A DNA stretch of 64,000 nt from an uncultured Pseudomonadota bacterium. Lineage in GTDB: Bacteria > Pseudomonadota > Alphaproteobacteria > UBA9219. Of this stretch, positions 1-64,000 are shown piece by piece. The notes under the pieces were generated by a model, which saw only the letters and a program-made list of their open reading frames with translations, did not search any database and was not told the origin of the DNA. Each line of letters begins with the position of its first letter. Within the stretch, counting starts at the first letter, position 1. The stretch lies in NCBI GenBank assembly GCA_903824505.1, contig CAIJXG010000045.1, forward strand, positions 756 to 64,755, in the 5' to 3' direction. Made by a program: the position numbers and the translations under genes.

Positions 1-947
1 AGCGTCCGATAGGCCTGATTGCTGTTTTGCATAAATTTCACAAAATCGCCCGACCCGGCTTGCTCTTTGAACATTTTCTCATAGGCTTCTTGATAGGTCT
101 TCAAGACCTTGTCGGCGAGGCCCCATTCTTGCTGCAGACTTGTTTTAACCTCCTCAATCGCCGCTTTGATTTCGGCGCGTTCTACCGAGGAAACGGCGGC
201 AAGCGGAATTTTGATTTCTTGAATCCAGCTTTGCATATCTCCAATGGAGGGCAAGGTGCGCTGGCGTTGAAACCCATAGAAAATAACACCTTTCCACGCG
301 GCAAAGATTTCCAGCTCCTCCCCCTTGGGCAGGCGCAAGGCCATAATCAAGGGACGGAGCGCGTCCAGATCACGGCCTTCCCAAATTTTTTCGATCAGCT
401 TGCGGGCCATCTCGTCCGAAGCGATGGCATCCGGAAAAGCCGCGCGGGCCAAAGGTTCAAACCCTTGAAGAATGTAAAGCTCGATCTGATCCCATAAATC
501 TGCCGGCACGTCGAAATAGGCGGGATTCATCTCGATCTTTTCCCTAATAAACACGTCTTTAAGTAAAAACGGATCCATCGAGGGCAGGGAATCGAGAATC
601 CGCAAAATCCGCAAATCCTCCTCCAACGATACGGGCGGCAACGCGCCTGCGCCAAACGAATCTTCCAAAGCCTGCGGCATCATTTTGTCATGGACAAAAA
701 CGGTGCGCCCGCCTTCGTAAATATCGTTTTCATTAAAAGGCACATAAAGTTTGGTGCCGATCGACGCTTTCGACCCATAGCCCTGCAGATCCGTGTCTTT
801 AATCAAAACAAGCTTATTCAATGGCTTGCAGCGGAAGAAAAGCTGAGCTTCTGGATTTTCCGCCCCCAGACGGCGCGAGATCACGTTGCAATTCAGGACA
901 CGCGGCGAGCCGACATCCAGCATGGGTTTAAGATAATCCTGAGCCAT
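1..947 (-). CDS. Hypothetical protein, 5'-complete, runs off the window start (at least 315 aa). No recognisable family.
   Basis: Reverse-strand translation from ATG at 947 (MAQDYLKPMLDVGSPRVLNC...EWGLADKVLKTYQEAYEKMFKEQAGSGDF...) stays open to position 1. The provided ORF track omits it because it runs off the edge. The + strand ORFs 27..497 and 690..1022 are antisense artefacts. GC is lower than in the housekeeping genes. Confidence 0.6.
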   Translation of the reverse strand, partial: MAQDYLKPMLDVGSPRVLNCNVISRRLGAENPEAQLFFRCKPLNKLVLIKDTDLQGYGSKASIGTKLYVPFNENDIYEGGRTVFVHDKMMPQALEDSFGAGALPPVSLEEDLRILRILDSLPSMDPFLLKDVFIREKIEMNPAYFDVPADLWDQIELYILQGFEPLARAAFPDAIASDEMARKLIEKIWEGRDLDALRPLIMALRLPKGEELEIFAAWKGVIFYGFQRQRTLPSIGDMQSWIQEIKIPLAAVSSVERAEIKAAIEEVKTSLQQEWGLADKVLKTYQEAYEKMFKEQAGSGDFVKFMQNSNQAYRT

Positions 948-1036
948 AAAACGCCTGACTGCGAGAGGGAAGAGATGCTCAGAAAAACACAACCATTGAG
1001 TGTGGTCAAAGGAAAGGTTTGAGGCATTAAAGCGCG

Positions 1037-1894
1037 TTAAAAAAGCACGGGTTGAAATTTTCTGTCCTGATGCTCAATCACCTCAGTGACCGCGCGCTTG
1101 ACGGATAGCTTGGTTCCACTGCTGCTTTGTGAGATTCTTACCCTCACGCGGAGAATATCCCCTTTACCAAAGCGCTCTCCCTCCTCGATGCGTTGAAGAA
1201 AAGCCTGATCCTCAAGAACTGCACTGAACGAAGTCGATCCATCTGAAAAACGCCACTGATTTCCGTCTTTGAAAACAGCCGACTCGATCACTAAAGACAT
1301 TTCTGCTGCAAATTCCGACACGGGTTTTTCGATATCAATTGGCCTAAAATAGGCCGACTCGTCTCGTTTGGCGGAAACAAGTTCTTCGGTTATATCCCCA
1401 TCAGAGAGGCCGATACTGACTTCTTCGATTCCTTCTGTGTGAAGGGCGGCGCCAACAAAACGAGAAACGGCGTCCGATCCTTTGTCAGAAAGAACAAGAG
1501 TAAGTGCGGACGTCTGTACTTGTATAATCTGTCCATCATTATTCGTGACAGAGACCATGGGGCCAAGAGACTGAATATCCTTCGGCGGTCCACCACGCAG
1601 GAATTTCCAAAGTTTGAAGGCTTCTTTCACACACTCGAAAAGATTTTTTGGAATGTCGCTCGAAAAAAGAGTCGCAAGAGGCCCACCAACCGTAACCCAT
1701 ATATCCGTTAAGAAAGATCCTTTGCCATATCCGGCAACTTCCGCGCGTGCTTCGGCTTCATTTCCGTATGTCGCCTTAACGGCGGCGACCATAAACTCGG
1801 AAAACGCAATCATATTCGAGGAAGCCGTGTACACATCCATGCGCCCCTGATCGACAGCGGGCCCACCGTAGCGGAGTTGTAACCGCGTTTGCAT
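1037..1894 (-). CDS. Hypothetical protein (285 aa), co-oriented with the downstream gene across a 90-bp gap.
   Basis: Long ORF with plausible composition. No motif I recognise. Sits in a lower-GC segment. Confidence 0.55.
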   Translation of the reverse strand: MQTRLQLRYGGPAVDQGRMDVYTASSNMIAFSEFMVAAVKATYGNEAEARAEVAGYGKGSFLTDIWVTVGGPLATLFSSDIPKNLFECVKEAFKLWKFLRGGPPKDIQSLGPMVSVTNNDGQIIQVQTSALTLVLSDKGSDAVSRFVGAALHTEGIEEVSIGLSDGDITEELVSAKRDESAYFRPIDIEKPVSEFAAEMSLVIESAVFKDGNQWRFSDGSTSFSAVLEDQAFLQRIEEGERFGKGDILRVRVRISQSSSGTKLSVKRAVTEVIEHQDRKFQPVLF

Positions 1895-2015
1895 GCGTGT
1901 GTATCCCTTCTACAAGTTATACTTGCCGCGCTTCCGGTCGGCGCGGAAACAGTGTCAGAGCAGGGGTTAATGAATGGTTAAGATTTTGTTTGGTTGTAAA
2001 ATTAGACCAAAGCCT

Positions 2016-3353
2016 TCACTGTTCCAAAACACTCAGCACCCTATCCCTGTCCATCGCAGGCAGAAAATACTTCATCTCTGGCCCGTGATCGAGGCCGGTC
2101 AAAGCAAGACGCAAAGGCCGGAACAACTCTTTCCCCTTGCGGCCGGTACGGGCTTTAACACCGTCCATCCATGTCCCCCATGTCGTCTCATCCCACGGGG
2201 CGAGGGGCAGAAGCGCGGCCGCTTCCTTCAGGAAATCCGGCTCCGTGAGGACGGGGCTATAGTCCCCTTGGGCGATACGCTGCCAGTTTCGGACATCCGC
2301 GATCTTTTCGATATTCGCGCGTACGGCCTTCCAGAATGTTTCATCGACGGACTCCAACCCCTGCGCAGCCAGCCTGTCCAGCACCGACGCGAAGGGGGTC
2401 AGATGCAGGATCTTCGCGTTCATGGACCGAAGATCCTCAAGATCGAATTTTGGCGTCGCGTGAGAGATCCGCGCCATGTCAAATTCCTGCACCAGCTCAT
2501 CCAGCGACAGGCGCGGCGCGACAGGATCCGATGTGCCGAGTTTGGCCAAAAGCGCGTTGATCGCCATCGGCTCGATTCCCATTTCCTCGCGCATGCTGGC
2601 GATGGAAAGGGTGCCCAGCCGCTTGCTCATCTCTAGCCCCGTCGCGCTAACCAAAAGAGGCATATGGGCAAAAATAGGAACAGGGGCAGAGGTCACGGCC
2701 TGCCAAAGCTGAATCTGCACAACAGTATTGGTGACGTGATCCGCGCCGCGAATCACATGCGTTGTGCCGTCGTCGGCATCATCCACGACCGAGCAAAAAG
2801 TATAAAGCGGCACGCCATCGGCACGTACCAACACGGGATCGGACAGCGAGGCCGCCGGAAGGCTCTTGGGCCCCTGAATCAAATCATCCCAGACAGTTTC
2901 CGTATGTTCCAACTTGAAGCGCCAATGAGGCTTGATCCCCTGCGCGTCTCGCGCAGCGCGATCGGCATCGGTTAAGCGTAAAGCGGCGCGGTCATAGACG
3001 GGCGGCAAACCCCGCCCCAAAAGAGTCTTACGCTTCAGATCCAGTTCGGCTTGCGTTTCATAGCAGGGATAGACAAGCCCCTTGTTTTTCAGCTCACCTA
3101 AGACTTCAGCATAACGGGCTAACCTGTCGGATTGGCGGCCAAAAAGATCCCATGTCAGCCCCAGCCAAGACAGATCCCGCTGAATGGCTTGCGCGTATTC
3201 GGCGCTTGAGCGCGTGCTGTCCGTATCGTCCAGCCGCAGCATGAACCGCCCGCCTAGCTTGCGCGCGAACAGATAGTTAAACAACGCCGCGCGGATATTG
3301 CCGATATGCAGCAATCCGGTGGGAGAGGGGGCGATACGAACAAGAACAGACAT
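2016..3353 (-). CDS. gltX: Glutamate--tRNA ligase
   Basis: N-terminus RIAPSPTGLLHIGNIRAALFNYLFARK (HIGH motif) and class I GluRS architecture; 445 aa. Confidence 0.93.
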   Translation of the reverse strand: MSVLVRIAPSPTGLLHIGNIRAALFNYLFARKLGGRFMLRLDDTDSTRSSAEYAQAIQRDLSWLGLTWDLFGRQSDRLARYAEVLGELKNKGLVYPCYETQAELDLKRKTLLGRGLPPVYDRAALRLTDADRAARDAQGIKPHWRFKLEHTETVWDDLIQGPKSLPAASLSDPVLVRADGVPLYTFCSVVDDADDGTTHVIRGADHVTNTVVQIQLWQAVTSAPVPIFAHMPLLVSATGLEMSKRLGTLSIASMREEMGIEPMAINALLAKLGTSDPVAPRLSLDELVQEFDMARISHATPKFDLEDLRSMNAKILHLTPFASVLDRLAAQGLESVDETFWKAVRANIEKIADVRNWQRIAQGDYSPVLTEPDFLKEAAALLPLAPWDETTWGTWMDGVKARTGRKGKELFRPLRLALTGLDHGPEMKYFLPAMDRDRVLSVLEQ

Positions 3354-3543
3354 CGGTCAACACATAGAAAAAGAATGCCATAAGAGCACAGCGGCGAATA
3401 ATCCCAGCGGCTTATGCCGCCGAAGGTCCTAAATTTTCTTCAAAGACTAGGCAGAGGTTAAAATTTAGAACCCTTCGTATAACTGCACCATTTCATCTGC
3501 CTAAGTCAAATTTTATGCCTGAAACGGCGAGTCGAAAAAAGAT

Positions 3544-5424
3544 TTAACCGCATTCAGCGGTGGCCACACCGCCGCCTATTGAGATGCCTGCTTTCATTTT
3601 GGAGGGGGGCTTCTCCGGACAAGACGGCTGTTCCGTAGGATAAGAATCAATGCCTAGATGAGCCAAAACTTCCTCAGAAGACCAAGAAGGGGTTCTCCTG
3701 CATTTTATCTGGAACGCTTCGGCCGCCTCTATCGCGTCATAGAGACCTATATCTCTGGCAAACTCCGAAGGGGTGCGCCTATCATCGGAAGATTGAAAGA
3801 AAGAGATCGTGGCTTTTCTTTCAAATAATCTGGTTGCTAAATCCCTAATCGAAGATTCGCCTCCGTCCTTCCTGTAAAAATCAAAAGAGTTCCATAAATC
3901 AAGGAAAACCGCAATTTCTGTTAAGCCATTTGTTTCGATGTCCGAGCAAGTGAGGATGCTTCTTTGATTAAACAGCCCCTCTCTCTGATCCACTCCGTAA
4001 TCGTAGAGGTTTTCAGAATCGACTGTTCTCAGATGATCTATCGCGTCTTGCTTCGCTTCTGGCTTTAGGTCATTCAAGAAACCAATAAATGCCGCAGGAT
4101 CCAGAAATCCTAAAGTTTCTACAACAGAAACAGGGATGTCGTAATCAGGGTCTGAGGGTCTATAATGGGCGATGCTTTCCCATATTTCTAAGTAAGCCGC
4201 ACAAAGTTGCCCTGCTTCTTTATCTCCAGCTTTCGAGCCCCTTATCTCTTGAAAGCGATTAAAGGCCTCAAGAACCCGCGCCTCTTCTTTTTTTACCCGC
4301 GCCTCTTCTCGTGTTGTTTTTAAATTTTGGACCAAGCATTTGCCATCAGGACTTTGATCAAGCAAAAGAAGAAAATCTGCCTCCCTTATAGCCTTTATAA
4401 GCGTGGGATCTTTTCCAAATGGCATATGGGTCGAGAGGGTTTCATCCGATACCGTCAAGCCTCCAGCAGGCAATTCACGAAGAGCATCGTCATGGTACAA
4501 ACTAAGGTGACCATAAGTTGGATCAAGCGCATGGGCTTTAAACAGGGCTTGGAAGAATTCTTGAGGAATATCCCCTTGCTTAATTTTTTCCTCAAGATCG
4601 GGGATTGTCGATGCTGCGTCCAGAAGTTTTCTTATAGGAGGTGGAGCGACAAGATCCCATCGTTTCCCATACGATTTCAAATACTCAGGCTGTCCATTTA
4701 AATAGGCAATATAACCAGAAATATACTGCAAAGTCCACGAATGGGCTTCATCAAGTGCATGATACAGCATAAGGTCTTGACGGGACGACCCCAGAATAGG
4801 CGCTCCTGTTAGCTGAAGAAGCTGATGTCCCCATTCATGCACCATAGTCATAGGTTCTTGAAAACTGCCTTCTACTTGGCAACAGGTCCCATTATAAGCA
4901 CGGTCATAGGTGCCTGTGAAACGGCTTCCACTGCTAGGACAGACAATAAAAGCCGGAAAAGGCCCCATCCCGTGTTTGTTTAGGACCTCGGACAAACGAA
5001 GATCATACCCAATGCCTTTCATGAGGCCTATGGCTTGAATGATGGTTTTTCTAACTCTTTCCGTGTGTACGAGATCCTCTGTCTGCCCGGGCCAAGACCA
5101 TATTTTGAGGTCAATAGGTTTCTGCTTATAGGGATCATAGCCCAGAAGGAAAATGGCCTGATCACCATCTTTTCTGGCAATCTGTTCCCGAATGTATTTT
5201 AACCCTGCAAAGACATTGCTTTCTGGGACTGTCAAAGATGTTTCTTTCACAACAACATCAGAATGGCGCCCCCATTGAAACTGCTTAACTGCACGAATAG
5301 CGGTGTTTAAAAGAGAGCGTTTTTGCACGGTGATGTAGGGATGTCTCCCCCATTGAAATTGATTAAGTGCCCGAATGGCCGCGTTTAAAAAGGCTGGGTC
5401 TGTTTCAGTCATCAAAAAGTCCAA
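3544..5424 (-). CDS. Zinc-metalloprotease-like protein (HExxH...E) with two tandem 25-aa N-terminal repeats. Candidate secreted or effector protein.
   Basis: Motif HEWGHQLL followed by ...LYHALDEAHSW, which is gluzincin-like. The N-terminus has LNAAIRALNQFQWGRHPYITVQKRS / LNTAIRAVKQFQWGRHSDVVVKETS, encoded by a ~75-bp tandem DNA repeat at about 5271-5400. The segment is AT-rich. Confidence 0.6.
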   Translation of the reverse strand: MDFLMTETDPAFLNAAIRALNQFQWGRHPYITVQKRSLLNTAIRAVKQFQWGRHSDVVVKETSLTVPESNVFAGLKYIREQIARKDGDQAIFLLGYDPYKQKPIDLKIWSWPGQTEDLVHTERVRKTIIQAIGLMKGIGYDLRLSEVLNKHGMGPFPAFIVCPSSGSRFTGTYDRAYNGTCCQVEGSFQEPMTMVHEWGHQLLQLTGAPILGSSRQDLMLYHALDEAHSWTLQYISGYIAYLNGQPEYLKSYGKRWDLVAPPPIRKLLDAASTIPDLEEKIKQGDIPQEFFQALFKAHALDPTYGHLSLYHDDALRELPAGGLTVSDETLSTHMPFGKDPTLIKAIREADFLLLLDQSPDGKCLVQNLKTTREEARVKKEEARVLEAFNRFQEIRGSKAGDKEAGQLCAAYLEIWESIAHYRPSDPDYDIPVSVVETLGFLDPAAFIGFLNDLKPEAKQDAIDHLRTVDSENLYDYGVDQREGLFNQRSILTCSDIETNGLTEIAVFLDLWNSFDFYRKDGGESSIRDLATRLFERKATISFFQSSDDRRTPSEFARDIGLYDAIEAAEAFQIKCRRTPSWSSEEVLAHLGIDSYPTEQPSCPEKPPSKMKAGISIGGGVATAECG

Positions 5425-5573
5425 AACATGGCATGTCTGCGATTATACCAGCACAGCAACCATAAAGAAATACTTTCATGCCTAAAAGAAATATCTGGGT
5501 GATATGCCGCAACCGTGAACGATTTAATCTTTTGAGAGACGTGGACTTTTAGAAGATCAAATTGTTTGTGGCT

Positions 5574-5665
5574 GTAGTATAGTTGGGCACCTTCGGAACC
5601 CCTTAAGTTTCATCCGCGCAAAAGGCGCATCAGCTTCGCTGCGTCCGTGTTTTGCACGGAATCGA
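5574..5665. repeat. MITE-like repeat family A, partial copy lacking one terminal hairpin
   Basis: Shares ...ggcaccttcggaaccccttaagtttcatccgcgcaaaaggcgcatcagcttcgc...gtgttttgcacggaatcga with copies at 12226, 28886, 36799, 41844, 43311 and 58674. Confidence 0.85.
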
Positions 5666-5686
5666 TCCGTTTTTCAGAGTAGGTTC

Positions 5687-6664
5687 GTGACCTTGATTTC
5701 TCCGTCTTGTTGGGTTGTGACCCACGGCGTGCCCGGCGTCGAAAATCAGTGTTTGGGCGTGGCCGAGGCGTTAGGGCTTACCCCTACCCTCAAGCGCATC
5801 ACGCTGCGCGCGCCGTGGAGGCAGCTTAGTCCCTTTTTGCGCTGGGGGCTGCGTCATGCTTTGAGCGCCGAGGGCGATCGTCTTGCACCGCCTTGGCCGG
5901 ATTTATTGATTGCCTCGGGACGGGCCAGCGTTTTGGCCTCGCTTTACGTGCGGCAGGAATCGCGCCGTGCGGGGGGGCGCGGGACTTTTACCGTTCAGAT
6001 TCAAAATCCGGTCATTGATCCGTCCCATTTTGATCTGGTGGTCGTGCCGCGTCATGACTTATTAAACGGGCCGAATGTTCTGAGCACTACAGGAAGCCTG
6101 CATCGCGTTACGCCCCAACGTCTTGTTCAAGAGGCGGAAAAATTCGCATCGGCCTTCGCGCCCTTCAAGCCGCCCTATCACGTTGTGCTTTTTGGGGGCA
6201 GCAACGCTGTGTATAAGCTGACTCGGAAGGAAATGACGGTGTTAGCCGCGCAGTTAAGGGCCGTAGCGGCGCAGGGGGGCAGTTTGCTGATTACCGCGTC
6301 CCGCCGGACGGGAGAGGAAAATCTTAGGATTTTGCAAGAGGCTCTGCAGGGGCTTCCCGCTTTTATTTGGGATGGCACAGGCCCTAATCCCTATTACGCG
6401 ATGCTACATATGGCGGATATTCTTCTTGTTACCTGTGACAGTGTGAATTTAGTCTCTGAAGCCTGCGCGACCGGAAAGCCTGTGATGATCCTTGACTTGC
6501 CGGGCGGATCGGACAAATTTCGCCGCTTCCACCAAGCCTTGCACGAGGACGGCCTCACCCGTCCGTTCAAAGGGGCGGTGGAGCGCTGGCATCCCAAGCC
6601 GCTGGAGGATGTGCAGCGTGTTGCCGATAGGATTCGCGGGATGCGTGGATTGGGAAACAACTAA
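5687..6664 (+). CDS. ELM1/DUF1022 family protein (mitochondrial-fission ELM1-like, predicted nucleotide-sugar enzyme)
   Basis: CWVVTHGVPGVENQCLGVAEALGL is the typical ELM1-family N-terminus; ~325 aa; common in Alphaproteobacteria. Confidence 0.75.
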   Translation: MTLISPSCWVVTHGVPGVENQCLGVAEALGLTPTLKRITLRAPWRQLSPFLRWGLRHALSAEGDRLAPPWPDLLIASGRASVLASLYVRQESRRAGGRGTFTVQIQNPVIDPSHFDLVVVPRHDLLNGPNVLSTTGSLHRVTPQRLVQEAEKFASAFAPFKPPYHVVLFGGSNAVYKLTRKEMTVLAAQLRAVAAQGGSLLITASRRTGEENLRILQEALQGLPAFIWDGTGPNPYYAMLHMADILLVTCDSVNLVSEACATGKPVMILDLPGGSDKFRRFHQALHEDGLTRPFKGAVERWHPKPLEDVQRVADRIRGMRGLGNN

Positions 6665-6679
6665 CTTTTTGGAGTCTTT

Positions 6680-9070
6680 ATGAAATTCACCGTCTCTTGG
6701 CTTAAACAGCATTTGGATACCACCGCCTCGCTCGCGGAGATTTGCACGAAGCTGACCGCTTTGGGGCTGGAGGTCGAGGGCGTCGAGGATTACAGCCAAA
6801 AACTCGCGCCCTTCATCATCGGGCATGTTGTGGAGGCCGTTCCCCATCCCAATGCCGACCGTTTGCGTGTCTGCACCGTTGATACGGGGACAGAGACATT
6901 GCAAATCGTGTGCGGCGCATCGAACGCACGTGCGGGAATCAAGATTGTGCTGGCGCGACCCGGAGATGTCATGCCGGATACCGGACAGGCTTTGAAGAAA
7001 GGCGCGATCCGTGGCGTTGAGTCTCAAGGCATGATGTGCGCGGTGGATGAGCTGGGCATCGGCGACGCGCATGAAGGGATTATTGAATTGGATGCAGCGG
7101 CGCCTGTCGGCAGCTCTTTCGCTGCCTATGCGGGCTATGATGATGCGATGATCGAGATCAATCTGACTCCGAACCGTCCCGATTGTGCGGGGGTGCGCGG
7201 CATTGCGCGGGATCTGGCGGCGGCAGGGTTGGGCACGCTGAAGCCTTTGGACACAACGGCGGTCAAAGGCACAGAAAAATCGCGCATTCAAATTATTTTG
7301 GACGATCCCGCTTGTCCTCTTTTCGCCGGACGTTTGGTGCGGAATATCAAAAATACCGAAAGCCCCGCTTGGCTGCAGCAAAGGCTGCGGATGATCGGGC
7401 AACGGCCTATCTCCGCGCTGGTGGATATCACGACTTATCTGACCGTTGACGCGGCGCGGCCTTTGCATGTGTTCGATGCGAAAAAGATCAAAGGCAATCT
7501 ATGGATTCGCCCCGCCCAAGGCGGCGAGAGCTTTGAGGCGTTGAACGGGAAGATTTATACGCTCAGCGAAGGCATGACCGCGATTGGTGATGACACAGGC
7601 GTTTTAAGCCTCGGCGGTATCATGGGCGGATCCAGCACCGCCTGTGACGAAAACACAACCGATGTGTTTATCGAAGCGGCCTATTTCGATCCGTTGCGGA
7701 TTGCGTTGACGGGACGCGCACTGCAGTTAACCTCGGATGCGCGTTACCGGTTCGAGCGCGGCGTGGATCCTTTGTTTACCTTGGACGGGATGGAAATCGC
7801 CACGCGCTTGGTTGTCGAGCTGTGTGGAACGCCAGAGACTATTGTCAGCGAGGTTGAAGTCGCAGGGAAAGCGCCTGTACTTGAAAAAACAATCCATCTT
7901 GATCTCGCCAAATGTTTTAAACACACGGGCGTGGATCTGCCGGTTACCGAACAAGAACAAATCCTGACGCGGCTTGGCTTCACGGTTCAACAGGAAAACG
8001 GAAGGCTGCGTGTTACGCCCCCCAGCTGGCGGCCGGATATCGACGGCAGCTCGGATCTGATCGAGGAAATCATTCGCGTCAAAGGCTATGAGCATCTGCC
8101 CGCGACCTCTCTGCCGCGCCACGAAGCGATCACGCGTCCCGCCATCGATACGGAAGAGGCGCGGCTTCACACCGCGCGGCGGGTTTTGGCGATGCAGGGT
8201 TTGATGGAGGCCGTCACATGGTCCTTCATGCCTGCAGAGATTGCCGCGTTGTTTGGGGCGATTCCGGATGAGCTCCGGCTCGTCAATCCGATCAGCAGTG
8301 ATCTGGACGTCATGCGGCCTTCTTTGCTGGGAAATCTGATTCTAGCTGCCAAACGTAACGTGGATCGCGGCGCGGCGGATGTCGCGTTGTTTGAAGTGGG
8401 GCCTGCTTTTGCCTCGGCCGCGCCAGAGGGACAACGGACGATCGCGACCTCCCTGCGTGCGGGATTATCGCCGCGTCATTGGAACGCCCCCACCCGCGCG
8501 GTCGATGTTTTCGATGCTAAGGCCGATGCGCTGGCTGTTCTGGCGGCTTTGGGCGTGCCAACCGCGAATCTGCAAATCACAACCGATGCGCCTGTTTGGT
8601 ATCATCCGGGAAGGTCGGGCGTGTTGCGTCTTGGTCCTCATCCGTTGGCTTTCTTCGGGGCTCTTCATCCGCAGATCATTGATGCCTGCGGGGCCTCAGG
8701 ACCGATGGTTGGGTGTGAGATTTTCCCTGAGGCGATTCCTGTCGCGCGTAACGCCGGCTCAGCCAAACCCTTGCTGGTTTTGGATGCTCTGCAACCCGTT
8801 ACCCGCGACTTCGCCTTTTTGGTGGAAGGGTCTGTTACGGCGGCGAAATTGGTGAAGGCCGTCAAAGATGCCGAGAAAAGCCTTATTCGCGCCGTGACAG
8901 TTTTCGATGTCTATGAAGGCGAGAAAGTCGAGAAGGGTAAAAAATCCGTCGCCTTAAGTGTCACGCTGCAGCCAACTCAGAAAACCCTGACCGATGCGGA
9001 AATCGATGCGATTGCGGCAAAAATCACCGACTCAGTCGCCAAGGCCACAGGAGGACAGTTGCGGGGGTAA
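6680..9070 (+). CDS. pheT: Phenylalanine--tRNA ligase beta subunit
   Basis: MKFTVSWLKQHLDT start, tRNA-binding (EMAP-like) domain GHVVEAVPHPNADRLRVCTVDTG, B3/4 and B5 regions, 796 aa. No pheS upstream. Confidence 0.93.
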   Translation: MKFTVSWLKQHLDTTASLAEICTKLTALGLEVEGVEDYSQKLAPFIIGHVVEAVPHPNADRLRVCTVDTGTETLQIVCGASNARAGIKIVLARPGDVMPDTGQALKKGAIRGVESQGMMCAVDELGIGDAHEGIIELDAAAPVGSSFAAYAGYDDAMIEINLTPNRPDCAGVRGIARDLAAAGLGTLKPLDTTAVKGTEKSRIQIILDDPACPLFAGRLVRNIKNTESPAWLQQRLRMIGQRPISALVDITTYLTVDAARPLHVFDAKKIKGNLWIRPAQGGESFEALNGKIYTLSEGMTAIGDDTGVLSLGGIMGGSSTACDENTTDVFIEAAYFDPLRIALTGRALQLTSDARYRFERGVDPLFTLDGMEIATRLVVELCGTPETIVSEVEVAGKAPVLEKTIHLDLAKCFKHTGVDLPVTEQEQILTRLGFTVQQENGRLRVTPPSWRPDIDGSSDLIEEIIRVKGYEHLPATSLPRHEAITRPAIDTEEARLHTARRVLAMQGLMEAVTWSFMPAEIAALFGAIPDELRLVNPISSDLDVMRPSLLGNLILAAKRNVDRGAADVALFEVGPAFASAAPEGQRTIATSLRAGLSPRHWNAPTRAVDVFDAKADALAVLAALGVPTANLQITTDAPVWYHPGRSGVLRLGPHPLAFFGALHPQIIDACGASGPMVGCEIFPEAIPVARNAGSAKPLLVLDALQPVTRDFAFLVEGSVTAAKLVKAVKDAEKSLIRAVTVFDVYEGEKVEKGKKSVALSVTLQPTQKTLTDAEIDAIAAKITDSVAKATGGQLRG

Positions 9071-9166
9071 CCTCCCTTTGTTCTTAACGGACAGGTGATC
9101 AAATTTTCAGGGTTGCGTCTTCGGCTTGTTTTCTGCATTTTTCTCTAACGGGTAGAGATTCTATTC

Positions 9167-9529
9167 GTGGCTTCCGATGGAGAGACCATGCCGACCCTTC
9201 CCAAGACCCCCTCGTTGCCCGATTTCCAGACTTATATCGTGGAGATGGAAACCGAACGCGGCTTCATCACGCAAAACATCGTGCAAAAATGCCTTCTTTT
9301 ATCCGAAGAGGTGGGCGAGTTGTGCAAAGCCATTCGCCATCAAGACGGTATGATCGTGGATGCAGCTTTAAAAGAGACTCATGCGGCTCATGAATGCGCG
9401 GATGTATTAATGATTCTTCTCTCCATCGCCAATCGGCTGAACATTGATCTTGAACAGGCCTTCCGTGAAAAAGAAGCGCTGAACAAGACGCGAAGCTGGA
9501 CGAAGGAAAAACCTCCAATCGCTTGCTGA
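9167..9529 (+). CDS. MazG-like nucleotide pyrophosphohydrolase domain protein
   Basis: EEVGELCKAIR...ECADVLMILLSIANRLNIDLEQAF matches the MazG NTP-PPase helix pair; 120 aa. Confidence 0.7.
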   Translation: MASDGETMPTLPKTPSLPDFQTYIVEMETERGFITQNIVQKCLLLSEEVGELCKAIRHQDGMIVDAALKETHAAHECADVLMILLSIANRLNIDLEQAFREKEALNKTRSWTKEKPPIAC

Positions 9530-9540
9530 AGGAATAGTCG

Positions 9541-10320
9541 ATGGTCGAACTCGCGCTTCCCAAACATGCCCGCGTCACGCAAGGCAAGGTTTTTCCTGCA
9601 CTGCCTGAGTGTAAGCGTCCGAAGACGTTTAAGATCTATCGCTGGTCGCCGGAAGAAGATGTGCCACCGCATGTGGACAGTTATGTGATTGATCTTGATG
9701 CGTGCGGCCCGATGGTTTTGGACGCGATCATTTACATTAAAAACAAGATCGACAGCACGCTGACTTTCCGCCGTTCGTGCCGCGAGGGGATTTGCGGCTC
9801 TTGTTCCATGAATATCGATGGCACGAACACGCTGGCTTGCACCAAACCCATTGAGGACATCAAAGGTGACGTGAAAATTTACCCCCTGCCCCATATGGAA
9901 GTCGTCAAGGATCTTGTGCCAAATTTGACGCCCATTTACGCGCAATATGCGGTGATCGAGCCGTGGCTGAAAACCGAAACCCCCGCGCCGGATCGGGAAA
10001 GACTTCAAGCGCCCGAAGACCGAGCCAAGCTGGACGGGCTGTATGAATGTATTTTGTGTTTTTGTTGTTCCACAAGCTGCCCTAGCTATTGGTGGAACAG
10101 CGACCGCTATCTGGGACCTGCCGTTTTGCTGCAAGCCTATCGCTGGCTGGTCGATAGCCGTGACGAGGCGGCGGGAGAGCGACTCGATGCGCTGCAGGAC
10201 CCCTTCCGTCTCTATCGGTGCCATACGATTATGAACTGTACCAAGACCTGCCCCAAGGGTCTAAACCCCGCCAAAGCGATTGCGGAGACGAAGAAGCTGT
10301 TAGCCGAGCGGAGTCTCTAG
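9541..10320 (+). CDS. sdhB: Succinate dehydrogenase iron-sulfur subunit
   Basis: [15 protein letters not shown] (2Fe-2S), [12 protein letters not shown] (4Fe-4S), [17 protein letters not shown] (3Fe-4S); 259 aa. sdhCDA is not adjacent. Confidence 0.93.
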
Positions 10321-10485
10321 AGCCCTGCGTCACCTAAAAAGGAAGGAGAGGACGCTGAGATTTTTTGACGAGACAAAAACGAAAATCGCACCCCTGTATT
10401 GGACATACAGGCAAGGTTTTTGATTTTGTCCCGGCGAAAAATCTCAGCGTCCTCTCCTTCCTTTTTAGGTGACGCAGGGCTCTAG
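10315..10485. repeat. Nested palindromic element family B (~170 bp) between convergent sdhB and lexA. Probable bidirectional terminator.
   Basis: Perfect ~50-bp arms ctagagccctgcgtcacctaaaaaggaaggagaggacgctgagatttttt / reverse complement, with an inner hairpin cctgtattggacatacagg. The sdhB stop (10318-10320) and the lexA stop (10482-10484) both lie inside the arms. A second copy is at 53561..53721. Confidence 0.9.
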
Positions 10486-11144
10486 TACCGCCGCATCAAG
10501 GCGACGAGTCGGCCTTGCACCTTCACGCGCGAGGCGGGGAGGCGGCGGGTCTCATAGGCTTCATTAGCGGGTTTCAGAAGAATAGATGCCCCGTCTTTTT
10601 TCAGATATTTCAGTGTCACTTCCTGCTCGTCAATCAGGGCGACAACAATCGCCCCTGTCTCGGCCGTATCGCAAGACTGGATAATGACAGTATCCCCATG
10701 CCTAATCCCGGCCTCGATCATGGAATCGCCTGAAACTTCAAGCGCGTAGTGGGAAGTTGAGGTCTGTTTTCCCACCGATGAGGCTAACAAAGAAGCTGGA
10801 ATTTCAAGGTTTGACTGCGGATTGCGGAGCGCTTCAATAGGCGTGCCCGCCGCGATACGCCCGTAAAGAGGCAGAGTCTGAACGGCGGCGTTCTCCGGCT
10901 GCGGCACAGACGCGTCAGCCCCCCCCTCCTCTGTCGGAAGACGCAGAATTTCAAGAGCGCGGGCGCGATGGGGCAAACGGCGGATAAAACCACGCTCCTC
11001 AAGCCCTGTAATCAGGCGATGAATGCCGGATTTCGACTTGAGGCCCAGCGCCTGCCTCATCTCATCAAAAGAGGGCGAGATTCCGCCTTCCTCCAAATGG
11101 GTGCGGATAAGATTGAGCAGTTCTTTTTGCTTGCGGGTCAGCAT
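10482..11144 (-). CDS. lexA: LexA repressor
   Basis: N-terminal winged HTH ([28 protein letters not shown]) and C-terminal S24 peptidase region ([17 protein letters not shown]...); 220 aa. Confidence 0.93.
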
Positions 11145-11181
11145 GGAACGATCACGGAAAGGATGAGAACAAAACAGGAAT

Positions 11182-11196
11182 GTTCTACTTTAGTTC
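11182..11196 (-). promoter_or_regulatory. LexA operator (alphaproteobacterial SOS box GTTC-N7-GTTC) upstream of lexA
   Basis: GTTCtactttaGTTC lies 38-52 bp upstream of the lexA start. An imperfect second half-site, GAACaaaacagGAAT, sits just 5' of it. Confidence 0.7.
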
Positions 11197-11215
11197 CCGC
11201 GTGACGTCAAGGGTG

Positions 11216-11746
11216 TTAAACTTTCTCGACCTGCGTATATTCAAGCTCAACCGGTGTGGCGCGACCGAAGATCGACACGGCAACCTTCAGGCGAGCCTTG
11301 CCTTCATCGACCTCTTCAACCGTGCCGATAAAGGTCGCAAAAGGCCCTTCGGCCACGCGTACCTGCTCGCCCACTTCAAAGAGAATGGAAGGCTTGGGAT
11401 GCTCGACACCCTCGATAACCTGATTGAGGATTCGCTGCGCTTCCGAGTCGCTGATAGGAGACGGACGTCCGCCACCGCCTAGAAAACCTGTCACCTTGGG
11501 CGTGTTTTTGACCAGATGCCAGCTTTCGTCCGTCAGCTCCATCTTGATCAGCACATAGCCCGGGAAGAATTTACGCTCGGCATTGACCTTTGCGCCGCGC
11601 CGCATTTCGACGACTTCTTCGGTCGGGACAAGGATTTCAGAAAAACGATCCTCGACCCCTTTTTTAAGAGCGGTTTCGCGTACGGTTTGCGCGACCTTCT
11701 TTTCGAAGCCCGAATGAACGTGAATGACATACCAGCGATGCGCCAT
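11216..11746 (-). CDS. nusG: Transcription termination/antitermination factor NusG
   Basis: WYVIHVHSGFEKKV..., KOW motif GPFATFIGTVEEVD; 176 aa; follows secE. Confidence 0.93.
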   Translation of the reverse strand: MAHRWYVIHVHSGFEKKVAQTVRETALKKGVEDRFSEILVPTEEVVEMRRGAKVNAERKFFPGYVLIKMELTDESWHLVKNTPKVTGFLGGGGRPSPISDSEAQRILNQVIEGVEHPKPSILFEVGEQVRVAEGPFATFIGTVEEVDEGKARLKVAVSIFGRATPVELEYTQVEKV

Positions 11747-11761
11747 GACAGCCCCTTTTCC

Positions 11762-11974
11762 TTACATGCCTAGAATTTTTGAAACGATAAAGCCCAAAAC
11801 CTGATCCACCATCAGGAAGAACAGGCCGAAGACAAGCGCAAAAACGACGATCAACGTCGTCGTCGTGGTAATTTCCCGCCGCGAAGGCCATGTGATCTTG
11901 GCGATTTCCCGCCGCGTTTCGATCCAAAACGCGCCAAGTTTTTTGCCTGCCACGAGGCTCTGCTCTTCCGCCAT
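11762..11974 (-). CDS. secE: Preprotein translocase subunit SecE
   Basis: 70 aa, single C-terminal TM helix, FWIETRREIAKITWPSR motif, conserved position between tRNA-Trp and nusG. Confidence 0.85.
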   Translation of the reverse strand: MAEEQSLVAGKKLGAFWIETRREIAKITWPSRREITTTTTLIVVFALVFGLFFLMVDQVLGFIVSKILGM

Positions 11975-11996
11975 TCTTAACCCTTCCCGAACGTAT

Positions 11997-12072
11997 TGGC
12001 AGGAGTGGAGGGTCTCGAACCCCCAGCCTTCGGTTTTGGAGACCGACGCTCTACCAATTGAGCTACACTCCT
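11997..12072 (-). tRNA. tRNA-Trp (anticodon CCA)
   Basis: Reverse complement aggagtgtagctcaattggtagagcgtcggtctCCAaaaccgaaggctgggggttcgagaccctccactcctgcca; 7-bp acceptor stem, T-loop gttcgag, CCA end encoded. Confidence 0.9.
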
Positions 12073-12225
12073 AAACTTTTCCTGACCTGCTCAAACTCCC
12101 CCACCCGCCGCTTGCGCGTCGGGTTAAGCATTCTACTTTCTGGGGGATAGGGCTTTCTAGCCAAAAAGAGCGCGGGCGGCAACTAAAAAAATTGGGGGTT
12201 AGCGCATTGATTTATCCTGCAAAGG

Positions 12226-12296
12226 ATACTTGGGCCCCTTCGGAACCCCTTAAGTTTCATCCGCGCAAAAGACGCATCAGCTTCGCCGCGTCCGTT
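12226..12296. repeat. MITE-like repeat family A, partial copy
   Basis: cttgggccccttcggaaccccttaagtttcatccgcgcaaaagacgcatcagcttcgccgcgtccg. Confidence 0.8.
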
Positions 12297-12351
12297 GTTG
12301 GTCTTAGCCTTACTGAAAACGCTCTGACTCCGCAGGAGTCCTGTCTATAAA

Positions 12352-12361
12352 GGGGGGGGGG
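12352..12361 (+). repeat. Homopolymeric G10 tract in the 5' region of the acyltransferase gene
   Basis: tataaaGGGGGGGGGGccgtacaatgcgg; ends 25 bp before the ATG at 12386. Confidence 0.9.
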
Positions 12362-12385
12362 CCGTACAATGCGGAAGGTTTAACA

Positions 12386-14212
12386 ATGGAGTATAGACGT
12401 GAGATTGATGGGCTGCGCGCGCTGGCGGTCGTCCCCGTCCTTTTATTTCACGCGGGGTTTAAAACCCTAAGCGGGGGTTTTGTAGGCGTGGACATTTTCT
12501 TTGTCATCAGCGGCTATCTGATTACAAGCATTCTGTTAGCCGATCTTGAGCAGGGGCGTTTCTCAATCGGCAGATTTTATGAAAGACGCGCGCGCCGCAT
12601 TCTGCCTGCCCTTTATCTGGTCATGCTCGTTTGCCTGCCCTTCGCCTATGCATGGATGATGCCCGATGAATTTAAGAATTTTGGGCAGTCTCTTTCGGCA
12701 ACGGCCCTCTTTTCCAACAATCTGCTTCTTTCCCTTACCAGCGGCTATTGGGAGCTCGCCAGCGCCTTCAAACCCCTTCTTCATACATGGAGTCTGGGCG
12801 TTGAGGAGCAATATTACCTTCTTTTTCCCTTTGTGATGCTTCTTATCCTTTGGTTTTTTGGCCCCTTCTATCTGCAGCATTCTCGCAAGGGAAAACTCTT
12901 CGCTGTTCTTGGCTTTTTCATGATCTTAAGCCTCATGGTCTCGGGTCAATTTATTCACAAAAAACCCGATCTTGTTTTTTATATTCTTCCGACACGCGCT
13001 TGGGAGATTTTATCAGGCGCCTTAGCCGCTGTGTTTCTTTTCAAAAAGTCCTGTCCTGTTCATCGGGTCGTTGTGAATCAATACGCCAGTCTTGGGGGTC
13101 TCGCGCTGATCTGTCTTTCTATTTTTCTTTTCGATGCGCGCTATCCCTCGCCGGGATACGACACGCTTATCCCCGTTCTGGGCACCCTTCTTGTGATTCT
13201 TTTTGCTGGGCCTAGGACGCAGGCCGCGCGGTTTCTGGGGTCTCCGTTCATGGTTTCCACGGGCTTGATGAGCTACAGCCTCTATCTCTGGCATCAGCCC
13301 CTTTTGTCCTTTGCGCGCGTTTATTGCGTCACGCCGCCGACCCCTCTTTTTTGCGCCGCGCTCCTTTTGCTCAGCGTCCCTTTGGCCTATCTGTCTTGGC
13401 GCTTTGTCGAAACGCCGTTTCGTGATGGGCGGAGGATCAAGACGAAGACTTTTGTGATCCTTGCCGTGTGTTTTTCTCTCTTCTTTGTCAGCGCAGGACT
13501 CTATCTCAACAAAAGTTATGGCATGCCCACGCGCATGGATGATCCCAGCTTAACGAGTCAGGATCTTGATAAGCGCCTTTATAATGAGAGAGTTTTTGCC
13601 CTGAAACGCGATGCCTTTTCCTCTGATCCAACGCTCAAGCTGTTGGTCATTGGCGATAGCTTCGGCAGAGACTTCGTGAATATGACGCGTGAGACCTTTG
13701 ACACCACACGGCTTGAAATTATTTATCGCGATGATCTGTCCGATTGCATATACCCTTATAAAAGCCCTTTAGAAGAACGTCTTTTTGACTCGGCGCAGGT
13801 GATTGTTTTTGCAAGCGGCTTCCAAGAAGCCTGTCTTGCGCCGGATATTGCATGGGCCACCCATCGAGGAAAGGATATTTTTTATGTCGGCCTTAAACAA
13901 TTCGGATACAATCTGAACTGGTTGATCCGCTTGGATCCGGCCCTGCGGAAGAACCAATATAATCCTTTGTTGGCAGATACGATCAAGCAGGAGGCCTATA
14001 GGACGCGGACGATTCCCCCCGCCCATTTCATCTCTCTTCTAGGGCCGATTACCCGCAACAACGCCATTCCCGTAACCGATGAGGCCGGGCATATTCTAAG
14101 CATGGATCGGATGCATGTGACAAAATACGGCGCTCAATTTTTGGGCGCGCGCGCTCTTTTGCCTAGCCTTTATGGCAAGACTCTGTTGAAATATATTCAG
14201 GATCAGCCTTAA
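12386..14212 (+). CDS. OafA/YrhL-type acyltransferase-3 family protein with C-terminal SGNH-like domain (O-acetyltransferase)
   Basis: EIDGLRALAVVPVLLFHAGF...GVDIFFVISGYLIT...RRILPALY is the acyltransferase-3 signature. It has multiple TM segments and a ~250-aa C-terminal soluble domain; 608 aa. Confidence 0.85.
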   Translation: MEYRREIDGLRALAVVPVLLFHAGFKTLSGGFVGVDIFFVISGYLITSILLADLEQGRFSIGRFYERRARRILPALYLVMLVCLPFAYAWMMPDEFKNFGQSLSATALFSNNLLLSLTSGYWELASAFKPLLHTWSLGVEEQYYLLFPFVMLLILWFFGPFYLQHSRKGKLFAVLGFFMILSLMVSGQFIHKKPDLVFYILPTRAWEILSGALAAVFLFKKSCPVHRVVVNQYASLGGLALICLSIFLFDARYPSPGYDTLIPVLGTLLVILFAGPRTQAARFLGSPFMVSTGLMSYSLYLWHQPLLSFARVYCVTPPTPLFCAALLLLSVPLAYLSWRFVETPFRDGRRIKTKTFVILAVCFSLFFVSAGLYLNKSYGMPTRMDDPSLTSQDLDKRLYNERVFALKRDAFSSDPTLKLLVIGDSFGRDFVNMTRETFDTTRLEIIYRDDLSDCIYPYKSPLEERLFDSAQVIVFASGFQEACLAPDIAWATHRGKDIFYVGLKQFGYNLNWLIRLDPALRKNQYNPLLADTIKQEAYRTRTIPPAHFISLLGPITRNNAIPVTDEAGHILSMDRMHVTKYGAQFLGARALLPSLYGKTLLKYIQDQP

Positions 14213-14408
14213 TATCGACGGTTTCTTTTTGTCTCCTTTGTTCTTGTTGTTTCCTGTCGTTGCGCCCTCGTTGGCCGAGGGAAAGCCGCGCGGCTCCCGT
14301 CTTCTTCCGGAAAGCCTCTTCACAGAAAACCACCTGAGGATCTGGGCCTGTCAAGCTTCCAGCCTCCTGGGTAGTGGGTCAGTTTGAATCTTAACTGAGA
14401 GGCGATAA

Positions 14409-15545
14409 TTAACCTTTGTCTAAAAGAAACAAAAACTCTCTATTCTGCTCTTGTGCGTCACGAAGCCATTCATTAGTCCAGGTCATTCCTGCCATCACAT
14501 TGCGCTTATAGTCTAGCTCGATAACCTCGATAAGCTCCCCTGCATCCCTCATGGCTTCATTTAGTTCTCTAGCTGTTGCCCTTCCACCAGAACTGTATGA
14601 TAGAATTATATATTGGGTTGGGGTGTCCTTGATAAGTTTGTGGATTGCTTCGACAGCTATAAAGTTGCCATCATCATTACGGCGAAACTCTTCAAATATA
14701 GAAGCCGCCACATCATCTCTAGTATCGACTCGTCGATTTACCTTGCCAAAAACTTCGGGTTTGTCGTTCAGGCAAACCGTCGTCCATACATGGTAATAGG
14801 CCGAATAGCGAACGCGAGATGGGGGCATTTTTTCATTATTAGAACCATACGGTGGGTCATAGTAAGCTAGATCGGCCTTAATGCCCAGTGCAATATCAAA
14901 TACATCGCCATTGGTGACTTCATGCACATCCTCACAATCAATAATGTCAGGAACCTGTAGGCGCATGTGTTTAAATGAGCGGGGTGACCAGTCCCGCAGA
15001 TATGAAGAAAAATGCCCTAGCGTGCTGTCAACTTGATCAAGTGCCATCATAAGACTGGTCAAGGCGACAGCTTTTTCGTTAACATCGAGTCCAAGACGAT
15101 CTATTTCTTCCCGTATTCCATCAAGTTTTCGCGTGTTATGAATTTGCCACGGCATTTTTATCGGATTTTCCATGTCAATCGAGGAAGGGTCGCCGCCATA
15201 GTGTTGTGTGAACCACCCATCTCGAGGCTTACATGCGTTCAAATCATCAATGAGTTTCTGATATTTAGTTTTTGAACCTGCCTTTAAATAACAACGCCCT
15301 AATACCTCTGACCAGACAGCGCGGTCATTACAAATTACCTTGTACCCATATCGGGCGAGTGCCTGCGAAACTCTGGTAGAACCAGCGAAGCCATCGAAGA
15401 TAACTTTCGCATCAGTTTTTCCTGCCAACCATAAAATCTGGGGCAGCAATTTTAGTTTTGATCCAGCATACTTGATGCCCTCCGTAGGTGGGGGCACGGG
15501 GTAGCTTGTAGTAAAAAGCTCTTTTTGTAGAGCCAGATGATTCAT
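14409..15545 (-). CDS. Dam-family (D12 class) N6-adenine DNA methyltransferase
   Basis: N-terminal IKYAGSKLKLLPQILWL (Dam-like xxAGGK motif), FDGFAGSTRV (AdoMet motif I) and DPPYG catalytic motif IV; 378 aa. Confidence 0.8.
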   Translation of the reverse strand: MNHLALQKELFTTSYPVPPPTEGIKYAGSKLKLLPQILWLAGKTDAKVIFDGFAGSTRVSQALARYGYKVICNDRAVWSEVLGRCYLKAGSKTKYQKLIDDLNACKPRDGWFTQHYGGDPSSIDMENPIKMPWQIHNTRKLDGIREEIDRLGLDVNEKAVALTSLMMALDQVDSTLGHFSSYLRDWSPRSFKHMRLQVPDIIDCEDVHEVTNGDVFDIALGIKADLAYYDPPYGSNNEKMPPSRVRYSAYYHVWTTVCLNDKPEVFGKVNRRVDTRDDVAASIFEEFRRNDDGNFIAVEAIHKLIKDTPTQYIILSYSSGGRATARELNEAMRDAGELIEVIELDYKRNVMAGMTWTNEWLRDAQEQNREFLFLLDKG

Positions 15546-16420
15546 AATTGGTTGCTTTCTTTTAACTGCTGAATATCTTTTTTAATTTCAATGAGTGCCC
15601 TGTCATGTCCGGCACTTGATGAAACAAGAGCATGAGAAAACAACTGCACCAGTATCTTGTTGTGGGAATAATCGACCCATCCACTAGTGATGCTGTCGAA
15701 ATGCTTTAATGCGTTGCGAGTATGTGTCCATAAGCCACGTTGTAGGGCGTTTGCTGCGGCATCCCCATATCTAACTTCGCAAATATAATCATTGTTACTA
15801 TCATAGAATCGAAAAACAGGATGCTTTCTTCCGCTGCCTTCATGGGCACGCTCTATCTTTGCTGTCTGGGTACGAGCCGCTTCATAATCGAAAACCAAAA
15901 TGTTACATCTTTGTTTTTTCTCATCGTATATGAGAGGCAATACATTAATCTGCAAGAACACAGCAAACGCAGGGTCAGAAAAAATTGCATCAATTCTCTC
16001 GCGTCCCTCGATGATGTGATCAATCTCTTTCATCAATCTGGGATACATCAACGTATTTTTATCGGTTGATAATTGAAGGGGGCCGTCACCATACGCCTTT
16101 AAGCTAACTGGAAATTGGGCTTTAGTGATTTCGTTGGTAATAGTGATGTCTTCTTCTCTCGACTTTGCTCGATATAAGTCTTTGCCCACATGGAGTGACT
16201 TAAAGTCATACATGTATTGGTTGATAAATTCAGCTATTGCAATCTCAGCCAAATCACCATGAGTTTTATTTCCTATGAGGCGCATCGTGAAAATGTTGCT
16301 CAGTGTCGTTGTTATTAATGCAGGATGTTTGCTTATAAACAGCTTCAACCTGTTGGTAAAATCTTTATACGGGTTTTGATCGGTCATTGTTGATCTGTTT
16401 CGTGTGATGTTAAACGGCAT
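15542..16420 (-). CDS. Putative type II restriction endonuclease (cognate partner of the Dam-family methyltransferase)
   Basis: 292-aa ORF whose stop overlaps the MTase start by 4 nt. No MTase motifs. Possible PD-(D/E)xK-like region (...SDPAF...IYDEKK...). The call rests on context. Confidence 0.45.
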   Translation of the reverse strand: MPFNITRNRSTMTDQNPYKDFTNRLKLFISKHPALITTTLSNIFTMRLIGNKTHGDLAEIAIAEFINQYMYDFKSLHVGKDLYRAKSREEDITITNEITKAQFPVSLKAYGDGPLQLSTDKNTLMYPRLMKEIDHIIEGRERIDAIFSDPAFAVFLQINVLPLIYDEKKQRCNILVFDYEAARTQTAKIERAHEGSGRKHPVFRFYDSNNDYICEVRYGDAAANALQRGLWTHTRNALKHFDSITSGWVDYSHNKILVQLFSHALVSSSAGHDRALIEIKKDIQQLKESNQL

Positions 16421-16423
16421 TTT

Positions 16424-17269
16424 TCAGCCAACCATTTTGTTAGCCTCCCACTCATCAGTGATTCGCACAATATCTTCGATAGAGAATAGCGTTTCACTCA
16501 CACCCGCCGCTATTGCAGGGCTTACCCGCAAAGTCTGGTGAATACGCACAAAATTATAGTGCATGAAGTAAATCGCCAGCGCGTAGTAATGGTTTTCAAT
16601 CTTTTTTGAAAACGCATTGGTTAGGCGCGTAAAGCGGCGGTTGCCCATACGGATATTTAGGTTCTGGCGTTCAACATAGCTTGTCGAAACGTGTTTTCCG
16701 TCGGGATTGCCTCTTATTACCTCCTTGCGAGAAGCAACGTATTCCGCAGGGCTATAACGCTTCTCGCCAGAAAAATCTGCGCCGTATATTTTTACAAGTT
16801 GGGCAAAATCAATATCATTCCCGAAAGCACCCTCTACAGCTTCAACATAAGCTTTCAAGCCGTCGCTGGTAAGCTGGACACGATTTGCAAGACGGCTTGC
16901 CAGATCGGATATAAACGCCTTGGCGCATTCGCCGTCGCGTCCACCAAGATAGAATGAAGGAACAAGTTTGGTATCGGCATCAATCGCTGTCCATGTCCAA
17001 ACATCACCAGCTTCGCCAAGCTTTTCCTCTGGCACATTCTTGGCCTTCGCATAAACGAAAGACCAAATTTCATCGACCTGTAAACGCCTGCATGACAGAT
17101 TACGAAAGGCCCCATCCTGATAATCAGCGCAGGCCTTCCCTGCATCAACCAGAAGCTTTGCAATCGTATTTTTGCTTGCTCCGGTTAAGCGGCTGATAGA
17201 ACGAATAGACATACCCTCAACCATCATGCCGAGGATTTGTGCGCGTTGTGTGGTGGAAAGCTTATTCAT
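16424..17269 (-). CDS. DDE transposase (IS1/IS1595-like)
   Basis: N-terminal HTH (QRAQILGMMVEGMSIRSISRLTGASKNTIAKLL), then LQVDEIWSFVYAK...WTWTAIDADTKLV...LTSDGLKAY, typical of IS1/IS1595-type DDE cores. Its stop is 3 nt before the REase start codon. Confidence 0.7.
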   Translation of the reverse strand: MNKLSTTQRAQILGMMVEGMSIRSISRLTGASKNTIAKLLVDAGKACADYQDGAFRNLSCRRLQVDEIWSFVYAKAKNVPEEKLGEAGDVWTWTAIDADTKLVPSFYLGGRDGECAKAFISDLASRLANRVQLTSDGLKAYVEAVEGAFGNDIDFAQLVKIYGADFSGEKRYSPAEYVASRKEVIRGNPDGKHVSTSYVERQNLNIRMGNRRFTRLTNAFSKKIENHYYALAIYFMHYNFVRIHQTLRVSPAIAAGVSETLFSIEDIVRITDEWEANKMVG

Positions 17270-17371
17270 AATGACTCTTATACTTGAGAATGATTATTTT
17301 GTCAATAAGCAAAAGTAGAATAATTGCTATTTTTCCTTTGACTCTTGGTTATTGATTGGGGCATAAGCAAT

Positions 17372-17402
17372 GAACGGTTCAGAAGATGTTTCTGAACCGT
17401 TC
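17372..17402. promoter_or_regulatory. Perfect 13-bp stem / 5-nt loop hairpin in the divergent region between the transposase and HTH genes
   Basis: gaacggttcagaa-gatgt-ttctgaaccgttc. It lies upstream of both divergent genes, so it is not a terminator for either. It may be an operator or an element end. Confidence 0.4.
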
Positions 17403-17565
17403 CAAAACCTAGGGGGTTTTATGTACTTGCTTAGAGAGATATAGTCCTAACCCACGACGCCATGATGCTTTGACCGGCCTTGAGCGTTTAGTGGTACGGA
17501 CGAGAACGGGTTGAAAGACCCGCCCCTTTGTAGGGACATATAAACATATATTGACGGTGTAAGCA

Positions 17566-17988
17566 ATGAAAAACATCCAATCGCCCGTGGGCGAACGTGG
17601 CTTCTCTCTGCTTGATTTAAAAGCAAAAGAAGTAGAGTTAGAGGACGCATTAAAACAAGTAAAAGATGCTATCCAAGTATTTGATAAATTGGAAAAAAGC
17701 GGTATTTTTCCGAAGTATGGCATTGTGGCAGAAACGCCATTATTCGAGCCATTGTATAAACAAGGTGAGTTTGCAGATTTAAGCGTATATGAAGGGGCTG
17801 TTTCACTTCTAATGCAGAAAAAACAATCACTTACAACAGATGAAATTGTTGACGGTCTTATTAATGGGGGCAAAAAAATAGGTGATAATGCTCGCGTAAT
17901 AGTGGCAACTACACTTTATAAGTCGGTAAAAAAGAAGAAAAATTGCAAGATAGCGGTGGCGGGTACCGGAAAGTGGAAACTAGCTTAG
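17566..17988 (+). CDS. Small HTH-like protein (HARE-HTH-like winged helix?)
   Basis: SLTTDEIVDGLINGGKKIGDNARVIVATTLYKSVKKK resembles HARE-type winged-helix segments; 140 aa; AT-rich. Confidence 0.45.
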   Translation: MKNIQSPVGERGFSLLDLKAKEVELEDALKQVKDAIQVFDKLEKSGIFPKYGIVAETPLFEPLYKQGEFADLSVYEGAVSLLMQKKQSLTTDEIVDGLINGGKKIGDNARVIVATTLYKSVKKKKNCKIAVAGTGKWKLA

Positions 17989-18221
17989 GGCTTTTCCCAT
18001 CTAGCTTTAATAGCTTTCTGGGCTATTTCCTTGCGTTTTTTGGATGATAGGGCTGCTGCTCTAGCTTTCCCACCTATCGTGCCACCTTTTTTGCCGCGCT
18101 CGACCGCATCGGGGCTTTTCCCATCCTCAACCTTATCGACGGTCTGCCCCGTGGCTATGTCGCCAATAAGCTTGGCGAGTTGAAGCGGGTCGCGGGGTCT
18201 TTTGATGCGTTTTATTGCCAT
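17985..18221 (-). CDS. Small basic protein with GGKARAxxLSxxxRKEIAQKAxKARW motif (uncharacterised, typical of mobile-element cargo)
   Basis: 78 aa, Lys/Arg/Gly-rich, convergent 4-nt tail overlap with the HTH gene. Confidence 0.4.
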   Translation of the reverse strand: MAIKRIKRPRDPLQLAKLIGDIATGQTVDKVEDGKSPDAVERGKKGGTIGGKARAAALSSKKRKEIAQKAIKARWEKP

Positions 18222-18494
18222 ACTCCTATTATGGCATGGATTGTGAACAGGTCAAAAAATTTCAGATTTCAAACTGACCCACTACCGCCTCCTGAGGTTT
18301 CTGTCGGACGGCATGCCGCCCATTGAAAAAGTCTTTCTCAGCCCGCCAGTTTCCTAGGATAGCGGGAGGAGGTTTGACCCTTCCAACGCTCCTCTTTCAA
18401 GAAGCGTGAGGGATATATAACCTAGTAAAGTGGGAAAGTCAACATGTTTTTTTAAAAAATGTGAAAAATCTTTTTTTGCTTCTTTTTATAAGGA

Positions 18495-18545
18495 CATACT
18501 CGGTTTCCTTGGAAAGCGGAAAGGATATAAGGACTCTTGCGCGAA
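18495..18545. repeat. MITE-like repeat family A, degenerate partial copy
   Basis: catactcggtttccttggaaagcggaaaggat... matches the terminal hairpin of the copy at 28886. Confidence 0.7.
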
Positions 18546-18600
18546 GCCTGCGGATGTTTTTCAATCAGGGTGATCTTTTCTTTAACCCGTCTTTTCCCTT

Positions 18601-20271
18601 ATGTCTCTGTGCATCCAATATAGCCGCCCCGATTCCGGCCAAGAGGAAGGCGAAGTTTACGGCCTTGACGTCGCCGTCACGCGCTTTCTTTCGGCGTGGT
18701 TTCGCTATGGCACCGCGCGGCCTTTTCTGTGCCGTCCCACAACTTTGGAGAGTTTCGATCATTTTAAAGAGGTCGCGGCGTCCCAAGGGATCGATGCCGA
18801 AAAGGACTGTATCGGGTTGGATCCTCGGCATCCTGAAAAGAATCTGCAAACTCTTTCCTGCATCTTTCGGCCCGATCCCTTAACGGCGGATCTTGTCTGG
18901 CGGCGGGTACAAATGCGCGGCAGCGGCTTTGCTACTTGTGGGCTTGTGCATACCATGAGCGGTGAGCGTATCGCCCAAGCCGCATGCGATTTGATGCTGG
19001 CCCCCAGTGACGCGACAGACGCGCTGATTTGCCCGTCTCAGGCGATAGGCGCGGCCGTCCGGAATTTATGGGACATTCAAGCTGATTATTTTAAACACCG
19101 TTTCGGCGGATCTTTCACCTGTCCCGTTCAAACACCTGTTTTGCCGATTGGGATCGATACGCAGATTTTTGAAGGCCGCACCACGCCCGAGAAAAGACAG
19201 GCTCAACGGGCGCAGCTGAATAGTCCTGAAGACGAAATCATTATTCTTTTTGTAGGACGGCTGAGCTTTGCGACCAAGGCTCATCCGCTGCCTTTGTTGA
19301 TGGCGGCCGATCGCGCGGCGCGCGGAACAAAAAAGAGAATCCGCCTTGTCCTGTATGGCTATTTCAAGCCCAAGGATATGGAAACGCCGTTCCGCGCTTT
19401 GGCGGCGGATTATGCAGGCGCGGCACAGGTAACGTTCGTTCAAAATGGCGATCCGCGCTTTCCAGACGGGCTTTGGGCCGCCGCAGATATTTTCGCGTCT
19501 TTATCCGACAATGTGCAGGAAAGTTTCGGCCTCACCCCCCTTGAAGCGATGGCCAGCGGGCTTCCGGCGGTTGTCAGCGATTGGGACGGGTATCGAGAAG
19601 GCATCCGAAATGGCGAAGAAGGTTTTTTGATCCCGACTCTGACGCCCCCCGAATCCGCGGGGATGGCTCTGGCCCAAACTTATTATAATGAAGGCAATTA
19701 TGGAGTCGCCTTGACGGCTGCCGCCCAAAGCACGGCGATAGACGTGGACGAGGCCGCCCGCGCCTTCAGCCTGTTGGCGACAGATGCCAATCTGCGCAGC
19801 AGGATGGGAGAGAAGGGCCGTGCCCGCGCCCGCGCCGTTTTCGATTGGCAACCTGTGATGCGTTCTTATGAGGCTCTATGGGCCGACCTTGCCGAAAAAC
19901 GGCGCATGATGCCACGAGCCCCCGCAACGCCCGAAAATTGGGCGGCCGCGCACCCCTCTTTCCCGAACCCGTGGCGCATGTTTGCGCGTTTTCCGACAAC
20001 CCCCATTCTGCCCACGGATATTCTGCACGCGGTGATGGGGGCAGAAGAAGTCACAACGCTTCTGAAACATGAAATGAATTTCTTCGTCCCCGCTTTGCTT
20101 GTGCCCCGCGAGACTCTTCTCGAGCTGATCGCCCTGATTCGCCGCGCAGGATCGGTCCATGTGCAAGATCTTCTCGCGCCCTTTCCGACAGAACGACAGG
20201 ACAGCCTGTGGCGCTGCATCGGCTGGATGGTCAAATATGGGGTCTGTCGCCTGCAACGGGTTGGGGGGTAG
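18601..20271 (+). CDS. Glycosyltransferase (GT4/GT1-like, glycos_transf_1 C-terminal domain)
   Basis: ESFGLTPLEAMASGLPAVVSDWDGYREGI is the canonical GT4 E-x7-E region; 556 aa with a long N-terminal domain. Confidence 0.75.
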   Translation: MSLCIQYSRPDSGQEEGEVYGLDVAVTRFLSAWFRYGTARPFLCRPTTLESFDHFKEVAASQGIDAEKDCIGLDPRHPEKNLQTLSCIFRPDPLTADLVWRRVQMRGSGFATCGLVHTMSGERIAQAACDLMLAPSDATDALICPSQAIGAAVRNLWDIQADYFKHRFGGSFTCPVQTPVLPIGIDTQIFEGRTTPEKRQAQRAQLNSPEDEIIILFVGRLSFATKAHPLPLLMAADRAARGTKKRIRLVLYGYFKPKDMETPFRALAADYAGAAQVTFVQNGDPRFPDGLWAAADIFASLSDNVQESFGLTPLEAMASGLPAVVSDWDGYREGIRNGEEGFLIPTLTPPESAGMALAQTYYNEGNYGVALTAAAQSTAIDVDEAARAFSLLATDANLRSRMGEKGRARARAVFDWQPVMRSYEALWADLAEKRRMMPRAPATPENWAAAHPSFPNPWRMFARFPTTPILPTDILHAVMGAEEVTTLLKHEMNFFVPALLVPRETLLELIALIRRAGSVHVQDLLAPFPTERQDSLWRCIGWMVKYGVCRLQRVGG

Positions 20272-21840
20272 GCCGTGCTAGCGTTTTTTGGAAACCTCGC
20301 CGAACAAGAAGCCTCCATATATCCTGTCCTCGCACGACGCCCGAAAAATGCAACGCCACCCCATAGGCAAGGCTTGATGCCCCTATCAGCGCAGAAAGGG
20401 CGAGGATTTCTTGGATCAAAGAAGGGGCACTGATCCGATCCCACAAAAAGTGATCGAGCGCGAGGCAGAGCAAGCCCATCCAAAGGGCGCAGAGGATCAG
20501 TTTGCGGATCAAAACCGGAAGAGTTGCCTCGGCCAGTTGGATGCGTTTTTGCCTCAAGCGCCGCAGCAAAAACGCGGCGTTGATCCAGACGGCAAGGCTG
20601 CTGGCCAGCGCGATTCCGACAGGCCCCATGGGGCCAACCAAAAGAACCGCTCCGGCAATATTCGCGCCGATGGCGATCAGAGCGATGCGGACGGGCGTTT
20701 TTGTATCGTGTCGAGCGAAGAATCCCGCTGCAAAGACTTTAACCAACAGAAAAGCCGGAACGCCCAGAGCATAGGCTGCAAGGACTTGGGCTGTGGCTTT
20801 CGTATCCTCTGCGGTAAAGGCGCCATGTTGGAAAAGCGTTTGAATAATGGGCGTTGCGAGAAGCGACAGGCCCAGCGTGGCGGGCAGCCCCAGCGCGAGA
20901 CAAAAGACGATTGCGCGGCTGTTGAGACGACGCGCCTGATCCTCCTCTCCGGCTTCGATATGCCGCGTCAACAAGGGCAAGAGGGTTGTCGCGACCGCTA
21001 TGCCGATGATCCCCAAAGGAGTTGATTGAGACGATCCGCATAGAACAAATAGGAAACAGCTCCGGTTGGCAGGGTTGAGGCCAGAATCGTTGAAACCAAA
21101 AGATTAATTTGCGCCGCCCCCGCGCCGACTGCGCCGGGGCCAATACGGTGAAAAAGTTTTCGAACAGCCTCGCCAAAATGGGGTTTCAAAAGAGGAATTG
21201 CAAGCCGCGCGCGGGCGCAACTGATGGCAAGCCACACGCATTGCACCGCACCCGACACCGTGACGGCCCAAGCGAGGGTCAAGGCGACATCCCAGCCGAA
21301 AAACTGGGCCAACAGCATTCCCGCGATCAGAACCAGATTAAGAGCAATAGGCGCAGCTGCGCCCGGCCCAAAACGCCCGCGTGCGTTTAAAACCCCCGTT
21401 TGCAGAGCGGTCACCGAGATCAGGGCCAGATAGGGAAAGGTAATCGTTGAAAAACGTACCGCCAGATCGAATTTCTGCGGATCATGTTCAAAGCCCGGGG
21501 CAAGAATCAGCATCAATTTTGGCATCCAAAACATGACCAGAATTGAAAAAGGCAAAAGAAAAGCCAGCAGAGCCATCAGCGCTTGCCCAGCAAAACGCTG
21601 CGCGGCTTCTTCGCCGTGCCGTTCATGCTCGATCGTATAAAGGGGAACGAAGGCCGCTGAAAATGCGCCTTCGGCAAACAGGCTGCGGAAAAGGTTCGGA
21701 AGACGTTGGGCGACAAAAAACGCATCGGCCTCCATCCCTGCGCCTAAAAATACCGCCGTCAGAGAATCGCGAATGAATCCGCCTATGCGGCTCAGCAGGG
21801 TCAGGCCGCTGACGGTGGCAAGGGCGCGCCCGAAGCTCAT
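20231..21840 (-). pseudogene. murJ: Lipid II flippase MurJ, interrupted by a 1-nt frameshift
   Basis: The N-terminal part (20998..21840, MSFGRALATVSGLTLLSRIGGFIRD...VSYLFYADRLNQL) and the C-terminal part (20231..21016, LGIIGIAVATTLLPLLTRH...) match MurJ consecutively. The frames differ by -1 at the run ctcc[c]tttgggg near 21011-21021. Confidence 0.7.
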
Positions 21841-22613
21841 GGTGCGTCTATAATCTGATAGAGGATAATAAAGACCAAGGCAGCGCATAAAGCGGGGGCA
21901 AAGGGAAATTGTTTGCTGCCGTCTTTCGATCGATGCAGAAGGGAAAACAAAACGCCAATCAACCCGCCAAGGCCCAGAAACCATGGGGCGGAATGGGGGT
22001 GCAGCCAGAATCCGGCCGCCGCGAAGAATTTGACATCCCCCAGCCCAAGCATCTCGATGCCGCGCCATTTGCTGTAGACCAGAGCCAGAAAAAGCCCCAA
22101 CCCCAGCAAAGCGCCCGCGACGGCAACGCCCAGATAAAGATCCGCGCCGCTAAGTTCCAAAAAGATGATTCCCAAAATCCCCAACAGCAAATTATGCCCG
22201 TCCGGAATAATCCCGTAATGAAGATCCACGAGCGCCAGCGCAGGCAAAAGCCCCATCACCAAGCAAAGAGGAACCGCCGTCAGCGACCAATCTTGAAGAT
22301 ACATCGCCAGAATTCCCAAAAGGAATCCCATCAATTCGGCCACCGGCTGTTGCCAAAGTTTTTTGCGTAATCCGCAAGGGCAAGGAAAAGAAAATGTACC
22401 CGGCCGCAAGAGCCAGCCGATCAAGGGAAGCGCTTCTTGCCCCGTTAAAGGCCTGAAACACCACGCGCAATGAGGGAATCGGCTCTCCCCGGGCATGCGG
22501 TCGGCCGACCGCATGCCGAAGGTCAGACACAGGCTGGCAGCCAACAGCCCCAGCCCTCCCCCCGCCAGAAGATGAAGGATATTCGCGATCAGATGGTGGG
22601 GATGATGGGACAT
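21837..22613 (-). CDS. Prepilin peptidase (A24 family; TadV/CpaA/PilD-like)
   Basis: Polytopic membrane protein with the GDVKF active-site motif; 258 aa. Its stop overlaps the murJ start (ATGA). Confidence 0.75.
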   Translation of the reverse strand: MSHHPHHLIANILHLLAGGGLGLLAASLCLTFGMRSADRMPGESRFPHCAWCFRPLTGQEALPLIGWLLRPGTFSFPCPCGLRKKLWQQPVAELMGFLLGILAMYLQDWSLTAVPLCLVMGLLPALALVDLHYGIIPDGHNLLLGILGIIFLELSGADLYLGVAVAGALLGLGLFLALVYSKWRGIEMLGLGDVKFFAAAGFWLHPHSAPWFLGLGGLIGVLFSLLHRSKDGSKQFPFAPALCAALVFIILYQIIDAP

Positions 22614-22619
22614 GGGGGA

Positions 22620-22808
22620 TTAAATGATTTCAAAGGACGGCGTCGAGACCTCAACCGTCAAGCAGCGGGCATCGAAGTCCTTTTGTATTTTCTTATCAAC
22701 CAACCCAAGGCGATGCAAACCGCTGATGCCGTTATGAACGGCTTCAGCGATCTTGCTGCGATATACTCGGGTTGCAAAGGAACCCGACCTTTTTATCTTT
22801 TTTGCCAT
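22620..22808 (-). CDS. Small hypothetical protein (62 aa)
   Basis: ORF only. Lies between the prepilin peptidase and fba. Low support. Confidence 0.25.
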   Translation of the reverse strand: MAKKIKRSGSFATRVYRSKIAEAVHNGISGLHRLGLVDKKIQKDFDARCLTVEVSTPSFEII

Positions 22809-22882
22809 AAGGAACCTCCCACCATTCTTGAGTCTTAATCATAAGGCATGGGAATCCTAAAGCTCTTTCTACCTCAAGCCCC

Positions 22883-23962
22883 CTACCCCGCTTGTGTCTT
22901 GCCTACCGATCCTAAATCTTTAAACGCCTCGTCCATACGGGTGGCGAGAGTCTTTTCTCCGGCGCGGAGCCATTTGCGAGGATCATAGAGGCTCTTTAAC
23001 GGCTTGTGCGTTTCCGGATGGATCTGATACCGGAAGGCTTCCGGATTTTGCGTGACATAGGCTCCGACGCCTTGGGAAAACGCGAATTGCGTATCCGTGT
23101 CGATATTCATTTTGAACACGCCATAGGTAATCGCATCCGCGATGTCTTTCTTGTCAGAGCCTGATCCGCCATGAAAGACAAAATTCACGGGCTTTTGTTT
23201 CTTGTGCCGCGATTCGATCAAATCTTGAGAATTTTTCAAGATTTCGGGCTTCAGTTTCACGTTTCCGGGCGCATAGACTCCATGCACATTACCGAAGGAA
23301 GCGGCAACCGAGAAATGCCCGATGGGGGTCAGCGTGTCAAAGGCCCGCAGAACATCTTCGGGATGGGTGTATAAACGGCTGTGATCGGTTTCCGAAAGAT
23401 CTTCCGAGCCGACACCGTCTTCCTCGCCTCCCGTAATGCCAAGCTCCAGCTCAAGGCTCATCCCCAAAGGAGCCAGACGCGCCAAAATACGGCTGCATTC
23501 AGCCAAATTGGTATCCAAAGATTCTTCCGACAAATCAATCATGTGGGAGGAGAAAAGCGGCGTGCCGTTTTTCTTAAAGAACGTCTCGCCCTGCGCGATC
23601 AGCCCCTCGACCCAAGGCAAAAGGCCGCGATTGGCATGATCGGTGTGCAACACCACGCACACGCCATATTGTTCCGCCATTAAATGTACATGCTGCGCCG
23701 CCGACACGGCGCCCAGAATCTTCGCTTGCAGCCCATCGGCAAGAGAGGGGCCTCCGAAAAACTGCGCCCCACCGCCGGAAAGCTGAATAATCACGTCGGA
23801 TTTGTTCCGCGCCGCCGATTCCAGCACGGCATTCACGCTGTTCGTGCCCACGACATTGACGGCAGGCAGCGCATAACCGCCCGCTTTACAGGCGGCCACA
23901 AGCTTCTGATAGGACTCGCCCCAGACAACACCGGATTTTAGTTTGGAAGAAGATACGGTCAT
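22883..23962 (-). CDS. fba: Fructose-bisphosphate aldolase, class II
   Basis: VIIQLSGGGAQFFGG, HTDHANRG, LELELGITGGEEDG; 359 aa. Confidence 0.93.
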   Translation of the reverse strand: MTVSSSKLKSGVVWGESYQKLVAACKAGGYALPAVNVVGTNSVNAVLESAARNKSDVIIQLSGGGAQFFGGPSLADGLQAKILGAVSAAQHVHLMAEQYGVCVVLHTDHANRGLLPWVEGLIAQGETFFKKNGTPLFSSHMIDLSEESLDTNLAECSRILARLAPLGMSLELELGITGGEEDGVGSEDLSETDHSRLYTHPEDVLRAFDTLTPIGHFSVAASFGNVHGVYAPGNVKLKPEILKNSQDLIESRHKKQKPVNFVFHGGSGSDKKDIADAITYGVFKMNIDTDTQFAFSQGVGAYVTQNPEAFRYQIHPETHKPLKSLYDPRKWLRAGEKTLATRMDEAFKDLGSVGKTQAG

Positions 23963-24160
23963 GGAAAAGCCTTTTGGAGGGGGAGAGAAAAGGTACCCAG
24001 CTCAATAGCCAACGCACGGGTTTTTGTCTATATCGGACGAAAGATTGCTGTAGGGGCTTCACAAACGCATTATTTTGTTGCATATCCCGCCCTGTAAGCG
24101 CGCTCGGCCAAAGTTTTTTGAAAAAAAATTCTACGTCACCCCATAGTCAAGGAGCTTCGC

Positions 24161-25504
24161 GTGTCGAACGATCAACATGGCGGCATTGTTGTTACAGCGG
24201 AAGAGATAAAGGCCAACACAAAGACTCGCGACGACGGAAGCCAAGTTGTCACGATTCCGGATTTTAATTTCAAAATCGTTATCACGGCTAATAAGCTCCT
24301 TCACATTCCCTTTATGACCTTCTCGGATATCCATTGGGGAACCGCAGCTTGTCGCGCAAAAAGACTTGCACAAGCCCTTGAGAATCTATCCATAGATGTT
24401 CTGTTTTTAATCGGGGATATTGTTGACGGTGAAAGGTTAGGGACGAAAAAAAAGTGGAAATTTCCCCTTTGGCATCAAGAGGGAATGGCCCATATTTTAC
24501 GTTTTGTGGCTAAGGGAACGAAGGTCACCTATATACCCGGCAATCATGATATTGATGTCCGCAAGCAAACAATTTGGCATGGGCCAGCAAATCAAAAAGA
24601 AGAAAAACTTCACCATAATCTTTGTGGGCGGACCTTTTTAGGTATGAAGGTTGTTGAGGAGGCATTTTTTGTTGATCCACAGAACCGCCGCATCAAGCTG
24701 ATCCATGGCGATCAATATGACGATGACCTTTTTGGTAAAAATAAAGAGTTTTGGTATCACCTTGGGGACGCTGCTTATGAAATTCTTGGCACCCTTGATT
24801 CAGCCGTTCATCACGTCCCCGGGTTCGGACACCTATCTATTCAGGCCATCCTAAAAAGAGCGACAAAGAAAACCATTGAAAATTGTCTTGGCGTACTTCG
24901 CGTTATTACGGATGCGCTGGATAATAAACACCACGATACAGATATCGAGATCTACGGGCATTCTCATATGCCAAGCATTCGCCAGACACCCGGGGGAAAG
25001 CTTTTGGTGAATGATGGAAGTTGCACCGAACATGTGCAAGGGACAGGTGGGGACGAAGATGGACAAATAGCCAACTTCGAATGGCATAAAGACCGCATCA
25101 TTCTCATAACAAAAGAGGGCCAACAGAGGACTTTCTTTTGGAAGGATCTTGGACTTTCTCATTTCAGTGAGGAGCCAAGGCGTATTGAGGATGAGTCCAA
25201 GAAACGGGTGAGCCAACTCGAACGGATTATGTACAGGTTGTGGCCTCCGCGCGAGCGTCAAACTCAGCGGGAAATGAGGATCCGTCAACCGGAAAGGATA
25301 GAGAATCTAAAACGATACTGGTTCCCGCAAGAATGGTATCCACCCATAAAACCTTATGTCCCCCCCTCAGCGGGCAAAATCCCCCTTCCCAATCTGGCAG
25401 AAGAAGAGAGAGAGGCAAGACGAGCGGACTGCAAATCAGGAACATGGAAAAGCCCTAAAATTTTCTCACGGTCTCCCAAACCACCCCCCCCTTCCTTAGG
25501 TTAA
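24161..25504 (+). CDS. Calcineurin-like metallophosphoesterase with a Pro-rich C-terminal tail
   Basis: Metal-binding motifs FSDIHWG, GDIVDG, GNHD, HGDQYD, GHSHMP; GTG start. The C-terminal ~100 aa is low-complexity (PPIKPYVPP...KPPPPSLG). The segment is AT-rich. Confidence 0.7.
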   Translation: MSNDQHGGIVVTAEEIKANTKTRDDGSQVVTIPDFNFKIVITANKLLHIPFMTFSDIHWGTAACRAKRLAQALENLSIDVLFLIGDIVDGERLGTKKKWKFPLWHQEGMAHILRFVAKGTKVTYIPGNHDIDVRKQTIWHGPANQKEEKLHHNLCGRTFLGMKVVEEAFFVDPQNRRIKLIHGDQYDDDLFGKNKEFWYHLGDAAYEILGTLDSAVHHVPGFGHLSIQAILKRATKKTIENCLGVLRVITDALDNKHHDTDIEIYGHSHMPSIRQTPGGKLLVNDGSCTEHVQGTGGDEDGQIANFEWHKDRIILITKEGQQRTFFWKDLGLSHFSEEPRRIEDESKKRVSQLERIMYRLWPPRERQTQREMRIRQPERIENLKRYWFPQEWYPPIKPYVPPSAGKIPLPNLAEEEREARRADCKSGTWKSPKIFSRSPKPPPPSLG

Positions 25505-25553
25505 CCTCCTTTAAAAGATAGTTTTCCCCCTGCGCCTGTCATAGATTTCCCCC

Positions 25554-27638
25554 ATGACCTTTCCTGTCTTTGCCGATGTTGTGCGTCCTGATTTCCGGCC
25601 CGAGGCGGGACGGCGGTTTCAGCTTGTCTCGGATTACAGGCCCGCGGGCGATCAGCCTCAGGCGATTGCCGCGTTGACCCAAGGTTTTATAGAAGCGCAG
25701 CGCGATCAGGTTTTGCTGGGCGTGACGGGATCGGGCAAGACTTTTACGGTCGCGCATACGATTCAAAACCTTCAGCGTCCGGCTTTGATTCTGGCGCCGA
25801 ATAAGACTCTTGCCGCCCAGCTCTATGGCGAGATGAAAAGCTTTTTCCCCCACAATGCGGTCGAATATTTCGTCAGCTATTACGATTATTATCAGCCTGA
25901 GGCCTACGTCCCGCGCTCGGACACTTATATCGAAAAAGAATCCATGGTGAATGAGCAGTTGGACCGGATGCGCCACGCCGCCACCCGCGCCTTGCTGGAA
26001 CGCGACGATGTCATCATCGTGGCTTCTGTATCCTGCATCTATGGCATCGGCTCGGTGGAAACCTATCAAAGCATGGTGCTGGGGTTGGCGCAGGGGCAAG
26101 AAATCGGGCGGCAGGTTTTATTATCGACGCTGGTTGAGCTCCAATACAAGCGCAACGATATTGGCTTTGGACGCGGGGATTTTCGTGTAAAGGGCGACAC
26201 CATCGAAATTTTCCCCTCCCATATGGAAAGCACCGCGTGGCGCTTGGTGATGTTCGGGGATGAGGTTGAAAAGATCATCGAGATCGACCCGCTGACAGGT
26301 GAAAAAGGCGAAACCCTAGAGGCCGTGAAGCTCTACGCCAACAGCCACTATGTGACGCCGAAACCGACTCTGGCTCAGGCGGCCGAGCAAATTAAAATTG
26401 AGCTGAAACTGCGTTGTACCCAGCTTTTGGCGGAAGGGAAATTGCTGGAAGAACAGCGATTGCGCGAGCGCACGACTTTTGATCTAGAAATGATGGTGGC
26501 CACCGGTGGCTGCGCGGGGATTGAAAATTATTCACGCTATCTGACAGGGCGCGGCGCGGGTGAGGCACCCCCGACTTTGTTCGAATATCTGCCCCGTAAT
26601 GCCGTTCTGTTCGTGGATGAAAGCCATGTGATGATCCCGCAGCTCAACGCCATGTATCGCGGCGATTTTGCGCGAAAAACAACGCTGTCAACCTATGGAT
26701 TCCGCCTGCCCTCTTGTGCGGATAACAGGCCGTTAAAGTTTGAGGAATGGGAGAAAATGCGTCCCCCCACGGTCTTTGTGTCGGCAACCCCGGGCCCGTG
26801 GGAGATCAATCAGACGGGGGGCGTTTTCGTCGAGCAAGTCGTGCGCCCGACAGGCCTTATGGATCCTCCGGTGATCATACGCCCGACCGATAAACAGGTG
26901 GATGATTTGCTCGAGGAAGTCCGGCTTGTCCGCGCGAAAGGCTTGCGCACTCTGGTGACGACTCTGACCAAAAAAATGGCAGAAGCGCTGACGGAATATA
27001 TGGGCGATGCGGGAATCAAAGTGCGCTATGTCCATTCCGATGTGGACACGATTGAACGGATCGAGATTATCCGGGATTTGAGACTCGGTTTGTATGATGT
27101 GCTGGTGGGCATCAATCTGTTGCGCGAGGGGTTGGATATTCCCGAATGCGGCCTTGTGGCGATTTTAGATGCGGATAAAGAAGGCTATTTGCGCTCGCGC
27201 ACCGCGCTGATTCAGACCATCGGTCGCGCGGCGCGAAATCTGGAAGGCCGCGCGATTTTGTATGCCGACCGCATCACGGGCAGCATGAAAGCGGCGATTG
27301 AGGAAACCAGCCGCCGCCGCGAAAAACAAGAAGCCTATAACAGCGCCAACGGCATCACGCCGGAATCGGTCAAGAAATCCATCGGGGATATTCTCTCTTC
27401 GGTCTATGAGCGGGATCATGTAACCGTTCCTGCGGGATTTGCGGGGGACACCAACCTGTCCGGAAAAGACCTGAGAACGCACCTCAAAGATTTGGATCAA
27501 CGCATGAAAGCGGCGGCTGGGAATCTGGAATTCGAAGAAGCCGCGCGGCTGCGGGATGAAATAAGGCGGCTGGAAGCGGCCGAGCTAGGGGTAACTTTGT
27601 CCCCACCCGCAAAGCCTGCTAAAAAGAAACGACGTTAA
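25554..27638 (+). CDS. uvrB: Excinuclease ABC subunit B
   Basis: [36 protein letters not shown] (Walker A/helicase motif I), [14 protein letters not shown]-terminal UVR domain ([12 protein letters not shown]); 694 aa. Confidence 0.95.
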
Positions 27639-27650
27639 TCCCGTGGAGCT

Positions 27651-28874
27651 TTGTTTCTTATGAAAATTCTTCTTGTTTCGGTAAATCATGCGCCTGAGCA
27701 AACAGGTATCGGCAAGTATCAGGGCGAAATGGCCGCGTGGCTTGTCCGGCGCGGCCATAGCGTCCGCGTGATTACCACACCGCCCCATTATCCGGAATGG
27801 AAGATTCACGCAGGCTATACAGGCCGCGCCTATCGCACCGAGATTTTGGACGGCGCAAAGGTCGTTCGCGTGCCCGTTTACGTCCCCGCTTCTCCAACAG
27901 GGCTGAGGCGCGTTTTGCATCTTTTGTCTTTTGGCGTGACCTCTGCGCCCGTTATCCTGAAGGAGACGTTGCTTTGGAGGCCGGATGTCGTGTTTGTGAC
28001 CGAGCCGCCTTTGACCGCCGTTCCGATGGCGCTTTTGGGGGCTTTTTTGTGCGGCGCGCGCACGCAGCTTCATGTGCTGGATTTCGAAGTTGATGCGGCT
28101 TTTCAACTTGGGATTCTCAAGCCGAAGATTCTGCTTTGTCTGGTTTCCGCCGTCGAGCGTTTCTTGATGCGCGGCTTTCGGATTGTCAGCACACTGACGC
28201 CCCGCATGCGCGAGCGTTTGTTGGCCAAGGGTGTGCCCGAAGCGCGTGCGTTGCTGTTGCCGATTTGGGCGAATGTCGAGGATTTCGATCACGCGCCCGA
28301 TGGCCAAGAGTGGCGGCTGCAACAGGGAATCGATCCAAACACCATCATTGCGCTTTATTCCGGCAATCTGGGGCAGAAACAGGGACTTGAGACCATTGTC
28401 GGCGCAGCGCGCTTGCTGGAGTCCGAGACCAAGATCCGCTTTATCGTTGCGGGGGATGGATCCGGGCGTGCGCAGCTGATGGATATGGCGCGAGGGTTGT
28501 CGAACATCTCGTTCCTGCCTGTGCAGCCGCGAGACTCATTCGTTCCGATGATGCGCGCGGCTGATCTACATCTTTTGCCTCAACGGGCGCAGGCGGCGGA
28601 TCTTGTGATGCCCTCTAAGCTGGGGAATATATTGGCTAGCGGCCGCCCTGTAGTAGCGGGAGCCTCCTCGGGCACACAGCTTTTTGATGCGGTTCAGGGC
28701 TGTGGCTTTGCCGTGCCGCCTGATGATGCCAAGGCTTTTGCGGCCGCCATTCGGCAGTTAGCGGACGACAAGGCTTTACGCGAGACAACGGGCGCTGAAG
28801 GAATCCGCCGCGCCCATGCGGAATGGAGCCGAGAGACTCTTTTGACGCGGATGGAAGCGGGATTTTCTTCTTGA
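27651..28874 (+). CDS. WcaI-like GT4 glycosyltransferase
   Basis: MKILLVSVNHAPEQTGIGKYQGEMAAWLVRRGHSVRVITTPPHYPEWK closely resembles the WcaI N-terminus; 407 aa. Confidence 0.8.
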   Translation: MFLMKILLVSVNHAPEQTGIGKYQGEMAAWLVRRGHSVRVITTPPHYPEWKIHAGYTGRAYRTEILDGAKVVRVPVYVPASPTGLRRVLHLLSFGVTSAPVILKETLLWRPDVVFVTEPPLTAVPMALLGAFLCGARTQLHVLDFEVDAAFQLGILKPKILLCLVSAVERFLMRGFRIVSTLTPRMRERLLAKGVPEARALLLPIWANVEDFDHAPDGQEWRLQQGIDPNTIIALYSGNLGQKQGLETIVGAARLLESETKIRFIVAGDGSGRAQLMDMARGLSNISFLPVQPRDSFVPMMRAADLHLLPQRAQAADLVMPSKLGNILASGRPVVAGASSGTQLFDAVQGCGFAVPPDDAKAFAAAIRQLADDKALRETTGAEGIRRAHAEWSRETLLTRMEAGFSS

Positions 28875-28885
28875 GACTGATAGGG

Positions 28886-28996
28886 TATACTCGGTTTCCT
28901 TGGAAAGCGGAAAGGATGCTCCCCCGTGCAAAACACGGACGCAGCGAAGCTGATGCGCCTTTTGCGCGGACAAAATGTGAGGGGGCCCGAGTATAA
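28886..28996. repeat. MITE-like repeat family A, full copy
   Basis: tatactcggtttccttggaaagcggaaagg...gtgcaaaacacggacgcagcgaagctgatgcgccttttgcgcgga...gggggcccgagtata. Confidence 0.9.
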
Positions 28997-29212
28997 GGGA
29001 AATTTTGCTCAAAAAAACCCCCAAAACCCTTCCGAATTTTGGGGTCTTTCCCTTTTCTTGACAGAAGCGGGGGTTGCTTCTATTTAGGCCTCAACCCGCC
29101 TGATGATCCTGATGACGCGGCAGGCGCTCCGTTCTCGTATAAAATCCAGATGGATTGACGAGACGTTTCTGAAACAACAAGGTCCGTTTGACCCTATCCG
29201 AAGAGACACCCC

Positions 29213-29803
29213 ATGAAACTGTCTGTCAAAGGCAAGCAAGTCGATGTCGGCGATGCTTTTCGCCAGCATATTGAAACGCAGCTAAAAGAAGTCGTTTCCA
29301 AATATTTCACCGATTCGCTGGATGCGCAGGTGACCCTCTCGCGCGAGGCGCATCTGTTCTGCGTGGATATCACCGTTCATGCCGGACGCGGGATCGTGTT
29401 GCAAAGCAAGGATACGGCGGCGGAGCCCTATCCCGCTTTTGATGCGGCCGTCACACGGCTGGCCGGTCGGTTGCGCCGGTATAAAAACAAGATCAAGCAT
29501 CATCACCATGAAAGTTCTAACGTGGCGGAGTCCCTCGTCGCCAACGCCTTCGTCCTACATGGCGAGGATCACGGCCGCGAAGAAGAGGTGAATGACAATC
29601 CCGTGGTCGTCGCCGAAATGACTATGCCCATCGAGCTGTTGACAGTCAGCGAGGCGGTGATGCGGCTTGATCTGGGCGATCTGCAAGCGCTGATGTTCCG
29701 CAATCGCTCGCATGGCGGGCTCAACATGATTTATCGCCGTCCGGACGGGCATATCGGCTGGGTTGACCCCGCTGAAAAAGCCCTTCCGCGCAAGGCCGGT
29801 TAA
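29213..29803 (+). CDS. hpf: Ribosome hibernation-promoting factor (long HPF / sigma-54 modulation protein)
   Basis: MKLSVKGKQVDVGDAFRQHIE...HAGRGIVLQSKD plus a C-terminal dimerisation domain; 196 aa. Confidence 0.9.
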   Translation: MKLSVKGKQVDVGDAFRQHIETQLKEVVSKYFTDSLDAQVTLSREAHLFCVDITVHAGRGIVLQSKDTAAEPYPAFDAAVTRLAGRLRRYKNKIKHHHHESSNVAESLVANAFVLHGEDHGREEEVNDNPVVVAEMTMPIELLTVSEAVMRLDLGDLQALMFRNRSHGGLNMIYRRPDGHIGWVDPAEKALPRKAG

Positions 29804-29815
29804 ATCGGCGCACTC

Positions 29816-30280
29816 ATGTCCTCTCCCCCATCTCTCCCGATGCAGGAGCTGCTGTCCCCGAAGGCCGTCTTGGCTTCCCTCAGCGCTTCCTCGAAAAAAG
29901 ACATCCTGAAAAGCATAGCGGAGGCTTCAGCCGCGCTGATTGCCAAGGATCCCTTGCCGATTTTTGACATTTTGTGGGAGCGTGAAAGGCTCGGAAGCAC
30001 AGGGGTCGGGAATGGAATTGCCATTCCGCATGGCCGCGTGCCGGGTGTGGAACAGGTTGTCGGATTCTTCGCCCGCCTCCCCCAGCCTGTTGATTTTGAA
30101 TCCGTGGACGAAAAGCCCGTGGATCTTGTGTTTCTTCTCCTTGCGCCTGAAGAGGCTGGAGCCGATCATTTGCACGCTTTGGCGACAATCTCGCGGCGCT
30201 TGCGCGATGCGGATCTCTGCGCCCGTCTGCGGGCCGCTAAGGATAGCCAAGAAATGTACGAGATTCTGACGGTGGAATAA
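29816..30280 (+). CDS. ptsN: PTS EIIA-Ntr nitrogen regulatory protein
   Basis: GIAIPHGRV (active-site His), DLVFLLLAPEE; 154 aa; directly downstream of hpf. Confidence 0.88.
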   Translation: MSSPPSLPMQELLSPKAVLASLSASSKKDILKSIAEASAALIAKDPLPIFDILWERERLGSTGVGNGIAIPHGRVPGVEQVVGFFARLPQPVDFESVDEKPVDLVFLLLAPEEAGADHLHALATISRRLRDADLCARLRAAKDSQEMYEILTVE

Positions 30281-30289
30281 GGGAAACCC

Positions 30290-31186
30290 TTGAGAAAAGG
30301 CGGCGTCCTCGCGCTCGGCAATTTCGACGGGCTTCATCTGGGTCATCGGCGCGTGATCGAGACGACCGTGGCCTTGGCGTTTGACAAAACATGCCCGGCG
30401 CAGGTTCTGACTTTCGCCCCCCACCCGCGCGCTTTTTTCAATCCTTCTTTACCACCTTTCCGACTGACTCCTGAGCCGGACAAAGATCGGTTGCTGAAGG
30501 CCTGCGGAATCGATGACATCCTTACGCTGCCCTTCACCCGCGCGCTGGCGGAGCTTGAAGCCGAATCATTTGTGCAAGACATTCTTTTGGATCGCTTGGG
30601 CGTTCGGCATGTCGTAGCTGGCGAAGAGTCTGTTTTCGGTTGTGCGCGCAGCGGGGATATGAAGAAATTAGCCGCGTGGCTCGCGCCCCATAAAATTGAT
30701 GTGACCGCTGTGCCCCCTGTCACCTGTGCCGATGGGCAGATTTTGTCTTCCTCGCGCATTCGCTCTTTTTTGGAAGCAGGGCAGCCGCGCGACGCGGCCC
30801 AGATTCTTGGCCGAGATTGGTCGATCTCGGGACCGGTGATCCGGGGGGCGGCCCGTGGACGCACGCTAGGCGTGCCGACAGCAAATATCGCGTTGGGTGA
30901 TTATCTGCGCCCCCGATTCGGCGTTTACGCGATAAAAGCAGGGCGTTTAGGAGAAGGTCTTTCTTACACTGGCGTTGCGAATATCGGCCTGCGCCCGACT
31001 TTCGGGGAGAGTGAGCCCAATTTGGAGGCGCATTTATTTGACTTCGCCCACGATATCTATGGCGAGTCATGGGAAATCGCCTTAATCGATTTCATCCGTC
31101 CCGAGCAGACTTTTCCTGATCTCAACGCTCTGCGCGCGCAAATTATTCAGGATCAAAAGACCGCGCGAGAGGTTCTTCAGGTCTAA
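30290..31186 (+). CDS. ribF: Bifunctional riboflavin kinase / FMN adenylyltransferase
   Basis: LALGNFDGLHLGHRRVI (FAD synthetase motif) and C-terminal riboflavin-kinase domain (GVPTANI...GVY...E); 298 aa. Confidence 0.9.
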   Translation: MRKGGVLALGNFDGLHLGHRRVIETTVALAFDKTCPAQVLTFAPHPRAFFNPSLPPFRLTPEPDKDRLLKACGIDDILTLPFTRALAELEAESFVQDILLDRLGVRHVVAGEESVFGCARSGDMKKLAAWLAPHKIDVTAVPPVTCADGQILSSSRIRSFLEAGQPRDAAQILGRDWSISGPVIRGAARGRTLGVPTANIALGDYLRPRFGVYAIKAGRLGEGLSYTGVANIGLRPTFGESEPNLEAHLFDFAHDIYGESWEIALIDFIRPEQTFPDLNALRAQIIQDQKTAREVLQV

Positions 31187-31332
31187 GGTGTGTCTTTTTA
31201 GCCATAGTGCGGAAAACTTTGCGAAAAAGATGAAAAGACCGTTGACGCTTGGAAGTGGGCATGCTCTCTTCGGATCAATCTCTGACGGCTCTTTCTTGAG
31301 CCCGATCTAAACTCCATGGAAAGGATCCTGCT

Positions 31333-31581
31333 ATGCGTTCAATGAAACTGTTGGCTGCCACGGCGTTGGTAGCAGCTTTGGTTGCCGGCCCCGCTTTGGC
31401 TCAAGAAGAAGGCGCGTCAATGGCGCCAGCTCCTGCGGCTGAATCGGCTGCGCCTGCGGCGCCTGCGAAGGCGGCCCACAAGGCTCACCACAAGAAGCAT
31501 GCCACGAAGAAGCATGCCCACAAGAAGGCGGCTGCTCCTGCGGAAGCTGCGCCTGAAGCCGCTCCTGCTACGGCTCAGTAA
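31333..31581 (+). CDS. Small secreted Ala/Pro/Lys/His-rich protein
   Basis: Signal peptide MRSMKLLAATALVAALVAGPALA, then low-complexity AHKAHHKKHATKKHAHKK; followed by a strong terminator. Confidence 0.55.
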   Translation: MRSMKLLAATALVAALVAGPALAQEEGASMAPAPAAESAAPAAPAKAAHKAHHKKHATKKHAHKKAAAPAEAAPEAAPATAQ

Positions 31582-31606
31582 GCCTAATTGTCGCAAGACA
31601 AAGAGA

Positions 31607-31646
31607 AACCGCCGCGCTTGGGACGTCCGCGCGGCGGTTTTTTTGT
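31607..31646 (+). terminator. Rho-independent terminator
   Basis: aaccgccgcgc-ttgggacgtcc-gcgcggcggtt followed by TTTTTTT. Confidence 0.85.
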
Positions 31647-31739
31647 GCCTTAAGGACTCGTGAGGGCCGTTTACTTCGCCGCTTCCTCATGCGAAAAGTT
31701 AGAAAGCTTGCGGCTCTTTAGAGATTCTCCTTTCCCTGT

Positions 31740-32846
31740 ATGCGCCCTCTTTTTATCCTTCTTCTTTTGTTCTTTTTTGTGTCTCCGGCTTTCGCGGGGA
31801 CGGTCGATCAGCTGCGCACCATCGAAGCGCAACTGAGCCAAAGTCAGCAGCAGAAACAGGCGCTTGACACAGACGAACAGCAAGCGGCGGCGATCCTTGC
31901 TGAGTTGCGGCAGAAATTGATTGCGGCCACTGAAGCGTTACAGGAAAAACAGAACGACCTGCAGGTGCTGGAAGACAGGCTAACGACTCTGGCAACGCAA
32001 ATTGATCGCAAAAGCAAAGAGCTGGCGCAAGAGCGCCAAAGACTCTCTGCCACGCTGTCGGTCCTTATGGAGGTTGCCAGTCGTCCGCCGGAAAGCCTGT
32101 TTTTACAGAATCAGACGACAGCGGATCACATTCATCGCAGCCTTCTTTTAAAGGCGATTATTCCCGTTTTGAAGGATCAGGCCGAGCGTGCTGCGCGGGA
32201 TCTTGAAACTCTTTATGATATGAAGGCGCAATTGGCTGCGGAGCGCACACTGGCCACGGCGGCTGAGGAAAATCTGGAGCATCAGCAAAAAGATCTCTCA
32301 CAACTGATCGCGGCGCGGCAAGGCGCGTTGCAGCGAACCGAGGCTCAAAAAGCCCAAATCGCAGAACATTTGGCCGGATTGGCGGTTGAGGCGCGGGATT
32401 TGCGGCAACTCATGCAAAAAATCGCGCCCAAGCGCTCCCTGCCCCACATAAAAGAGGGCGCGGCCTCTGTCGCTTTAAAATGGCCCGTTTCAGGGAGTCT
32501 GTTGCGACATTATGGCGAGAAGGATGCCGATGGGGTTGTGAGTGAAGGGATCACGCTCACGGCGCCTTCAGGCGCGCCAATCGTCGCACCCTATGGGGGG
32601 AAGGTTGTTTTCGTCGGCCTGTTTCGTGGCTATGGACATATCGTGATCTTGCAGCATGAGGGCGGGTATCACAGCCTTCTGTCGGGCTTTGGCCGCATTG
32701 ATACCGAAATGGGCCAAGAGGTCGACGCCGGAGAACCCCTAGGAGTCCTGCCCGTGAAAGTGGGTGTGCGGCAGAATCTGTATTTTGAATGGCGGCGCGG
32801 GGAAAAACCCCAAGACCCTGAAAATGGTTTGGCGGCAAGACCGTAA
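31740..32846 (+). CDS. EnvC-like murein hydrolase activator (coiled-coil plus M23 peptidase domain)
   Basis: Signal peptide, long Gln/Leu/Ala coiled coil, C-terminal M23/LytM domain (GITLTAPSGAPIVAPYGGKVVFVG...GHIVILQHEGGYHSL); 368 aa. Confidence 0.85.
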   Translation: MRPLFILLLLFFFVSPAFAGTVDQLRTIEAQLSQSQQQKQALDTDEQQAAAILAELRQKLIAATEALQEKQNDLQVLEDRLTTLATQIDRKSKELAQERQRLSATLSVLMEVASRPPESLFLQNQTTADHIHRSLLLKAIIPVLKDQAERAARDLETLYDMKAQLAAERTLATAAEENLEHQQKDLSQLIAARQGALQRTEAQKAQIAEHLAGLAVEARDLRQLMQKIAPKRSLPHIKEGAASVALKWPVSGSLLRHYGEKDADGVVSEGITLTAPSGAPIVAPYGGKVVFVGLFRGYGHIVILQHEGGYHSLLSGFGRIDTEMGQEVDAGEPLGVLPVKVGVRQNLYFEWRRGEKPQDPENGLAARP

Positions 32847-33050
32847 GGTTCACCCCAAAAACATATGGCCTTTAACCCTGTTGCCGTATCGCTTTATACG
32901 GTTTGGCACCAAGTGAGGTCTTAAAAATTTGTTAACAACCCGCGCTTTTACCTTGTTGCGCCCTCAAATTTCTTTCCCCCCTTTTATCCTTTTTGTGATA
33001 GGATGAGTCCCTGCACAATTGATCACCCCTCAACCTTTAGGAGATCAGCT

Positions 33051-33233
33051 ATGGCGCTTCAGAATCGTATTGACTCCCTTAAGAAACAGCATGAAAAACT
33101 TGACCGCATGATCCATGAGGAGGAGATTCGCCCGGGCTCGGACGACTCGCTTCTGCACAAACTAAAGGCGCAAAAATTGGCGCTGAAAGATGAAATCGAA
33201 CGCCTTGTCCAAGGCGATCGGGTCGCGGCCTGA
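33051..33233 (+). CDS. DUF465 (YdcH-like) small protein
   Basis: MALQNRIDSLKKQHEKLDRMIHEEE...; RBS aggag 8 bp upstream of the ATG at 33051. The ORF track start at 33003 is a 5' over-extension. Confidence 0.7.
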   Translation: MALQNRIDSLKKQHEKLDRMIHEEEIRPGSDDSLLHKLKAQKLALKDEIERLVQGDRVAA

Positions 33234-33248
33234 TATACACTCACGTCT

Positions 33249-33278
33249 AAAGACCCGGCGTCCGCCGGGTCTTTTTTT
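33249..33278 (+). terminator. Rho-independent terminator
   Basis: aagacccggcg-tccg-ccgggtctt followed by TTTTTTT. Confidence 0.8.
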
Positions 33279-33336
33279 GGCCATGATTCTGTGGCACGGT
33301 TTCTCTCCTTTCCGCTTTTGTCTGGATTTCTCGCTC

Positions 33337-34473
33337 ATGGATTCTCTGCTCTCTCTCCTTACCCATTACGCGCTGCCCTTTATTCTGGTTCTCAGCGTGG
33401 TCGTTTTTGCTCACGAATTTGGTCATTATTGGGTTGCGCGGCGCTGTGGCATTCGGGTTGTTTCTTTCTCGATTGGCTTTGGACGGCCTTTATTCGGTTG
33501 GACCGATTCGCACGGCACACACTGGCAGATCGCTTGGCTGCCGATGGGCGGCTATGTCAAAATGTTCGGCGATGCGGATCCCGCCAGCACACCTGACGCA
33601 TCGGTTAAGGAAATGACGGAAGAGGAGAAAAAAGTCTCCTTCTTCCATCAGTCTGTCGAAAAACGCTTCGCGACCGTAGCGGCGGGGCCTTTGGCGAATT
33701 ATGTGTTTGCGATTGTAGTTTTGGCGGTCTTGTTTGTTTTTCAAGGACAGCCTTTTTCTTCCCCTGTCATCAGCGGTGTGCAGGAAAACAGCGTGGCGGC
33801 ACATGCGGGCATCGTCCCGGGCGACAAATTTTTGTTCATCGACTCGCACCGCATCGACCGGTTCGAGGATATCAAACGGCTGATCGCGCTGAATGTCGGC
33901 TCGCCCGTCACCGTTCGTCTAGAAAAAGACGGAATCCAGCGCACGCTGACTCTGACGCCTGAAGTCGTGACGCAAAAAGATCGGTTCGGGGGAGAACATC
34001 CTCTGGGGCGGATTGGCGTTGTTTCGGACAGGCTGGAATACAAGAAATGGTCGCCTGTGGAAGCGCTGGGGCATGCCGCGGTCGAGACGTGGACTCTGAC
34101 CACCGACACGCTGCGCGGGGTCGGACAGATGATTATGGGCACACGAGGCGCCGATGAAATTGGAGGGCCCTTGCGGATTGCAGAAATGTCCGGCCATGTG
34201 GCCCAAGACGGCGCATGGGCTCTTTTGTGGTTTATGGCGGTGATTTCAATCAATCTGGGGCTGATCAACTTGTTTCCCGTCCCGCTTTTGGATGGGGGGC
34301 ATCTGTTTTTCTTCGTTATCGAAAAACTCTTTCGCCGTCCTTTGCATGAAAAGGCGCAAGAGATTGGGTTCAAAATTGGCCTTGCCCTTATCGGCTCCCT
34401 GATGCTGTTTGCGACATGGAACGATCTGGTTCATTTAGAGGTGATCAGCAAGATCCAGAAGATGCTTTCTTGA
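33337..34473 (+). CDS. rseP: RIP metalloprotease RseP (site-2 protease)
   Basis: HEFGHYWVARRCGI (HExxH in TM1), PDZ domain, LINLFPVPLLDGGH (LDG motif). Start trimmed to the ATG at 33337, because the track start at 33190 overlaps the upstream gene and its terminator. Confidence 0.88.
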   Translation: MDSLLSLLTHYALPFILVLSVVVFAHEFGHYWVARRCGIRVVSFSIGFGRPLFGWTDSHGTHWQIAWLPMGGYVKMFGDADPASTPDASVKEMTEEEKKVSFFHQSVEKRFATVAAGPLANYVFAIVVLAVLFVFQGQPFSSPVISGVQENSVAAHAGIVPGDKFLFIDSHRIDRFEDIKRLIALNVGSPVTVRLEKDGIQRTLTLTPEVVTQKDRFGGEHPLGRIGVVSDRLEYKKWSPVEALGHAAVETWTLTTDTLRGVGQMIMGTRGADEIGGPLRIAEMSGHVAQDGAWALLWFMAVISINLGLINLFPVPLLDGGHLFFFVIEKLFRRPLHEKAQEIGFKIGLALIGSLMLFATWNDLVHLEVISKIQKMLS

Positions 34474-34540
34474 GCGTTCGTTTTCTCTTCTCCCCCTTTC
34501 GCGCCGCTTGTGATAGTGAAAAGACGATTCTTCCTGATTT

Positions 34541-35410
34541 TTGCGCCCGATGAGACAGCCAAAATCCCCCCTTCGCAGCGCCGCATCTTCGGCCAAACCC
34601 TCCCGCACGCGTGGGCGAGAGGGGAACGGAAAGAGAAGACTAAGAAAGCTTGGGATTTTTTTAGGCGCCCTCTTGCTTCTTGCCGGAACGGGGAGTCTTT
34701 TCTGGCATCTCGGCTGGCCACAGAAATTGGCCCGACATGGTGAATTGGCTCTCTTGTCTGTCACCAAAAATATCGGGTTTGAACTTCGCGATGTTACAGT
34801 AACGGGGCGCGTGCAAGCCCAAAAAGACGCTCTTTATGATGCCATCGGCGCGGCACGAGGGATGCCGATTTTTGCTTTTGATCCTGAATTGGCGGCTCAA
34901 AGGCTGCGTCAGCTGCCTTGGCTGGCGAACGTCATCATCGAGCGCCGTCTACCCGATACCATTTCTGTGACCTTGTTTGAACGCGCCCCCATCGCGCGGT
35001 GGCAGCATGAGCGTCAAATGGATGTGCTGGATGAAAATGGCCATCCAATCCCCGATGTTAGTCCGGACAGTTTTGCCCCGCTGCCTCTTGTGGTGGGAAC
35101 GGGAGCTGACAGCGCGGTCAAGGCATTGCTTTCGGTTTTAAAAACTTATCCAACAATCCAAGAAAAAACGGACTCGGCGGTTCGGGTGGGCGAACGACGC
35201 TGGGATTTGCATCTGAAACAGGGTATCATTGTACGTCTGCCCGAGCAGGATGTTGGGGCTGCGCTGCGCCGTCTATCGATTCTGATCGAGCAGCAAGGGA
35301 TCCTCGATCGCGCTATTGCCACCGTGGATCTGCGTTTGTCTGACCGCCTGACCATTGAACCCCTTGCCCCTGTTCAGCCCGCGCAGACCAAGAGGGGAGT
35401 CCTTCCATGA
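34541..35410 (+). CDS. ftsQ: Cell division protein FtsQ
   Basis: Single TM segment, POTRA (VTGRVQAQKDALYDAIG...IFAFDPELAAQRLRQLPWLANVIIERRLPDTISVTLFER); 289 aa; followed by ftsA. Confidence 0.85.
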   Translation: MRPMRQPKSPLRSAASSAKPSRTRGREGNGKRRLRKLGIFLGALLLLAGTGSLFWHLGWPQKLARHGELALLSVTKNIGFELRDVTVTGRVQAQKDALYDAIGAARGMPIFAFDPELAAQRLRQLPWLANVIIERRLPDTISVTLFERAPIARWQHERQMDVLDENGHPIPDVSPDSFAPLPLVVGTGADSAVKALLSVLKTYPTIQEKTDSAVRVGERRWDLHLKQGIIVRLPEQDVGAALRRLSILIEQQGILDRAIATVDLRLSDRLTIEPLAPVQPAQTKRGVLP

Positions 35411-36786
35411 AACAACAGCTTAAAAACCTTCTTCTCCCCTCTTCCCGCCGCGCGGACGGGGATCTTTATGGAGCTCTTGATATCGGCTCCAGCAAAATTG
35501 TGTGTTTTATCGCGCGGGCCTCCGGACACGAAACGCCGCGCATTGTAGGAATTGGGCATCAGTTGGCGGAAGGCATGAAGCAAGGCGCTGTATCAAACAT
35601 GGAGGCCCTTCAATATGCCATTAGTCAAGCCGTCGGCGCGGCCGAGGATATGGCGGGAGAGACTCTCCAGCAGGTCACGATCAATATTGCAGGGGTGCAT
35701 CTAACATCGCATCGCGCCGAGCTTGAGCTTTCCTTGAACAGCCACGAGGTGACGGAAAATGATCTAGCGCGGATTCAGGCGCAAGGCCCCGCGATGCTGC
35801 CCGATGATCCTCACGGAGGGCCTGCGACTGAGCTTTTGCATAACCTGCCTGTTTCTTACGCTCTTGATGATCAAAAAGGCATCCGCGATCCGCTTGGCAT
35901 GACCGGAAATTTGCTCCGTGGGCAGATGCATCTGGTTTCGGCGCGTTTTGGCGCGCTTCGGACTTTGGAAACGGTGATTGCGCGGTGTCATTTGGATATT
36001 GCTGGGCGGGTAGCGGCACCTTATGCCAGCGGGCTTGCCTGTTTAGTTGAAGATGAAATGGAACTGGGAAGCGTGGTCATTGATATGGGCGCAGGGACAA
36101 CCAGTTTTGCGCTTTTCTTCGATGGTCACATGATTTACGCAGGCGGCGTTCCTTTGGGAGGTGCGCATGTCACAAGCGATATCGCGCGGGGGCTTACAAC
36201 TTCTGTCACTCAAGCCGAACGGTTGAAGACTCTCTACGGCCATGCGACTCCCAGCCCGATGGATTCGCGCGACATGATCGAGGTTCCCTTGGTTGGCGAG
36301 GAGGAATCCGAAGACCCCAACACGGTGCCCAAGGCGCATCTGATCCGAATCATTCAGCCGCGGATCGAGGAAACGCTGGAGCTTGTCCGCGCGAAGATTG
36401 AGCAAAGCGGTTTCGCGGCGCAAGCGGGACGACGCGTCGTACTAACGGGCGGCGCAAGCCAGCTTTCCGGCGTGCGTGAACTTGCCCAACGTGTATTGGA
36501 TAAACAGGTTCGCTTGGGGCGCCCTTTGCGCGTGGCGCGGCATGATACTCAAGGAGGAGGAGGGGGGGGAGGAGGAGGAGGGGGACGAAGCGTGGGCGCG
36601 GCTTTTACAGGATTGGCCGAGTCGACCTCAGGCCCCGCTTTTGCGACAACGGCCGGACTGCTCGCGGTTGCGATGCAGCCCGAATGGGCCGGTTTCATGG
36701 CACCGACTTCCGGCTTTTCAACCCGTCTGAGAGGGGGGGGGACCGTGATCAACCGCCTGAAACGGTGGATCAGACAGAATGTGTAG
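35407..36786 (+). CDS. ftsA: Cell division protein FtsA (with a 13-residue poly-Gly insertion)
   Basis: LDIGSSKIVCFIARAS... is the actin-fold N-terminus; 459 aa. Contains TQGGGGGGGGGGGGRS encoded by a GGA/GGG repeat at about 36550-36588. No ftsZ downstream. Confidence 0.88.
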   Translation: MKQQLKNLLLPSSRRADGDLYGALDIGSSKIVCFIARASGHETPRIVGIGHQLAEGMKQGAVSNMEALQYAISQAVGAAEDMAGETLQQVTINIAGVHLTSHRAELELSLNSHEVTENDLARIQAQGPAMLPDDPHGGPATELLHNLPVSYALDDQKGIRDPLGMTGNLLRGQMHLVSARFGALRTLETVIARCHLDIAGRVAAPYASGLACLVEDEMELGSVVIDMGAGTTSFALFFDGHMIYAGGVPLGGAHVTSDIARGLTTSVTQAERLKTLYGHATPSPMDSRDMIEVPLVGEEESEDPNTVPKAHLIRIIQPRIEETLELVRAKIEQSGFAAQAGRRVVLTGGASQLSGVRELAQRVLDKQVRLGRPLRVARHDTQGGGGGGGGGGGRSVGAAFTGLAESTSGPAFATTAGLLAVAMQPEWAGFMAPTSGFSTRLRGGGTVINRLKRWIRQNV

Positions 36787-36798
36787 GGGATCCTTTTA

Positions 36799-36918
36799 TA
36801 TACTCGGTTTCCTTGGAAAGCCGAGTATTCGATTCCGTGCAAAACACGCGCTCAGCGAAGCTGATGCGCCTTTTGCGCGGATGAAACTTAAGGGGTTCCT
36901 TCGGTGCCCAAGTATACT
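36799..36918. repeat. MITE-like repeat family A, full copy
   Basis: tatactcggtttccttggaaagccgagtattcgattccgtgcaaaacacgcgctcagcgaagctgatgcgccttttgcgcggatgaaacttaaggggttccttcggtgcccaagtatact. Confidence 0.92.
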
Positions 36919-37068
36919 GCGAGACGTTACAGGCTAAACTTTTTGCTCAACACCACGCGCCCTGCGTCCTGAGTGCCGCTGGCCGGACTTGGTCTTTATT
37001 TTGCGTCATCTTTTCCTGTCCGGCGCGCGGCAATCCTGTCGCAACCGCTCGGGACACAAAAGGCTAAC

Positions 37069-37839
37069 TTAGGACGTGGTGCGGTATAGAAACGCCGTTA
37101 TTTCTTCCGAAACGTCGGCAGGAGACGTTCGGTCTATGAAGGGATGGCGGAAGGGAACCCACTGAAAGCGGTTATACCACAAGGTGCCTTGATGGGGGGG
37201 CTGGGCATAATCGTAGGCTGCCAGAGGACGATAGCTTTCCTGATCCACCCGCAAGGAGGAAAGATTTCTCCGCTCGGACGCATAGATATCAAGAGCTTTC
37301 TGTTTGGCCCTGCGTTCCTCGGGCGATAGCGTAAAGAGCCGCGCTGTTTCATCCCATGAAATGAAAGTCTGAGATTGCACCCGCGCGGCAAAATAGGTGT
37401 AAACCGCAAATTCAAGCACGCTTCGGCCTTTTTTTAACTGTGCCCCGAGGGCGTTGAGCGCATCGTGATCGGGATTGCCGCCTTCATAGGCTGGAACCCA
37501 GACCTGATCCGGGCGGTGCACGGCCATCATTTTTTGGACTTCGGCATAAACGTCAGAAACATTCCGCCACAAATGGCGGGCCGGACGGTCTGACCACCCA
37601 ACGGGAGTCAGCCCTAGGAAAAGCGCCGCGGATTCGGCTTCCGCCCGCCGCTTTTGCACGCGTTCCTCATGGTGTTTCCGCTGCCACGGCCACAAAACAG
37701 GACGATCCAGACAGCCATTGGTCAGATAAAGGGCTGAGACGCGGGCCCCTTGAGCCTTCGCGCGTCCAATCGCCGCGCCGCACATGACAACCTCGTCATC
37801 AGGGTGAGGCACAAGGATAAGGATATTCTTACCGAACAT
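37069..37839 (-). CDS. PIG-L/LmbE family N-acetylglucosaminyl deacetylase
   Basis: ILILVPHPDDEVVMCGAAI is the LmbE HPDDE metal-binding motif. Start trimmed to the ATG at 37839, because the track ORF extends through a MITE fragment. Confidence 0.75.
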   Translation of the reverse strand: MFGKNILILVPHPDDEVVMCGAAIGRAKAQGARVSALYLTNGCLDRPVLWPWQRKHHEERVQKRRAEAESAALFLGLTPVGWSDRPARHLWRNVSDVYAEVQKMMAVHRPDQVWVPAYEGGNPDHDALNALGAQLKKGRSVLEFAVYTYFAARVQSQTFISWDETARLFTLSPEERRAKQKALDIYASERRNLSSLRVDQESYRPLAAYDYAQPPHQGTLWYNRFQWVPFRHPFIDRTSPADVSEEITAFLYRTTS

Positions 37840-37877
37840 AGACACTGCTCCGGAAGAAGGGAGGCCAAGAAAGATAG

Positions 37878-37905
37878 ACGCGGTTTCCTTGGAAAGCCGA
37901 GTATA
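37878..37905. repeat. MITE-like repeat family A, terminal-hairpin fragment
   Basis: cgcggtttccttggaaagccgagtatag. Confidence 0.75.
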
Positions 37906-37913
37906 GAGGGCGA

Positions 37914-39092
37914 CTAAATCAAACCATCCCCATTCGCCTTTTCCCATGTGTCGCGCCAGACGACAAGCGCCTCCGCGCTCATCGGACGAGCAATAAAGAA
38001 GCCTTGGGCAAAGTCGCAGCCTTTTTCGCGGAGCATTTCCCAGCTGCGCTGATTCTCAACGCCTTCCGCGATGACTTTCAACCCCAGATTATGCCCCAGA
38101 TCCACGATGGAATTCACGATCACGGCACAGTCGCGGTTCGAGGTCATGTCGGTGACGAATCCTTTATCGATTTTCATTTCGCTGAAGGGCATGCGCTGCA
38201 ACTCGCGCAAAGAAGAATGCCCTGTGCCAAAATCATCAATCGAGACGCCGATGTTCCGCAGCCGCATGCGCAAAAGCACATCCATCGTCCGCGTGACATC
38301 GCGCATGGCCTCGGTCTCGGTCACTTCCAGAATAAGCCGATCCGTGGGGATGTCATGCGCCTTGCACAGCTCGCTGATCTTGTCGGGAAGGGTCAGATCC
38401 AAAAGGGTTGTCGCCGTCACATTCAAAGCAATAGTCAGATTAATTCCGGCACGCCGCCAGAGCGAAGACTGATGAACGGCCGTCTTGACGACGAAATCCG
38501 TTAAGGCTTGGATAAGCCCATCTTGCACGACTTTCTCGAGAAACTCATCGGGAGAAAGCAGGCCGCGTTCCGGATGTTGCCAGCGCACCAACGCCTCGAC
38601 CCCTTTGATGCGCCGCGTGGCGATGTCGACAATCGGTTGGTAGTAAAGCGTGAATTGTCCCGACGCGATGGCGCCGGCGTGATCTTCCGGCGTTTGCGCC
38701 GCGTTGGACAGGGAATCAAAAAATCCATTCAGCGCAGAAACCGCCAAAGGTTTTTCCATTGCAGCCACGACATTCAACCCATGCGCGCCTCCTAAGCGGC
38801 GCGCGCTGTTTAACACACGAGAATCGCTGCCGCTGATCAAGCAGAGTCTTGTGTCTTTGGCCTTCGTTGCAAGGAGCCGCAACAGCTCGACCCCGTCCGT
38901 TCCTGGCATCATGAGGTCCAGCATGATGATGTCAGGCGTAAACTCGTCCAACGCCTGAGGGACGGCTTCCGCATTGCTCACAGCATGCGCCTCTAACCCA
39001 CGGCGTTCCGCCACTTCGGCGATCAAATCGCAGATATCTTCTTCGTCATCAATGACCAAGAGGCGTAAAGGGGGCATAAGGACTTCTTTCAT
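37914..39092 (-). CDS. Response regulator with receiver and EAL (c-di-GMP phosphodiesterase) domains
   Basis: REC (LLVIDDEEDI...DIIMLDLMMPGTDG) and EAL (QPIVD...EALVRW, DDFGTGHSSL, EGVE); 392 aa. The ATGA start overlaps the upstream kinase stop. Confidence 0.88.
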   Translation of the reverse strand: MKEVLMPPLRLLVIDDEEDICDLIAEVAERRGLEAHAVSNAEAVPQALDEFTPDIIMLDLMMPGTDGVELLRLLATKAKDTRLCLISGSDSRVLNSARRLGGAHGLNVVAAMEKPLAVSALNGFFDSLSNAAQTPEDHAGAIASGQFTLYYQPIVDIATRRIKGVEALVRWQHPERGLLSPDEFLEKVVQDGLIQALTDFVVKTAVHQSSLWRRAGINLTIALNVTATTLLDLTLPDKISELCKAHDIPTDRLILEVTETEAMRDVTRTMDVLLRMRLRNIGVSIDDFGTGHSSLRELQRMPFSEMKIDKGFVTDMTSNRDCAVIVNSIVDLGHNLGLKVIAEGVENQRSWEMLREKGCDFAQGFFIARPMSAEALVVWRDTWEKANGDGLI

Positions 39093-41821
39093 TGAGTGCC
39101 GAGACGCTGGAGGAGATCCCCGAGAGCGCGGCGTATTTCCTTGATTCGGTAGGGTTTCTCGACAAGGGGAACGGAGTGCGAGGATAGAAAGGCTTGAACA
39201 TGGGTAGAGAGGGTATCTCCGGTTACGTAGATAACGCGCTTCGCGTAAGAAGGCAACTCACGTTGCAAAGCTTCGTAAAGGGCGGGGCCATCCATGACGG
39301 GCATCCGCAAATCGCTGATAATCACGTCGAAAGATTCTTTTTTCAGTTTTTGCAGCGCGATCGCTCCGTTGACCGCAATATCCACGCGATGCCCGTCGGG
39401 CTCCAAAAGATCCGCGAGCGTTTGGGCGATATCCAGTTCGTCATCCACAAGAAGAATATGCAAAAAAGGCAAGGGAGACGTTTCGGCGTCCGGCTGGTCG
39501 TCGGCCAAGGTTTGTTGAAAAGAAGCCGCAGGAAATTCAATCGTAAAAACGGCGCCGCCTTCGGACGCGTCATCTACCCAAAGCTTGCCCCCATGCGCGG
39601 AAACGATGTTCAAACACAGGGCCAATCCAACACCCGTTCCGCCTTGTTCGCCTTTGGTCGTAAAGAAAGGTTCAAAGATTCTGGGACGGATTGCAATGGG
39701 AACGCCCGCTCCCGTATCGGCGACCGAAAGGCTTACGCTTCCTGTTATGTCGCGCCGAGTCGTCACGGCTATGCGTCGTGGACCTTTCCATCCCTGTAAG
39801 GCTTGCGTGGCGTTCAACACAAGATTGGTCACAACCTGAGTCATTTGATCCGCATCGCCTAGAATAGGTGGAAGAGCCGGATCTAAGGCCATCTGAACGG
39901 TTATGTCCGTTGTGCGTATCTGGTAGCCCAGAAGCTCGAGCGCACCGCGCACCACTTGATTGAGATCCACCGGCTTGCGCTCGGGCGGCTTCCGGCGCGC
40001 AAGCGCCAGAAAACTCTTCACGATGCGCGAGCATCGGTCAGCGGCTTTAAATATCTTCTCGGCCCGCGTGGCGACCTTGGCCTCGGGCGCACTGTCCATC
40101 AACAAGGTCGCTTGGCCAACGACAATCGAGAGCGGGTTGTTCAGCTCATGCGCCACGCCAGCCAAAAGACCGCCCAACGCCGCCATTTTTTCGCTTTGCT
40201 GCAGGGCCTCTTGCTGCCGCGCGATTTGGGCTTCGGCCTTCTTGCGTTCCGTAAGATCGTAAAGCCCCAACACAAAGGCGTCTTCGTTCTGATAGGTGAT
40301 GCGCCGCGCAGAGACGGCGACCGGCAAGGGGTTTCCATCACCGCGGATCATCTCTGTTTCCAGCAAATCGACGGATTGTCCCATTTTCAGAGAATTTTCT
40401 AATTCCCGCCTTTTGTCCGAGTCCGGAAAAAAGCGGCTGATCGCGCATTGCATGATCTCTTCTTGCTGGGCGCCTAGAAGCCCTTCCGCACCAGGCGTTG
40501 CGTATAAAACCGAACCGTTATCGGCGCGCACAATCAAGACAGGAACGGGATGCGCCTCGGTAATGCTGCGGAAACGTGTTTCACTGGCCCGCAACGCGAC
40601 TTCACTTTGCTTACGTAAGGTCACATCGCTGGTCGAGCCGACCAACCGCAGAATCCGGTTCGACCGCGCGTCGCGCATTGCAACGGCTTTCGAGTGCATC
40701 CAGCGCCGTTCTCCCCCGGGCTGCACAATACGGTATTCAACATTCAACGTATTAGTGCGGGGATTGCGGCGAAAACGGCGCAGTGCCTCGGCAACCACAA
40801 GCCGATCGGCGGGCACCATCATGCGCGCCCATCTTTTAAGCCCGTCAGGTGCGTTTTCGATCCGCATACCAAGAATTTTTCGGAACTGGTCCGAGAAAAA
40901 AACCTCGCCTGTCGCGATATTCCAGTCGAAAAGCCCTTCATTGGCACCGCGCGTGGCGAGCATAAAACGCTCGTTACTAATCGCCAGCGCGTGTTCTTTT
41001 TCCTCTTGTCGCCCCGCGAACTGGCTAACAATCACAATCGCGAAGATCAGAACGGACAGAGCCAAGGACAAAGACGCGACACGGCTTGCGATCTCAGGCG
41101 TTGCAATCAGACCAACGGCATAGGCCGCATCCGTTAACCCGCCGCCCAGAAAGCAGGCAAAGGCGACGATATGGACAAGACTACCACTTGTGCCGTGATG
41201 GACTCCCGAAATGCCCGCGATCAGGATGACGGATATGGCCATTGTCGCCGCCGCCGGCATAATCAAATGAACGGTTCCCGGGTCAAGAAAAGCGTAGAAG
41301 AACATCAAGGCCAGCAAAAAGCCGACACTCATGAAGATTGGCCCGTATTGAGGGCTGTTCATATCCAATTCAAGGAAATGGTAGGTAAAAAACAAGGCGG
41401 CTCCCCAAGCCGCCAGCATGCTCGTGTCGGACAGGATCAACCGGCCAAAGGGCGGTAAAGGCGTTACACCATAGGCCAGAAGATCGTTCGAGCCGATGAT
41501 ATGGACAGCAACACACAGCAGGAAGAGAAGTAAAAAGATCTGTCCTCGGTCACGCATAGCGATCCAAATGAAGAACAAATAGGCGGCGGCCGCTAGAACA
41601 ACCCCGATCAGAAGCCCGAAAAGGAGCGCGGCGATTCGCCCCGAAATGGCGGACTCGGATATATCCGCGTCTGCCTGTGCCCAAGCGGGCAGGCTAACCA
41701 TCCATAAAATAATAGAAAAAAGAAAGGCCCCTCCAGCATGCGCGGCGCGTTTAAGATCAAACAGAGGGCGAAAAGAGGCAAGCATGAAGTCCATCTTGCC
41801 GTTCGCGTCTCGTCCGTGCAA
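39089..41821 (-). CDS. Hybrid sensor histidine kinase (7TM N-terminal sensor, PAS, HisKA, HATPase, C-terminal receiver)
   Basis: N-terminal polytopic membrane region, PAS repeats, H-box (VAHELNNPL), G-boxes (DTGAGV, GTGVGLAL), C-terminal REC (LLVDDELDIAQTL...SDLRMPVMDG); 910 aa. Confidence 0.9.
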   Translation of the reverse strand: MHGRDANGKMDFMLASFRPLFDLKRAAHAGGAFLFSIILWMVSLPAWAQADADISESAISGRIAALLFGLLIGVVLAAAAYLFFIWIAMRDRGQIFLLLFLLCVAVHIIGSNDLLAYGVTPLPPFGRLILSDTSMLAAWGAALFFTYHFLELDMNSPQYGPIFMSVGFLLALMFFYAFLDPGTVHLIMPAAATMAISVILIAGISGVHHGTSGSLVHIVAFACFLGGGLTDAAYAVGLIATPEIASRVASLSLALSVLIFAIVIVSQFAGRQEEKEHALAISNERFMLATRGANEGLFDWNIATGEVFFSDQFRKILGMRIENAPDGLKRWARMMVPADRLVVAEALRRFRRNPRTNTLNVEYRIVQPGGERRWMHSKAVAMRDARSNRILRLVGSTSDVTLRKQSEVALRASETRFRSITEAHPVPVLIVRADNGSVLYATPGAEGLLGAQQEEIMQCAISRFFPDSDKRRELENSLKMGQSVDLLETEMIRGDGNPLPVAVSARRITYQNEDAFVLGLYDLTERKKAEAQIARQQEALQQSEKMAALGGLLAGVAHELNNPLSIVVGQATLLMDSAPEAKVATRAEKIFKAADRCSRIVKSFLALARRKPPERKPVDLNQVVRGALELLGYQIRTTDITVQMALDPALPPILGDADQMTQVVTNLVLNATQALQGWKGPRRIAVTTRRDITGSVSLSVADTGAGVPIAIRPRIFEPFFTTKGEQGGTGVGLALCLNIVSAHGGKLWVDDASEGGAVFTIEFPAASFQQTLADDQPDAETSPLPFLHILLVDDELDIAQTLADLLEPDGHRVDIAVNGAIALQKLKKESFDVIISDLRMPVMDGPALYEALQRELPSYAKRVIYVTGDTLSTHVQAFLSSHSVPLVEKPYRIKEIRRALGDLLQRLGTQ

Positions 41822-41843
41822 GAGAAGGAAGGAACCAGATCTC

Positions 41844-41960
41844 TATACTCGGTTTCCTTGGAAAGCCGAGTATTCGATTCCGCGCAAAACACGGACGCAG
41901 CGAAGCTGATGCGCCTTTTGCGCGGATGAAACTTAAGGGGTTCCTTCGGTGCCCAAATAT
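41844..41960. repeat. MITE-like repeat family A, full copy
   Basis: tatactcggtttccttggaaagccgagtattcgattccgcgcaaaacacggacgcagcgaagctgatgcgccttttgcgcggatgaaacttaaggggttccttcggtgcccaaatata. Confidence 0.92.
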
Positions 41961-42031
41961 AAAACTTTGTCCGAAAGCGAAAGATAGAACATGCGGCCCC
42001 CCCCTCTTTTCCCGTCGCCCTTACGCCAACT

Positions 42032-42952
42032 TTGGACTCCTTGATTGATCCGTTAGACCCAATGGATCCTATCGCGGCGCAGTTTTTACCCTCGGCGGCG
42101 GAAGCGATCGTCGCGCCCGAGGAACGGGCAGATCCCATCGGGGATAATCGGTTCTCGCCTGTTTCTGGGATTGTGCATCGGTATCCGGACCGTGTTTTGT
42201 TGAAAGTAACGGGCGTGTGTCTGGCCTATTGCCGCTTTTGCTTTCGCCGCGACATGATCGGGCCTGCGGAAGGAATTCTGTCGCCCTCCGCGTTGGATCA
42301 GGCGCTGGCCTATATTGCGGATCATTCGGAAATTTGGGAGGTCATTTTGACAGGCGGCGATCCGCTGACTCTCTCAGATCGGCGGTTGGGGGAGATTCTG
42401 GACAGGCTCCGCGCGATCCCTCATGTGAAAATCATCCGGTTTCATACGCGGGCCCCGATAGTCGAGCCGTCCCGAGTCACCCCAGCCCTTGTTGATCTTT
42501 TGCGCGCGGCAGGGCCAGTCTATGTCGTGCTTCATTGCAATCATCCGCGCGAGATCACGGCCTCAGCCAGCGCCGCCTGTGCTCTACTGGCGGATGCCGG
42601 ACTTCCGCTTTTGTCGGGAACCGTCTTGCTGCGCGGGGTGAATGACAAACTGGAGATTCTATCGGCCCTGATGCGCACGCTGGTTGAGAATAGGATCAAA
42701 CCCTATTATCTCTATCACCCCGATCTGGCGCGCGGCACGAGCCATTTCCGGCTCTCGCTGGAAGAAGGGCAAGCGCTTGTCCATGCGTTGCACAAAAACC
42801 TATCGGGCCTGTGTCAGCCCACCTATGTGCTGGATATTCCGGATGGGCACGGCAAAGTCCCCGTCGGCCGCAGCTACGCAACGCGCGAGGCGACAGGCTG
42901 GCTGATCGAGGATCCGCACGGCGAAACGCATCGGTATGGAACGGCGGAATAA
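42032..42952 (+). CDS. KamA-family radical SAM protein (lysine 2,3-aminomutase / EpmB-like)
   Basis: CLAYCRFCFRR (CxxxCxxC radical-SAM cluster), GGDPLTL, PYYLYH motifs typical of KamA/EpmB; 306 aa. Confidence 0.8.
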   Translation: MDSLIDPLDPMDPIAAQFLPSAAEAIVAPEERADPIGDNRFSPVSGIVHRYPDRVLLKVTGVCLAYCRFCFRRDMIGPAEGILSPSALDQALAYIADHSEIWEVILTGGDPLTLSDRRLGEILDRLRAIPHVKIIRFHTRAPIVEPSRVTPALVDLLRAAGPVYVVLHCNHPREITASASAACALLADAGLPLLSGTVLLRGVNDKLEILSALMRTLVENRIKPYYLYHPDLARGTSHFRLSLEEGQALVHALHKNLSGLCQPTYVLDIPDGHGKVPVGRSYATREATGWLIEDPHGETHRYGTAE

Positions 42953-43310
42953 CCCATAGGCGATAATCGATTATTGCCTGTTTGGGGGCTGTATGTCGCG
43001 GTATAGAAAATCACCCTTTTTTCATTTTCGGTTCCTTCTCTTTCTTTCGTTTGTGAGGCGGGAGGTGCACCCCCCATCCCGACGACCCTTTTCCGGAAGA
43101 CATGTCTCCCTGTTTGACGCTTTTCGACTTTTCCCCCAGCAAGCTGCAGCGTTGGTGGGATCGATCCGCGTCAAACGTCTCTTTCACAAGACTGAGGTGA
43201 CTATAATGGGATAAAAACAGTACGTCAAGAGAAAAATGCAAGAATTTTGAAAAAAGATGGGTTTTTTCTTTTTTTGATTGGGGTCTTTTAAAAGAACAAA
43301 TCTATTCAAT

Positions 43311-43430
43311 TATACTCGGGTTCCTTCGGAACCCCTCACGTTTTGTCCGCGCAAAAGGCGCATCAGCTTCGCCCTCGCGCGTGTTTTACACGGAATCGAA
43401 TACTCGGCTTTCCAAGGAAACCGAGTATAG
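43311..43430. repeat. MITE-like repeat family A, full copy in inverted orientation
   Basis: tatactcgggttccttcggaacccctcacgttttgtccgcgcaaaaggcgcatcagcttcgcc...gtgttttacacggaatcgaatactcggctttccaaggaaaccgagtatag. Confidence 0.9.
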
Positions 43431-43530
43431 TTACGATTAATCCCTGTAACCGCTTCAGATTTCAGGACAAACAGTGCCCCGAGAACTCCCTCTCCCGCCC
43501 GCGGAAGCGAAGGGGTGAGGGGGGAGTCAA

Positions 43531-43780
43531 CTATACTTAAGCACGGCATAAATTAGAATTTTTTAAAACGCTCTCCGCTCGTCATTCCCGCGGAAGCGGG
43601 AATCCATCGCGAGCGATAGCGCCCCCATGAGTCAAAAACATTAAAGATTTACAAACTGTTATTATGCTCATAACTCTTGTGCCGCGCAGACGCGCGGCGA
43701 TGGATCCCCGTTTTCACGGGGATGACAAGCGGGGGCACTTGTATAAAAAAACATCAATCTGTTACGTGGCTAAGTATAAG
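43531..43780. repeat. Repeat family C (TIR-bounded, ~140-bp core with a ~130-bp insertion in this copy)
   Basis: ctatacttaagcacggcataaatt...ttttaaaacgctctccgc...ccccgttttcacggggatgacaagcgggggcacttgtataaa...ggctaagtataag. The second copy at 61016..61154 lies right after tRNA-His. The ends are imperfect inverted repeats. Confidence 0.8.
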
Positions 43781-43923
43781 AGCCTAACTTCACATAAAGA
43801 AAAGCTTTTCTGATGGTTAGAAAGAGCCGCCCTCACCCCAACCCTCTCCCTCCATGCAGACATGAAAGGGAGAGGGCGTGCTGCATCGCCATCGGAAAAA
43901 GACGCCTTATTGCCTCTCGAATC

Positions 43924-44844
43924 CTAAGAGGCCATTTTGGCGACTTCGGCGGCGAAATCGTCCGTTGTTTTTTCGATGCCTTCGCCCAGCTGATAGCGCA
44001 CAAAGCCGGTTAGCTTAACGGGCGCACCCAAAGTTTTCGCGGCTTTTTCGATCACTTGCGCGATGCGGCTTTCGCCGTCCACGACATAGACCTGCTCCAG
44101 CAACACGACATCTTCGTAGTATTTACGCAAGCGGCCTTCGACCATCTTGGTGATGATCTCCTCCGGCTTGCCCGAGGCGCGCGCCTGATCGGCGAAAATT
44201 GCGCGTTCGCGGTCAACCGCCTTGGGATCCAGATCGGCAATCGACAACGCATCCGGCCGCGCGGCGGCGACATGCATCGCGATTTGACGGCCCAGCTCCA
44301 GCAGCTTGGTCGTGTCGCCCGAGGATTCCAGCGCGACCAACACGCCAATCTTGCCCAAATTCGGGGCGAGCGCGTTATGGACATAAGAGGCCACGACGCC
44401 CTGCGGCACGGAAAGCTGCGCTGTGCGGCGGAGGGACATATTCTCGCCAATTGTCGCGATCAGATGGGTCAAGGCTTCCTGAATCGTGCCCCCTGCAGGG
44501 TGCGCGGCGTTTTGCAGCGCTTCGAGCGAGCCGTTTGTCTCCAGCGCAGTCTTGGCAGCTTGGAGCGCAAAGCTTTGGAACTGCTCATTCCGGCCCACAA
44601 AATCCGTTTCGGCATTGACTTCGACCATAGAAGCCTTCGTGGCCGCTGCGGCGACCGCGACCAGCCCTTCGGCCGCCACACGTCCCGCCTTTTTGGCCGC
44701 CGCCGACAGACCCTTCTTGCGGAGCCAGTCCAAAGCGGCTTCCATATCGCCGTTGCTTTCATTTAAAGCTTTTTTACAATCCATCATGCCTGCGCCGGTC
44801 TTTTCGCGCAGATCCTTGACCATCGTTGCGGTGATTTCTGTCAT
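43924..44844 (-). CDS. tsf: Elongation factor Ts
   Basis: [42 protein letters not shown] (UBA-like N-terminus); 306 aa. Confidence 0.95.
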
Positions 44845-44920
44845 GGTTTCTTTCTCCGTTAAGGGTTCTTTGTTGGTTTGAAGGTGCTCAGTTTCATCAG
44901 TTCAAAAAGACCAAGGTGCC

Positions 44921-45153
44921 GAAGAGCCGTAGGATTCCCTCCCCCTCGTGAGGGGCTTGACGTGCAGCGTCGAGGCCGCAGGCTGGTGGGAGTGGCGGAG
45001 AAGTCACAAGAAATCAGATTCAGAATCAAAGACAAAAGACGCGGATTTCCTTCTGCAACTTCTGTCCTGAATCTTTACATTAATCTCTTTCTGCGCCCCC
45101 CACCCACCAGCCTACCCCCCCCCCACGAGGGGGAGGGGATTCTACGGCTCTTC
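44921..45153. repeat. Nested inverted-repeat element (family D, ~230 bp) between tsf and an inserted gene
   Basis: Left arm gaagagccgtaggattccctccccctcgtgagggg...ggctggtgggagtggcg. Right arm cgccccccacccaccagcc...cccacgagggggaggggattctacggctcttcc, the reverse complement with small indels. Includes a C9 homopolymer. Confidence 0.8.
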
Positions 45154-45167
45154 CTGCACACGGGTCT

Positions 45168-45749
45168 CTAACCGATTATACAAGGGGTTTGGCATACTTG
45201 CTTGGCTACTCCTTCTGCAGGCGATTGCTTGAAAAGATTTCCTTCATCCTCTCTATAGCTAACTCTAAAGCACAGAGCCTTTCCTAGCAAACCAATCTCT
45301 GGCCTAAAAGTGGTCCAATCCAAATGAAAATCACATTTATCCTCTCGTCCCACCACCTTTAGCGTCACGCAAGCCGCTCGACCTTCCTCAGAGTCTTTTG
45401 GGCCATAACTGGCTATTTCAATGCAGGCTAACCGAAAGCTGTATACATCTTGGTTTCTCTGAAGGCTCCTAACGTCTTTGATCGACATAACGCAACTTAG
45501 AGAAGGCCAAGTTGGGATAGCCGTTGCAGATTCATAACCCCCAAAATGTGTAATATTCTGAGCATCTGGATATCTTTTTTTTAAATAGCCTCGATTAATA
45601 TCCTCTCCTAGCCACAAATGGAGGGCGATATTTGGGTTCCATCCCTGAAAGCAATCTATATACCTAAGAAGAGCCTTCAGAGTCCTTTCTCTTCCGGTAA
45701 GAAGATCGTCTAATGCTTGTTGCTGAAGAGTGATTTGCGTCTGTTTCAT
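45168..45749 (-). CDS. Hypothetical protein (193 aa) inserted between rpsB and tsf
   Basis: AT-rich ORF with no recognisable motif. It interrupts the normally contiguous rpsB-tsf pair and is flanked by repeat family D. Confidence 0.5.
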   Translation of the reverse strand: MKQTQITLQQQALDDLLTGRERTLKALLRYIDCFQGWNPNIALHLWLGEDINRGYLKKRYPDAQNITHFGGYESATAIPTWPSLSCVMSIKDVRSLQRNQDVYSFRLACIEIASYGPKDSEEGRAACVTLKVVGREDKCDFHLDWTTFRPEIGLLGKALCFRVSYREDEGNLFKQSPAEGVAKQVCQTPCIIG

Positions 45750-45854
45750 TTTACCCTCCTGTTTTTCTTGTGGTTAAAAAAGATCCGCAGAAATGGTGTT
45801 TGGCCTCATTCTGATCCCCCCTCCCTTCATCAGGGAAGGGGGATAATCCTTACC

Positions 45855-46649
45855 TTAACCGTTCGCGGCGGCTTTGGGTTCTTCAACCTGTGTTGTTTCG
45901 CTGCTCGGGACGATGGCTGCAGCACCGAGGTCTTTGCCTGTTTTCTTGGCGACAGAGCCGAGTTCGGCCTCGATACCATCGAGGACGGATTGAGCGACCA
46001 GATCGCAATACAAATGGATCGCGCGGGCGGCGTCGTCATTGCCCGGGATGGGGAAGGTGATGTTGGTGGGGTCAGAGTTGCTGTCCACGATGGCAACCAC
46101 GGGGATGCCCAGCTTGACGGCCTCTGCCACCGCGATATCTTCCTTCAGCGTATCCACGACGAAGATTAAATCCGGCAGACCGCCCATATCCTTGATGCCG
46201 CCGAGGGCTTTCTCGAGCTTGTCCAGCTCTCGCGACATTTGAAGGCTTTCCTTCTTGGTCAGCTTTTTGGACTCGACCGTCAGTTTTTCCTGCAAGTCGC
46301 GCAGACGTTTGATGGAGTTCGAAATCGTTTTCCAATTCGTCATCATGCCGCCCAGCCAGCGGTGATTGACGTAATACTGACCGCAACGCTTGGCGGCGTC
46401 AGCGATGACATCTTGCGCCTGACGCTTGGTGCCAACGAACAGAATGCGTCCGCCCGAAGCGGCCGTGTCGCGCACCGTTTGGAGCGCGCGCTGCATCAAA
46501 GGAACTGTCTGTTCAAGATCGATGATATGCACATTATTGCGCACGCCGAACAGATAGGATTGCATTTTGGGGTTCCAGCGGCGGGTATTGTGTCCAAAAT
46601 GGACGCCAGCTTCAAAAAGCTGCCGCAAGGAAACGACGGGCATAGTCAT
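45855..46649 (-). CDS. rpsB: 30S ribosomal protein S2
   Basis: [19 protein letters not shown]...HIIDLEQT...RILFVGTK; 264 aa. Confidence 0.95.
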
Positions 46650-46833
46650 GTAGGTATTCTCCGGTTAAGCCACCCGCATGTGTTGCAGGAACGTTGTTCC
46701 CACCGGACGGTTTCGCGCGGGATTGACCGCAAAAACCAAACATGCGTGCGATGTAAGGCTTCGAAAACCACTTCCGAAGCTTGATGAAGGGGGTTTTTAA
46801 GGAAAGAGTAAAGAAAAAGCAAGCTTTTTCGTC

Positions 46834-47325
46834 TTATCCGACCTCCAGCTTTTTGAACAAAGCCTGCGCCACGGCATCCGAGACAAAACCAAGAGTCTTC
46901 CCGTACCGCACCAGTTCTTTCACGGCGCTGGAGGAAATCAGGCGCGTGTCTTCGCTGGCAGGAAGAAAAATGGTTTCAAGCGTGGGATCAAGGGCGTGGT
47001 TGAGGGCGCTCATCGTCTTTTCACGCTCAAAGTCCGCGATCGTGCGCAGGCCTCGCACAAGGATCGACGCTCCAACGGTGCGGGCATAATCGACCAAAAG
47101 CCCGTCATAGGCGGCAACCGAAACTGAAGGCAGCTTAAGCCCTTCAATTTCAGACGTCAGAAGCGCCACTCTTTCCTCAAGGCTAAACAAAAGCCTTTTG
47201 TCGTGCGCTTTGCCGATCGCAACGATCACGTGATTGGCCAATTTTGACGTGCGCACCACAATGTCCAGATGCCCCTTGGTCACGGGGTCGAAAGACCCTG
47301 GATAGATCGCAAGGCGCTGGATCAT
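46834..47325 (-). CDS. coaD: Phosphopantetheine adenylyltransferase
   Basis: AIYPGSFDPVTKGHLDIV (HxGH nucleotidyltransferase motif); 163 aa. Confidence 0.93.
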   Translation of the reverse strand: MIQRLAIYPGSFDPVTKGHLDIVVRTSKLANHVIVAIGKAHDKRLLFSLEERVALLTSEIEGLKLPSVSVAAYDGLLVDYARTVGASILVRGLRTIADFEREKTMSALNHALDPTLETIFLPASEDTRLISSSAVKELVRYGKTLGFVSDAVAQALFKKLEVG

Positions 47326-48092
47326 GGTGCGCCCTCTGCCCTTGTTCTGCCATAGCGGCGGTCGCGCTGATAAAATTCCTCAAGCGCTTGTTTCAGATGC
47401 GCGCCCGAAAAATCAGGCCACAAGACATCCATAAACACATATTCGGCATAGGCGGATTGCCAGAGCAAAAAGTTCGAAATGCGCTTTTCTCCGCTGGTGC
47501 GAATCACAAGATCCGGATCCGGCATGTCGCTTGTGAACAGAAAGCTTTGAAAAAGTTTTTCGTCGATCTTCTCGGGATCCAACTCACCCCGTTTGACGGC
47601 TCTTGCGATGGCTTGCGCGGCGGCGGCGATCTCTTGCCGCCCGCCATAGCTGAGCGCCAGAGTCAAGGTCAGCGTGGTGTTCTCGCGCGTCAGAGTCTCG
47701 GCTTCTTGAACGATCCGGGTAATATCGGCGGGCAGACGCGCTGTGTCTCCGATGGCGCGGATCCGCACGCCCTTCTGATGCATCGCTTTCATTTCGCTTT
47801 GGACATAAAAGCGCAGCAGACCCATCAGGCCATCAACCTCGTCCGGCGGGCGGCGCCAGTTTTCCGCCGAAAAACTGTAAAGAGTCAGATGGGTAATCTT
47901 CAATGCGCGGGCCGCTTCTAAAACACCTCGCACCGTTTCGATTCCAGCGCGATGCCCCAATAAACGCGGAAGATTGCGGCCACGCGCCCACCGTCCATTA
48001 CCATCCATAATGATGGCCACATGGAAAGAGCTGGAAGCAGAGGAGGACTCGGTCAAACCCATCACGCGCGTAAATTCCTGTCCCACAAACAA
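47322..48092 (-). CDS. uppS: Isoprenyl transferase (undecaprenyl diphosphate synthase)
   Basis: HVAIIMDGNGRWA...ITHLTLYSFSAENWRRP...; 256 aa. Confidence 0.92.
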   Translation of the reverse strand: MFVGQEFTRVMGLTESSSASSSFHVAIIMDGNGRWARGRNLPRLLGHRAGIETVRGVLEAARALKITHLTLYSFSAENWRRPPDEVDGLMGLLRFYVQSEMKAMHQKGVRIRAIGDTARLPADITRIVQEAETLTRENTTLTLTLALSYGGRQEIAAAAQAIARAVKRGELDPEKIDEKLFQSFLFTSDMPDPDLVIRTSGEKRISNFLLWQSAYAEYVFMDVLWPDFSGAHLKQALEEFYQRDRRYGRTRAEGAP

Positions 48093-48143
48093 CGGGACGG
48101 AAAGATGCAGGCCCCGCCGTCAAAAGAAAACAATCAAAGTGAT

Positions 48144-48219
48144 GGTCGGGGCAACAGGATTTGAACCTGCGACCCCCAGTCCCCCAGACTGATGCGCTAC
48201 CAGGCTGCGCTATGCCCCG
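48144..48219 (-). tRNA. tRNA-Pro (anticodon GGG)
   Basis: Reverse complement cggggcatagcgcagcctggtagcgcatcagtctGGGggactgggggtcgcaggttcaaatcctgttgccccgacca; 7-bp acceptor stem, T-loop ggttcaaatcc, CCA end. Confidence 0.85.
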
Positions 48220-48362
48220 ACCGATCCGAGGTCGCGACTATAAGCGGGGATGCCCCGGAAGGCAATATGCTCCAAAAGATTTGCGTTTCAATCGATTGGA
48301 CCCCAAATTTTGCCCTAAATTTTGCACGTGCCCCGAAGAAGAAAAGAGTGTACTTTCCTGAC

Positions 48363-48830
48363 ATGATTGCCTCGCTTGACGTCTCTTCCTCGCTTTTTTT
48401 CGGCTCCGACCATCGGGGGCTTTCCCTCAAGACCCTTCTTATCGAACACGCCCGTATGCGGAACTGCGCGGTTGTGGATCATGGAACGATAACGCGCGAA
48501 AGCTGCGATGCCGGTGATTTCGCGCAGCGCGTTGTCGCCGATTTGAGGGAGCATCCGGCCCATATCGGCATCCTGATCTGCGGCACAGGACAGGCGATGG
48601 CGATGACCGCAAACCGCCACCGCCATATCCGCGCAGCCTTGTGCGTCAATACGACGATGGTGCGGCTCGCGCGTGCACATAATGACGCGAATATCCTTGT
48701 GCTGGGCGCTGAAATTATCGGCCCCGAACTCGCCCGCGATTGTCTCGACGCCTTTTTAACCACCCCTTTTGCAAATGAAGAGCGTTTTGTGGCCCGAAGA
48801 GATAAGCTGGATCGTCTTGGCCGTGTCTAA
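48363..48830 (+). CDS. rpiB: Ribose-5-phosphate isomerase B
   Basis: FFGSDHRGLSLK...ILICGTGQAMAMTANRH...ILVLGAEIIGPELA; start trimmed to the ATG at 48363; 155 aa. Confidence 0.85.
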   Translation: MIASLDVSSSLFFGSDHRGLSLKTLLIEHARMRNCAVVDHGTITRESCDAGDFAQRVVADLREHPAHIGILICGTGQAMAMTANRHRHIRAALCVNTTMVRLARAHNDANILVLGAEIIGPELARDCLDAFLTTPFANEERFVARRDKLDRLGRV

Positions 48831-49431
48831 AAAACTGGTCATCATCGGCCTTACGGGCGGGATTGGTATGGGCAAAAGCGCGACGGCCTGTCTTCTGCGC
48901 CATATGGGAATCCCTGTGCATGATGCCGACGCGGTGGTTCATGCCGCGCTCAGCAAAGGCGGCGCGGCGGTCGTACGGGTTGGACGTCTTTTCCCCGAAA
49001 CGCTGAAGCGTGGGGCGATTGACCGCACTCTTCTAGGGCGGCACGTTTTTCATCTCCCCGATCAGCTGCAGAAACTGGAGAAGATCCTTCACCCCATCGT
49101 TCGCAAAGAAGAACGCGCCTTTTTGCAGGCGGCGCGGCGGGCCAAAAAACCTGCTGTCGTGCTTGAGATTCCGCTTTTGTTCGAAACAGGGGCCGAGAAA
49201 CGCTGCGATCTGATCTTATGCGTTTCCGCACCCCGTGCGATTCAAAAAGCGCGGGTTCTTGCGCGCTCGGGCATGACTGAAGAAAAATTCAAGGCCATTG
49301 TCGCCCGCCAATTGCCCGAAGCCGAAAAACGCCGCCGCGCTGATTTTGTCCTGCCGACAGGGGAAGGGCCCGAAAAAACAGACCTCGCCCTGCGCCATGT
49401 GCTCGGCAAGCTTTCCCTTTTACCTGTTTGA
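48823..49431 (+). CDS. coaE: Dephospho-CoA kinase
   Basis: IIGLTGGIGMGKSATA (P-loop) and CoaE fold. Probable GTG start at 48823 overlapping the rpiB stop; the track start at 48769 is a less likely alternative. Confidence 0.8.
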   Translation: MSKKLVIIGLTGGIGMGKSATACLLRHMGIPVHDADAVVHAALSKGGAAVVRVGRLFPETLKRGAIDRTLLGRHVFHLPDQLQKLEKILHPIVRKEERAFLQAARRAKKPAVVLEIPLLFETGAEKRCDLILCVSAPRAIQKARVLARSGMTEEKFKAIVARQLPEAEKRRRADFVLPTGEGPEKTDLALRHVLGKLSLLPV

Positions 49432-49435
49432 TCTG

Positions 49436-50164
49436 ATGCTTCCGGACATTGACATTTCTCGCCCCTTTTACCTTTCTCGTCCCGGGCCGTGCCCGTATCT
49501 GGCCGATCAGACCGAGCGCAAGCTTTTCACGCCCCTGCCCCCGTCCGATGAAGAGGAGCGCGCTGCGCTGAATGCTGCTTTATGTCACGCGGGATTTCGC
49601 CGGAGCCAAAGCATCGCTTATCGTCCGGCCTGCCTCAGCTGCGCGGCCTGTTTGCCTGTGCGCATTCCTGTGACGCGCTTTGCTCCATCGCGCTCCCTGC
49701 GGCGCATCCGGGCCCGCAACGCGGATCTGCAGCTTGAAAAACATCCGCCGCGCTTCACGCCGGAGCTTTTCGCCCTCTTTCTTGCGTATCAAAAATCCCG
49801 CCATGCCGAGAGCGATATGACTCAGATGAGCGAAACGGATTTTCGCGAGATGCTGGAGGTCGGTGGCGCCCATACCGAACTTTATGTGTTGCGCGATCAC
49901 ACAGGAGTCTTGCAGGGATGTCTTATCGCAGACGATGTGGGTGATGGAACGTCAGCCGTTTACAGCTTCTTCGCGGTGGACGCCCCGCGCCGCAGCCTCG
50001 GCACGGCCTTAATCCTTTCCGTCATCGAGGATGCCCGGACGCGCGGTTTAGCTTATGTTTATTTGGGCTACTGGATCGCCGCCTCCCGCAAAATGGCCTA
50101 TAAGTCCCGCTTTCAGCCGCTGGAATCTTTGGGCTCCTCGGGATGGAATCCGGTTGTGAGCTGA
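49436..50164 (+). CDS. bpt: Aspartate/glutamate leucyltransferase (Bpt, arginyl-tRNA-protein transferase family)
   Basis: FYLSRPGPCPYLADQTERKLFTPL, CLSCAAC, YQKSRH, YVYLGYWI are hallmarks of bacterial Bpt/ATE. Start trimmed to the ATG at 49436, right after the coaE stop. Confidence 0.8.
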   Translation: MLPDIDISRPFYLSRPGPCPYLADQTERKLFTPLPPSDEEERAALNAALCHAGFRRSQSIAYRPACLSCAACLPVRIPVTRFAPSRSLRRIRARNADLQLEKHPPRFTPELFALFLAYQKSRHAESDMTQMSETDFREMLEVGGAHTELYVLRDHTGVLQGCLIADDVGDGTSAVYSFFAVDAPRRSLGTALILSVIEDARTRGLAYVYLGYWIAASRKMAYKSRFQPLESLGSSGWNPVVS

Positions 50165-50261
50165 AGCGCAAACAAGCCGATTGCACAGCCAAACGTCCCG
50201 ACCTTCGGGCGGCAAGACGCAGTCTTTTAACCGATGGAAAGACCCCAACTCTCAGAAGAGA

Positions 50262-50300
50262 GGGAAACACGGCTCATTCCTGCCGTGTTCCCTTTCTTTT
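50262..50300. terminator. Probable bidirectional terminator hairpin between convergent bpt and nusA
   Basis: gggaaacacggc-tcattcct-gccgtgttccc followed by tttcttttacg. Overlaps the nusA stop. Confidence 0.6.
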
Positions 50301-51789
50301 ACGCTGACACCTCATCGTTAAACCAATGCGCCCGCGCGGCCATGATGATGCCGTTGGCTTGCGATTCCGTCAGAGCGTCTTCGCCTACGATTTCGCGCAG
50401 CTCATCACCTGCCAGATCGGCCACATCGTCCAGAGATTTCACGCCCTTTTCGCCCAGCTTCACGGCCATTTCGATACTCAGACCCGCCAGCGCAACAACG
50501 GCATCCGACACGCCGAATTCCTTGCGTTGAGCTTCCAGACGCGCCGCGTTTTCGGCCAGCCAGTTACGGGCGCGCTCTTGCAGCTCGCCCGCCACTTCGA
50601 CATCGAACCCTTCGATTTCGGCCAGTTCGTCCACGGGGGTTTCCGCGATTTGCTCGACTTTCGTAAAGCCTTCCGCGACCAAGAGATGCGCGATGACATC
50701 GTCAACGGACAGAGCTTCCGTAAAGAGCGCCGTTCGCATCGCTGATTCCTGTTGGCGACGTTCGGATTCTTCCTTTTCGGTCAGAATGTCGATGTCCCAG
50801 CCTGTGAGCATCGCGGCAAGCCGCACATTCTGCCCGCGGCGGCCAATGGCCAGCGAAAGCTGCTCATCCGGTACGACAACATCCATGCGGTTGTTTTCGT
50901 CGTCCAAAACGACTTTGGCGACTTCGGCCGGCGCAAGAGCGTTGACAACAAAGGTCGCGGGATCGGGCGACCAAGGAATAATGTCGATCTTTTCGCCCTG
51001 CAATTCACCGACGACCGCTTGAACGCGGCTGCCACGCATACCGACGCACGCGCCGATCGGATCAATGCTGCTGTCGTTCGAGACAACCGCCAGTTTCGCG
51101 CGGCTGCCCGGATCGCGGGCGACGGATTTGATTTCGATGACTCCGTCGTAGATCTCCGGCACTTCTTGCGTGAAGAGCTTGGCCATGAACAAAGGATGGG
51201 TGCGAGACAAGAAAATTTGTGGCCCACGTTGTTCTTCGCGCACATCATAGATGTAAGCGCGTACGCGATCGCCCGTTTTCAGATGCTCGCGCGGCAGGCT
51301 TTCATCCCGCTTAATGACGGCTTCGGTGCGGCCCAAATCAATCGTGACATTCCCGTATTCGACGCGCTTGACGACGCCGCTGATGATCTCGCCCACGCGG
51401 TCTTTGTATTCTTCATATTGACGGTGACGTTCAGCCTCGCGCACTTTTTGCACGATCACTTGCTTGGCCGTTTGCGCCGCGATGCGGCCCATTTCGATGG
51501 GGGGCAAATCATCCACGATAAAATCGCCCAATTCGGCATCCGGCTTCGTCTTACGCGCCGCTTTGACACTGAGTTGCGTCAATTCATTCTCGATCGGATC
51601 AGCCACTTGCAGCCAGCGCTGCAGAATGATCTCGCCCGTCCTGCGGTCCACAAAAGCGCGGATATCATGCTCGTGCCCATATTTGGCGCGGCCAGCCTTC
51701 TGCATCGCTTGTTCCATTGCGACCAGAATTTCTTCTTTGTCGATGCCCTTTTCTCGGGCGGCCATCTCGGCGGCTTGCAAAAGTTCCAT
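50299..51789 (-). CDS. nusA: Transcription termination/antitermination factor NusA
   Basis: [22 protein letters not shown]..., S1 and KH domains, C-terminal acidic repeats; 496 aa. Confidence 0.95.
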
Positions 51790-51818
51790 GTCGGTGTCCT
51801 TTCTTCTTTCTGTGTGCC

Positions 51819-52256
51819 TTATTTGTAGAGTGAGAATTTTCTGGTCAAGGAGCTTAAAAGCTCCGCATCGCCAAAAAAGACAGCTCCGTAAAACTCAAGC
51901 GCCTCATGCGGCGTTTCTTTCGTACGAGCCAGCTGTTCCTGATAAGTGCCGACGGTCATGGTGTTTACAAAATCAACCGTCAGGATGTTTGCTTGTTTCG
52001 CCGCCTCCATCGCTTCCCGAATCTTCGTCGGTCTGCCTTTAAGCACGATGAAAGGATAGGCTGAAATAGACGGGTGGTGCGTGCCTGAGGCATCTTCATA
52101 ATCGCACATCAACCCGTCTTGAGGCCCCAAAAGCGTTCCCATCCCCAAAGCCATATGTGCCAGCGTGTTCACAGCCGTGCCCGCCTCAACCTTTTCGTTG
52201 AGAACCGCGACCAGTTTTTTGGTCATGGCGACCGGAGGATCCTTGAGCGTGATCAC
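51819..52256 (-). CDS. DUF2000-family protein
   Basis: 145-aa ORF between rimP and nusA; composition and size are consistent with DUF2000. Low-certainty family call. Confidence 0.45.
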   Translation of the reverse strand: MITLKDPPVAMTKKLVAVLNEKVEAGTAVNTLAHMALGMGTLLGPQDGLMCDYEDASGTHHPSISAYPFIVLKGRPTKIREAMEAAKQANILTVDFVNTMTVGTYQEQLARTKETPHEALEFYGAVFFGDAELLSSLTRKFSLYK

Positions 52257-52753
52257 TTTTTGCTCTCCCTCAGCGCTTCCTTCATCAAGGCATCTGTCAG
52301 CACCAGTTTAGCCTGTTCGATCTCTTGAAAAGGCACGGAAATCAGGCCCTTATCTGTTTCAAATACAAGGGTCTCTTCCGATGCACACGCAATCTTTCCC
52401 TGAAAGCGTCTGACGCCGTCCATGGGGGCCTTAAGGTCAATTTTGGCGACATGCCCCTGAAACCGGATGTAATCTTTGAGCCGTGTCAGGGGGCGGTCGA
52501 TTCCGGGCGAGCTAACCTCAAGGTCATATTTTCCGGCAAAATCTGGTTCAACCTCAAGCCGTGCCGAGACCAAAGAACTCACCCGCGCACAATCCTCGAC
52601 CTTGATGCCACACCCATCCACGCGCTCCACCATGATTTGAAGCGCCGCGTATTTCCCGTTGCCGCTCAGATGCACGCGCACAAGCTCGTAGCCGGCGTTT
52701 GCGACATCTTCCGCAATCAAGGAAGCTACCTTTGTTGGTACCGCTTTCGACAT
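52253..52753 (-). CDS. rimP: Ribosome maturation factor RimP
   Basis: VANAGYELVRVHLSG...LEVSSPGIDRPL; start trimmed to the ATG at 52753. Confidence 0.88.
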   Translation of the reverse strand: MSKAVPTKVASLIAEDVANAGYELVRVHLSGNGKYAALQIMVERVDGCGIKVEDCARVSSLVSARLEVEPDFAGKYDLEVSSPGIDRPLTRLKDYIRFQGHVAKIDLKAPMDGVRRFQGKIACASEETLVFETDKGLISVPFQEIEQAKLVLTDALMKEALRESKK

Positions 52754-52887
52754 CACTCTATCCCAAAAAGGGTGAGCCAATAAAAAAGGCGGGCTCTCGC
52801 CCACCTCCTCACTTCTTTTCCTCTGACACCCCCTTTATTCCCGATCTCCTTGATGAAATCAAGTTTTTTGTTTAGGTGGGCCCCATA

Positions 52888-52930
52888 TATACTCGGGCAC
52901 CGAAGGAACCCCTTAAGTTTCATCGGCGGC
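52888..52930. repeat. MITE-like repeat family A, partial copy
   Basis: tatactcgggcaccgaaggaaccccttaagtttcatcggcggcaa. Confidence 0.75.
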
Positions 52931-52971
52931 AAGGGTGGACAAGATTTCTGTTCATGATATAGGGGGATAGG

Positions 52972-53574
52972 ATGAAAAAGATAACGCAAGCGCATCGCCC
53001 ACAGGGCAAAAAACGGGTAGAGGCAGGGGATCGCCTCTGCCTCGTCACGCGCGAAACCCTTCCACACACGGCTCTGATCCGCTTTGTCATTGGGCCGGAT
53101 CAAAGCGTTGTGCCTGATCTTGGGGAAAATCTGCCCGGCCACGGGCTTTGGGTATCCGCAAGCCGCCCCTCTATCCAAACCGCTGTCCAGAAAAATCTTT
53201 TTGCTAAAGCCACCAAGGAGCAGGCGCGAGCCGATCCCGATCTGGCGGATCATATCGCGGCCTTATTGCGTAAACGCTGCCTGTCCCTTCTGGGTCTGGC
53301 CAAAGGCGCAGGTCTTGCGGTTCTGGGCGAATCACAAACGGAAAGCGCGTTGCGTGAGGGGAAACTTGCGCTTTTTCTGCACGCGCCGGATGCCATGCAT
53401 CCTCTTGATAATCGTCGCGAGATTCCGGCCTTTGCTCTTTTCTCGCGTGAGGAAATGGGCGCCGCCTTCGGCTATGAGCAAATCGTCTATGCGGGGCTTA
53501 TGCCTCATCGGCTGACACAAAAGCTGCAAGATGAAATCGGGCGATTAATCCGCCTAGTGCCCTGCGTCACCTAA
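52972..53574 (+). CDS. YlxR (DUF448) / L7Ae-like fusion protein
   Basis: RLCLVTRETLPHTALIRFVIGPD...PGHGLWVSA (YlxR) followed by LLGLAKGAGLAVLGESQTESALREGKLALFLHAPD (L7Ae-like). This is usually encoded between nusA and infB; here it is divergent from rimP. Confidence 0.8.
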   Translation: MKKITQAHRPQGKKRVEAGDRLCLVTRETLPHTALIRFVIGPDQSVVPDLGENLPGHGLWVSASRPSIQTAVQKNLFAKATKEQARADPDLADHIAALLRKRCLSLLGLAKGAGLAVLGESQTESALREGKLALFLHAPDAMHPLDNRREIPAFALFSREEMGAAFGYEQIVYAGLMPHRLTQKLQDEIGRLIRLVPCVT

Positions 53575-53721
53575 AAAGAAAGGAGAGGACGCTGAGATTT
53601 CTTAACGGGACAAAAACGAAAACTGCACGCCTGTATTGGACATACAGGCAAGGTTTTTGATTTTGTCCCGGCGAAAAAGATCAAGTCAAATCCTTTCTTT
53701 TTAGGTGACGCAGAGCACTAG
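53561..53721. repeat. Nested palindromic element family B, second copy
   Basis: cctgcgtcacctaaaaagaaaggagaggacgctgagatttc...cctgtattggacatacagg...ttaggtgacgcagagcactag. The ylxR-like gene's stop codon lies inside the left arm. Confidence 0.88.
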
Positions 53722-53873
53722 AGGCCTAAAGGAGGATTTTTTCCTCTGCCCCAGCCTTAAAAGGAGTGTTCTTCCAATTTTTATCTTTTCTTAACCATCT
53801 CTTAGGTCTTTCTTCATACAGATTTGTTTAAATAGCAGTTGAAAAGACGTGTTTCCTTCCTGTCTGCGGTCTT

Positions 53874-56864
53874 ATGTCAAACCTTCTGGATCAAACTCTT
53901 GCCGCCTTGATGATGGCGTTGCGCCAACCGGTTGAATCCTTCATTCAACTTGAAACGGCGGACGATAAAACGACTCTTGTCGCCAATGACGGGTCTTTAG
54001 TGACTTTTGTCAAAATTTTCGGCGCGCGGCAAATCATTGGCGATGCGGAATATCAATGGATCTTGGATCAAGCCACGCTAAAGCTAGGGGCGCGGTTCGA
54101 CCGCCCGGGTTATGCGATGCAGGTCTATTTTATGCGGGATCCCGGGCTTGCCGATCATGACATCGAACAGGTGATGAAAGGCAACCGCGCCGCCATGCGC
54201 GCAACCGATCTGGACCTGACCGATCTGCTCAACGAACGTCGCCGCAATCTGGCGCACTATATCGCGCATGAGGAAATTTATTTCGTTTTGTGGACGCGCC
54301 CTTCGGTTCTTACAAAATCAGAGCTGGCCTCCACCACGAAGCAAATGACAAAAAAGAAATGGGTGGCAGCCCCTAACGCCCAATATCCCTTGCGTGCGCT
54401 GGATGCGTTGCGCACCAAACATAAAGCCTTTGTGTCCTCGATCTCTAGCGCGTTGGAAGAAATCGGTATCAAAGCCGCCGTCTCGACGACGCATGAAGCG
54501 CTGGCCGCCGTGCGCGGCAATATCTATCCCCAAATGGCGAATGATCAGTGGCGGGCGAATCTCCCGGGCGATCCCATGCTGCCGCGCATGCCTTTGCACG
54601 GGAATTACGACGCCTCGGATCTTTTGTGGCCCCCTTTGCGTGAACAACTCAGCGTGGGGGATGCCGCTCTCGTCTCGTCCAATATCGTGCGGATCGGGAC
54701 GATTCTGTGGGGAGGCGTGGATATGACTCTTGCGCCCGCAGAGCCGGCGCCTTTTCCCCAATTGCTTGCGCGTCTGATCGAACAAGATGTCCCTTTCCGC
54801 ATCTCTTTCCTGATCGAAAGCGGGGGCACGCAAGGCACCTCTTTCAAATCTTTCGCGGCGGGGGTTTTGGGCTTTACCAATCAGGTTAATAAGCAAATCC
54901 GCGAATCCCTGATGTCGCTTCAAAAACTGGCCCATAGCGAACCGATCGTTAAACTGCGCGTGTCTTTGGCAACTTGTGCGCCCCAAACCGACCGCAAACT
55001 TTTGGAATCACGGATTAGCATTTTGACCCAAGCCGTCGAAGCGTGGGGCTATTGTCAGGCCTCCTCTGCCGGAGGCGATCCGATGGAAGTGGTCATGTCC
55101 TCGGCCTTAGGGATTGGATGCGGCTCGACCGCGCCGCCCGTCGTCGCGCCTTTCCGCGAAGTTATCAAGCTTTTGCCGTGGCAACGGGCCTCCTCGCCTT
55201 TTCAGGAGGGGGCCGTCATTTTACGTACGCCCGATGGGCGTATTTGGCCCTATCAGTCGGGATCTTCTCTGACATCCCTCTGGTTCGATTTGATTTTTGC
55301 TCAGCCCGGCGCGGGTAAATCCGTCCTGATGAATGCGCTGAATTTAGGCACGATCCTTTCGGCCGGCATGGCGCAGCTTCCCTATGTCGCCATTTTGGAT
55401 ATTGGCCCCTCTTCCTCCGGCCTCATCTCGCTGATCAGGGATGCTTTGCCGCTTGAGCGGCGGCATGAGGCGATGCATTTCAAACTCCGCATGACACCGG
55501 ACTACGCGGTGAATCCCTTCGATACACAGCTTGGCTGCCGCTATCCTTTGCCGGAGGAACGCGCCTATCTGACCGAGCTCCTAACCCTTCTCTGCACGGC
55601 TGCCGGACAAGAACCCTATGATGGCATGGCGCAGCTGGTTGGTCTGTGCATCGATGAAATGTATCGCTGGCGCGACGACAGCGGCGCGAATACGGAACCG
55701 CGCCCTTATCTGGCGCGTGTTGAATCCGATGTCGATGAAGCGTTATCCCGTTACAACATCCATCTGCCAGAAGATCCGTATTGGTGGGATGTCGTCGATG
55801 CCTTGTTTCAACATGGCGCCGTTCATCAAGCGATTCTGGCGCAACGCTATGCGGCCCCGACTTTGGTAGATGCCGTCACCGCCGCGCGTCGGCCGCAGAT
55901 TCGGGCCCTGCTTGAAGGAACGCAAATCGGCTCCTCGGTCGAAACCGTCATTCACGCCTTCGAGCGCATGATCGCTGCCGCCGTGCGCGAATTTCCGATT
56001 TTGGCATCGATTACACGTTTTGATGTTGGTGGGGCGCGCATCGCCGCAATCGATCTTCAGGATGTCTCGCCCCAAGGCGATGCCATTGCCGATCGGCAAA
56101 CGGCCATTATGTATATGCTCGCGCGGCATGCGTTGATCCGCGGGTGGTGGCTGGGGCCCGATATGCTCCGCGCGGTGCCCGAGGCCTATAAAACCTATCA
56201 TCAGGCCCGCATTCAGGACATTCGCGAAACGCCGAAACGCATTTGTTTCGATGAATTTCATCGCACAAGCCGAACAGCGGCCGTCCGCGCGCAAGTCATC
56301 CGCGATGTGCGCGAGGGGCGGAAATGGGGCGTGCAAATTGTCTTGGCCTCGCAGCTGCTCGACGATTTTTCGAAAGACATGGTGGATCTGGCGACAGGCG
56401 TTTGGATCTGCGGCACCGCCGTATCTGACCGCGCGATCAATGAAACGGGCGAGCGTTTTGGCCTTTCAGAAACAGCGAAATGGGTCATGCGGTACCGTCT
56501 GACAGGCCCTAAAGCGTCCGGTGCGCCTGTTCTCCTGCTTCTGTCAACTAACGAAGGGCGCTACGAACAACATCTGGTCAATACGCTTGGCCCTATCGAG
56601 CTTTGGGCCCTGTCAACCTCCGTCGAAGATGTGACGTTGCGCAGTATTCTTTATACCTCCCTCAGCGCACCCATCGCGAGGCAGGTTCTGGCCAAATTTT
56701 TCCCGGGCGGATCGGCACGGCAAGAAGTCCGGCGACGCGTTGTGCTCCGCATTGAAAAAGGAGAAGTCGAATCGGGAGCGACTTCTGTCGTTATTCAAGA
56801 AATGGCCAAGGAGCTGATCTCCAGCGTCTATACAGACCCGTCAAAAAGCATGGCGCGCGGATAA
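53874..56864 (+). CDS. Large orphan VirB4/TraC/IcmB(DotO)-like P-loop ATPase (FtsK-HerA superfamily)
   Basis: 996 aa. N-terminal region LVANDGSLVTFVKIFGARQIIGDAEYQ...GYAMQVYFMRDP resembles VirB4/IcmB N-domains. Walker A FAQPGAGKSVLMNAL (~aa 480) and Walker B ICFDEFHR (~aa 795). No other secretion or conjugation genes in the window. Confidence 0.5.
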   Translation: MSNLLDQTLAALMMALRQPVESFIQLETADDKTTLVANDGSLVTFVKIFGARQIIGDAEYQWILDQATLKLGARFDRPGYAMQVYFMRDPGLADHDIEQVMKGNRAAMRATDLDLTDLLNERRRNLAHYIAHEEIYFVLWTRPSVLTKSELASTTKQMTKKKWVAAPNAQYPLRALDALRTKHKAFVSSISSALEEIGIKAAVSTTHEALAAVRGNIYPQMANDQWRANLPGDPMLPRMPLHGNYDASDLLWPPLREQLSVGDAALVSSNIVRIGTILWGGVDMTLAPAEPAPFPQLLARLIEQDVPFRISFLIESGGTQGTSFKSFAAGVLGFTNQVNKQIRESLMSLQKLAHSEPIVKLRVSLATCAPQTDRKLLESRISILTQAVEAWGYCQASSAGGDPMEVVMSSALGIGCGSTAPPVVAPFREVIKLLPWQRASSPFQEGAVILRTPDGRIWPYQSGSSLTSLWFDLIFAQPGAGKSVLMNALNLGTILSAGMAQLPYVAILDIGPSSSGLISLIRDALPLERRHEAMHFKLRMTPDYAVNPFDTQLGCRYPLPEERAYLTELLTLLCTAAGQEPYDGMAQLVGLCIDEMYRWRDDSGANTEPRPYLARVESDVDEALSRYNIHLPEDPYWWDVVDALFQHGAVHQAILAQRYAAPTLVDAVTAARRPQIRALLEGTQIGSSVETVIHAFERMIAAAVREFPILASITRFDVGGARIAAIDLQDVSPQGDAIADRQTAIMYMLARHALIRGWWLGPDMLRAVPEAYKTYHQARIQDIRETPKRICFDEFHRTSRTAAVRAQVIRDVREGRKWGVQIVLASQLLDDFSKDMVDLATGVWICGTAVSDRAINETGERFGLSETAKWVMRYRLTGPKASGAPVLLLLSTNEGRYEQHLVNTLGPIELWALSTSVEDVTLRSILYTSLSAPIARQVLAKFFPGGSARQEVRRRVVLRIEKGEVESGATSVVIQEMAKELISSVYTDPSKSMARG

Positions 56865-56878
56865 AAAAGCCTTGAAAG

Positions 56879-56910
56879 TATACTCGGCTTTCCAAGGAAA
56901 CCGAGTATAG
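56879..56910. repeat. MITE-like repeat family A, terminal-hairpin fragment
   Basis: tatactcggctttccaaggaaaccgagtata. Confidence 0.8.
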
Positions 56911-57021
56911 CAATTCTAAAAGTAGAGAGAACCCAACGCACCGAAGGGTCCGCGGTATTCCCTCTCGCTCTTCGGCACCTTGCTTTCTTTTTCTGCTTTT
57001 GACTTTTAGAAATATCCCCCC

Positions 57022-57873
57022 ATGCCCCAAAACTTCACCGCTCTTTTACTCAATCTTGATCGCGACACGGGCCGCCGCACCCATATGGAGCGCGAGCTGG
57101 CGCAGGTCGGCATCATCCACACCCGTCAATCTGGCATTTTGGGGGATGCCGTGCCCGAGGCATTGCGTGGCTTTTTCTACACCTCTGACGGTCTGCCCAA
57201 AACGGGCATGAAGCGCGGGGAGCTTGGCTGTTATGCCAGTCATCTGCTGGCCATGACAAGCATCGCGGACGGCGCGATGGGCCCTGTCGTTTTGATCATG
57301 GAGGACGACCTTGCCCTCGCGCCGGATCTTATCACCACCCTTGATGAAGCTCTTCGGGCGTTGCCCCCCAAATGGGATATTGTGCGGCTTTGTTGCCCCG
57401 CGCGCCGCGCCTATGTGCCGATAGCGCGACTCAGCACCCACCGTCTTCTTGTCCGTTATTCGCGTATCCCGAACAGCGCGGGCGCCTATCTGATTACCCC
57501 GCAAGGGGCGCGAAAATTTCTCCAGCATGGGGTGCGCGGTCTCACCTTCGACGATGATCTCCGGCGCCCTTGGTTTCACGGCATGGAAAGCTATGGGATT
57601 CTCCCGCCGCCTGTGGAGGCAGGGCGACTTAAGTCGACCATTGATTCTATTGAGGCCGGACGTTTCGATAAGGGCATGAGCTCGCGCCAAGAGCGATTCC
57701 GGCGCGGCGATCATCGCCACACCTTCCGGCGTGTTGCCTTTATGATCCGCGATCTGGGTCTTAAAAACTGGCTGCTCTGCAGCGCGATTAATCTGGTCGA
57801 TATGCTCGCGAAGCCTATCCTGAAAAAAACCATCATTCACAAAGCGGCTGCCGTCTGGGCGAGATTTCTTTAG
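57022..57873 (+). CDS. Glycosyltransferase family 25 (LPS/LOS biosynthesis)
   Basis: ALLLNLDRDTGRRTHMERELAQ...GELGCYASHL...IMEDDL is the GT25 signature; 283 aa. Confidence 0.75.
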   Translation: MPQNFTALLLNLDRDTGRRTHMERELAQVGIIHTRQSGILGDAVPEALRGFFYTSDGLPKTGMKRGELGCYASHLLAMTSIADGAMGPVVLIMEDDLALAPDLITTLDEALRALPPKWDIVRLCCPARRAYVPIARLSTHRLLVRYSRIPNSAGAYLITPQGARKFLQHGVRGLTFDDDLRRPWFHGMESYGILPPPVEAGRLKSTIDSIEAGRFDKGMSSRQERFRRGDHRHTFRRVAFMIRDLGLKNWLLCSAINLVDMLAKPILKKTIIHKAAAVWARFL

Positions 57874-58571
57874 AGCCATAACTTCTTCTGCACAAAAGCA
57901 TACGCTGCCTCAAGCGCTTGAGCGGCATCCAGCGCCGTTGTGTCCAACAGAAACGCATCCGGCGCTGGTTTTGTGGGCGCGATAGCGCGTTCAGAATCCC
58001 GCGCATCTCGCGCCCGCATATCCGCCAGCACCTCGGTATAAAGAGTCGGAATCCCCCTCATCTGCAGCTCTTTAAAGCGCCTGTCCGCCCGCGTTTCCGC
58101 GCTCGCGGTCACAAAAATCTTGGCTTTCGCGTCAGGCGCAATCACGGTTCCAATGTCGCGCCCATCTAAAACAGCGCCCCTTTTCCCCTCGGGCGGCGCG
58201 GCGCAGAAGTTTTTCTGAAAGCGCAACAAGGAGGCCCGCACGCTGTCAATCGCCGCAACTTTCGAGGCCGCGACTCCCGCCGCATCCCCGCGCAAGGCCT
58301 CATCTTGCCAAAGCGCGCGCAGATCCACACCCTGAAAATCGGCCTGAGAAGCAGGGTCGGTCAACGCCTGAGCCAAAGCCCGTGCGGCCTCTTCCGCCAT
58401 CTCCCTGTCCAGAGGATCCCCCCCCGCACGCAGAACAGCCAGCCCCGTTGCCCGATACAGCAACCCCGTATCCAAATGCGCAAAATCCAGCAAAGAGGCC
58501 AGTTTGCGCGCCAACGTGCCTTTACCACTAGCGGAAGGCCCATCGATGGCAATGATGAAAGGAGGGGACAT
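57870..58571 (-). CDS. cmk: Cytidylate kinase
   Basis: IIAIDGPSASGKGTLARKLA (P-loop) and CMP-binding region; 233 aa. Confidence 0.92.
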   Translation of the reverse strand: MSPPFIIAIDGPSASGKGTLARKLASLLDFAHLDTGLLYRATGLAVLRAGGDPLDREMAEEAARALAQALTDPASQADFQGVDLRALWQDEALRGDAAGVAASKVAAIDSVRASLLRFQKNFCAAPPEGKRGAVLDGRDIGTVIAPDAKAKIFVTASAETRADRRFKELQMRGIPTLYTEVLADMRARDARDSERAIAPTKPAPDAFLLDTTALDAAQALEAAYAFVQKKLWL

Positions 58572-58631
58572 AAAAAACGCCTCGCTATTGTTGAAGACAG
58601 CAGATCCAAGAGTAACGTGTAACGATTTTTA

Positions 58632-58660
58632 CAGATCCCCCCAGATCCCCCCAGATCCCC
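58632..58660. repeat. Short tandem repeat (cagatccccc) x3
   Basis: acagatccccccagatccccccagatcccc, immediately upstream of a MITE copy. Confidence 0.85.
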
Positions 58661-58673
58661 TTGTTCCCTTTGA

Positions 58674-58791
58674 TATACTCGGTTTCCTTGGAAAGCCGAG
58701 TATTCTGCTCCGTGCAAAACACGCGCTCAGCGAAGCTGATGCGCCTTTTGCGCGGACAAAACGTGAGGGGTTCCGAAGGAACCCGAGTATA
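58674..58791. repeat. MITE-like repeat family A, full copy
   Basis: tatactcggtttccttggaaagccgagtattctgctccgtgcaaaacacgcgctcagcgaagctgatgcgccttttgcgcggacaaaacgtgaggggttccgaaggaacccgagtata. Confidence 0.92.
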
Positions 58792-58872
58792 AGAGGATCT
58801 ACGCTGGATTTCCTCTCCCTTGCGGGAATTGAGGTGCAGCGTCAAGCCCGAAGGCTCTGGTGGATCAAAGAA

Positions 58873-60033
58873 ATGAACTCTGTTTTCCTTTTAGAGAAGC
58901 GCCCCGCTCTTCCGATGTTATCCCGTGGGGGACTTCTGCTTCTTTCCCTTCTGCTGACCTCTTGCATCGGGCCGGAAGTCCCTCAACCGGAAGGGGTGAC
59001 GCTTAAACCAACTTCTTTTTCCGCTCTCGACGGGTGGGGGCAGGATAACCAAGCCGAGGCGTTGGGGGCTTTTCTGAAATCCTGTTCAGCTATGGCTGCC
59101 AAAAGCGCCACTATGGGGGGGCAGAGCTTCACGTGGAAAGAGGTTTGCGCGAGAGCCAAACAAACCGCCCCAACAGAAGAGTCCGCCCGCGCCTTTTTCG
59201 ACTCCGCCTTTCGTCCCTATGACGTTCAAAACGCCGGAAGCGCGGACGGTCTTTTCACGGGCTATTACGTGCCCGAATTGCGCGGCGATACACAGTGCGC
59301 GGGTCTTTACAAAACGCCTCTTTATGGGCATCCGACCGATAAGATCGATGTCAATCTGGGGCTGTTTCGGGGTGATCTGCAAGGCAAATCGGTAACAGGC
59401 AAGGTCGAAAAGGGACGTTTAGTCCCCTATGATGACCGCGCCGCGATTACGCGAGGCTCTTTGTCCGATCGGGCGCCTGTGCTCGCCTGTGTGGATGATG
59501 CTGCCGATGCGTTCTTCCTTGGTGTGCAGGGATCCGGTCGTGTGCGTTTAACGGATGGATCTGTTTTGGTTTTGGGTTATGACAGCGGGAACGGCCTGCC
59601 CTATACGCCTATCGGGCGCGTGCTGGCGGATCGGGGGGCGCTTCAACGCCCTGTCACCATGGGGGCCATTCGGGATTGGCTTCACGCGCACCCGGATGAG
59701 GCGGAAAGCCTGATGAACACGAACCCCTCTTACGTCTTTTTTCGCCCGATGAAAAAGGATGCCGTGCTGGGATCTCAATCCGTTCCGTTGACTCCTGAGC
59801 GCAGCCTTGCGGTTGATCCCTCTTTTGTGCCTTTAGGCACGCCTTTGTGGCTTGAAACAGTTGATGCTGAGGGGAAACCCTTCCACCGCCTGATGATTGC
59901 CCAAGATACAGGCGGCGCTATCAAAGGCAGTGTGCGGGGCGATGTCTTTTGGGGAACTGGCCCCCGCGCCGAGGCGCAAGCGGGTGCCCTGCAAAGCCAA
60001 GGCCATTACACAGCTCTTTTGCCCATTCGGTGA
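58873..60033 (+). CDS. mltA: Membrane-bound lytic murein transglycosylase A
   Basis: Lipoprotein signal LLLSLLLTSC, MltA domain (FTGYYVPELRGD...), 3D domain (DTGGAIKG...VFWG). Start trimmed to the ATG at 58873, because the track ORF begins inside a MITE. Confidence 0.85.
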   Translation: MNSVFLLEKRPALPMLSRGGLLLLSLLLTSCIGPEVPQPEGVTLKPTSFSALDGWGQDNQAEALGAFLKSCSAMAAKSATMGGQSFTWKEVCARAKQTAPTEESARAFFDSAFRPYDVQNAGSADGLFTGYYVPELRGDTQCAGLYKTPLYGHPTDKIDVNLGLFRGDLQGKSVTGKVEKGRLVPYDDRAAITRGSLSDRAPVLACVDDAADAFFLGVQGSGRVRLTDGSVLVLGYDSGNGLPYTPIGRVLADRGALQRPVTMGAIRDWLHAHPDEAESLMNTNPSYVFFRPMKKDAVLGSQSVPLTPERSLAVDPSFVPLGTPLWLETVDAEGKPFHRLMIAQDTGGAIKGSVRGDVFWGTGPRAEAQAGALQSQGHYTALLPIR

Positions 60034-60038
60034 CCTCT

Positions 60039-60626
60039 ATGACCCAAAAACGCCTGATCCTTGCGACCCATAATGCCGGTAAAAAACGCGAATGCGTAGA
60101 GCTTTTGGAGTCGTGCGGATATGAAATCGTCTCGGCCGGAGACCTCAACCTTCCCGCGCCCGAGGAAACCGGCACGACTTTCCTTGAAAACGCTCGGTTA
60201 AAAGCCGAAGCGGCGGCAAAGGCCACAGACTGTCTTTCTCTGGCAGATGATAGCGGTCTGTGCGTGACAGCACTGGACAACGCGCCCGGAGTCTCTACCG
60301 CCGATTGGATGAAACCAGACCCGCAAGCGGGGATGGCCCGTATTTTGAAAGAGCTGGAAACACAAACGGATCGCTCGGCCTTCTTTGTTTGCGTTCTTGT
60401 TTTATGCCGCCCCGACGGCAGTTTTGAGGCTTTCGAGGGACGAGTCGATGGCACGATTGCCCCCGCACCGCGCGGCAGAGGCGGGCATGGATGCGATCCC
60501 ATCTTCATCCCCGCCGGAGAGACTCGCACTTTTGCCGAAATGTCCGCTGCGGAAAAAAACGCCTATAGTCATAGGGGCCAAGCAAGCCGCAAGATGAAGG
60601 AATGGATCAGATATACCGCACCATAA
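60039..60626 (+). CDS. rdgB: dITP/XTP pyrophosphatase (RdgB/Ham1 family)
   Basis: LILATHNAGKKRE...SGLCVTALDNAPGVSTADW...FGYDPIF..AEMS..EKN..SHR; start trimmed to the ATG at 60039; 195 aa. Confidence 0.88.
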   Translation: MTQKRLILATHNAGKKRECVELLESCGYEIVSAGDLNLPAPEETGTTFLENARLKAEAAAKATDCLSLADDSGLCVTALDNAPGVSTADWMKPDPQAGMARILKELETQTDRSAFFVCVLVLCRPDGSFEAFEGRVDGTIAPAPRGRGGHGCDPIFIPAGETRTFAEMSAAEKNAYSHRGQASRKMKEWIRYTAP

Positions 60627-60931
60627 GTTAGCCTTTTATGTCCCGAGCGGTTGAGACAGGATTGCCACGCGCCGGACATGAAAAGATGAATTGTTTGTCC
60701 TAAAATCTGAAGCGGTTATTTCCTCATGAGTCCCTAACGTCAAGGTTGAGACGGGGAAGCCTATAAAACAGGCTTTTCGGGCGCGATTTTATCTAGATCC
60801 ACCCCGCTGGCTGCGCTGGTTTGTTTCATCTGTTCGCGCAGCATGGGGTCGCGCATTAACTGTCGCGCATTAAACTTGACAAAAACGCCCATCTTCTGTT
60901 GATTGGCGCGACCTTCCTTGCTGGAAGACTT

Positions 60932-61008
60932 ATGGCGGTCGTAGCTCAGTTGGTAGAGCTCTCGGTTGTGGTCCGAGTTGTCGCGGGTTCGAGTCCCGTC
61001 GATCGCCC
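60932..61008 (+). tRNA. tRNA-His (anticodon GTG)
   Basis: g-gcggtcgtagctcagttggtagagctctcggttGTGgtccgagttgtcgcgggttcgagtcccgtcgatcgc-c-cca; extra 5' G(-1) typical of tRNA-His. Confidence 0.9.
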
Positions 61009-61015
61009 CATTTCT

Positions 61016-61154
61016 TGTATAGTTGAGCACGGCATAAATTGGTGTTTTTTGAAAACGCTCTCCGCGCGGCATCCCCATCCCCGTTTTCACGGGGATGATG
61101 AGGGGGGGGGGGCACTTGTGTATAAACCTCAATCTATGGCACGGCTAAGTATAG
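61016..61154. repeat. Repeat family C, compact copy abutting the tRNA-His 3' end
   Basis: tatagttgagcacggcataaattgg...aaaacgctctccgcgcggcatccccatccccgttttcacggggatgatgaGGGGGGGGGGGcacttgtgtataaacctcaatctatggcacggctaagtatag; contains a G11 tract at 61102-61112. Confidence 0.8.
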
Positions 61155-61166
61155 TCAGATTTCGCT

Positions 61167-62789
61167 TTAACCCGCCAGATAGCTCTGGATCGAGACGGGA
61201 TCCAAGGCCTCGCCTTCATTTTGAAGCACGACGATGGCTTCAACGGCCGCGCGGGCACCCGCAAGGGTCGTGTAATTGGGGATTCCGCGCATTAGCCCCG
61301 TGCGGCGCAGGCTGAAACTATCTCCCAACATTTGGGCGCCACTCGCTGTCGTGTTGATCATCATCTGAACCTCGTCATTGATAATCGCATCCACAATATG
61401 CGGCTGGCCTTCGTAAACTTTGTTGACTCGCCGGACGGGAACGCCCGCTTCGTTCAGCGCCGCCGCCGTTCCTGTTGTCGCAATAAGGTCAAAACCTAGG
61501 TTAACAAGCTGCCATGCGAGTGTAATGGCCGCGCCTTTGTCGCGGTCTTTGACTGAGATAAAGCAGGTTCCCGTCAGCGGCAGCCGCATCCCTGCGCCGA
61601 TTTGCGCTTTGGCATAGGCGCGGGCAAAACTGCGGTCGATTCCCATGACCTCGCCCGTTGATTTCATCTCAGGCCCCAGCACGACATCGACGCCCGGAAA
61701 ACGCGCAAAAGGAAAGACGGGGGATTTGACGGACACATGCGTAAGAATTTGAGGGTTAAGCCCGAAATTTTTGAGCGGCTCCCCCGCCATGACTCGCGCG
61801 GCAATTTTGGCAATCGGAATGCCAGTCGCTTTGGCAACGAAGGGCACCGTGCGGCTGGCGCGGGGATTCACTTCCAAAATATAAACCGCGCCGTCTTTGA
61901 TGGCGAATTGCACATTCATCAGACCGACAACGCCGATGGCCCGGGCCAAAATTTCCGACTGGCGCGCAATCTCGCGCACCAAATCGGGCGATAAAGAATG
62001 AGGCGGCAAGCAGCAGGAACTATCGCCCGAATGGATTCCCGCTTCTTCGATATGTTCCATGATTCCGGCGACAAAAACGGTATCCGTGTCGGCCACGACA
62101 TCGACATCGACTTCAATCGCGTCTTGCAAATAGAGGTCGATCAGGATCGGATGGCCGCCAGAGATATAAACCGCCTTTTCCATATAGCGGCGGAGAGCCG
62201 CGCTGTCATAGGTGATCTCCATCGCACGGCCGCCCAGAACATAAGAGGGGCGCACAACCACCGGATAGCCGATTTTCTCTGCGGCCTCTTCCGCCTCTTC
62301 CACGCTGCGGGCGAGGCCATTGGCAGGCTGGCGCAGGCCGAGTTTATGCAAAAGAATCTGAAACCGTTCGCGGTCTTCGGCCAAATCAATCGCGTCGGGC
62401 GAGGTGCCGAGAATGGGAATTTGCGCGTCCTGCAGCGCCCGGGCTAGTTTTAAAGGGGTTTGCCCCCCGAATTGGACGATCACACCCAAAAGGCATCCCT
62501 TTGTTTGTTCTTTATAGATGATTTCAAGGACATCTTCAGCTGTCAGCGGCTCGAAATACAAACGATCGGCTGTGTCATAGTCGGTCGAGACGGTTTCAGG
62601 GTTGCAATTCACCATGATCGTCTCAAACCCAGCCTCACGCAACGCCATGACGGCATGAACGCAGCAATAATCGAATTCGATCCCTTGTCCGATACGGTTA
62701 GGCCCACCGCCAAGGATAACAATCTTTGTGCGGTCTGTCGGGCACGATTCGCAGGAAGGAAGAGTCGTCACAACACGCCTATGGGTCAA
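61167..62789 (-). CDS. carB: Carbamoyl-phosphate synthase large subunit, C-terminal half only (second ATP-grasp plus MGS domain)
   Basis: [27 protein letters not shown]... corresponds to about residue 545 onward of full-length CarB; 540 aa. The upstream neighbour, 45 bp away, is dnaN, so no N-terminal half is adjacent. Confidence 0.7.
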
Positions 62790-62834
62790 AGAAGGGAGAA
62801 GCCTGAATCCCGTGTGGCCTCGAAAAAACAGCCC

Positions 62835-63950
62835 CTAAACGCGCATGGGCATGATGACATACAGCGCGCTGGAATCCGAAACATCTTGAATGATCGCGGG
62901 CGCGGCCGTATCGCCCAACGTAAAGCGCGTGCCGTTGCCTTCGATTTGTTGCAAAATATCAAGTAGATACCGCGCGTTAAAGCCGACATCCAGCAACGCG
63001 CCGTCATAGCGCGCTTCCAGCTCCTCGGTCGCGCTTCCGGCTTCAGGCGAATTAGCAGACAGGACCACATGGCCAGGGGTGAGGCTGATTTTCACGCCCT
63101 TCGATTTTTCAGAGGAAATCGTGGCCACGCGATCAACGGCGGCGGCAAAGGCGCGTGTATCCACTTCCAGAATTTTATCATTCCCCGACGGAATGACGCG
63201 ATTGTAATCGGGGAATGTCCCGTCGATCAGTTTCGAGGCGACGATCACGCCGCCAAAGGTAAACCGCACCCGCGATTCGGACAGAGCGATTTCAACGCGC
63301 TCGCCGCTTTCATCGATCAGTTTGCGGATCTCATTCACTGTTTTGCGGGGCAAAATAATACCCGGAATGCCGCCCGCGCCTTCAGGTGCCGGCATTTCAA
63401 CCCGCGCCAAACGGTGGCCGTCCGTGGCAACGGCCCGTAAAACCGCAAGATTTTTCGAGGTGGCCGCATGCAGATAGATTCCGTTCAGATAATAACGCGT
63501 TTCTTCCGTGGACATCGCGAAACGAGACCGATCGATGAGCGCGCGCAGATCGCTGGAAGAAAGAGTAAAGCTGCGGGCGAGATCGCCTTCCGGCATTTTT
63601 GGGAAATCTTCGATCGGCAGACAGCCCAGCTTGAAGTTCGAGCGCCCCGAAGAAAGCGTCAACTGGTTCGCGCTGGCGGCGGTCAGTTCGACCTGCGCGC
63701 CATCGGGCAATTTGCGCACAATGTCATACAGCGTGTGCGCGGGTGCTGTCAGCGATCCTGCTTTGGACACTTGCGCCGGAAGCGTCTCGTTAATCTCGAT
63801 CTCCATATCCGTTGCGGTAAACGAGACTTCTCCGCCTGTCGCGCGGATCAGGACGTTGGCCAGAATGGGGATGGTGTTGCGCCGTTCGACCACACTTTGA
63901 ACGTGGCTCAGGCTTTTCAACAGAACATCACGGGCAAGAACGAGTTTCAT
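62835..63950 (-). CDS. dnaN: DNA polymerase III beta subunit (sliding clamp)
   Basis: MKLVLARDVLLKSLSHVQSVVERRNTIPILANVLIRA...; 371 aa, three-domain clamp. Confidence 0.93.
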   Translation of the reverse strand: MKLVLARDVLLKSLSHVQSVVERRNTIPILANVLIRATGGEVSFTATDMEIEINETLPAQVSKAGSLTAPAHTLYDIVRKLPDGAQVELTAASANQLTLSSGRSNFKLGCLPIEDFPKMPEGDLARSFTLSSSDLRALIDRSRFAMSTEETRYYLNGIYLHAATSKNLAVLRAVATDGHRLARVEMPAPEGAGGIPGIILPRKTVNEIRKLIDESGERVEIALSESRVRFTFGGVIVASKLIDGTFPDYNRVIPSGNDKILEVDTRAFAAAVDRVATISSEKSKGVKISLTPGHVVLSANSPEAGSATEELEARYDGALLDVGFNARYLLDILQQIEGNGTRFTLGDTAAPAIIQDVSDSSALYVIMPMRV

Positions 63951-64000
63951 GGCATCAACCGCAGGGAATAAAAGGAAGTTGTTTGTGAAGCTACGCCAAG

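Follow-up and report, generated by a model that had tools for sequence, protein, structure and literature searches.

The window, the entire 64-kb stretch of DNA analyzed here, contains 12 copies or remnants of a short repeat that we term family A, one per 5.3 kb where 0 are expected by chance. The 29-nt core motif has seven matches in the window at three or fewer mismatches and the 25-nt hp1 motif has eight, with a chance expectation of 0.00 in both cases, and the same sites were recovered by BLASTN (with the copy at 36799 as the query), by a repeat search and by a covariance model. A sequence-only reading of this DNA had claimed at least 11 sites; all 11 carry the repeat, at coordinates deviating by 0-4 nt from those given earlier, the quoted hp1, core and hp2 motifs are each present as written, and we add a probable 12th remnant at 22763. 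Five copies had been called full, of which those at 36799, 41844, 43311 and 58674 are intact, but the one at 28886 is merely nearly complete; the other six of the original 11 sites are partial.

Copies of family A and their positions

The reference copy, 118 nt long and intact, is located at 36799..36916 (plus strand; covariance model 117 bits) between convergent genes, 12 nt past the ftsA stop codon. The intact 118-nt copy at 41844..41961 (plus strand; 118 bits) is 96% identical to the reference and lies between divergent histidine kinase and KamA-like genes, and the intact 119-nt copy at 43311..43429 (minus strand; 112 bits) lies between the convergent KamA-like gene and tsf. Divergent cmk and mltA flank the intact 118-nt copy at 58674..58791 (plus strand; 119 bits; fold z = -7.8). 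The nearly complete 110-nt copy at 28886..28995 (plus strand; 75.6 bits), with a mutated hp1 right arm and an hp2 missing 11 nt, starts 11 nt past the stop codon of a WcaI-like glycosyltransferase gene.

Among the remaining sites, the partial copy at 5578..5665 (minus strand), between divergent genes, comprises linker, central hairpin and hp2 without hp1 (92% identity to the reference copy over 88 nt by BLASTN; covariance model 66.8 bits). The gap between tRNA-Trp and an acyltransferase gene holds a partial, decayed copy consisting of the right half of the central hairpin and hp2 (12226..12295, minus strand; BLASTN 92% over 61 nt; core motif with two mismatches; covariance model E=0.0025). At 18495..18526 (plus strand), a left-end remnant found by the repeat search and the hp1 motif (three mismatches) is decayed downstream; its hp1 variant, CATACTCGGTTTCCTTGGAAAGCGGAAAGGAT, also occurs in the copy at 28886, and the remnant is 94% identical to 28882-28917 (repeat family D5). 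A right-end remnant at 52888..52946 (minus strand; BLASTN 95% over 41 nt) retains hp2 and a linker next to a decayed core and lies between divergent rimP and ylxR, at which point the rimP-nusA-ylxR-infB operon, as known from relatives, is interrupted. Solo hp1 units are present at 37875..37905 (plus strand; BLASTN and hp1 motif), with two mismatches in the left arm, and at 56879..56909 (minus strand; BLASTN, hp1 motif and DNA fold), where a perfect 31-nt palindrome, TATACTCGGCTTTCCAAGGAAACCGAGTATA, sits 14 nt past the stop codon of a 996-aa ORF. The weakest member, absent from the earlier list, is the probable solo right-end (hp2-type) remnant TATACTCGGGTTGCAAAGGAACCCG at 22763..22793 (minus strand; BLASTN 84% over 25 nt, E=0.019; terminal repeat 13/14 nt; covariance model E=0.17).

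All 12 sites fall in intergenic DNA although ORFs take up about 85% of the window, and copies occur in both orientations, as the earlier reading had proposed. The solo hp1 at 37875 counts as intergenic once translation of PIG-L is taken to begin at ATG 37838, its likely start, served by a GGAG ribosome-binding site; on the other side lies the stop codon of an EAL response-regulator gene (37914). In its 292-aa gene call, PIG-L reads through this solo hp1, and a 53-aa ORF is called within the copy at 28886; in annotation, the elements thus create spurious ORF extensions.

It is vanishingly improbable that the sites are fragments of one duplicated region, a possibility raised in the sequence-only reading, or an artefact of metagenome assembly. 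Contigs of other assemblies do end in the repeats (L002 at 56907 in the solo hp1, L009 at 36826 in hp1), which shows that these elements disturb assembly; they break short-read assemblies. Both explanations are nevertheless refuted. The 200-nt flanks of all copies show no mutual similarity at E<=0.01, which indicates independent dispersed insertions rather than one duplicated segment, the copies differ by 4-26%, and stretches of 14 kb and 10 kb, with the elements in them, are 100% identical in independent assemblies. Three further samples, assembled independently, gave 100% identical sequence, so family A is not an assembly artefact.

Architecture, folding and conservation of the element

A complete element of ~118 bp consists of hp1, a short linker, a central hairpin, a second linker, hp2 and the tail GAGTATA. 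The 31-nt terminal hairpin hp1, TATACTCGG-TTTCC-TT-GGAAA-G-CCGAGTAT, folds into a 9-bp stem, a conserved one-base bulge, a 4-bp stem and a tetraloop. The central hairpin of ~49 nt passes from an A-tract through a GC-rich stem with a GAA loop to a T-tract, and hp2 is a 7-bp hairpin, GGGTTCC-GAA-GGAACCC. The termini are 14-nt inverted repeats, TATACTCGGKTTCC, also written TATACTCGG[T/G]TTCC; comparison of the left end TATACTCGGTTTCC with the reverse complement of the right end TATACTCGGGTTCC gives a match at 13 of 14 positions (copies at 43311 and 58674). The nearly complete and intact copies are 110-119 bp long, and several reading frames in them are open; concatenated six-frame translations of the element gave no protein match among 5.8 billion sequences. 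By eye, the first linker contains GATTC (GANTC) in four copies (5578, 36799, 41844 and 43311), and GANTC is absent from the copies at 58674 and 28886 and from the Ga0326727 elements described below. In 2003, Chen and Shapiro reportedly defined the CIR repeats through the CcrM methylation site (GANTC) that accompanies them.

Conservation of all three hairpins extends over 17 elements drawn from three lineages, with 97.7% of cells paired and compensatory changes on both sides at 11 of 34 pairs; none of 500 shuffles reached the observed values, and slid controls were 26-54% paired. Either strand of the element folds equally well, also under DNA parameters, and the hp1 bulge differs between the strands, being G on one and C on the other. 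Diversity of hp1 is ~0 within and between genomes, compared to 9-30% within and 16-81% between genomes for the other segments, although its invariance in other genomes is partly a matter of ascertainment because those loci were picked by exact hp1 match. This diversity pattern is the one expected of a cis site needed for propagation. The two ends are unequally constrained, with an invariant hp1 and a right end that varies with compensatory changes.

These features bring to mind a REP/REPIN-like system, in which terminal REP-type imperfect palindromes in inverted arrangement would be recognized as folded single-stranded DNA. The enzyme would be a single-copy HUH/Y1 transposase (RAYT- or IS200/IS605-like) that generates no target duplication and is inherited mostly vertically. 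We regard this explanation as possible, though unlikely. The strand-dependent hp1 bulge would permit strand-specific hairpin recognition, by analogy with the folded hairpins of IS608 and attC, and one end alone is invariant in sequence. REPINs are described as extragenic and as composed of two inverted palindromic units and a spacer, with solo units and possible long persistence (PMC3337134, PMC3116915); in family A, hp1 and hp2 are inverted relative to each other on either side of a structured spacer, and solo hp1 units occur. Identical hp1 sequences in lineages with 60% identical PheT suggest such persistence for family A, and no duplication is detectable beyond TA/TATA. By contrast, family A lacks the 5' GTAG tetranucleotide, the classical REP motif, its hp2 reproduces hp1 in part (a 7-bp stem and an unpaired 3' tail), and it has true terminal inverted repeats, which are lacking in IS200/IS605-type elements. 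Neither Y1 nor RAYT appears in the gene lists of the window or among the families listed for 93 ORFs near 12 elements elsewhere; a RAYT gene usually has its own REPs on either side. Group 1 RAYTs are reported to be rare in Alphaproteobacteria (PMC5581495).

Family A in other genomes and its relation to terminators

Elements with the same hp1 and architecture but a different, compensated core are present in two other alphaproteobacterial populations, at a density roughly 15-fold below that of the window. The genomes bearing them are STCSWMC_35 and the Ga0326727 population. PheT of one of these populations is 60% identical to PheT of the window. Loci on Ga0326727 contigs share the element alone, over 116-119 nt, and nothing flanking it, so that the boundaries are the same, TATAC...GTATA. 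The covariance model detected no copy in about 48 kb of two relatives at 88% NusA identity, and the high density is thus specific to the lineage of the window. Family A had no match in plasmids, viral contigs or the searchable literature, and sequence-defined repeat families of this type are poorly documented in uncultured Alphaproteobacteria. There was no Rfam family match for the element, with only three tRNAs in the window reaching the gathering threshold, and a search at E<=10 with one window copy and one Ga0326727 copy returned nothing meaningful.

The core of the element raises the question of whether family A is primarily a host-functional cis element, for example, a bidirectional terminator, an mRNA-stabilizing hairpin, a protein-binding palindrome or a small RNA gene, and a repeat family only secondarily. 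The succession of A-tract, GC stem and T-tract in the central hairpin has been kept via compensatory changes in three lineages. The Ga0326727 and L010 versions score as terminator-like, the former on both strands (5 matches in the terminator scan of Ga0326727 vs 0.9 expected), and 11 of 12 elements in other genomes lie downstream of the 3' end of at least one gene. Terminal TATACT additionally yields -10-like matches at the element ends, and a terminator-like repeat family is known from pneumococcus, namely SPRITE (PMC3049150). However, the copies in the window gave no terminator-like match in the scan and carry only four T after the stem. They show no consistent orientation relative to genes and no preference for gene 3' ends; orientation is mixed, and genes transcribed divergently flank five of the 12 sites, positions at which the use of a terminator is not obvious. 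The shortage of such divergent sites in relatives is not significant (p about 0.16, our own estimate). The equal folding of both strands and the lack of an Rfam match even at E<=10 also argue against a host function as the primary role, and such a function does not by itself account for copies that are dispersed, have unrelated flanks and share precise boundaries. We therefore consider this explanation rather improbable. The core may, as suggested earlier, encode a small structured RNA, with a strongly conserved, compensated structure on one side and, on the other, equal folding of both strands and under DNA parameters, no Rfam match and no consistent orientation relative to genes. The Ga0326727 and L010 versions do resemble terminator-cored interspersed repeats of ~105 bp (PMC3049150, PMC3184786), but those repeats have unrelated hosts and sequences, and the copies in the window have lost the T-tract consensus.

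Turnover, possible mobility and a proposed mechanism

The high copy density had been taken earlier as a sign of recent expansion. This is not supported, because the intact copies are just 84-96% identical (median 88%) and are mosaics of variant segments, and truncation or decay has affected seven of the 12 sites; nothing points to activity at present. Family A looks like an old population with turnover. Every copy starts and ends with TATA, with nothing duplicated outside, and the terminal TA/TATA is ambiguous in that it could be a target duplication or the element's own termini. We found no empty site and no insertion polymorphism: assemblies of the same strain are 100% identical, and the closest relatives in the databases reach 88% NusA identity at most and differ in gene order. 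Mobility and TA duplication are thus putative.

No cognate transposase is encoded in the window, and no transposase is among the families listed for 93 ORFs adjoining 12 elements in other genomes. The only transposase gene in the window is IS1-like (16427-17269) and belongs to a 3.9-kb unit at 14370-18286 with unrelated 19-bp inverted repeats. Of the earlier designation as MITE-like, the short, non-coding, dispersed and palindromic nature and the terminal inverted repeats stand, but neither a parent transposase nor a demonstrable target-site duplication was found, and we use the MITE label for its likeness.

Overall, family A is probably a new family of small non-autonomous palindromic intergenic repeats of the MITE/REPIN class, unusually dense here but of an ordinary kind. 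To our knowledge, Correia and family A have no sequence relationship beyond the leading TATA. Known MITE families combine terminal inverted repeats, long stem-loops, an intergenic location and TA flanks (PMC3184786). In particular, Correia (CREE, Neisseria) and ERIC/RUP-type MITEs are about 100-160 bp long and non-coding and, like family A, have terminal inverted repeats starting with TATA, TA flanks, long stem-loop potential, -10-like terminal hexamers and a very high intergenic density, often 5' of genes (PMC3184786). Family A differs from them in its alphaproteobacterial host and in having a self-complementary hairpin at each end, with the ends unequally conserved. For MITEs mobilized by DDE transposases, enzymes that bind the terminal repeats at both ends, unequal constraint on the two ends is unusual, and it speaks against the reading preferred here. 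CIR repeats of Caulobacter and other alpha-proteobacteria are likewise intergenic, ~110 bp in length and organized as inverted repeats (listed in PMC3184786); family A, with GATTC in four copies only, is set apart from CIR by description.

For a non-autonomous repeat of this kind, we infer that a transposase encoded elsewhere in the genome would recognize the termini, hp1 above all, and, acting in trans, copy or move the element into intergenic TA/TATA sites, while selection would remove insertions within genes. Resident copies would then decay by point mutation and truncation. Slippage across hairpins may account for the loss of 11 nt of hp2 from the copy at 28886, and deletion between the direct repeats GGAAAGCCGAGTAT and GGAACCCGAGTAT could produce the 31-bp solo palindromes at 37875 and 56879. 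The two solo hp1 units terminate in the right-end form ...GAGTATA instead of the internal form ...GAGTATT, which fits deletion between an internal and a terminal direct repeat. The central hairpin of related lineages is shaped like a bidirectional intrinsic terminator; in the genome of the window, its T-tract has shrunk to four T.

A wider reading, which we put forward as doubtful, is that hp1 is the recognition hairpin of a putative lineage-spanning transposase or domesticated hairpin-binding enzyme. In that case, family A would represent an alphaproteobacterial analogue of REPIN-RAYT systems, long-lived across 60% PheT identity, with one hairpin fixed and a portable bidirectional terminator as evolving cargo, and its copies would mark or promote breaks in operons of this genome that are otherwise conserved. 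If family A is merely a decaying MITE family, it is routine. The invariant hairpin across deeply diverged hosts and the compensated, terminator-shaped core nonetheless provide a handle for finding the mobilizing enzyme, and the same features permit testing whether bacteria gain terminators by transposition. The operon break considered along with this wider reading is rimP-nusA|ylxR-infB; ftsQA|ftsZ and rpsB-tsf|pyrH are presumably also operon breaks, by what we take to be the usual gene order.

Copies of family A and their positions

Family A, the ~118-bp non-coding repeat with hairpin ends, occupies 12 sites in the 64-kb window, which corresponds to one site per 5.3 kb and covers 1.4% of the window. 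The same sites were obtained by BLASTN with the copy at 36799-36916 as query, by repeat finding and with a covariance model. A 29-nt core motif matched seven times at up to three mismatches, and a 25-nt motif from hp1, the 31-nt left terminal hairpin, matched eight times, five of them exactly; the expectation from shuffled sequence was 0.00 for each motif. Four copies are intact (36799, 41844, 43311 and 58674). The copy at 28886 is nearly complete, with a mutated right arm of hp1 and with hp2, the shorter right terminal hairpin, short by 11 nt. Six copies are partial (5578, 12226, 18495, 37875, 52888 and 56879), and an additional weak remnant of the right end is located at 22763. The sequence-only reading had described a dense ~120-bp repeat with at least 11 copies, always intergenic and in both orientations. 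All 11 sites were recovered, in addition to the weak 12th at 22763; the earlier coordinates proved accurate to within 0-4 nt, and both orientations are present.

That the copies are fragments of a single duplicated region, the alternative raised in the same reading, is ruled out because 200 nt of flanking sequence, taken on either side of each of the 12 sites, show no mutual similarity at E<=0.01, and similarity in a multiple alignment of the copies stops exactly at the element ends. The window is part of a 66,230-bp MAG contig (ENA ERZ1426852), and element-containing stretches of 10.3, 14.0, 5.8 and 3.2 kb recur at 100% identity in what was assembled from three further samples; the repeats are thus not assembly artefacts. 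Short-read contigs tend to stop within family A, for example, contig L002 at 56907 and contig L009 at 36826. We considered these breaks as a sign of extra copies beyond the window and rejected this, as the copies inside the window suffice. Six-frame translations of the element, used as protein queries for copies within called ORFs elsewhere, gave no match.

All 12 sites are intergenic in a window of which greedily called ORFs occupy ~85%. According to the ORF map and gene lists, five sites are positioned between divergent genes (5578, 12226, 41844, 52888 and 58674), two between convergent genes (36799 and 43311) and the remaining sites between same-strand genes. The sole apparent exception, a solo hp1 at 37875-37905 within a called 292-aa PIG-L ORF, vanishes since "KNILILVPHPDDE" marks the beginning of the PIG-L domain and 37838 is an ATG served by a ribosome-binding site, GGAG. 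The PIG-L gene was called 36 codons too long, through the solo hairpin (37838-37947). A second gene-calling artefact is a 53-aa ORF called in the 28886 copy (28926-29087).

Architecture and conservation across hosts

From left to right, the full element reads TATACTCGGTTTCCTTGGAAAGCCGAGTAT / TCGATTCC / GTGCAAAAC-ACGCGCTCAGC-GAA-GCTGATGCGC-CTTTTGCGCGG / ATGAAACTTAAGG / GGTTCC-TTC/GAA-GGAACC / CGAGTATA. Its two ends, TATACTCGGTTTCC and TATACTCGGGTTCC, form an inverted repeat with 13 of 14 nt in common. Folded as DNA, hp1 has two stems, of 9 and 4 bp, which are separated by a one-base bulge and capped by a tetraloop. The central hairpin, or core, is composed of an A-tract, a GC stem and a T-tract in this order, and hp2 is a 7-bp hairpin followed by a single-stranded GAGTATA tail. 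On either strand, whole elements fold much more stably than their shuffles, with z scores of -3.7 to -7.8 with RNA parameters and of ~-6.5 with DNA parameters. Folding energies are equal on both strands. With respect to the small structured RNA that the core may encode, as proposed in the sequence-only reading, a strand asymmetry test gave ~6-7 independent G·U events versus 4-5 A·C events by hand count.

Family A copies are mosaics. Two variants of the right linker (ATGAAACTTAAGG and ACAAAACGTGAGG), three of the central part and three of the left linker are differently combined across copies. This mixing of linker and central variants implies that recombination or gene conversion has occurred among the copies. 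Both solo hp1 copies (37875-37905 and 56879-56909) end in ...GAGTATA, the right-terminal form, not in the internal form ...GAGTATT, which, for these two copies, weakly suggests that they may have arisen when the sequence separating two direct repeats, GGAAAGCCGAGTAT and GGAACCCGAGTAT, was deleted.

Elements of this type are present in two other alphaproteobacterial populations. A 25-mer from hp1 matched a single GTDB MAG, "Alphaproteobacteria bacterium STCSWMC_35" (JAQUHK01), of which the hp1 locus was also found in two JGI metagenomes. It further matched metagenome Ga0326727 at ten sites, distributed over four long contigs of 290-627 kb. Each foreign hp1 is the left terminus of an element of 116 nt that shares the architecture of family A and the TATAC...GTATA boundaries seen in the window. 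The core is different: CGCAAAAAAC-ACGCGGGCGCG-GCA-CGCGCACGC-CTTTTTTGCG in Ga0326727 and CTGCAAAAAAC-AAGCGGTCAC-GAA-GTGATCCGC-CTTTTTTGCAG in STCSWMC_35. The element alone is the sequence common to the Ga0326727 loci compared. PheT of the Ga0326727 organism shares 60% identity with PheT of the window, and exact hp1 matches are ~15-fold less dense there (10 per 1.9 Mb versus 5 per 64 kb).

Alignment A1 comprises 17 full elements and covers all three lineages; for it, RNAalifold predicted three hairpins with 34 pairs. In this alignment, 97.7% of cells are paired and 11 of the 34 pairs show changes on both sides, values that were reached by none of 500 shuffles; slid controls gave 26-54% pairing and at most four pairs changed on both sides. 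Changes in hp2 are compensatory, from GGGTTCC/GGAACCC to GGGTTTC/GAAACCC and GGGTTTT/AAAACCC. Diversity is very uneven among segments. The segments other than hp1 differ by 9-30% within genomes and by 16-81% between them. By comparison, hp1 hardly varies (0.000 in the window, 0.006 in Ga0326727 and 0.003 between the two), the invariance of the foreign hp1 being partly a matter of ascertainment through exact hp1 matching. The identity of hp1 among the four intact copies of the window is independent of hp1 matching because a core-only search recovers all four. L022b, the one element of Ga0326727 that was located through proximity alone, has one hp1 mismatch. The interest of family A lies in this hairpin, invariant across deeply diverged hosts, in combination with a compensated core shaped like a terminator.

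The central hairpin is scored as terminator-like on both strands in Ga0326727 (five hits versus 0.9 expected) and on one strand in STCSWMC_35. Of the 12 foreign elements, 11 are downstream of at least one gene 3' end, which is not significant against a divergent-site expectation of 25% (~p=0.16, our own estimate). A terminator scan of the window copies, which have four T after the stem, gave no hit, and 5 of the 12 window sites lie between divergent genes. If the family A core was once a portable bidirectional terminator, it is degenerate in the window. That family A is primarily a host-functional element appears to us quite improbable.

Host range and probable class

A search with the NusA of the window returned itself at 100% and no close relative, all next matches being at most 88% identical. 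These were uncultured MAGs labelled "Alphaproteobacteria bacterium" and a few labelled "Bdellovibrionales bacterium". In two such relatives (L003/L004 and L006/L007; ~48 kb), we found no copy of family A where ~8-9 were expected at the density of the window. The high density is therefore specific to the lineage of the window. Exact matches to a core 25-mer were absent both from 185,579 GTDB species genomes and from the JGI metagenomes; the core is thus likewise lineage-specific, and the GTDB representatives do not include the source species. Orthologous empty sites were sought and none was found, the closest relatives being 88% identical in NusA and differing in gene order. Every other match to window loci was to the identical strain, and the L010/L014 loci did not overlap with the Ga0326727 loci.

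At gathering thresholds, Rfam identified three tRNAs only in the window and no match to family A, and one window copy and one Ga0326727 copy had no Rfam match at E<=10. There was also no match to family A in PLSDB plasmids or IMG/VR viral contigs, and two 12-nt strings from the terminal repeat were both absent from the literature searched. In the surroundings of the 12 foreign elements, 93 ORFs were scanned against Pfam, and the matches listed were to housekeeping families only.

Non-autonomous elements of the MITE/REPIN class have been defined earlier (PMC3184786; PMC3337134), and family A probably belongs to them: its copies share precise boundaries, have inverted repeats of 14 nt at their termini, lie between unrelated flanks and are strictly intergenic, and the family shows strong palindromic structure, decay products and one cis segment under absolute sequence constraint. 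With TA/TATA at both ends, it is similar to Correia, ERIC and RUP, which are MITEs that duplicate TA. Other features resemble instead those of REPINs, for which an HUH-type enzyme recognizes the folded single strand: the ends are under unequal constraint, and hp1 can pair with itself and has a conserved bulge that is not the same on the two strands; the solo hp1 hairpins point the same way. By analogy, these features would favor recognition of family A by an HUH-type enzyme in the same manner, a reading that we consider unlikely.

Within the MITE/REPIN assignment, the earlier designation as MITE-like holds with respect to termini, dispersal and palindromes, but the recent expansion proposed along with it is not supported. 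Identity among the four intact copies is 84-96% (median 88%), and 7 of the 12 sites are truncated or decayed. To judge from copy divergence and decay, family A appears to be an old population with turnover and not a recent burst.

Gene order and other repeats in the window

Several family A copies are located at apparent breaks in gene order. In relatives, rimP-nusA-ylxR-infB form one co-directional operon. The arrangement in the window (50299-53574) is different. The minus strand carries nusA and rimP with a DUF2000 gene inserted between them, ylxR is divergently oriented on the plus strand, and infB is missing, with a 996-aa ORF (53874-56864) that has no Pfam or NCBIfam family in its place. 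The decayed copy at 52888 is positioned at the rimP/ylxR junction. The copy at 36799 directly follows ftsA with no ftsZ next, and the copy at 43311 follows tsf with no pyrH/frr next, which we take to be breaks in normally conserved bacterial gene orders. The opposite end of the putative rimP-nusA inversion (50165-50298) contains no further family A remnant, so that recombination between copies and a causal role of the elements are at most possibilities.

The window encodes one transposase only, which is of the IS1-like DDE type and has an N-terminal HTH (16427-17269, minus strand). A search with it returned only the same locus, indicating a single copy in the database. The gene is part of a ~3.9-kb transposon-like unit (14370-18286) bounded by perfect 19-bp inverted repeats (GGTAGTGGGTCAGTTTGAA / TTCAAACTGACCCACTACC), which also contains a D12-class N6-adenine DNA methyltransferase (14409-15545, minus strand), small ORFs and, at 15542-16420 on the minus strand, an ORF without a Pfam match. 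The transposase is covered by contig L023 (2.4 kb), which has a GC content of ~44% compared to 54% for the window. We rejected this unit as the parent IS of family A, as its inverted repeats (GGTAGTGGGTCAGTTTGAA) are unrelated to the family A termini.

A second MITE-like family of ~185 bp, B, has two copies (10308-10494 and 53554-53723) that are 92% identical, with arms of 78 nt that are 88% complementary and ends beginning CTAGAGCCCTGCGTCACC; contig L001 of another assembly begins within the second copy. Repeat C (43532-43752 and 61018-61126) has the ends TATA[C/G]TTRAGCACGG...GGGCACTTGT(G)TATA. Its first copy adjoins the family A copy at 43311 and carries a ~115-nt internal insert, and its second copy follows tRNA-His. 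The left end of C is similar to the terminus on the right of family A (TATACTTGGGCACC), a hint of a terminal motif common to both. C may not be a clean element, given that similarity extends slightly past its right end. Repeat D (75 nt; 37006-37080 and 60615-60689) is present in inverted orientation at 89% identity, and one of its ends (...GGTGCGGTATA) resembles the right end of family A. Just 3' of tsf, a 35-nt inverted repeat (44921-44955 / 45119-45153), 91% complementary with poly-C/poly-G runs and a 163-nt spacer, adjoins a 193-aa ORF without a family. Finally, the 5' part of a 622-aa ORF without a family (3544-5424, minus strand) contains a 50-nt direct repeat (5263-5312 / 5341-5390) of 82% identity and 78-nt spacing.

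Follow-up and report, generated by a model that had tools for sequence, protein, structure and literature searches.

How does a restriction-modification (R-M) pair come to lie directly behind a transposase gene, and do the two travel together? The question is raised by a block of five genes in a 64-kb window (the whole stretch of DNA analysed here), which the initial annotation had read as a transposon-type unit enclosing a transposase and an R-M pair. Its 19-bp ends, 8-bp duplication, IS1-type DDE transposase and intact R-M pair all bear this reading out, and the five ORFs lie where, and on the strands on which, they had been placed. Very probably, positions 14370-18286 are a transporter IS with passenger genes, belonging to a divergent single-ORF branch of the IS1 family and recently inserted in this alphaproteobacterial chromosome, with the R-M pair mobile as its cargo.

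Ends and insertion site

The unit spans 3,917 bp (14370-18286) and is closed by perfect 19-bp terminal inverted repeats (19/19; GGTAGTGGGTCAGTTTGAA) whose identity ends at position 20. With sides named by the direction of the transposase gene, the right, cargo-end repeat occupies 14370-14388 (plus strand) and its complement, the left, p78-end repeat, 18268-18286 (minus strand). Immediately outside these, a perfect 8-bp direct repeat, GCCTCCTG, is found in the same orientation at 14362-14369 and 18287-18294; it is the target-site duplication. Inverted repeats had been correctly seen to bracket the block, but the lengths of ~30-40 bp and the ends (14363-14391 and 18264-18297) given for them were a misreading, the surplus bases being those of GCCTCCTG. 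The only two 19-bp copies in the window are those at the unit ends, with no further copy there or in 100 shuffles. The element sits in the spacer between an acyltransferase gene (Acyl_transf_3, 12386-14212) and a GT4 glycosyltransferase gene (18601-20271), both intact, and it is AT-rich relative to its surroundings, as had been noted (GC 0.437 vs 0.545 in the remainder of the window).

An assembly chimera is a fair suspicion for a metagenome-assembled genome: assemblies are all that is known of the source, an uncultured alphaproteobacterium, and murJ in the window carries a frameshift that is missing from sibling contigs. We nevertheless regard it as very improbable. The same gene order recurs in several independent assemblies; an independent Logan assembly (L001) is 100% identical to window positions 16032-18460, running from inside the endonuclease gene through the left junction into host DNA; and a chimera would not produce a perfect inverted repeat together with a target duplication.

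An IS1-like transposase and its lineage

The transposase gene (16424-17269, minus strand) is a single ORF of 281 aa with an N-terminal helix-turn-helix. By its profile matches and relatives, it belongs to the IS1 family: it scores 31.1 bits against Pfam DDE_Tnp_IS1 (PF03400; cut-off 24.1), and relatives of it on RefSeq plasmids carry the annotation “IS1 family transposase”. The match to NCBIfam transpos_IS1 (NF033558; E 1e-16) reaches a score of 61, under the equivalog cut-off of 100, which marks this as a divergent IS1 branch. The ORF is intact and retains D66, D136 and E200, each at least 97% conserved among 67 relatives; together with the IS1 profile match, these residues uphold its first description as a DDE transposase.

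IS1-family elements, as defined by ISfinder, end in GGnnnTG and have terminal inverted repeats of ~20 bp and target duplications of 8-9 bp; members reach about 4.6 kb (ISMhu11 subgroup). In IS1 of Escherichia coli, the transposase is an InsA-InsB’ frameshift fusion, and InsA has a zinc finger. The element shares with IS1 the DDE transposase with its Pfam match, ends of the GGnnnTG type (here GGTAGTG), inverted repeats close to 20 bp long, a target duplication within the 8-9 bp range, and, at the left end, a short first ORF that runs in the same direction as the transposase gene and follows a promoter-like site adjoining the left inverted repeat. Unlike IS1, it encodes its transposase as one 281-aa ORF with its own helix-turn-helix rather than as a frameshift fusion; its small first protein, p78, has neither detectable similarity to InsA nor cysteines for a zinc finger; and elements of its lineage measure 2-7.5 kb and never have less than about 0.9 kb separating the transposase gene from the left end.

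Do related units occur elsewhere? Relatives were confirmed in 552 cases in reference genomes, and complete elements that share these 19-bp ends (0-4 mismatches), with varied cargo, number 67 and range from 1.9 to 7.5 kb. Perfect 8-bp duplications flank 55 of the 67, and five more have one mismatch. Their cargo includes Rosmer-like pairs, HigB, Fic, RES-Xre and methylases. Two cargo-bearing copies of 3,353 bp (L058 and L063) are 100% identical and lie at two sites of one MAG, with different duplications, and another such pair (L050 and L056) is likewise identical within one MAG, each copy again with its own duplication; thus, whole units, cargo included, appear to be mobile in these relatives. 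The R-M cargo itself is carried by 1 of the 67 genome elements and by 0 of 109 viral stretches, a sample that gives no evidence for spread of the IS and R-M combination.

Core and accessory genes

Just inside the left end lies the gene for p78, a small basic protein of 78 aa (17985-18221, minus strand). All 67 elements encode a homolog ahead of the transposase gene, nearly always on that gene's strand and immediately within the left end (three of these matches are partial, one of the three on the opposite strand); to judge by this conservation, p78 is a core gene of the IS lineage, not incidental cargo. Its 1,495 homologs are all unnamed; one homolog on an M. loti plasmid is annotated “histone H1”. 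The earlier label “KGG-like” finds no backing in Pfam, in which p78 has no match, and the predicted model, four short helices, yielded no fold match in structure comparison. Between p78 and the left inverted repeat is a promoter-like site (TTGACC, 16 nt, TG-CATAAT; 18228-18255, minus strand; 10/12 to consensus), a consensus match of a kind whose regional total does not exceed that of shuffled sequence.

The p78 gene meets, tail to tail as first described and with an overlap at 17985-17988, the occupant of cargo slot 1, an accessory gene for a 140-aa protein (17566-17988, plus strand). The protein is possibly a coiled-coil plus winged-helix protein of HARE-HTH-like type. It has no match in Pfam, NCBIfam or PADLOC, so that its initial naming lacks a direct profile match, but it gains weak transitive support: the slot-1 protein of a relative (L057) matches Pfam HARE-HTH at 3.6e-8 and aligns with the 140-aa protein at 26.5% identity across 132 aa (E 5e-4). 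Two sibling elements (L083 and L093) retain the gene. The 296-bp divergent region between it and the transposase gene contains a 13-bp perfect hairpin (17372-17402), possibly an operator or a terminator.

Relic or recently active?

The window holds a single copy of the element. Every contig retrieved by exact look-ups of both flanking proteins either carries the element or is broken, and a 26-mer that would bridge an unoccupied site is absent from the metagenome collection, so that the proposed check for an empty site did not reveal one. For these reasons, we infer the movement of this R-M-bearing copy from its anatomy and its relatives. Is it, then, a fixed relic of one past insertion that no longer transposes, its R-M pair a chromosomal defence locus and its IS context mere history? 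The solitary copy and the missing empty site would fit, as would the finding that all contigs with identical flanking proteins have the element at the same place. We consider this unlikely, because neither the inverted repeats nor the target duplication contains a mismatch, the transposase reading frame is unbroken and keeps its invariant DDE residues, and some sibling assemblies break at the element, as repeated or polymorphic DNA does. A further argument comes from a sibling in another organism (L083/L084), which is 98.1% identical from its left tip up to a point four codons before the transposase stop, although the carB genes of the two organisms are only 76% identical. This disparity indicates recent activity, and the comparison shows that the backbone, judged by these identities, was exchanged horizontally not long ago.

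A Type II R-M pair as cargo

The first cargo gene encodes a putative SspI-like Type II restriction endonuclease of 281 aa (15542-16387, minus strand). Is it a new nuclease, as its first reading allowed? The protein has no match to any Pfam or NCBIfam model or to PDB sequences, yet it matches the PADLOC REase_II model PDLC03568, a REBASE-derived Type II model, over its full length (E 7.8e-144), a match that rules out a new family and upholds the initial guess of a restriction endonuclease. Thousands of close homologs exist; one in UniRef, 75% identical, bears the name SspI; and the structure model is closest to PD-(D/E)XK Type II endonucleases, several of the top matches being blunt cutters. 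Novelty is thus left with next to no probability. An in-frame ATG at 16420, 3 nt past the transposase stop, could add 11 residues, giving 292 aa, and the 3-nt gap first reported is true only of this longest ORF; the listed homologs, mostly 278-282 aa and covering about 96% of the 292-aa query, favour M12 (16387) as the likely start, and with it a gap of 36 nt.

The second cargo gene (14409-15545, minus strand) encodes a predicted Type II N6-adenine methyltransferase of the D12 class (378 aa; MethyltransfD12 in Pfam, E 3.6e-19; PADLOC MTase_II PDLC03342, E 9.4e-152, full length), with FxGxG and DPPY motifs in its translation. It overlaps the endonuclease gene by 4 nt (ATGA, 15542-15545), just as originally noted, and follows it in essentially all of 80 metagenome loci. 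By these matches, the pair is intact, complete and of an already-known Type II kind. What would it recognize? Cleavage by SspI (AATATT) is blocked by m6A (PMC3459991), which fits an N6-adenine methyltransferase as partner. If the SspI label holds, the motif is most likely AATATT, an assignment based on one database name and the compactness of the family. The host part of the window has six AATATT sites against 12 expected, a depletion no stronger than that of many other palindromes. The enzyme first called “Dam-family” is of the D12 class in no more than a broad sense, and nothing indicates GATC; taking the lack of a GATC-like m6A signal as a refutation, as had been proposed, would mislead, since the motif to expect, if the SspI name is right, would be AATATT.

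How did the pair enter the element? The R-M DNA is 82% identical, across the two ORFs only, to a transposase-free pair elsewhere (L002), and the IS is present at 0 of 80 metagenome R-M loci. These comparisons show the pair to be, on present sequences, a self-contained two-gene cassette normally found without this IS, which argues for a recent capture here. In the sibling, similarity gives way past the divergence point to an unrelated 151-aa ORF and then the same right end. The R-M cassette might itself have been the active party, through insertion into a resident IS or recombination between IS copies, with no capture by the transposase. The pair turns up without this IS in many unrelated settings; in L002, too, it is richer in A and T than the adjoining DNA; sibling similarity ends within the last transposase codons, as expected of a recombination joint; and R-M units have been reported to insert by themselves, sometimes with short target duplications (PMC2853133). 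Against this, neither repeats nor a duplication were seen where the R-M segment borders on the rest of the element, and many relatives have unrelated cargo in slot 2, so that the slot seems to belong to the IS lineage. Such an origin is possible, if doubtful, and would bear only on the entry of the cargo: the unit in its present form would be mobile as an IS all the same.

Comparison with known systems

Transporter ISs (tIS) are IS derivatives with passenger genes (PMC9330008, PMC7986276). As in these, passengers dispensable for transposition lie within one pair of IS ends with one transposase; unlike them, the passengers here form a complete Type II R-M system, and its lineage has two set places for cargo as well as one more conserved gene. 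R-M units that resemble transposons, bounded by inverted repeats and inserted with an 8-bp target duplication, are known, for example in Xanthomonas oryzae (Furuta, Abe and Kobayashi 2010, PMC2853133); for PaeR7I, movement has been linked to an IS (Takahashi et al. 2011, PMC3031569). Those R-M genes, too, lie between inverted repeats with an 8-bp duplication or are linked to a transposase, but they have long imperfect repeats without a transposase of their own or were moved via flanking IS copies, whereas this pair is inside an autonomous IS, adjoining its transposase. Tn3-family transposons include toxin-antitoxin pairs as built-in components (Lima-Mendez et al. 2020, PMC7157771); there, as here, an addiction-type module beside transposition genes is proposed to stabilize the element or its carrier, but the transposon family and mechanism differ, and the module here is an R-M pair, toxin-antitoxin pairs being found in relatives of the IS. 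The SspI system itself is matched in full-length profiles, the 281-aa endonuclease and the N6-adenine methyltransferase; it differs in that this pair is inside an IS and takes its specificity by name only, from one UniRef record.

A model for a mobile R-M element

In the direction of transposition gene transcription, the order is left inverted repeat, promoter-like site, p78, slot 1 (the putative winged-helix gene, on the opposite strand), transposase, slot 2 (endonuclease, then methyltransferase) and right inverted repeat. The transposase would bind both 19-bp ends and move everything between them, and the R-M pair would travel with the element. The R-M genes may be expressed by read-through from the transposase gene or by translational coupling to it; co-transcription is plausible, as little DNA separates them from that gene and no site resembling a terminator was found there. 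Once established, the methyltransferase would protect host DNA, most likely by m6A at AATATT, while the endonuclease would cut unmodified incoming DNA, a defence, and penalize loss of the element, by post-segregational killing; both effects would stabilize the IS in its host. If so, the element is a clean natural example of how R-M defence genes move.

Anatomy of the element and its surroundings

The coding content of the unit at 14370–18286 (3,917 bp) is as the initial annotation had it: all five genes that it named are borne out by the ORF listing. Read in the direction of the transposase, the left end is followed by p78, a 78-aa basic protein (17985–18221, minus strand), a 140-aa ORF in the opposite orientation (17566–17988, plus strand), the 281-aa transposase (16424–17269, minus), the 292-aa ORF of the restriction endonuclease (REase; 15542–16420, minus), and the methyltransferase (MTase; 14409–15545, minus), whose gene shares an ATGA overlap with that of the REase. 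The interval between p78 and the transposase is referred to here as slot 1 and that from the transposase to the right end as slot 2. The claim that the block is AT-rich also stands (GC 0.437 vs. 0.545 in the remaining window). [quoted passage not shown]

The insertion site is a spacer with an Acyl_transf_3 gene on one side and a GT4 glycosyltransferase gene on the other. A composite transposon of two insertion sequence (IS) copies is ruled out because a second transposase and a second pair of ends are absent; the REase, MTase, and 140-aa genes all lie inside the single pair present, the arrangement that defines a passenger-carrying IS (tIS). An assembly artefact is an unlikely source of this arrangement because independent assemblies reproduce the gene order and one of the junctions. 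An Rfam scan of the window finds three tRNAs, all outside the element. The divergent region between the transposase and 140-aa genes contains a hairpin (17372–17402; GAACGGTTCAGAA...TTCTGAACCGTTC) whose 13-bp stem is perfectly paired around a loop of 5 nt; since a T-run after the stem is absent on both strands, the role of an operator is more likely than that of a terminator.

Has this copy moved? The sole evidence is that the duplication enclosing the unit as a whole is perfect. The copy may by now be fixed and immobile, a view favored by the presence of a single copy in the window and by the failure to find an empty site: exact look-ups of both flanking proteins gave only occupied or broken contigs, so that polymorphism is not evidenced, and a reconstructed empty-site 26-mer is absent from the metagenome contigs scanned.

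Two neighboring genes deserve a remark. murJ (20231–22068) is interrupted, its N-terminal part (20998–22068) and its C-terminal part (20231–21016) lying in two ORFs that overlap but differ in frame; sibling contigs have a single 536-aa MurJ at the same place, and the split is probably a frameshift error of the window assembly, or otherwise a pseudogene of an essential gene. The glycosyltransferase at 18601–20271 matches Pfam GT4-conflict, a family-4 glycosyltransferase of conflict systems, with a score just equal to the gathering threshold (26.0 bits), in addition to strong Glycos_transf_1 matches.

A divergent IS1-family transposase

The transposase scores 31.1 bits against Pfam PF03400 (DDE_Tnp_IS1; cut-off 24.1) and 61.4 bits against NCBIfam NF033558 (transpos_IS1; E 1.1e-16, residues 5–146 only). 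The latter score falls below the cut-off of 100, which places the protein in a divergent branch rather than among close kin of E. coli IS1. It has an N-terminal helix-turn-helix, and D66, D136, and E200 are conserved in at least 97% of 67 relatives; RefSeq plasmid relatives with 59–65% identity are labelled “IS1 family transposase.” A sequence search of PDB chains with the transposase or the MTase gives no match. The hallmarks of the IS1 family in ISfinder are terminal inverted repeats of ~20 bp that start with GGnnnTG and target duplications of 8–9 bp; the ends of the element, which start with GGTAGTG, and its 8-bp duplication fit both. Unlike the classical IS1 group, in which insA and insB' are joined by a programmed frameshift, the window element encodes its transposase in a single uninterrupted ORF of 281 aa. 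Nor does p78 reproduce the insA/insB' arrangement: a distance of ~0.7 kb, with a further gene in it, lies between p78 and the transposase, and p78 matches no family.

The restriction-modification pair

The 292-aa protein had been suggested as a possible new nuclease, an idea that does not survive comparison: it matches the REBASE-derived PADLOC profile PDLC03568 (REase_II) over essentially its full length (E 7.8e-144, positions 4–278 of 281), and one of its 3,825 homologs, P0086 from Neokomagataea, bears the UniRef name SspI. The best 120 homologs are 73–95% identical, cover 96% of the query, and are mostly 278–282 aa long (range 247–333), and the REase therefore likely starts at M12 (16387), giving 281 aa. 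Sequence searches, including one with the family profile, find no match among PDB chains, so that fold comparison alone is informative here; the predicted model has a nuclease fold and the catalytic residues. Pfam, NCBIfam, and a tblastn search of PLSDB plasmids give no match either. The family is compact, since clustering at 50% identity gives 271 clusters, of which many are fragments; it has neither a solved structure nor a Pfam model, and a clearly annotated member is of some practical value.

The partner MTase matches PADLOC PDLC03342 (MTase_II; E 9.4e-152) and Pfam MethyltransfD12, and contains FxGxG before DPPY. Its assignment to Dam, with GATC as the site, goes too far: membership in the D12 family is what the matches establish, and the family of the partner REase argues for another site. 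SspI cleavage is blocked by m6A (PMC3459991). Together with the SspI name, the PADLOC matches, and the D12 MTase, this makes the pair a Type II system of a known kind, whose specificity is probably AATATT. Site counts are uninformative either way: GATC occurs 435 times in the window against 451 expected, and AATATT 6 times in the host DNA against 12 expected (ratio 0.5, 12th among 6-bp palindromes), in only 60 kb of sequence.

The MTase gene directly follows that of the REase in ~80 metagenome loci, wherever the sequence is present. In these 80 loci (L098–L177), the REase is more conserved than the MTase (71–87% vs. about 55–76% aa identity to the window proteins), the reverse of the usual pattern for R-M systems. 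Close REase homologs are present in Alphaproteobacteria, Nitrospira, Terriglobia, and Phycisphaerae. On the sibling contig HcRfBt4H the REase is called as 247 rather than 281 aa, starting at M35, with unchanged spacing to its neighbors; this is either a choice of the gene caller or an N-terminal lesion that would inactivate the nuclease.

A family of elements with shared ends

A scan of reference genomes, one per species, yields at least 552 confirmed relatives; the best 80 of these are 61–85% identical and come chiefly from Alphaproteobacteria, with further relatives in Binatia, Acidobacteriota, Nitrospinota, Planctomycetota, and other groups. Both ends could be located at 67 loci. The same 19-mer, with 0–4 mismatches, bounds all 67 elements, and conservation falls sharply past position 19–20. 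The elements are 1,944–7,543 bp long; 55 have a perfect 8-bp duplication, and 5 more have one with a single mismatch. Two 100%-identical copies of 1,944 bp (L050 and L056) sit at unrelated sites with different duplications in one metagenome-assembled genome (MAG). A Nitrospinota MAG likewise contains two 100%-identical copies of 3,353 bp (3500–6852 in both L058 and L063) at different sites and with different duplications; these copies bear cargo, and cargo-bearing members of the lineage thus move as whole units.

A p78 homolog is found upstream of the transposase in 67/67 elements, in nearly all cases on the same strand as the transposase and with its start ~65–90 bp (in some, up to a few hundred bp) from the left end; the matches in L004, L071, and L081 are partial, and that in L081 is on the opposite strand. 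On this distribution, p78 is a core gene of the lineage. Its 1,495 database homologs are all unnamed; one homolog, on an M. loti plasmid, is labelled “histone H1.” Pfam (E up to 0.1), NCBIfam, and PADLOC give no match, and the predicted model, four short helices (pTM 0.36), has no structural neighbor in Foldseek. A KGG-like identity had been offered for this protein, but with no Pfam family matched, its Gly/Lys-rich stretch is a compositional likeness only. Between p78 and the left end there is a promoter-like site, which matches 10/12 consensus positions and is TG-extended; the position of p78 behind it recalls insA of IS1, with which no sequence similarity is found.

The 140-aa protein in slot 1 matches nothing in NCBIfam or in Pfam, including HARE-HTH (PF05066, E up to 1). 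It aligns over 132 aa (E 5e-4) with the slot-1 protein of a relative (L057), which itself matches HARE-HTH (E 3.6e-8), and a HARE-HTH reading is therefore possible but weakly supported.

The exact 19-mer also occurs in 109 stretches of viral contigs, 35 of which have a transposase homolog. Among these are units of 186–784 bp with the same 19-bp ends and perfect 8-bp duplications, which look like MITE derivatives, and transposase-less units of 0.9–1.9 kb with perfect duplications; IMG/VR loci of the two kinds are L178, L180, L191, L216, L249, L256, and L269, and also L185, L187, L194, and L257. A phage-like 18.5-kb contig (JGI 3300056815; L093, 1–14237), on which genes for a head-tail connector, Endonuclease_7, and HNH occur, holds a copy of the IS backbone that is 89% identical to that in the window; the duplication there is TATAAAAA, and the cargo ORF, of 80 aa, is a different one. 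Transport between hosts by phages is thus a possibility for these elements.

Does this amount to a lineage in its own right? A search of the literature on IS1-family passenger or cargo elements and on IS-borne anti-phage cargo did not find it described. ISfinder includes long IS1-family members, and prior naming is hence possible. That the window copy belongs to a large IS1-related lineage that is, as far as found, undescribed as a group is a tentative proposal, and a somewhat doubtful one; the traits of such a lineage may be near-invariant 19-bp ends, p78 inside the left end, and two cargo positions with nearly ORF-tight filling, whose contents are exchanged between backbones that are otherwise 98% identical.

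Cargo and its exchange

The contents of slots 1 and 2 differ among elements. Relatives carry a HigB-like toxin with an HTH_3/Peptidase_M78 protein, Fic/DOC, an nSTAND/AAA NTPase, DUF3467, an N6_N4 methylase, SocA/Panacea, an AAA_21 ATPase, an SDH-type protease, Bro-N, DUF3800, a HARE-HTH protein, and HEC-04 (PADLOC, E 2e-46); a relative on an Acidiphilium plasmid carries a RES toxin with an Xre antitoxin. In the two identical Nitrospinota copies (L058/L063), an RmrT-like protein (PADLOC, E 7e-24) adjoins an HTH + Peptidase_M78 protein, a Rosmer-like defence pair inside an IS. The cargo is dominated by conflict genes: R-M systems and methylases, Rosmer-like pairs, HEC-04, HigB, Fic, RES-Xre, and SocA/Panacea. 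Downstream of the transposase in Craurococcus roseus JCM 9933 (L009, 4782–9872) lie a Vsr + C5-methylase fusion and its 391-aa partner, which has no annotation; this may be a second R-M system. N6_N4 methylases of 456–555 aa occupy the same position in L042 and L065, the former of which also has what looks, from sequence alone, like a nested IS256-type transposase.

How did an R-M pair come to sit in this IS? A sibling element in another organism (L083/L084) has a backbone 98.1% identical to that in the window over a stretch that begins at the very tip of the left end and stops four codons short of the end of the transposase gene. Beyond that point, a single unrelated ORF for a 151-aa membrane protein extends to the same right end; the duplication is CCTTTTTC. 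The carB genes of the two organisms are only 76% identical, and the backbone has therefore moved between distinct hosts. Because a near-identical backbone carries different cargo elsewhere, the capture of the R-M cargo must be recent. The same pair also exists on its own: in GCA_026225415.1 (L002, 7995–9979), it lies between rpsD and cytochrome bc1 genes (cytochrome c1) with no transposase. Its REase is 95% identical to that in the window, the MTase is 378 aa in both, and DNA similarity (82% identity) is limited to the two ORFs, window 14415–16392. The GC content of this pair is 0.41 vs. 0.53 in its flanks, which marks it as foreign there too. The IS transposase, p78, and the 19-mer are absent from all 80 metagenome R-M loci. 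The cassette may have inserted itself into the IS, or recombination may have brought it there, a possibility that would alter the history of the element but leaves its present anatomy as it is; no signature of a cargo-exchange mechanism was found in the elements compared.

Whatever its history, the captured pair fits tightly. The MTase stop is 20 nt from the right inverted repeat, and in L083 and in the phage-like L093 no gap at all separates the repeat from the stop codon of the cargo. On the other side, the 3-nt gap between transposase and REase noted initially is right if the REase is read from an upstream in-frame ATG (16418–16426), which would lengthen it by 11 residues, but becomes 36 nt with the likely start at M12. 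The unrelated cargo ORF of L083 starts 4 nt past the transposase stop. Since both the upstream ATG and the L083 ORF lie so near this stop, the layout hints that slot-2 cargo is translationally coupled to the transposase.

Mechanism and significance

The reading of the unit as a transposon-borne R-M system has held up: the ends and the transposase are intact, the duplication looks fresh, and the Type II pair enclosed is intact as well. The transposase would act on both 19-bp ends, carrying the R-M genes along, and expression of these genes would depend on the transposase gene, through either read-through or coupling; the interval between the transposase and the R-M genes has no terminator-like site. 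Post-segregational killing is established for Type II R-M systems generally, and by analogy the pair would both restrict incoming DNA and penalize loss of the element.

The element is of an already-known kind, and its REase family is known. tIS are an accepted category (PMC9330008, PMC7986276); transposase-linked R-M genes have been described, as have R-M units that possess inverted repeats and an 8-bp duplication (Furuta et al., PMC2853133); IS-linked movement of an R-M system has been demonstrated experimentally (PMC3031569); and many Tn3-family transposons have toxin-antitoxin pairs as an integral part (PMC7157771).

The spread of R-M systems is usually inferred from patchy phylogeny and adjoining mobility genes. 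A complete Type II pair inside an autonomous DDE transposon is a clean, clonable test case, in which transposition of an R-M system, stabilization of a transposon by post-segregational killing, and phage defence are all testable. Elements of this lineage have the appearance of compact vehicles for defence and toxin-antitoxin modules, and their presence in phage contigs bears on the turnover of defence genes; if the lineage proves real, it would constitute a small shuttle dedicated to modules of defence and addiction.

Follow-up and report, generated by a model that had tools for sequence, protein, structure and literature searches.

A solitary icmB gene probably encodes the ATPase of a chromosomal, dispersed Dot/Icm-type system in uncultured Micavibrio-related Alphaproteobacteria

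A large VirB4-like ATPase is encoded alone in the window, the 64-kb stretch of DNA from an uncultured alphaproteobacterium analyzed here, and the question is why such a protein should stand apart from any secretion system. The sequence-only reading had described it as an orphan and offered two explanations, a scattered remnant of a type IV system in a rearranged genome or an ATPase recruited to another role. Our results make it likely that the gene is icmB and encodes the ATPase of a chromosomal, vertically inherited and dispersed Dot/Icm-type (type IVB) system of uncultured Micavibrio-related Alphaproteobacteria, which would look orphaned only because this group has scattered the genes of the system around the chromosome.

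The 996-aa open reading frame carries GAGKS at residues 479-483 and DEFH at residues 793-796, in agreement with the first reading, which had placed GAGKS near residue 480 and FDEFH near residue 795. No curated Pfam or NCBIfam model matched the protein above threshold, and no DotO/IcmB or TraU model was returned. The Pfam check that the sequence-only reading had proposed did find AAA_10, at a sub-threshold 11 bits, and TIGR00929 (VirB4_CagE) and TIGR02746 (TraC-F) scored 19.4 and 15.9 against cut-offs of 643 and 567, so Pfam and TIGRFAM alone could not settle the family guess. A PHROGs scan of the protein returned sub-threshold P-loop and VirB4 fragments only. Full-length homology was found by tblastn against plasmids, with DotO of a Xanthomonas citri plasmid (32.5% identity, 99% coverage, E 6e-135) and with TraU of IncI1 (~27% identity, 94% coverage, E 1e-78). 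The plasmid search matched 3783 records, most of them conjugative plasmids, with 92-99% of the protein covered. Many of the 1924 homologues collected carry the name IcmB from JGI or NCBI; the best 120 of them are 69-83% identical and ~996 aa long, and nearly all of the 1403 representatives in a 50%-identity library measure 980-1050 aa. A length of ~1000 aa is the norm for the DotO/TraU family. Judged by homology, the protein belongs to the DotO/IcmB/TraU family over its full length and is not a new type of ATPase, and the earlier impression of an IcmB/DotO-like protein larger than canonical VirB4 is borne out by both the homology and the family length. A role as an anti-phage defence ATPase (HerA, DndH, MADS) was considered and rejected, as the P-loop matches were weak and partial (mad8, 4e-6; HerA, 0.03) and PADLOC found no partner genes.

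Walker A, Walker B and the sensor motif are intact and invariant across the aligned family. PG.GKSVL is kept in all members of a 15-sequence alignment that includes the Xanthomonas DotO and a Rhizobium homologue, with G479, G481, K482, S483 and V484 invariant, and Walker A was also invariant in two further alignments. C-terminal to Walker B lies an invariant sensor block, RKWG...ASQ (residues 816-827), which is shared with the Xanthomonas DotO. No transmembrane segment is predicted anywhere in the protein (maximum Kyte-Doolittle value of 1.35 over 19-residue windows). While a single-sequence AlphaFold model was unusable (pLDDT 36), an AF2 model built from an 85-sequence alignment of database matches reached a pLDDT of 76 and a pTM of 0.73. 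The 14 best Foldseek matches of this model in the PDB are all TrwK/VirB4 of the R388 T4SS (E 1e-21 to 7e-13, with the next match at 0.1), and 13 of them align over ~1000 columns, pointing to a predicted fold of the VirB4 type with two domains. Searches of the PDB by sequence, with phmmer and with a profile from a 44-sequence alignment, gave nothing relevant. The features of the locus are collected in Table 1.

Table 1. Coordinates of the icmB gene, its domains and motifs, and the flanking signals in the window.
Feature	Position	Strand	Basis or remark
icmB/dotO coding sequence	53874..56864	+	ATG start, 996 aa plus stop; ORF call, plasmid DotO/TraU matches, fold, dN/dS
N-terminal domain, ~residues 1-440	53874..55193	+	Included in the alignment of the AF2 model to TrwK/VirB4
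C-terminal RecA-like ATPase domain, ~residues 441-996	55194..56861	+	Invariant motifs, weak AAA_10/HerA/TraC matches, fold match
Walker A/P-loop QPGAGKSV, residues 477-484	55302..55325	+	Family alignment (n=15)
Walker B region RICFDEFH, residues 789-796	56238..56261	+	Family alignments
Conserved promoter-proximal element TTTTCTTAACCATCTCTTAGGTCTTTCTTCATACAGATTTGTTTAAATAGC	53788..53840	+	Aligned across orphan-subclade genomes
Element core TTAGGTCTTTCTTCATA	53802-53818	+	72 nt before the icmB ATG
Terminator-like hairpin with T-runs on both strands, just after ylxR	53629..53649		Reported on both strands by the terminator scan; consensus match only
Inverted repeat TATACTCGG-N13-CCGAGTATA, 15 nt past the stop codon	56879..56909	+	Read from the sequence

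Pfam identified the neighbors, in order, as NusA(-), DUF2000(-), RimP(-), YlxR(+), the ATPase, GT25(+), Cmk(-), MltA(+), Ham1(+), tRNA-His, a CPSase-type ATP-grasp protein(-) and DnaN(-). Every gene identified around icmB within the window is a housekeeping gene, as had been recognized from the sequence, although the supposed YlxR-L7Ae fusion was not borne out: in the upstream 200-aa protein, Pfam found the YlxR domain only. The rimP-nusA/ylxR arrangement is broken next to icmB, which shows heavy rearrangement, and at another place the window contains a small island of low GC content, which carries an IS1-like gene and a DNA methyltransferase. No further recognizable T4SS gene showed up in Pfam maps of the genes called in the 64 kb, and tblastn of the window with Dot/Icm proteins from the Xanthomonas plasmid and from related loci found none besides icmB. 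Window proteins of 285, 622 and 193 aa have no Pfam domain and no homologue beside dot/icm genes in the fetched loci. The claim that the ATPase has no secretion-system partners is therefore correct within the window; beyond it the claim fails, as relatives possess the complete cluster and, in close relatives, dotL and probably icmK-icmE persist as separate units. For the DotO/IcmB/TraU family, being linked to other dot/icm or tra/trb genes, as in the relatives but not in the window, is usual without defining the family.

In more distant relatives (57-76% identity), icmB ends a canonical icmL-icmK-icmE-...-icmJ-icmB cluster, sometimes with dotM-dotL on its 3′ side. In 13-28 related loci, IcmL, IcmK, IcmE and IcmJ are encoded upstream of icmB; in others, DotM (Pfam DotM_C, 1e-47) and DotL are encoded downstream of it. 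A full T4SS locus elsewhere had been foreseen as something that would turn the gene into a routine duplicated component, and this is borne out in part, by Dot/Icm loci with icmB in related genomes. Housekeeping genes replace both flanks of icmB in the window's subclade, usually with PhaR upstream, and the YlxR/GT25 context is found in the window only. The protein tree agrees with vertical inheritance across the group and confines the orphan state to one derived subclade, where it is common to at least 14 genomes, all with a full-length icmB.

Relatives with the orphan state still carry other parts of the system. On the contig JAMFSS010000009.1, from the orphan subclade, DotL is encoded at 86.1-88.5 kb and IcmB at 150.5-153.5 kb, 62 kb apart, and both genes are singletons amid housekeeping genes. 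A solitary dotL is present on two further metagenome-derived contigs, found among three DotL candidates that we looked up (P0144, P0159 and P0183), which come from samples other than that of the window and follow the solitary pattern. Among 120 listed DotL matches, 26 have a longest contig of the same size as that of a listed IcmB match. Close relatives keep dotL as a separate unit elsewhere. An IcmK-IcmE pair (P0337) was found in the Logan run ERR4195047, which also holds the exact IcmB of the window, and again in an ENA assembly of the same accession series. The tetranucleotide correlation of its contig with the window is 0.927, the highest among non-overlapping loci (within-window range, 0.94-0.98), and it is this composition, along with co-occurrence in one sequencing run, that links the pair to the window's organism; close relatives probably keep icmK-icmE as a separate unit as well. 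Two T2SSE ATPases adjoining icmB in the closest relative (L072) were considered as DotB and were not counted as such because they are only 28-30% identical to it over part of their length. The type IVB system is probably dispersed but intact, with partner genes that the window's own genome would also encode.

The region upstream of icmB is conserved as well. The promoter-proximal block aligns across orphan-subclade genomes whatever the upstream gene, and in 13 genomes TTAGNNATTTCTTCATA, allowing up to two mismatches, is placed at -72 to -92 relative to icmB, with one more at -175, out of 24 matches in total on both strands of 2.5 Mb. The hairpin after ylxR is terminator-like and may separate ylxR from icmB; the inverted repeat beyond the stop codon, which has no T-run and part of whose stem was also found on the minus strand by the terminator scan, is a possible transcript end of icmB. 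The pattern upstream of icmB reads TTAACC-N5-6-(C)ATTAGG...TTTCTTCATA, and dotL is preceded by the 20-mer TAAATTAACCAAAAACTAAC, which is absent from the window. These direct-repeat boxes before icmB and dotL look like putative response-regulator sites in the style of CtrA, PhoB or PmrA. With 8 matches vs 6.5 expected, the window shows no enrichment of the canonical CtrA box TTAA-N7-TTAAC, and the narrower TTAACC-N5-YTWRV, with 4 matches vs 0.37 expected, is a pattern defined post hoc, so the involvement of CtrA is offered as conjecture.

Could icmB nevertheless be a true orphan, an ATPase kept for another job in a membrane machine or in DNA or protein handling after the rest of the type IVB system was lost? 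No partner is encoded in the 64 kb, we infer the partners in this exact genome from other evidence, and the gene has its own conserved upstream element, suggesting that it is regulated independently. However, a member of the same subclade keeps dotL on the contig of icmB, and the run that contains the exact window protein also contains the icmK-icmE pair. The N-terminal domain, which is the receptor-binding part, appears as constrained as in clustered lineages: the ratio of N- to C-terminal identity in the orphan subclade is not below that in clustered clades, so by sequence comparison this domain shows no relaxation of constraint. Neither the motif alignment nor the protein tree revealed a sequence feature separating orphan from clustered IcmB proteins. 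We consider this explanation unlikely, and recruitment of the ATPase to another role, as first suggested, found no support.

Less probable still is an I-type (IncI-like) conjugative element residing in the chromosome, in which the protein would be a TraU for DNA transfer and not an effector-secretion DotO. IncI1 TraU belongs to the family, conjugative plasmids dominate the plasmid matches, and the low-GC island of the window carries the kind of genes already described, yet Pfam maps show no relaxase, integrase, replication or other transfer gene near icmB, and the GC content at icmB (0.57) equals that of its surroundings. The tree fits vertical descent, the flanks are housekeeping genes in every genome, and genes dispersed over tens of kilobases cannot move as one element.

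That icmB is what remains of a dismantled system and is decaying toward a pseudogene is very improbable, and the selection data already contradict it. The gene is isolated from its partners and adjoins the broken rimP-nusA/ylxR arrangement, but its 996 codons form an uninterrupted frame, none of the catalytic motifs varies, and each of the genomes sharing the orphan state has the full-length gene. Compared with eight orphan-subclade genomes, icmB has a dN/dS of 0.07-0.11 at dS > 1.2, indicating long-term purifying selection since the orphan state arose. From the proposal of a scattered remnant of a type IV system, the scattering stands, given the dispersal in close relatives, and the remnant does not, given purifying selection and the conserved upstream element. 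An assembly or binning artefact joining an icmB fragment to unrelated housekeeping DNA is barely credible: two independent assemblies of the same sequence start 179-217 nt upstream of icmB, near the hairpin, which leaves the left junction (ylxR/icmB) less well replicated, but this junction is carried by a 66,230-bp contig reported in two samples plus a further similar place, an independent ENA assembly matches the right-hand junction with 0 mismatches over 10,343 bp, composition stays uniform from one side of the junction to the other, and many other genomes show the orphan state independently.

Taken together, a dispersed Dot/Icm system remains the preferred reading, and it would work as follows. 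The type IVB system occurs throughout a large clade of uncultured Micavibrio-related Alphaproteobacteria, in whose ancestor icmB was the last gene of an icmL-icmK-icmE-...-icmJ-icmB operon. Rearrangements in the window's subclade would have split icmB from its partners, leaving it to be transcribed as a unit of one gene behind its own conserved upstream element, with the partners at other places in the chromosome, singly or in small groups. If the system is still active, IcmB would form a hexamer of dimers at the base of the channel, on the cytoplasmic side, and recruit DotB, and its C-terminal Walker A/B ATPase domain would drive assembly and substrate transfer. A broader version, in which an ancient and vertically inherited system of the whole clade has in this subclade been split into units of one or a few genes, each with a conserved upstream element, is put forward tentatively, and we doubt that it holds in full.

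The gene is routine, since it belongs to a known ATPase family and public records already give it the automatic annotation IcmB, and the puzzle of an orphan ATPase dissolves. Dot/Icm-type systems are mainly discussed for Legionellales and IncI-type plasmids, and here a broad uncultured group of Alphaproteobacteria has such a system as a conserved trait of its chromosomes. Our literature searches found no description of a Dot/Icm system or T4BSS in Micavibrio, Micavibrionales or predatory bacteria. The group is related to an epibiotic predator, Micavibrio aeruginosavorus, and the genome paper of its cultured type strain, ARL-13, reports no T4SS (PMC3189940), which means that not every member of the wider group has the system. 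The uncultured clade is possibly predatory or host-associated. If the boxes are regulator sites, a regulon, and not operons, would keep the machine together, and if that holds true, the Dot/Icm system could serve these bacteria as their contact-dependent weapon. Within the lineage, gene order ranges from an intact operon to full dispersal, a natural series in which to study how more than 20 components of one machine remain coordinated when operons are lost, and the conserved upstream elements are concrete, testable candidates for such coordination.

Among known systems, the closest counterpart is DotO/IcmB of Legionella, placed in the same family by name transfer and by transitive full-length homology through the Xanthomonas DotO. 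It resembles the window protein in its ~1000 aa, the lack of a transmembrane segment, the VirB4-like two-domain fold and the Walker A/B motifs. In the relatives, icmJ (dotN) immediately precedes icmB, with icmL, icmK and icmE also upstream of it, an order that we take to resemble that of Legionella icm region II. The hosts differ, being Legionellales there and a Micavibrio-related alphaproteobacterium here, and unlike in Legionella, icmB of the window is monocistronic amid housekeeping genes. The N-terminal domain of Legionella DotO binds membrane receptors and mediates dimerization (PMC11474061), and the protein hydrolyzes ATP, forms a hexamer of dimers and binds IcmT/DotI-type receptors and DotB (PMC11474061, PMC7029142). 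By analogy, the window protein may do the same, with receptor binding and dimerization assigned to its N-terminal domain and ATP hydrolysis, hexamer-of-dimers assembly and receptor/DotB binding to the protein as a whole.

TraU of IncI1 (type I conjugation of R64/ColIb-P9) shares the length class and motifs of the window protein, but it belongs to a plasmid-borne DNA-transfer operon with relaxase and pilus, whereas icmB here is chromosomal, apparently vertical and has no transfer or relaxase genes nearby. VirB4/TrwK of the type IVA system of R388 (PDB 7O41, 7O43 and 8RTD) is the sole structural match, over the full length and with a probability of 1.0, and it shares with DotO the hexamer-of-dimers class of ATPases (PMC11474061). 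Its sequence identity to the window protein is 10-12%, and the latter is ~200 residues longer; together with the TIGR00929 score far below cut-off and the empty PDB sequence searches, this argues for a sister family and not VirB4 proper. Dispersal itself has a parallel. The rvh (VirB/D4) T4SS of Rickettsiales is functional even though its genes are spread over several islets of rearranged alphaproteobacterial chromosomes; it is a type IVA system with duplicated components, whereas the present case is type IVB, with at least icmB and dotL as single-gene units.

The product of icmB is a DotO/IcmB/TraU-family ATPase, the type IVB sister of VirB4, an assignment based on full-length plasmid matches, homologues named IcmB, a TrwK/VirB4 fold and conserved motifs. 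The families invoked by the sequence-only reading gave low-scoring profile matches (AAA_10, 11 bits; VirB4_CagE, 19 bits at a cut-off of 643; TraC-F, 16 bits), PDB searches by sequence and by profile matched nothing relevant, and the family was settled by direct comparison instead. Using tblastn, 3783 plasmid records were matched, including a Xanthomonas citri gene annotated DotO (99% coverage, 32.5% identity, E 6e-135), IncI1 TraU (94% coverage, ~27% identity, E 1e-78) and a Rhizobium leguminosarum megaplasmid homologue (43.8% identity), bearing out the IcmB/DotO-like guess made from sequence. The Rhizobium gene, the closest plasmid-borne homologue, lies on pRlX5, an unannotated 1.3-Mb replicon with a DotL homologue ~20 kb away. 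A large protein collection contained 1924 homologues; the best 120 of these were 69-83% identical and 970-1001 aa long, came from MAGs carrying the label Alphaproteobacteria, Rhodospirillaceae, 'Bdellovibrionales' or Micavibrio, and in many cases bear the JGI or NCBI name 'IcmB'. Exhaustive phmmer among representatives clustered at 50% identity found 1403 family members, nearly all ~1000 aa, so the seemingly unusual size, correctly judged closer to IcmB/DotO than to canonical VirB4, is the family norm. An AlphaFold model from 85 homologues (pLDDT 76, pTM 0.73) matched 14 chains, all TrwK/VirB4 of the R388 type IV secretion system (E 1e-21 to 7e-13; 13 over ~1000 alignment columns), with the next-best match at E 0.1. 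The open reading frame first noted is confirmed, starts with ATG and carries both motifs noted earlier; Walker A (QPGAGKS), Walker B (DEFH) and an RKWG...ASQ block are kept from this protein through Xanthomonas DotO, and no transmembrane-like hydropathy was found over 19-residue windows (maximum 1.35).

Locations of icmB, its upstream elements and other features (unprefixed positions, window; L-numbers, loci from other genomes or contigs)
Feature	Location	Strand	Remark
icmB	53874-56864	+	996 residues
GAGKS	residues 479-483		icmB protein
DEFH	residues 793-796		icmB protein
Hairpin with flanking T-runs	53629-53649		after ylxR
Conserved non-coding block	53788-53840		between hairpin and icmB ATG
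TTAGNNATTTCTTCATA element	L001-L006, L008, L010, L016, L022, L056, L061, L072		about -72 to -92 of icmB
Solitary dotL with upstream TAAATTAACCAAAAACTAAC	L067:9886-10000; L068:9861-10000; L070:4114-4279
TTAA-N7-TTAAC box TTAACCATTCATTAAC	1966-1981	-	perfect; 72-87 nt upstream of next ORF
ORF, no known domain	1037-1894	-	285 aa
HExxH (HEWGH) protein	3544-5424	-	622-626 aa
tRNA-Trp	11997-12072
Low-GC stretch	~12386-17900		GC 0.43-0.45 vs ~0.55; adjoins tRNA-Trp
rimP-DUF2000-nusA, ylxR	50299-53574	-, +	oriented away from ylxR
Paralogous membrane proteins	L046:6877-9134		icmE/icmG-like gene to icmJ
Plasmid homologue of icmB	L066, NZ_CP140867.1, 300769-303762		pRlX5
dotL beside phage genes	L069:1-22388
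icmK-icmE(TrbI)-391-aa trio	L071:258-4395		also in ENA ERZ1426530
dotL	JAMFSS010000009.1, 86.1-88.5 kb
icmB	JAMFSS010000009.1, 150.5-153.5 kb

By Pfam, the neighbours run NusA(-), DUF2000(-), RimP(-), YlxR(+), the ATPase, GT25(+), Cmk(-), MltA(+), Ham1(+), tRNA-His, a CPSase-type ATP-grasp enzyme(-) and DnaN(-). The GT25 and cmk genes are as first described; of the supposed YlxR-L7Ae fusion the YlxR half alone was confirmed, the sole domain found in this 200-aa protein. The rest of the window encodes housekeeping, cell-envelope and signalling proteins and a few domain-less ones, and Pfam showed no T4SS component there, in agreement with the reported lack of partners. GC at icmB (0.57) equals that of its surroundings. 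The rimP-nusA-ylxR-infB operon is widely conserved; here it is disrupted exactly at the icmB site, with a DUF2000 gene between rimP and nusA and infB absent after ylxR. Elsewhere in the window, the low-GC stretch contains genes for an Acyl_transf_3 protein and a D12-class DNA methyltransferase, together with a DDE fragment of IS1 type and small unknown ORFs; it probably represents a small genomic island at tRNA-Trp. The HEWGH protein has neither a Pfam domain nor a homologue among the fetched loci; it is a possible metalloprotease and perhaps a candidate secreted effector.

We compared 62 related loci from one-genome-per-species contigs, searched with the Xanthomonas plasmid's annotated Dot/Icm proteins and with all ORFs clustered. 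Farther out, in the Micavibrio-like clade (57-61% identity), a conserved array runs icmL, icmK, icmE, a coiled-coil membrane protein, 2-3 paralogous small membrane proteins, icmJ and, at its end, icmB. These paralogues, also present at the equivalent spot in other clustered loci, matched no Pfam family and may be expanded IcmC/IcmD-like components; one has 588 aa with repeated units bearing (L/I)KDHVENPxQTP. Within the clade to which the window belongs, the basal members (69-76% identity; L009, L011, L013, L014, L017, L060) have icmJ upstream and/or dotM-x-dotL directly downstream (DotM confirmed by Pfam DotM_C, 1e-47; DotL with TrwB_AAD_bind and TraG-D_C domains). Both flanks were lost in one derived subclade alone in the neighbour-joining tree, the one including the window, where the usual setting is PhaR-icmB-(PrfB, LysS or other housekeeping genes). 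Since even the closest relative found (83% identity) has PhaR upstream, the YlxR/GT25 setting is particular to the window's lineage. In the Micavibrio-like clade MltA and CoaE follow icmB at a distance of a few kb; in the window, too, both lie no more than 5 kb from it, with order and orientation altered, from which we infer rearrangement of the neighbourhood in place rather than a jump by icmB itself.

Partner genes persist in sister genomes. The DotL of L009 has many orthologues, and for 26 of the 120 matches listed the longest contig is the same size as that of a listed IcmB match. In the one such pair verified, on JAMFSS010000009.1 (321 kb), whose IcmB shares 80% identity with that of the window, dotL is flanked by LpxI and a SIMPL-domain gene in a neighbourhood of SUF, PepN and SecF genes, and icmB by PhaR and LysS; each is a singleton, the two ~62 kb apart. 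A solitary dotL also occurs on two further metagenome-derived contigs, with a different upstream gene in one. At L067, L068 and L070 a SIMPL-domain (DUF541) gene directly follows dotL each time, after LpxI or DivIC upstream, and its product may be an unrecognised DotL partner. Another relative, L069, is of intermediate dispersal: dotL is alone beside genes for a phage portal and terminase, with dotD-dotC-dotB ~8 kb downstream. An IcmK search found a protein (P0337) whose source pattern matches that of the window's IcmB (NCBI, Logan and ENA; five contigs), present in ENA assembly ERZ1426530 (the window's contig is in ERZ1426852) and in Logan run ERR4195047, which also holds the exact window IcmB (L064). 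The icmK-icmE trio stands alone: YceG and the ribosomal L10/L12 genes border it to one side, a curli-like cluster (curlin repeat, CsgF, CsgG) to the other, and icmL and icmJ are absent from this locus. Its contig has a tetranucleotide correlation with the window of 0.927, the highest of all non-overlapping loci (within-window range, 0.94-0.98). Because run and source pattern are shared and composition is similar, the window's organism likely carries these partners on another contig.

In Legionella DotO, the N-terminal domain is the part that binds IcmT and DotI/DotJ, its membrane receptors (PMC11474061), and constraint on this domain relative to the ATPase domain is no weaker in isolated-icmB lineages (N-/C-terminal identities 0.75/0.85) than in clustered ones (0.64/0.78 and 0.65/0.80). 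That constraint and the partners in sister genomes count against an ATPase recruited to another role, one of two readings offered earlier, and a co-opted true orphan is disfavoured. An assembly chimera is unlikely, as the right flank is replicated and the orphan state recurs in many genomes. The other early reading, a scattered remnant of a type IV system, stands as to scattering, but dN/dS of 0.07-0.11 at dS of 1.25-2.2 in comparisons with eight genomes from the same subclade shows long-standing purifying selection on icmB, which contradicts a decaying remnant. Housekeeping flanks, native composition and dispersal contradict a conjugative element.

The conserved block upstream of icmB is common to the orphan subclade. 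In 13 genomes its core, TTAGNNATTTCTTCATA (<=2 mismatches), preceded by TTAACC-N5-6, sits between -72 and -92 relative to the start of icmB; a further genome has it at -175. Only 24 matches in all occur in 2.5 Mb scanned on both strands, and the core was not found in clustered relatives, where icmJ abuts icmB. With a hairpin after ylxR and the block kept whatever gene lies upstream, icmB seems to be served by a promoter region of its own, one that has remained with it, and the block is probably a promoter or operator gained when icmB left the operon. The 20-mer TAAATTAACCAAAAACTAAC is common to three contigs upstream of solitary dotL. Sites before icmB, icmK and dotL contain TTAACC-N5-(C)TWRR, a narrower pattern defined after the fact, whose direct-repeat arrangement we take to resemble CtrA/PhoB/PmrA-type boxes; we hypothesize that such boxes may precede these genes. 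The canonical CtrA box showed no enrichment in the window. The TTAACCATTCATTAAC box is placed, relative to the start codon of the 285-aa ORF, much as the TTAACC motif is relative to that of icmB.

For a dispersed Dot/Icm-type system, homology with Legionella DotO (PMC11474061, PMC7029142) suggests that the N-terminal domain would dock onto inner-membrane Dot/Icm proteins, and that the protein would assemble beneath the channel as a hexamer of dimers and recruit DotB, with ATP hydrolysis by the C-terminal domain driving assembly and substrate passage; the system's activity, substrates and target cells are likewise putative.

The gene adds a member to an established family, and public records already carry it auto-annotated as IcmB. 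A chromosomal Dot/Icm-type system apparently extends by vertical inheritance across a broad uncultured alphaproteobacterial group, for which we found no paper describing one. According to its genome paper, a cultured relative, Micavibrio aeruginosavorus ARL-13, has neither a type III nor a type IV secretion system (PMC3189940). MAGs labelled Micavibrio sp. (e.g. UBA7657, UBA6929, UBA1664) have a complete icmL...icmB cluster, and the Micavibrio label or the T4SS trait is heterogeneous within the group. The regulon and lifestyle angle is more interesting, if unproven. Legionella has a two-region Dot/Icm layout, whereas the orphan subclade is more dispersed, and its nearest analogy is the Rickettsiales, in which type IVA genes are scattered.
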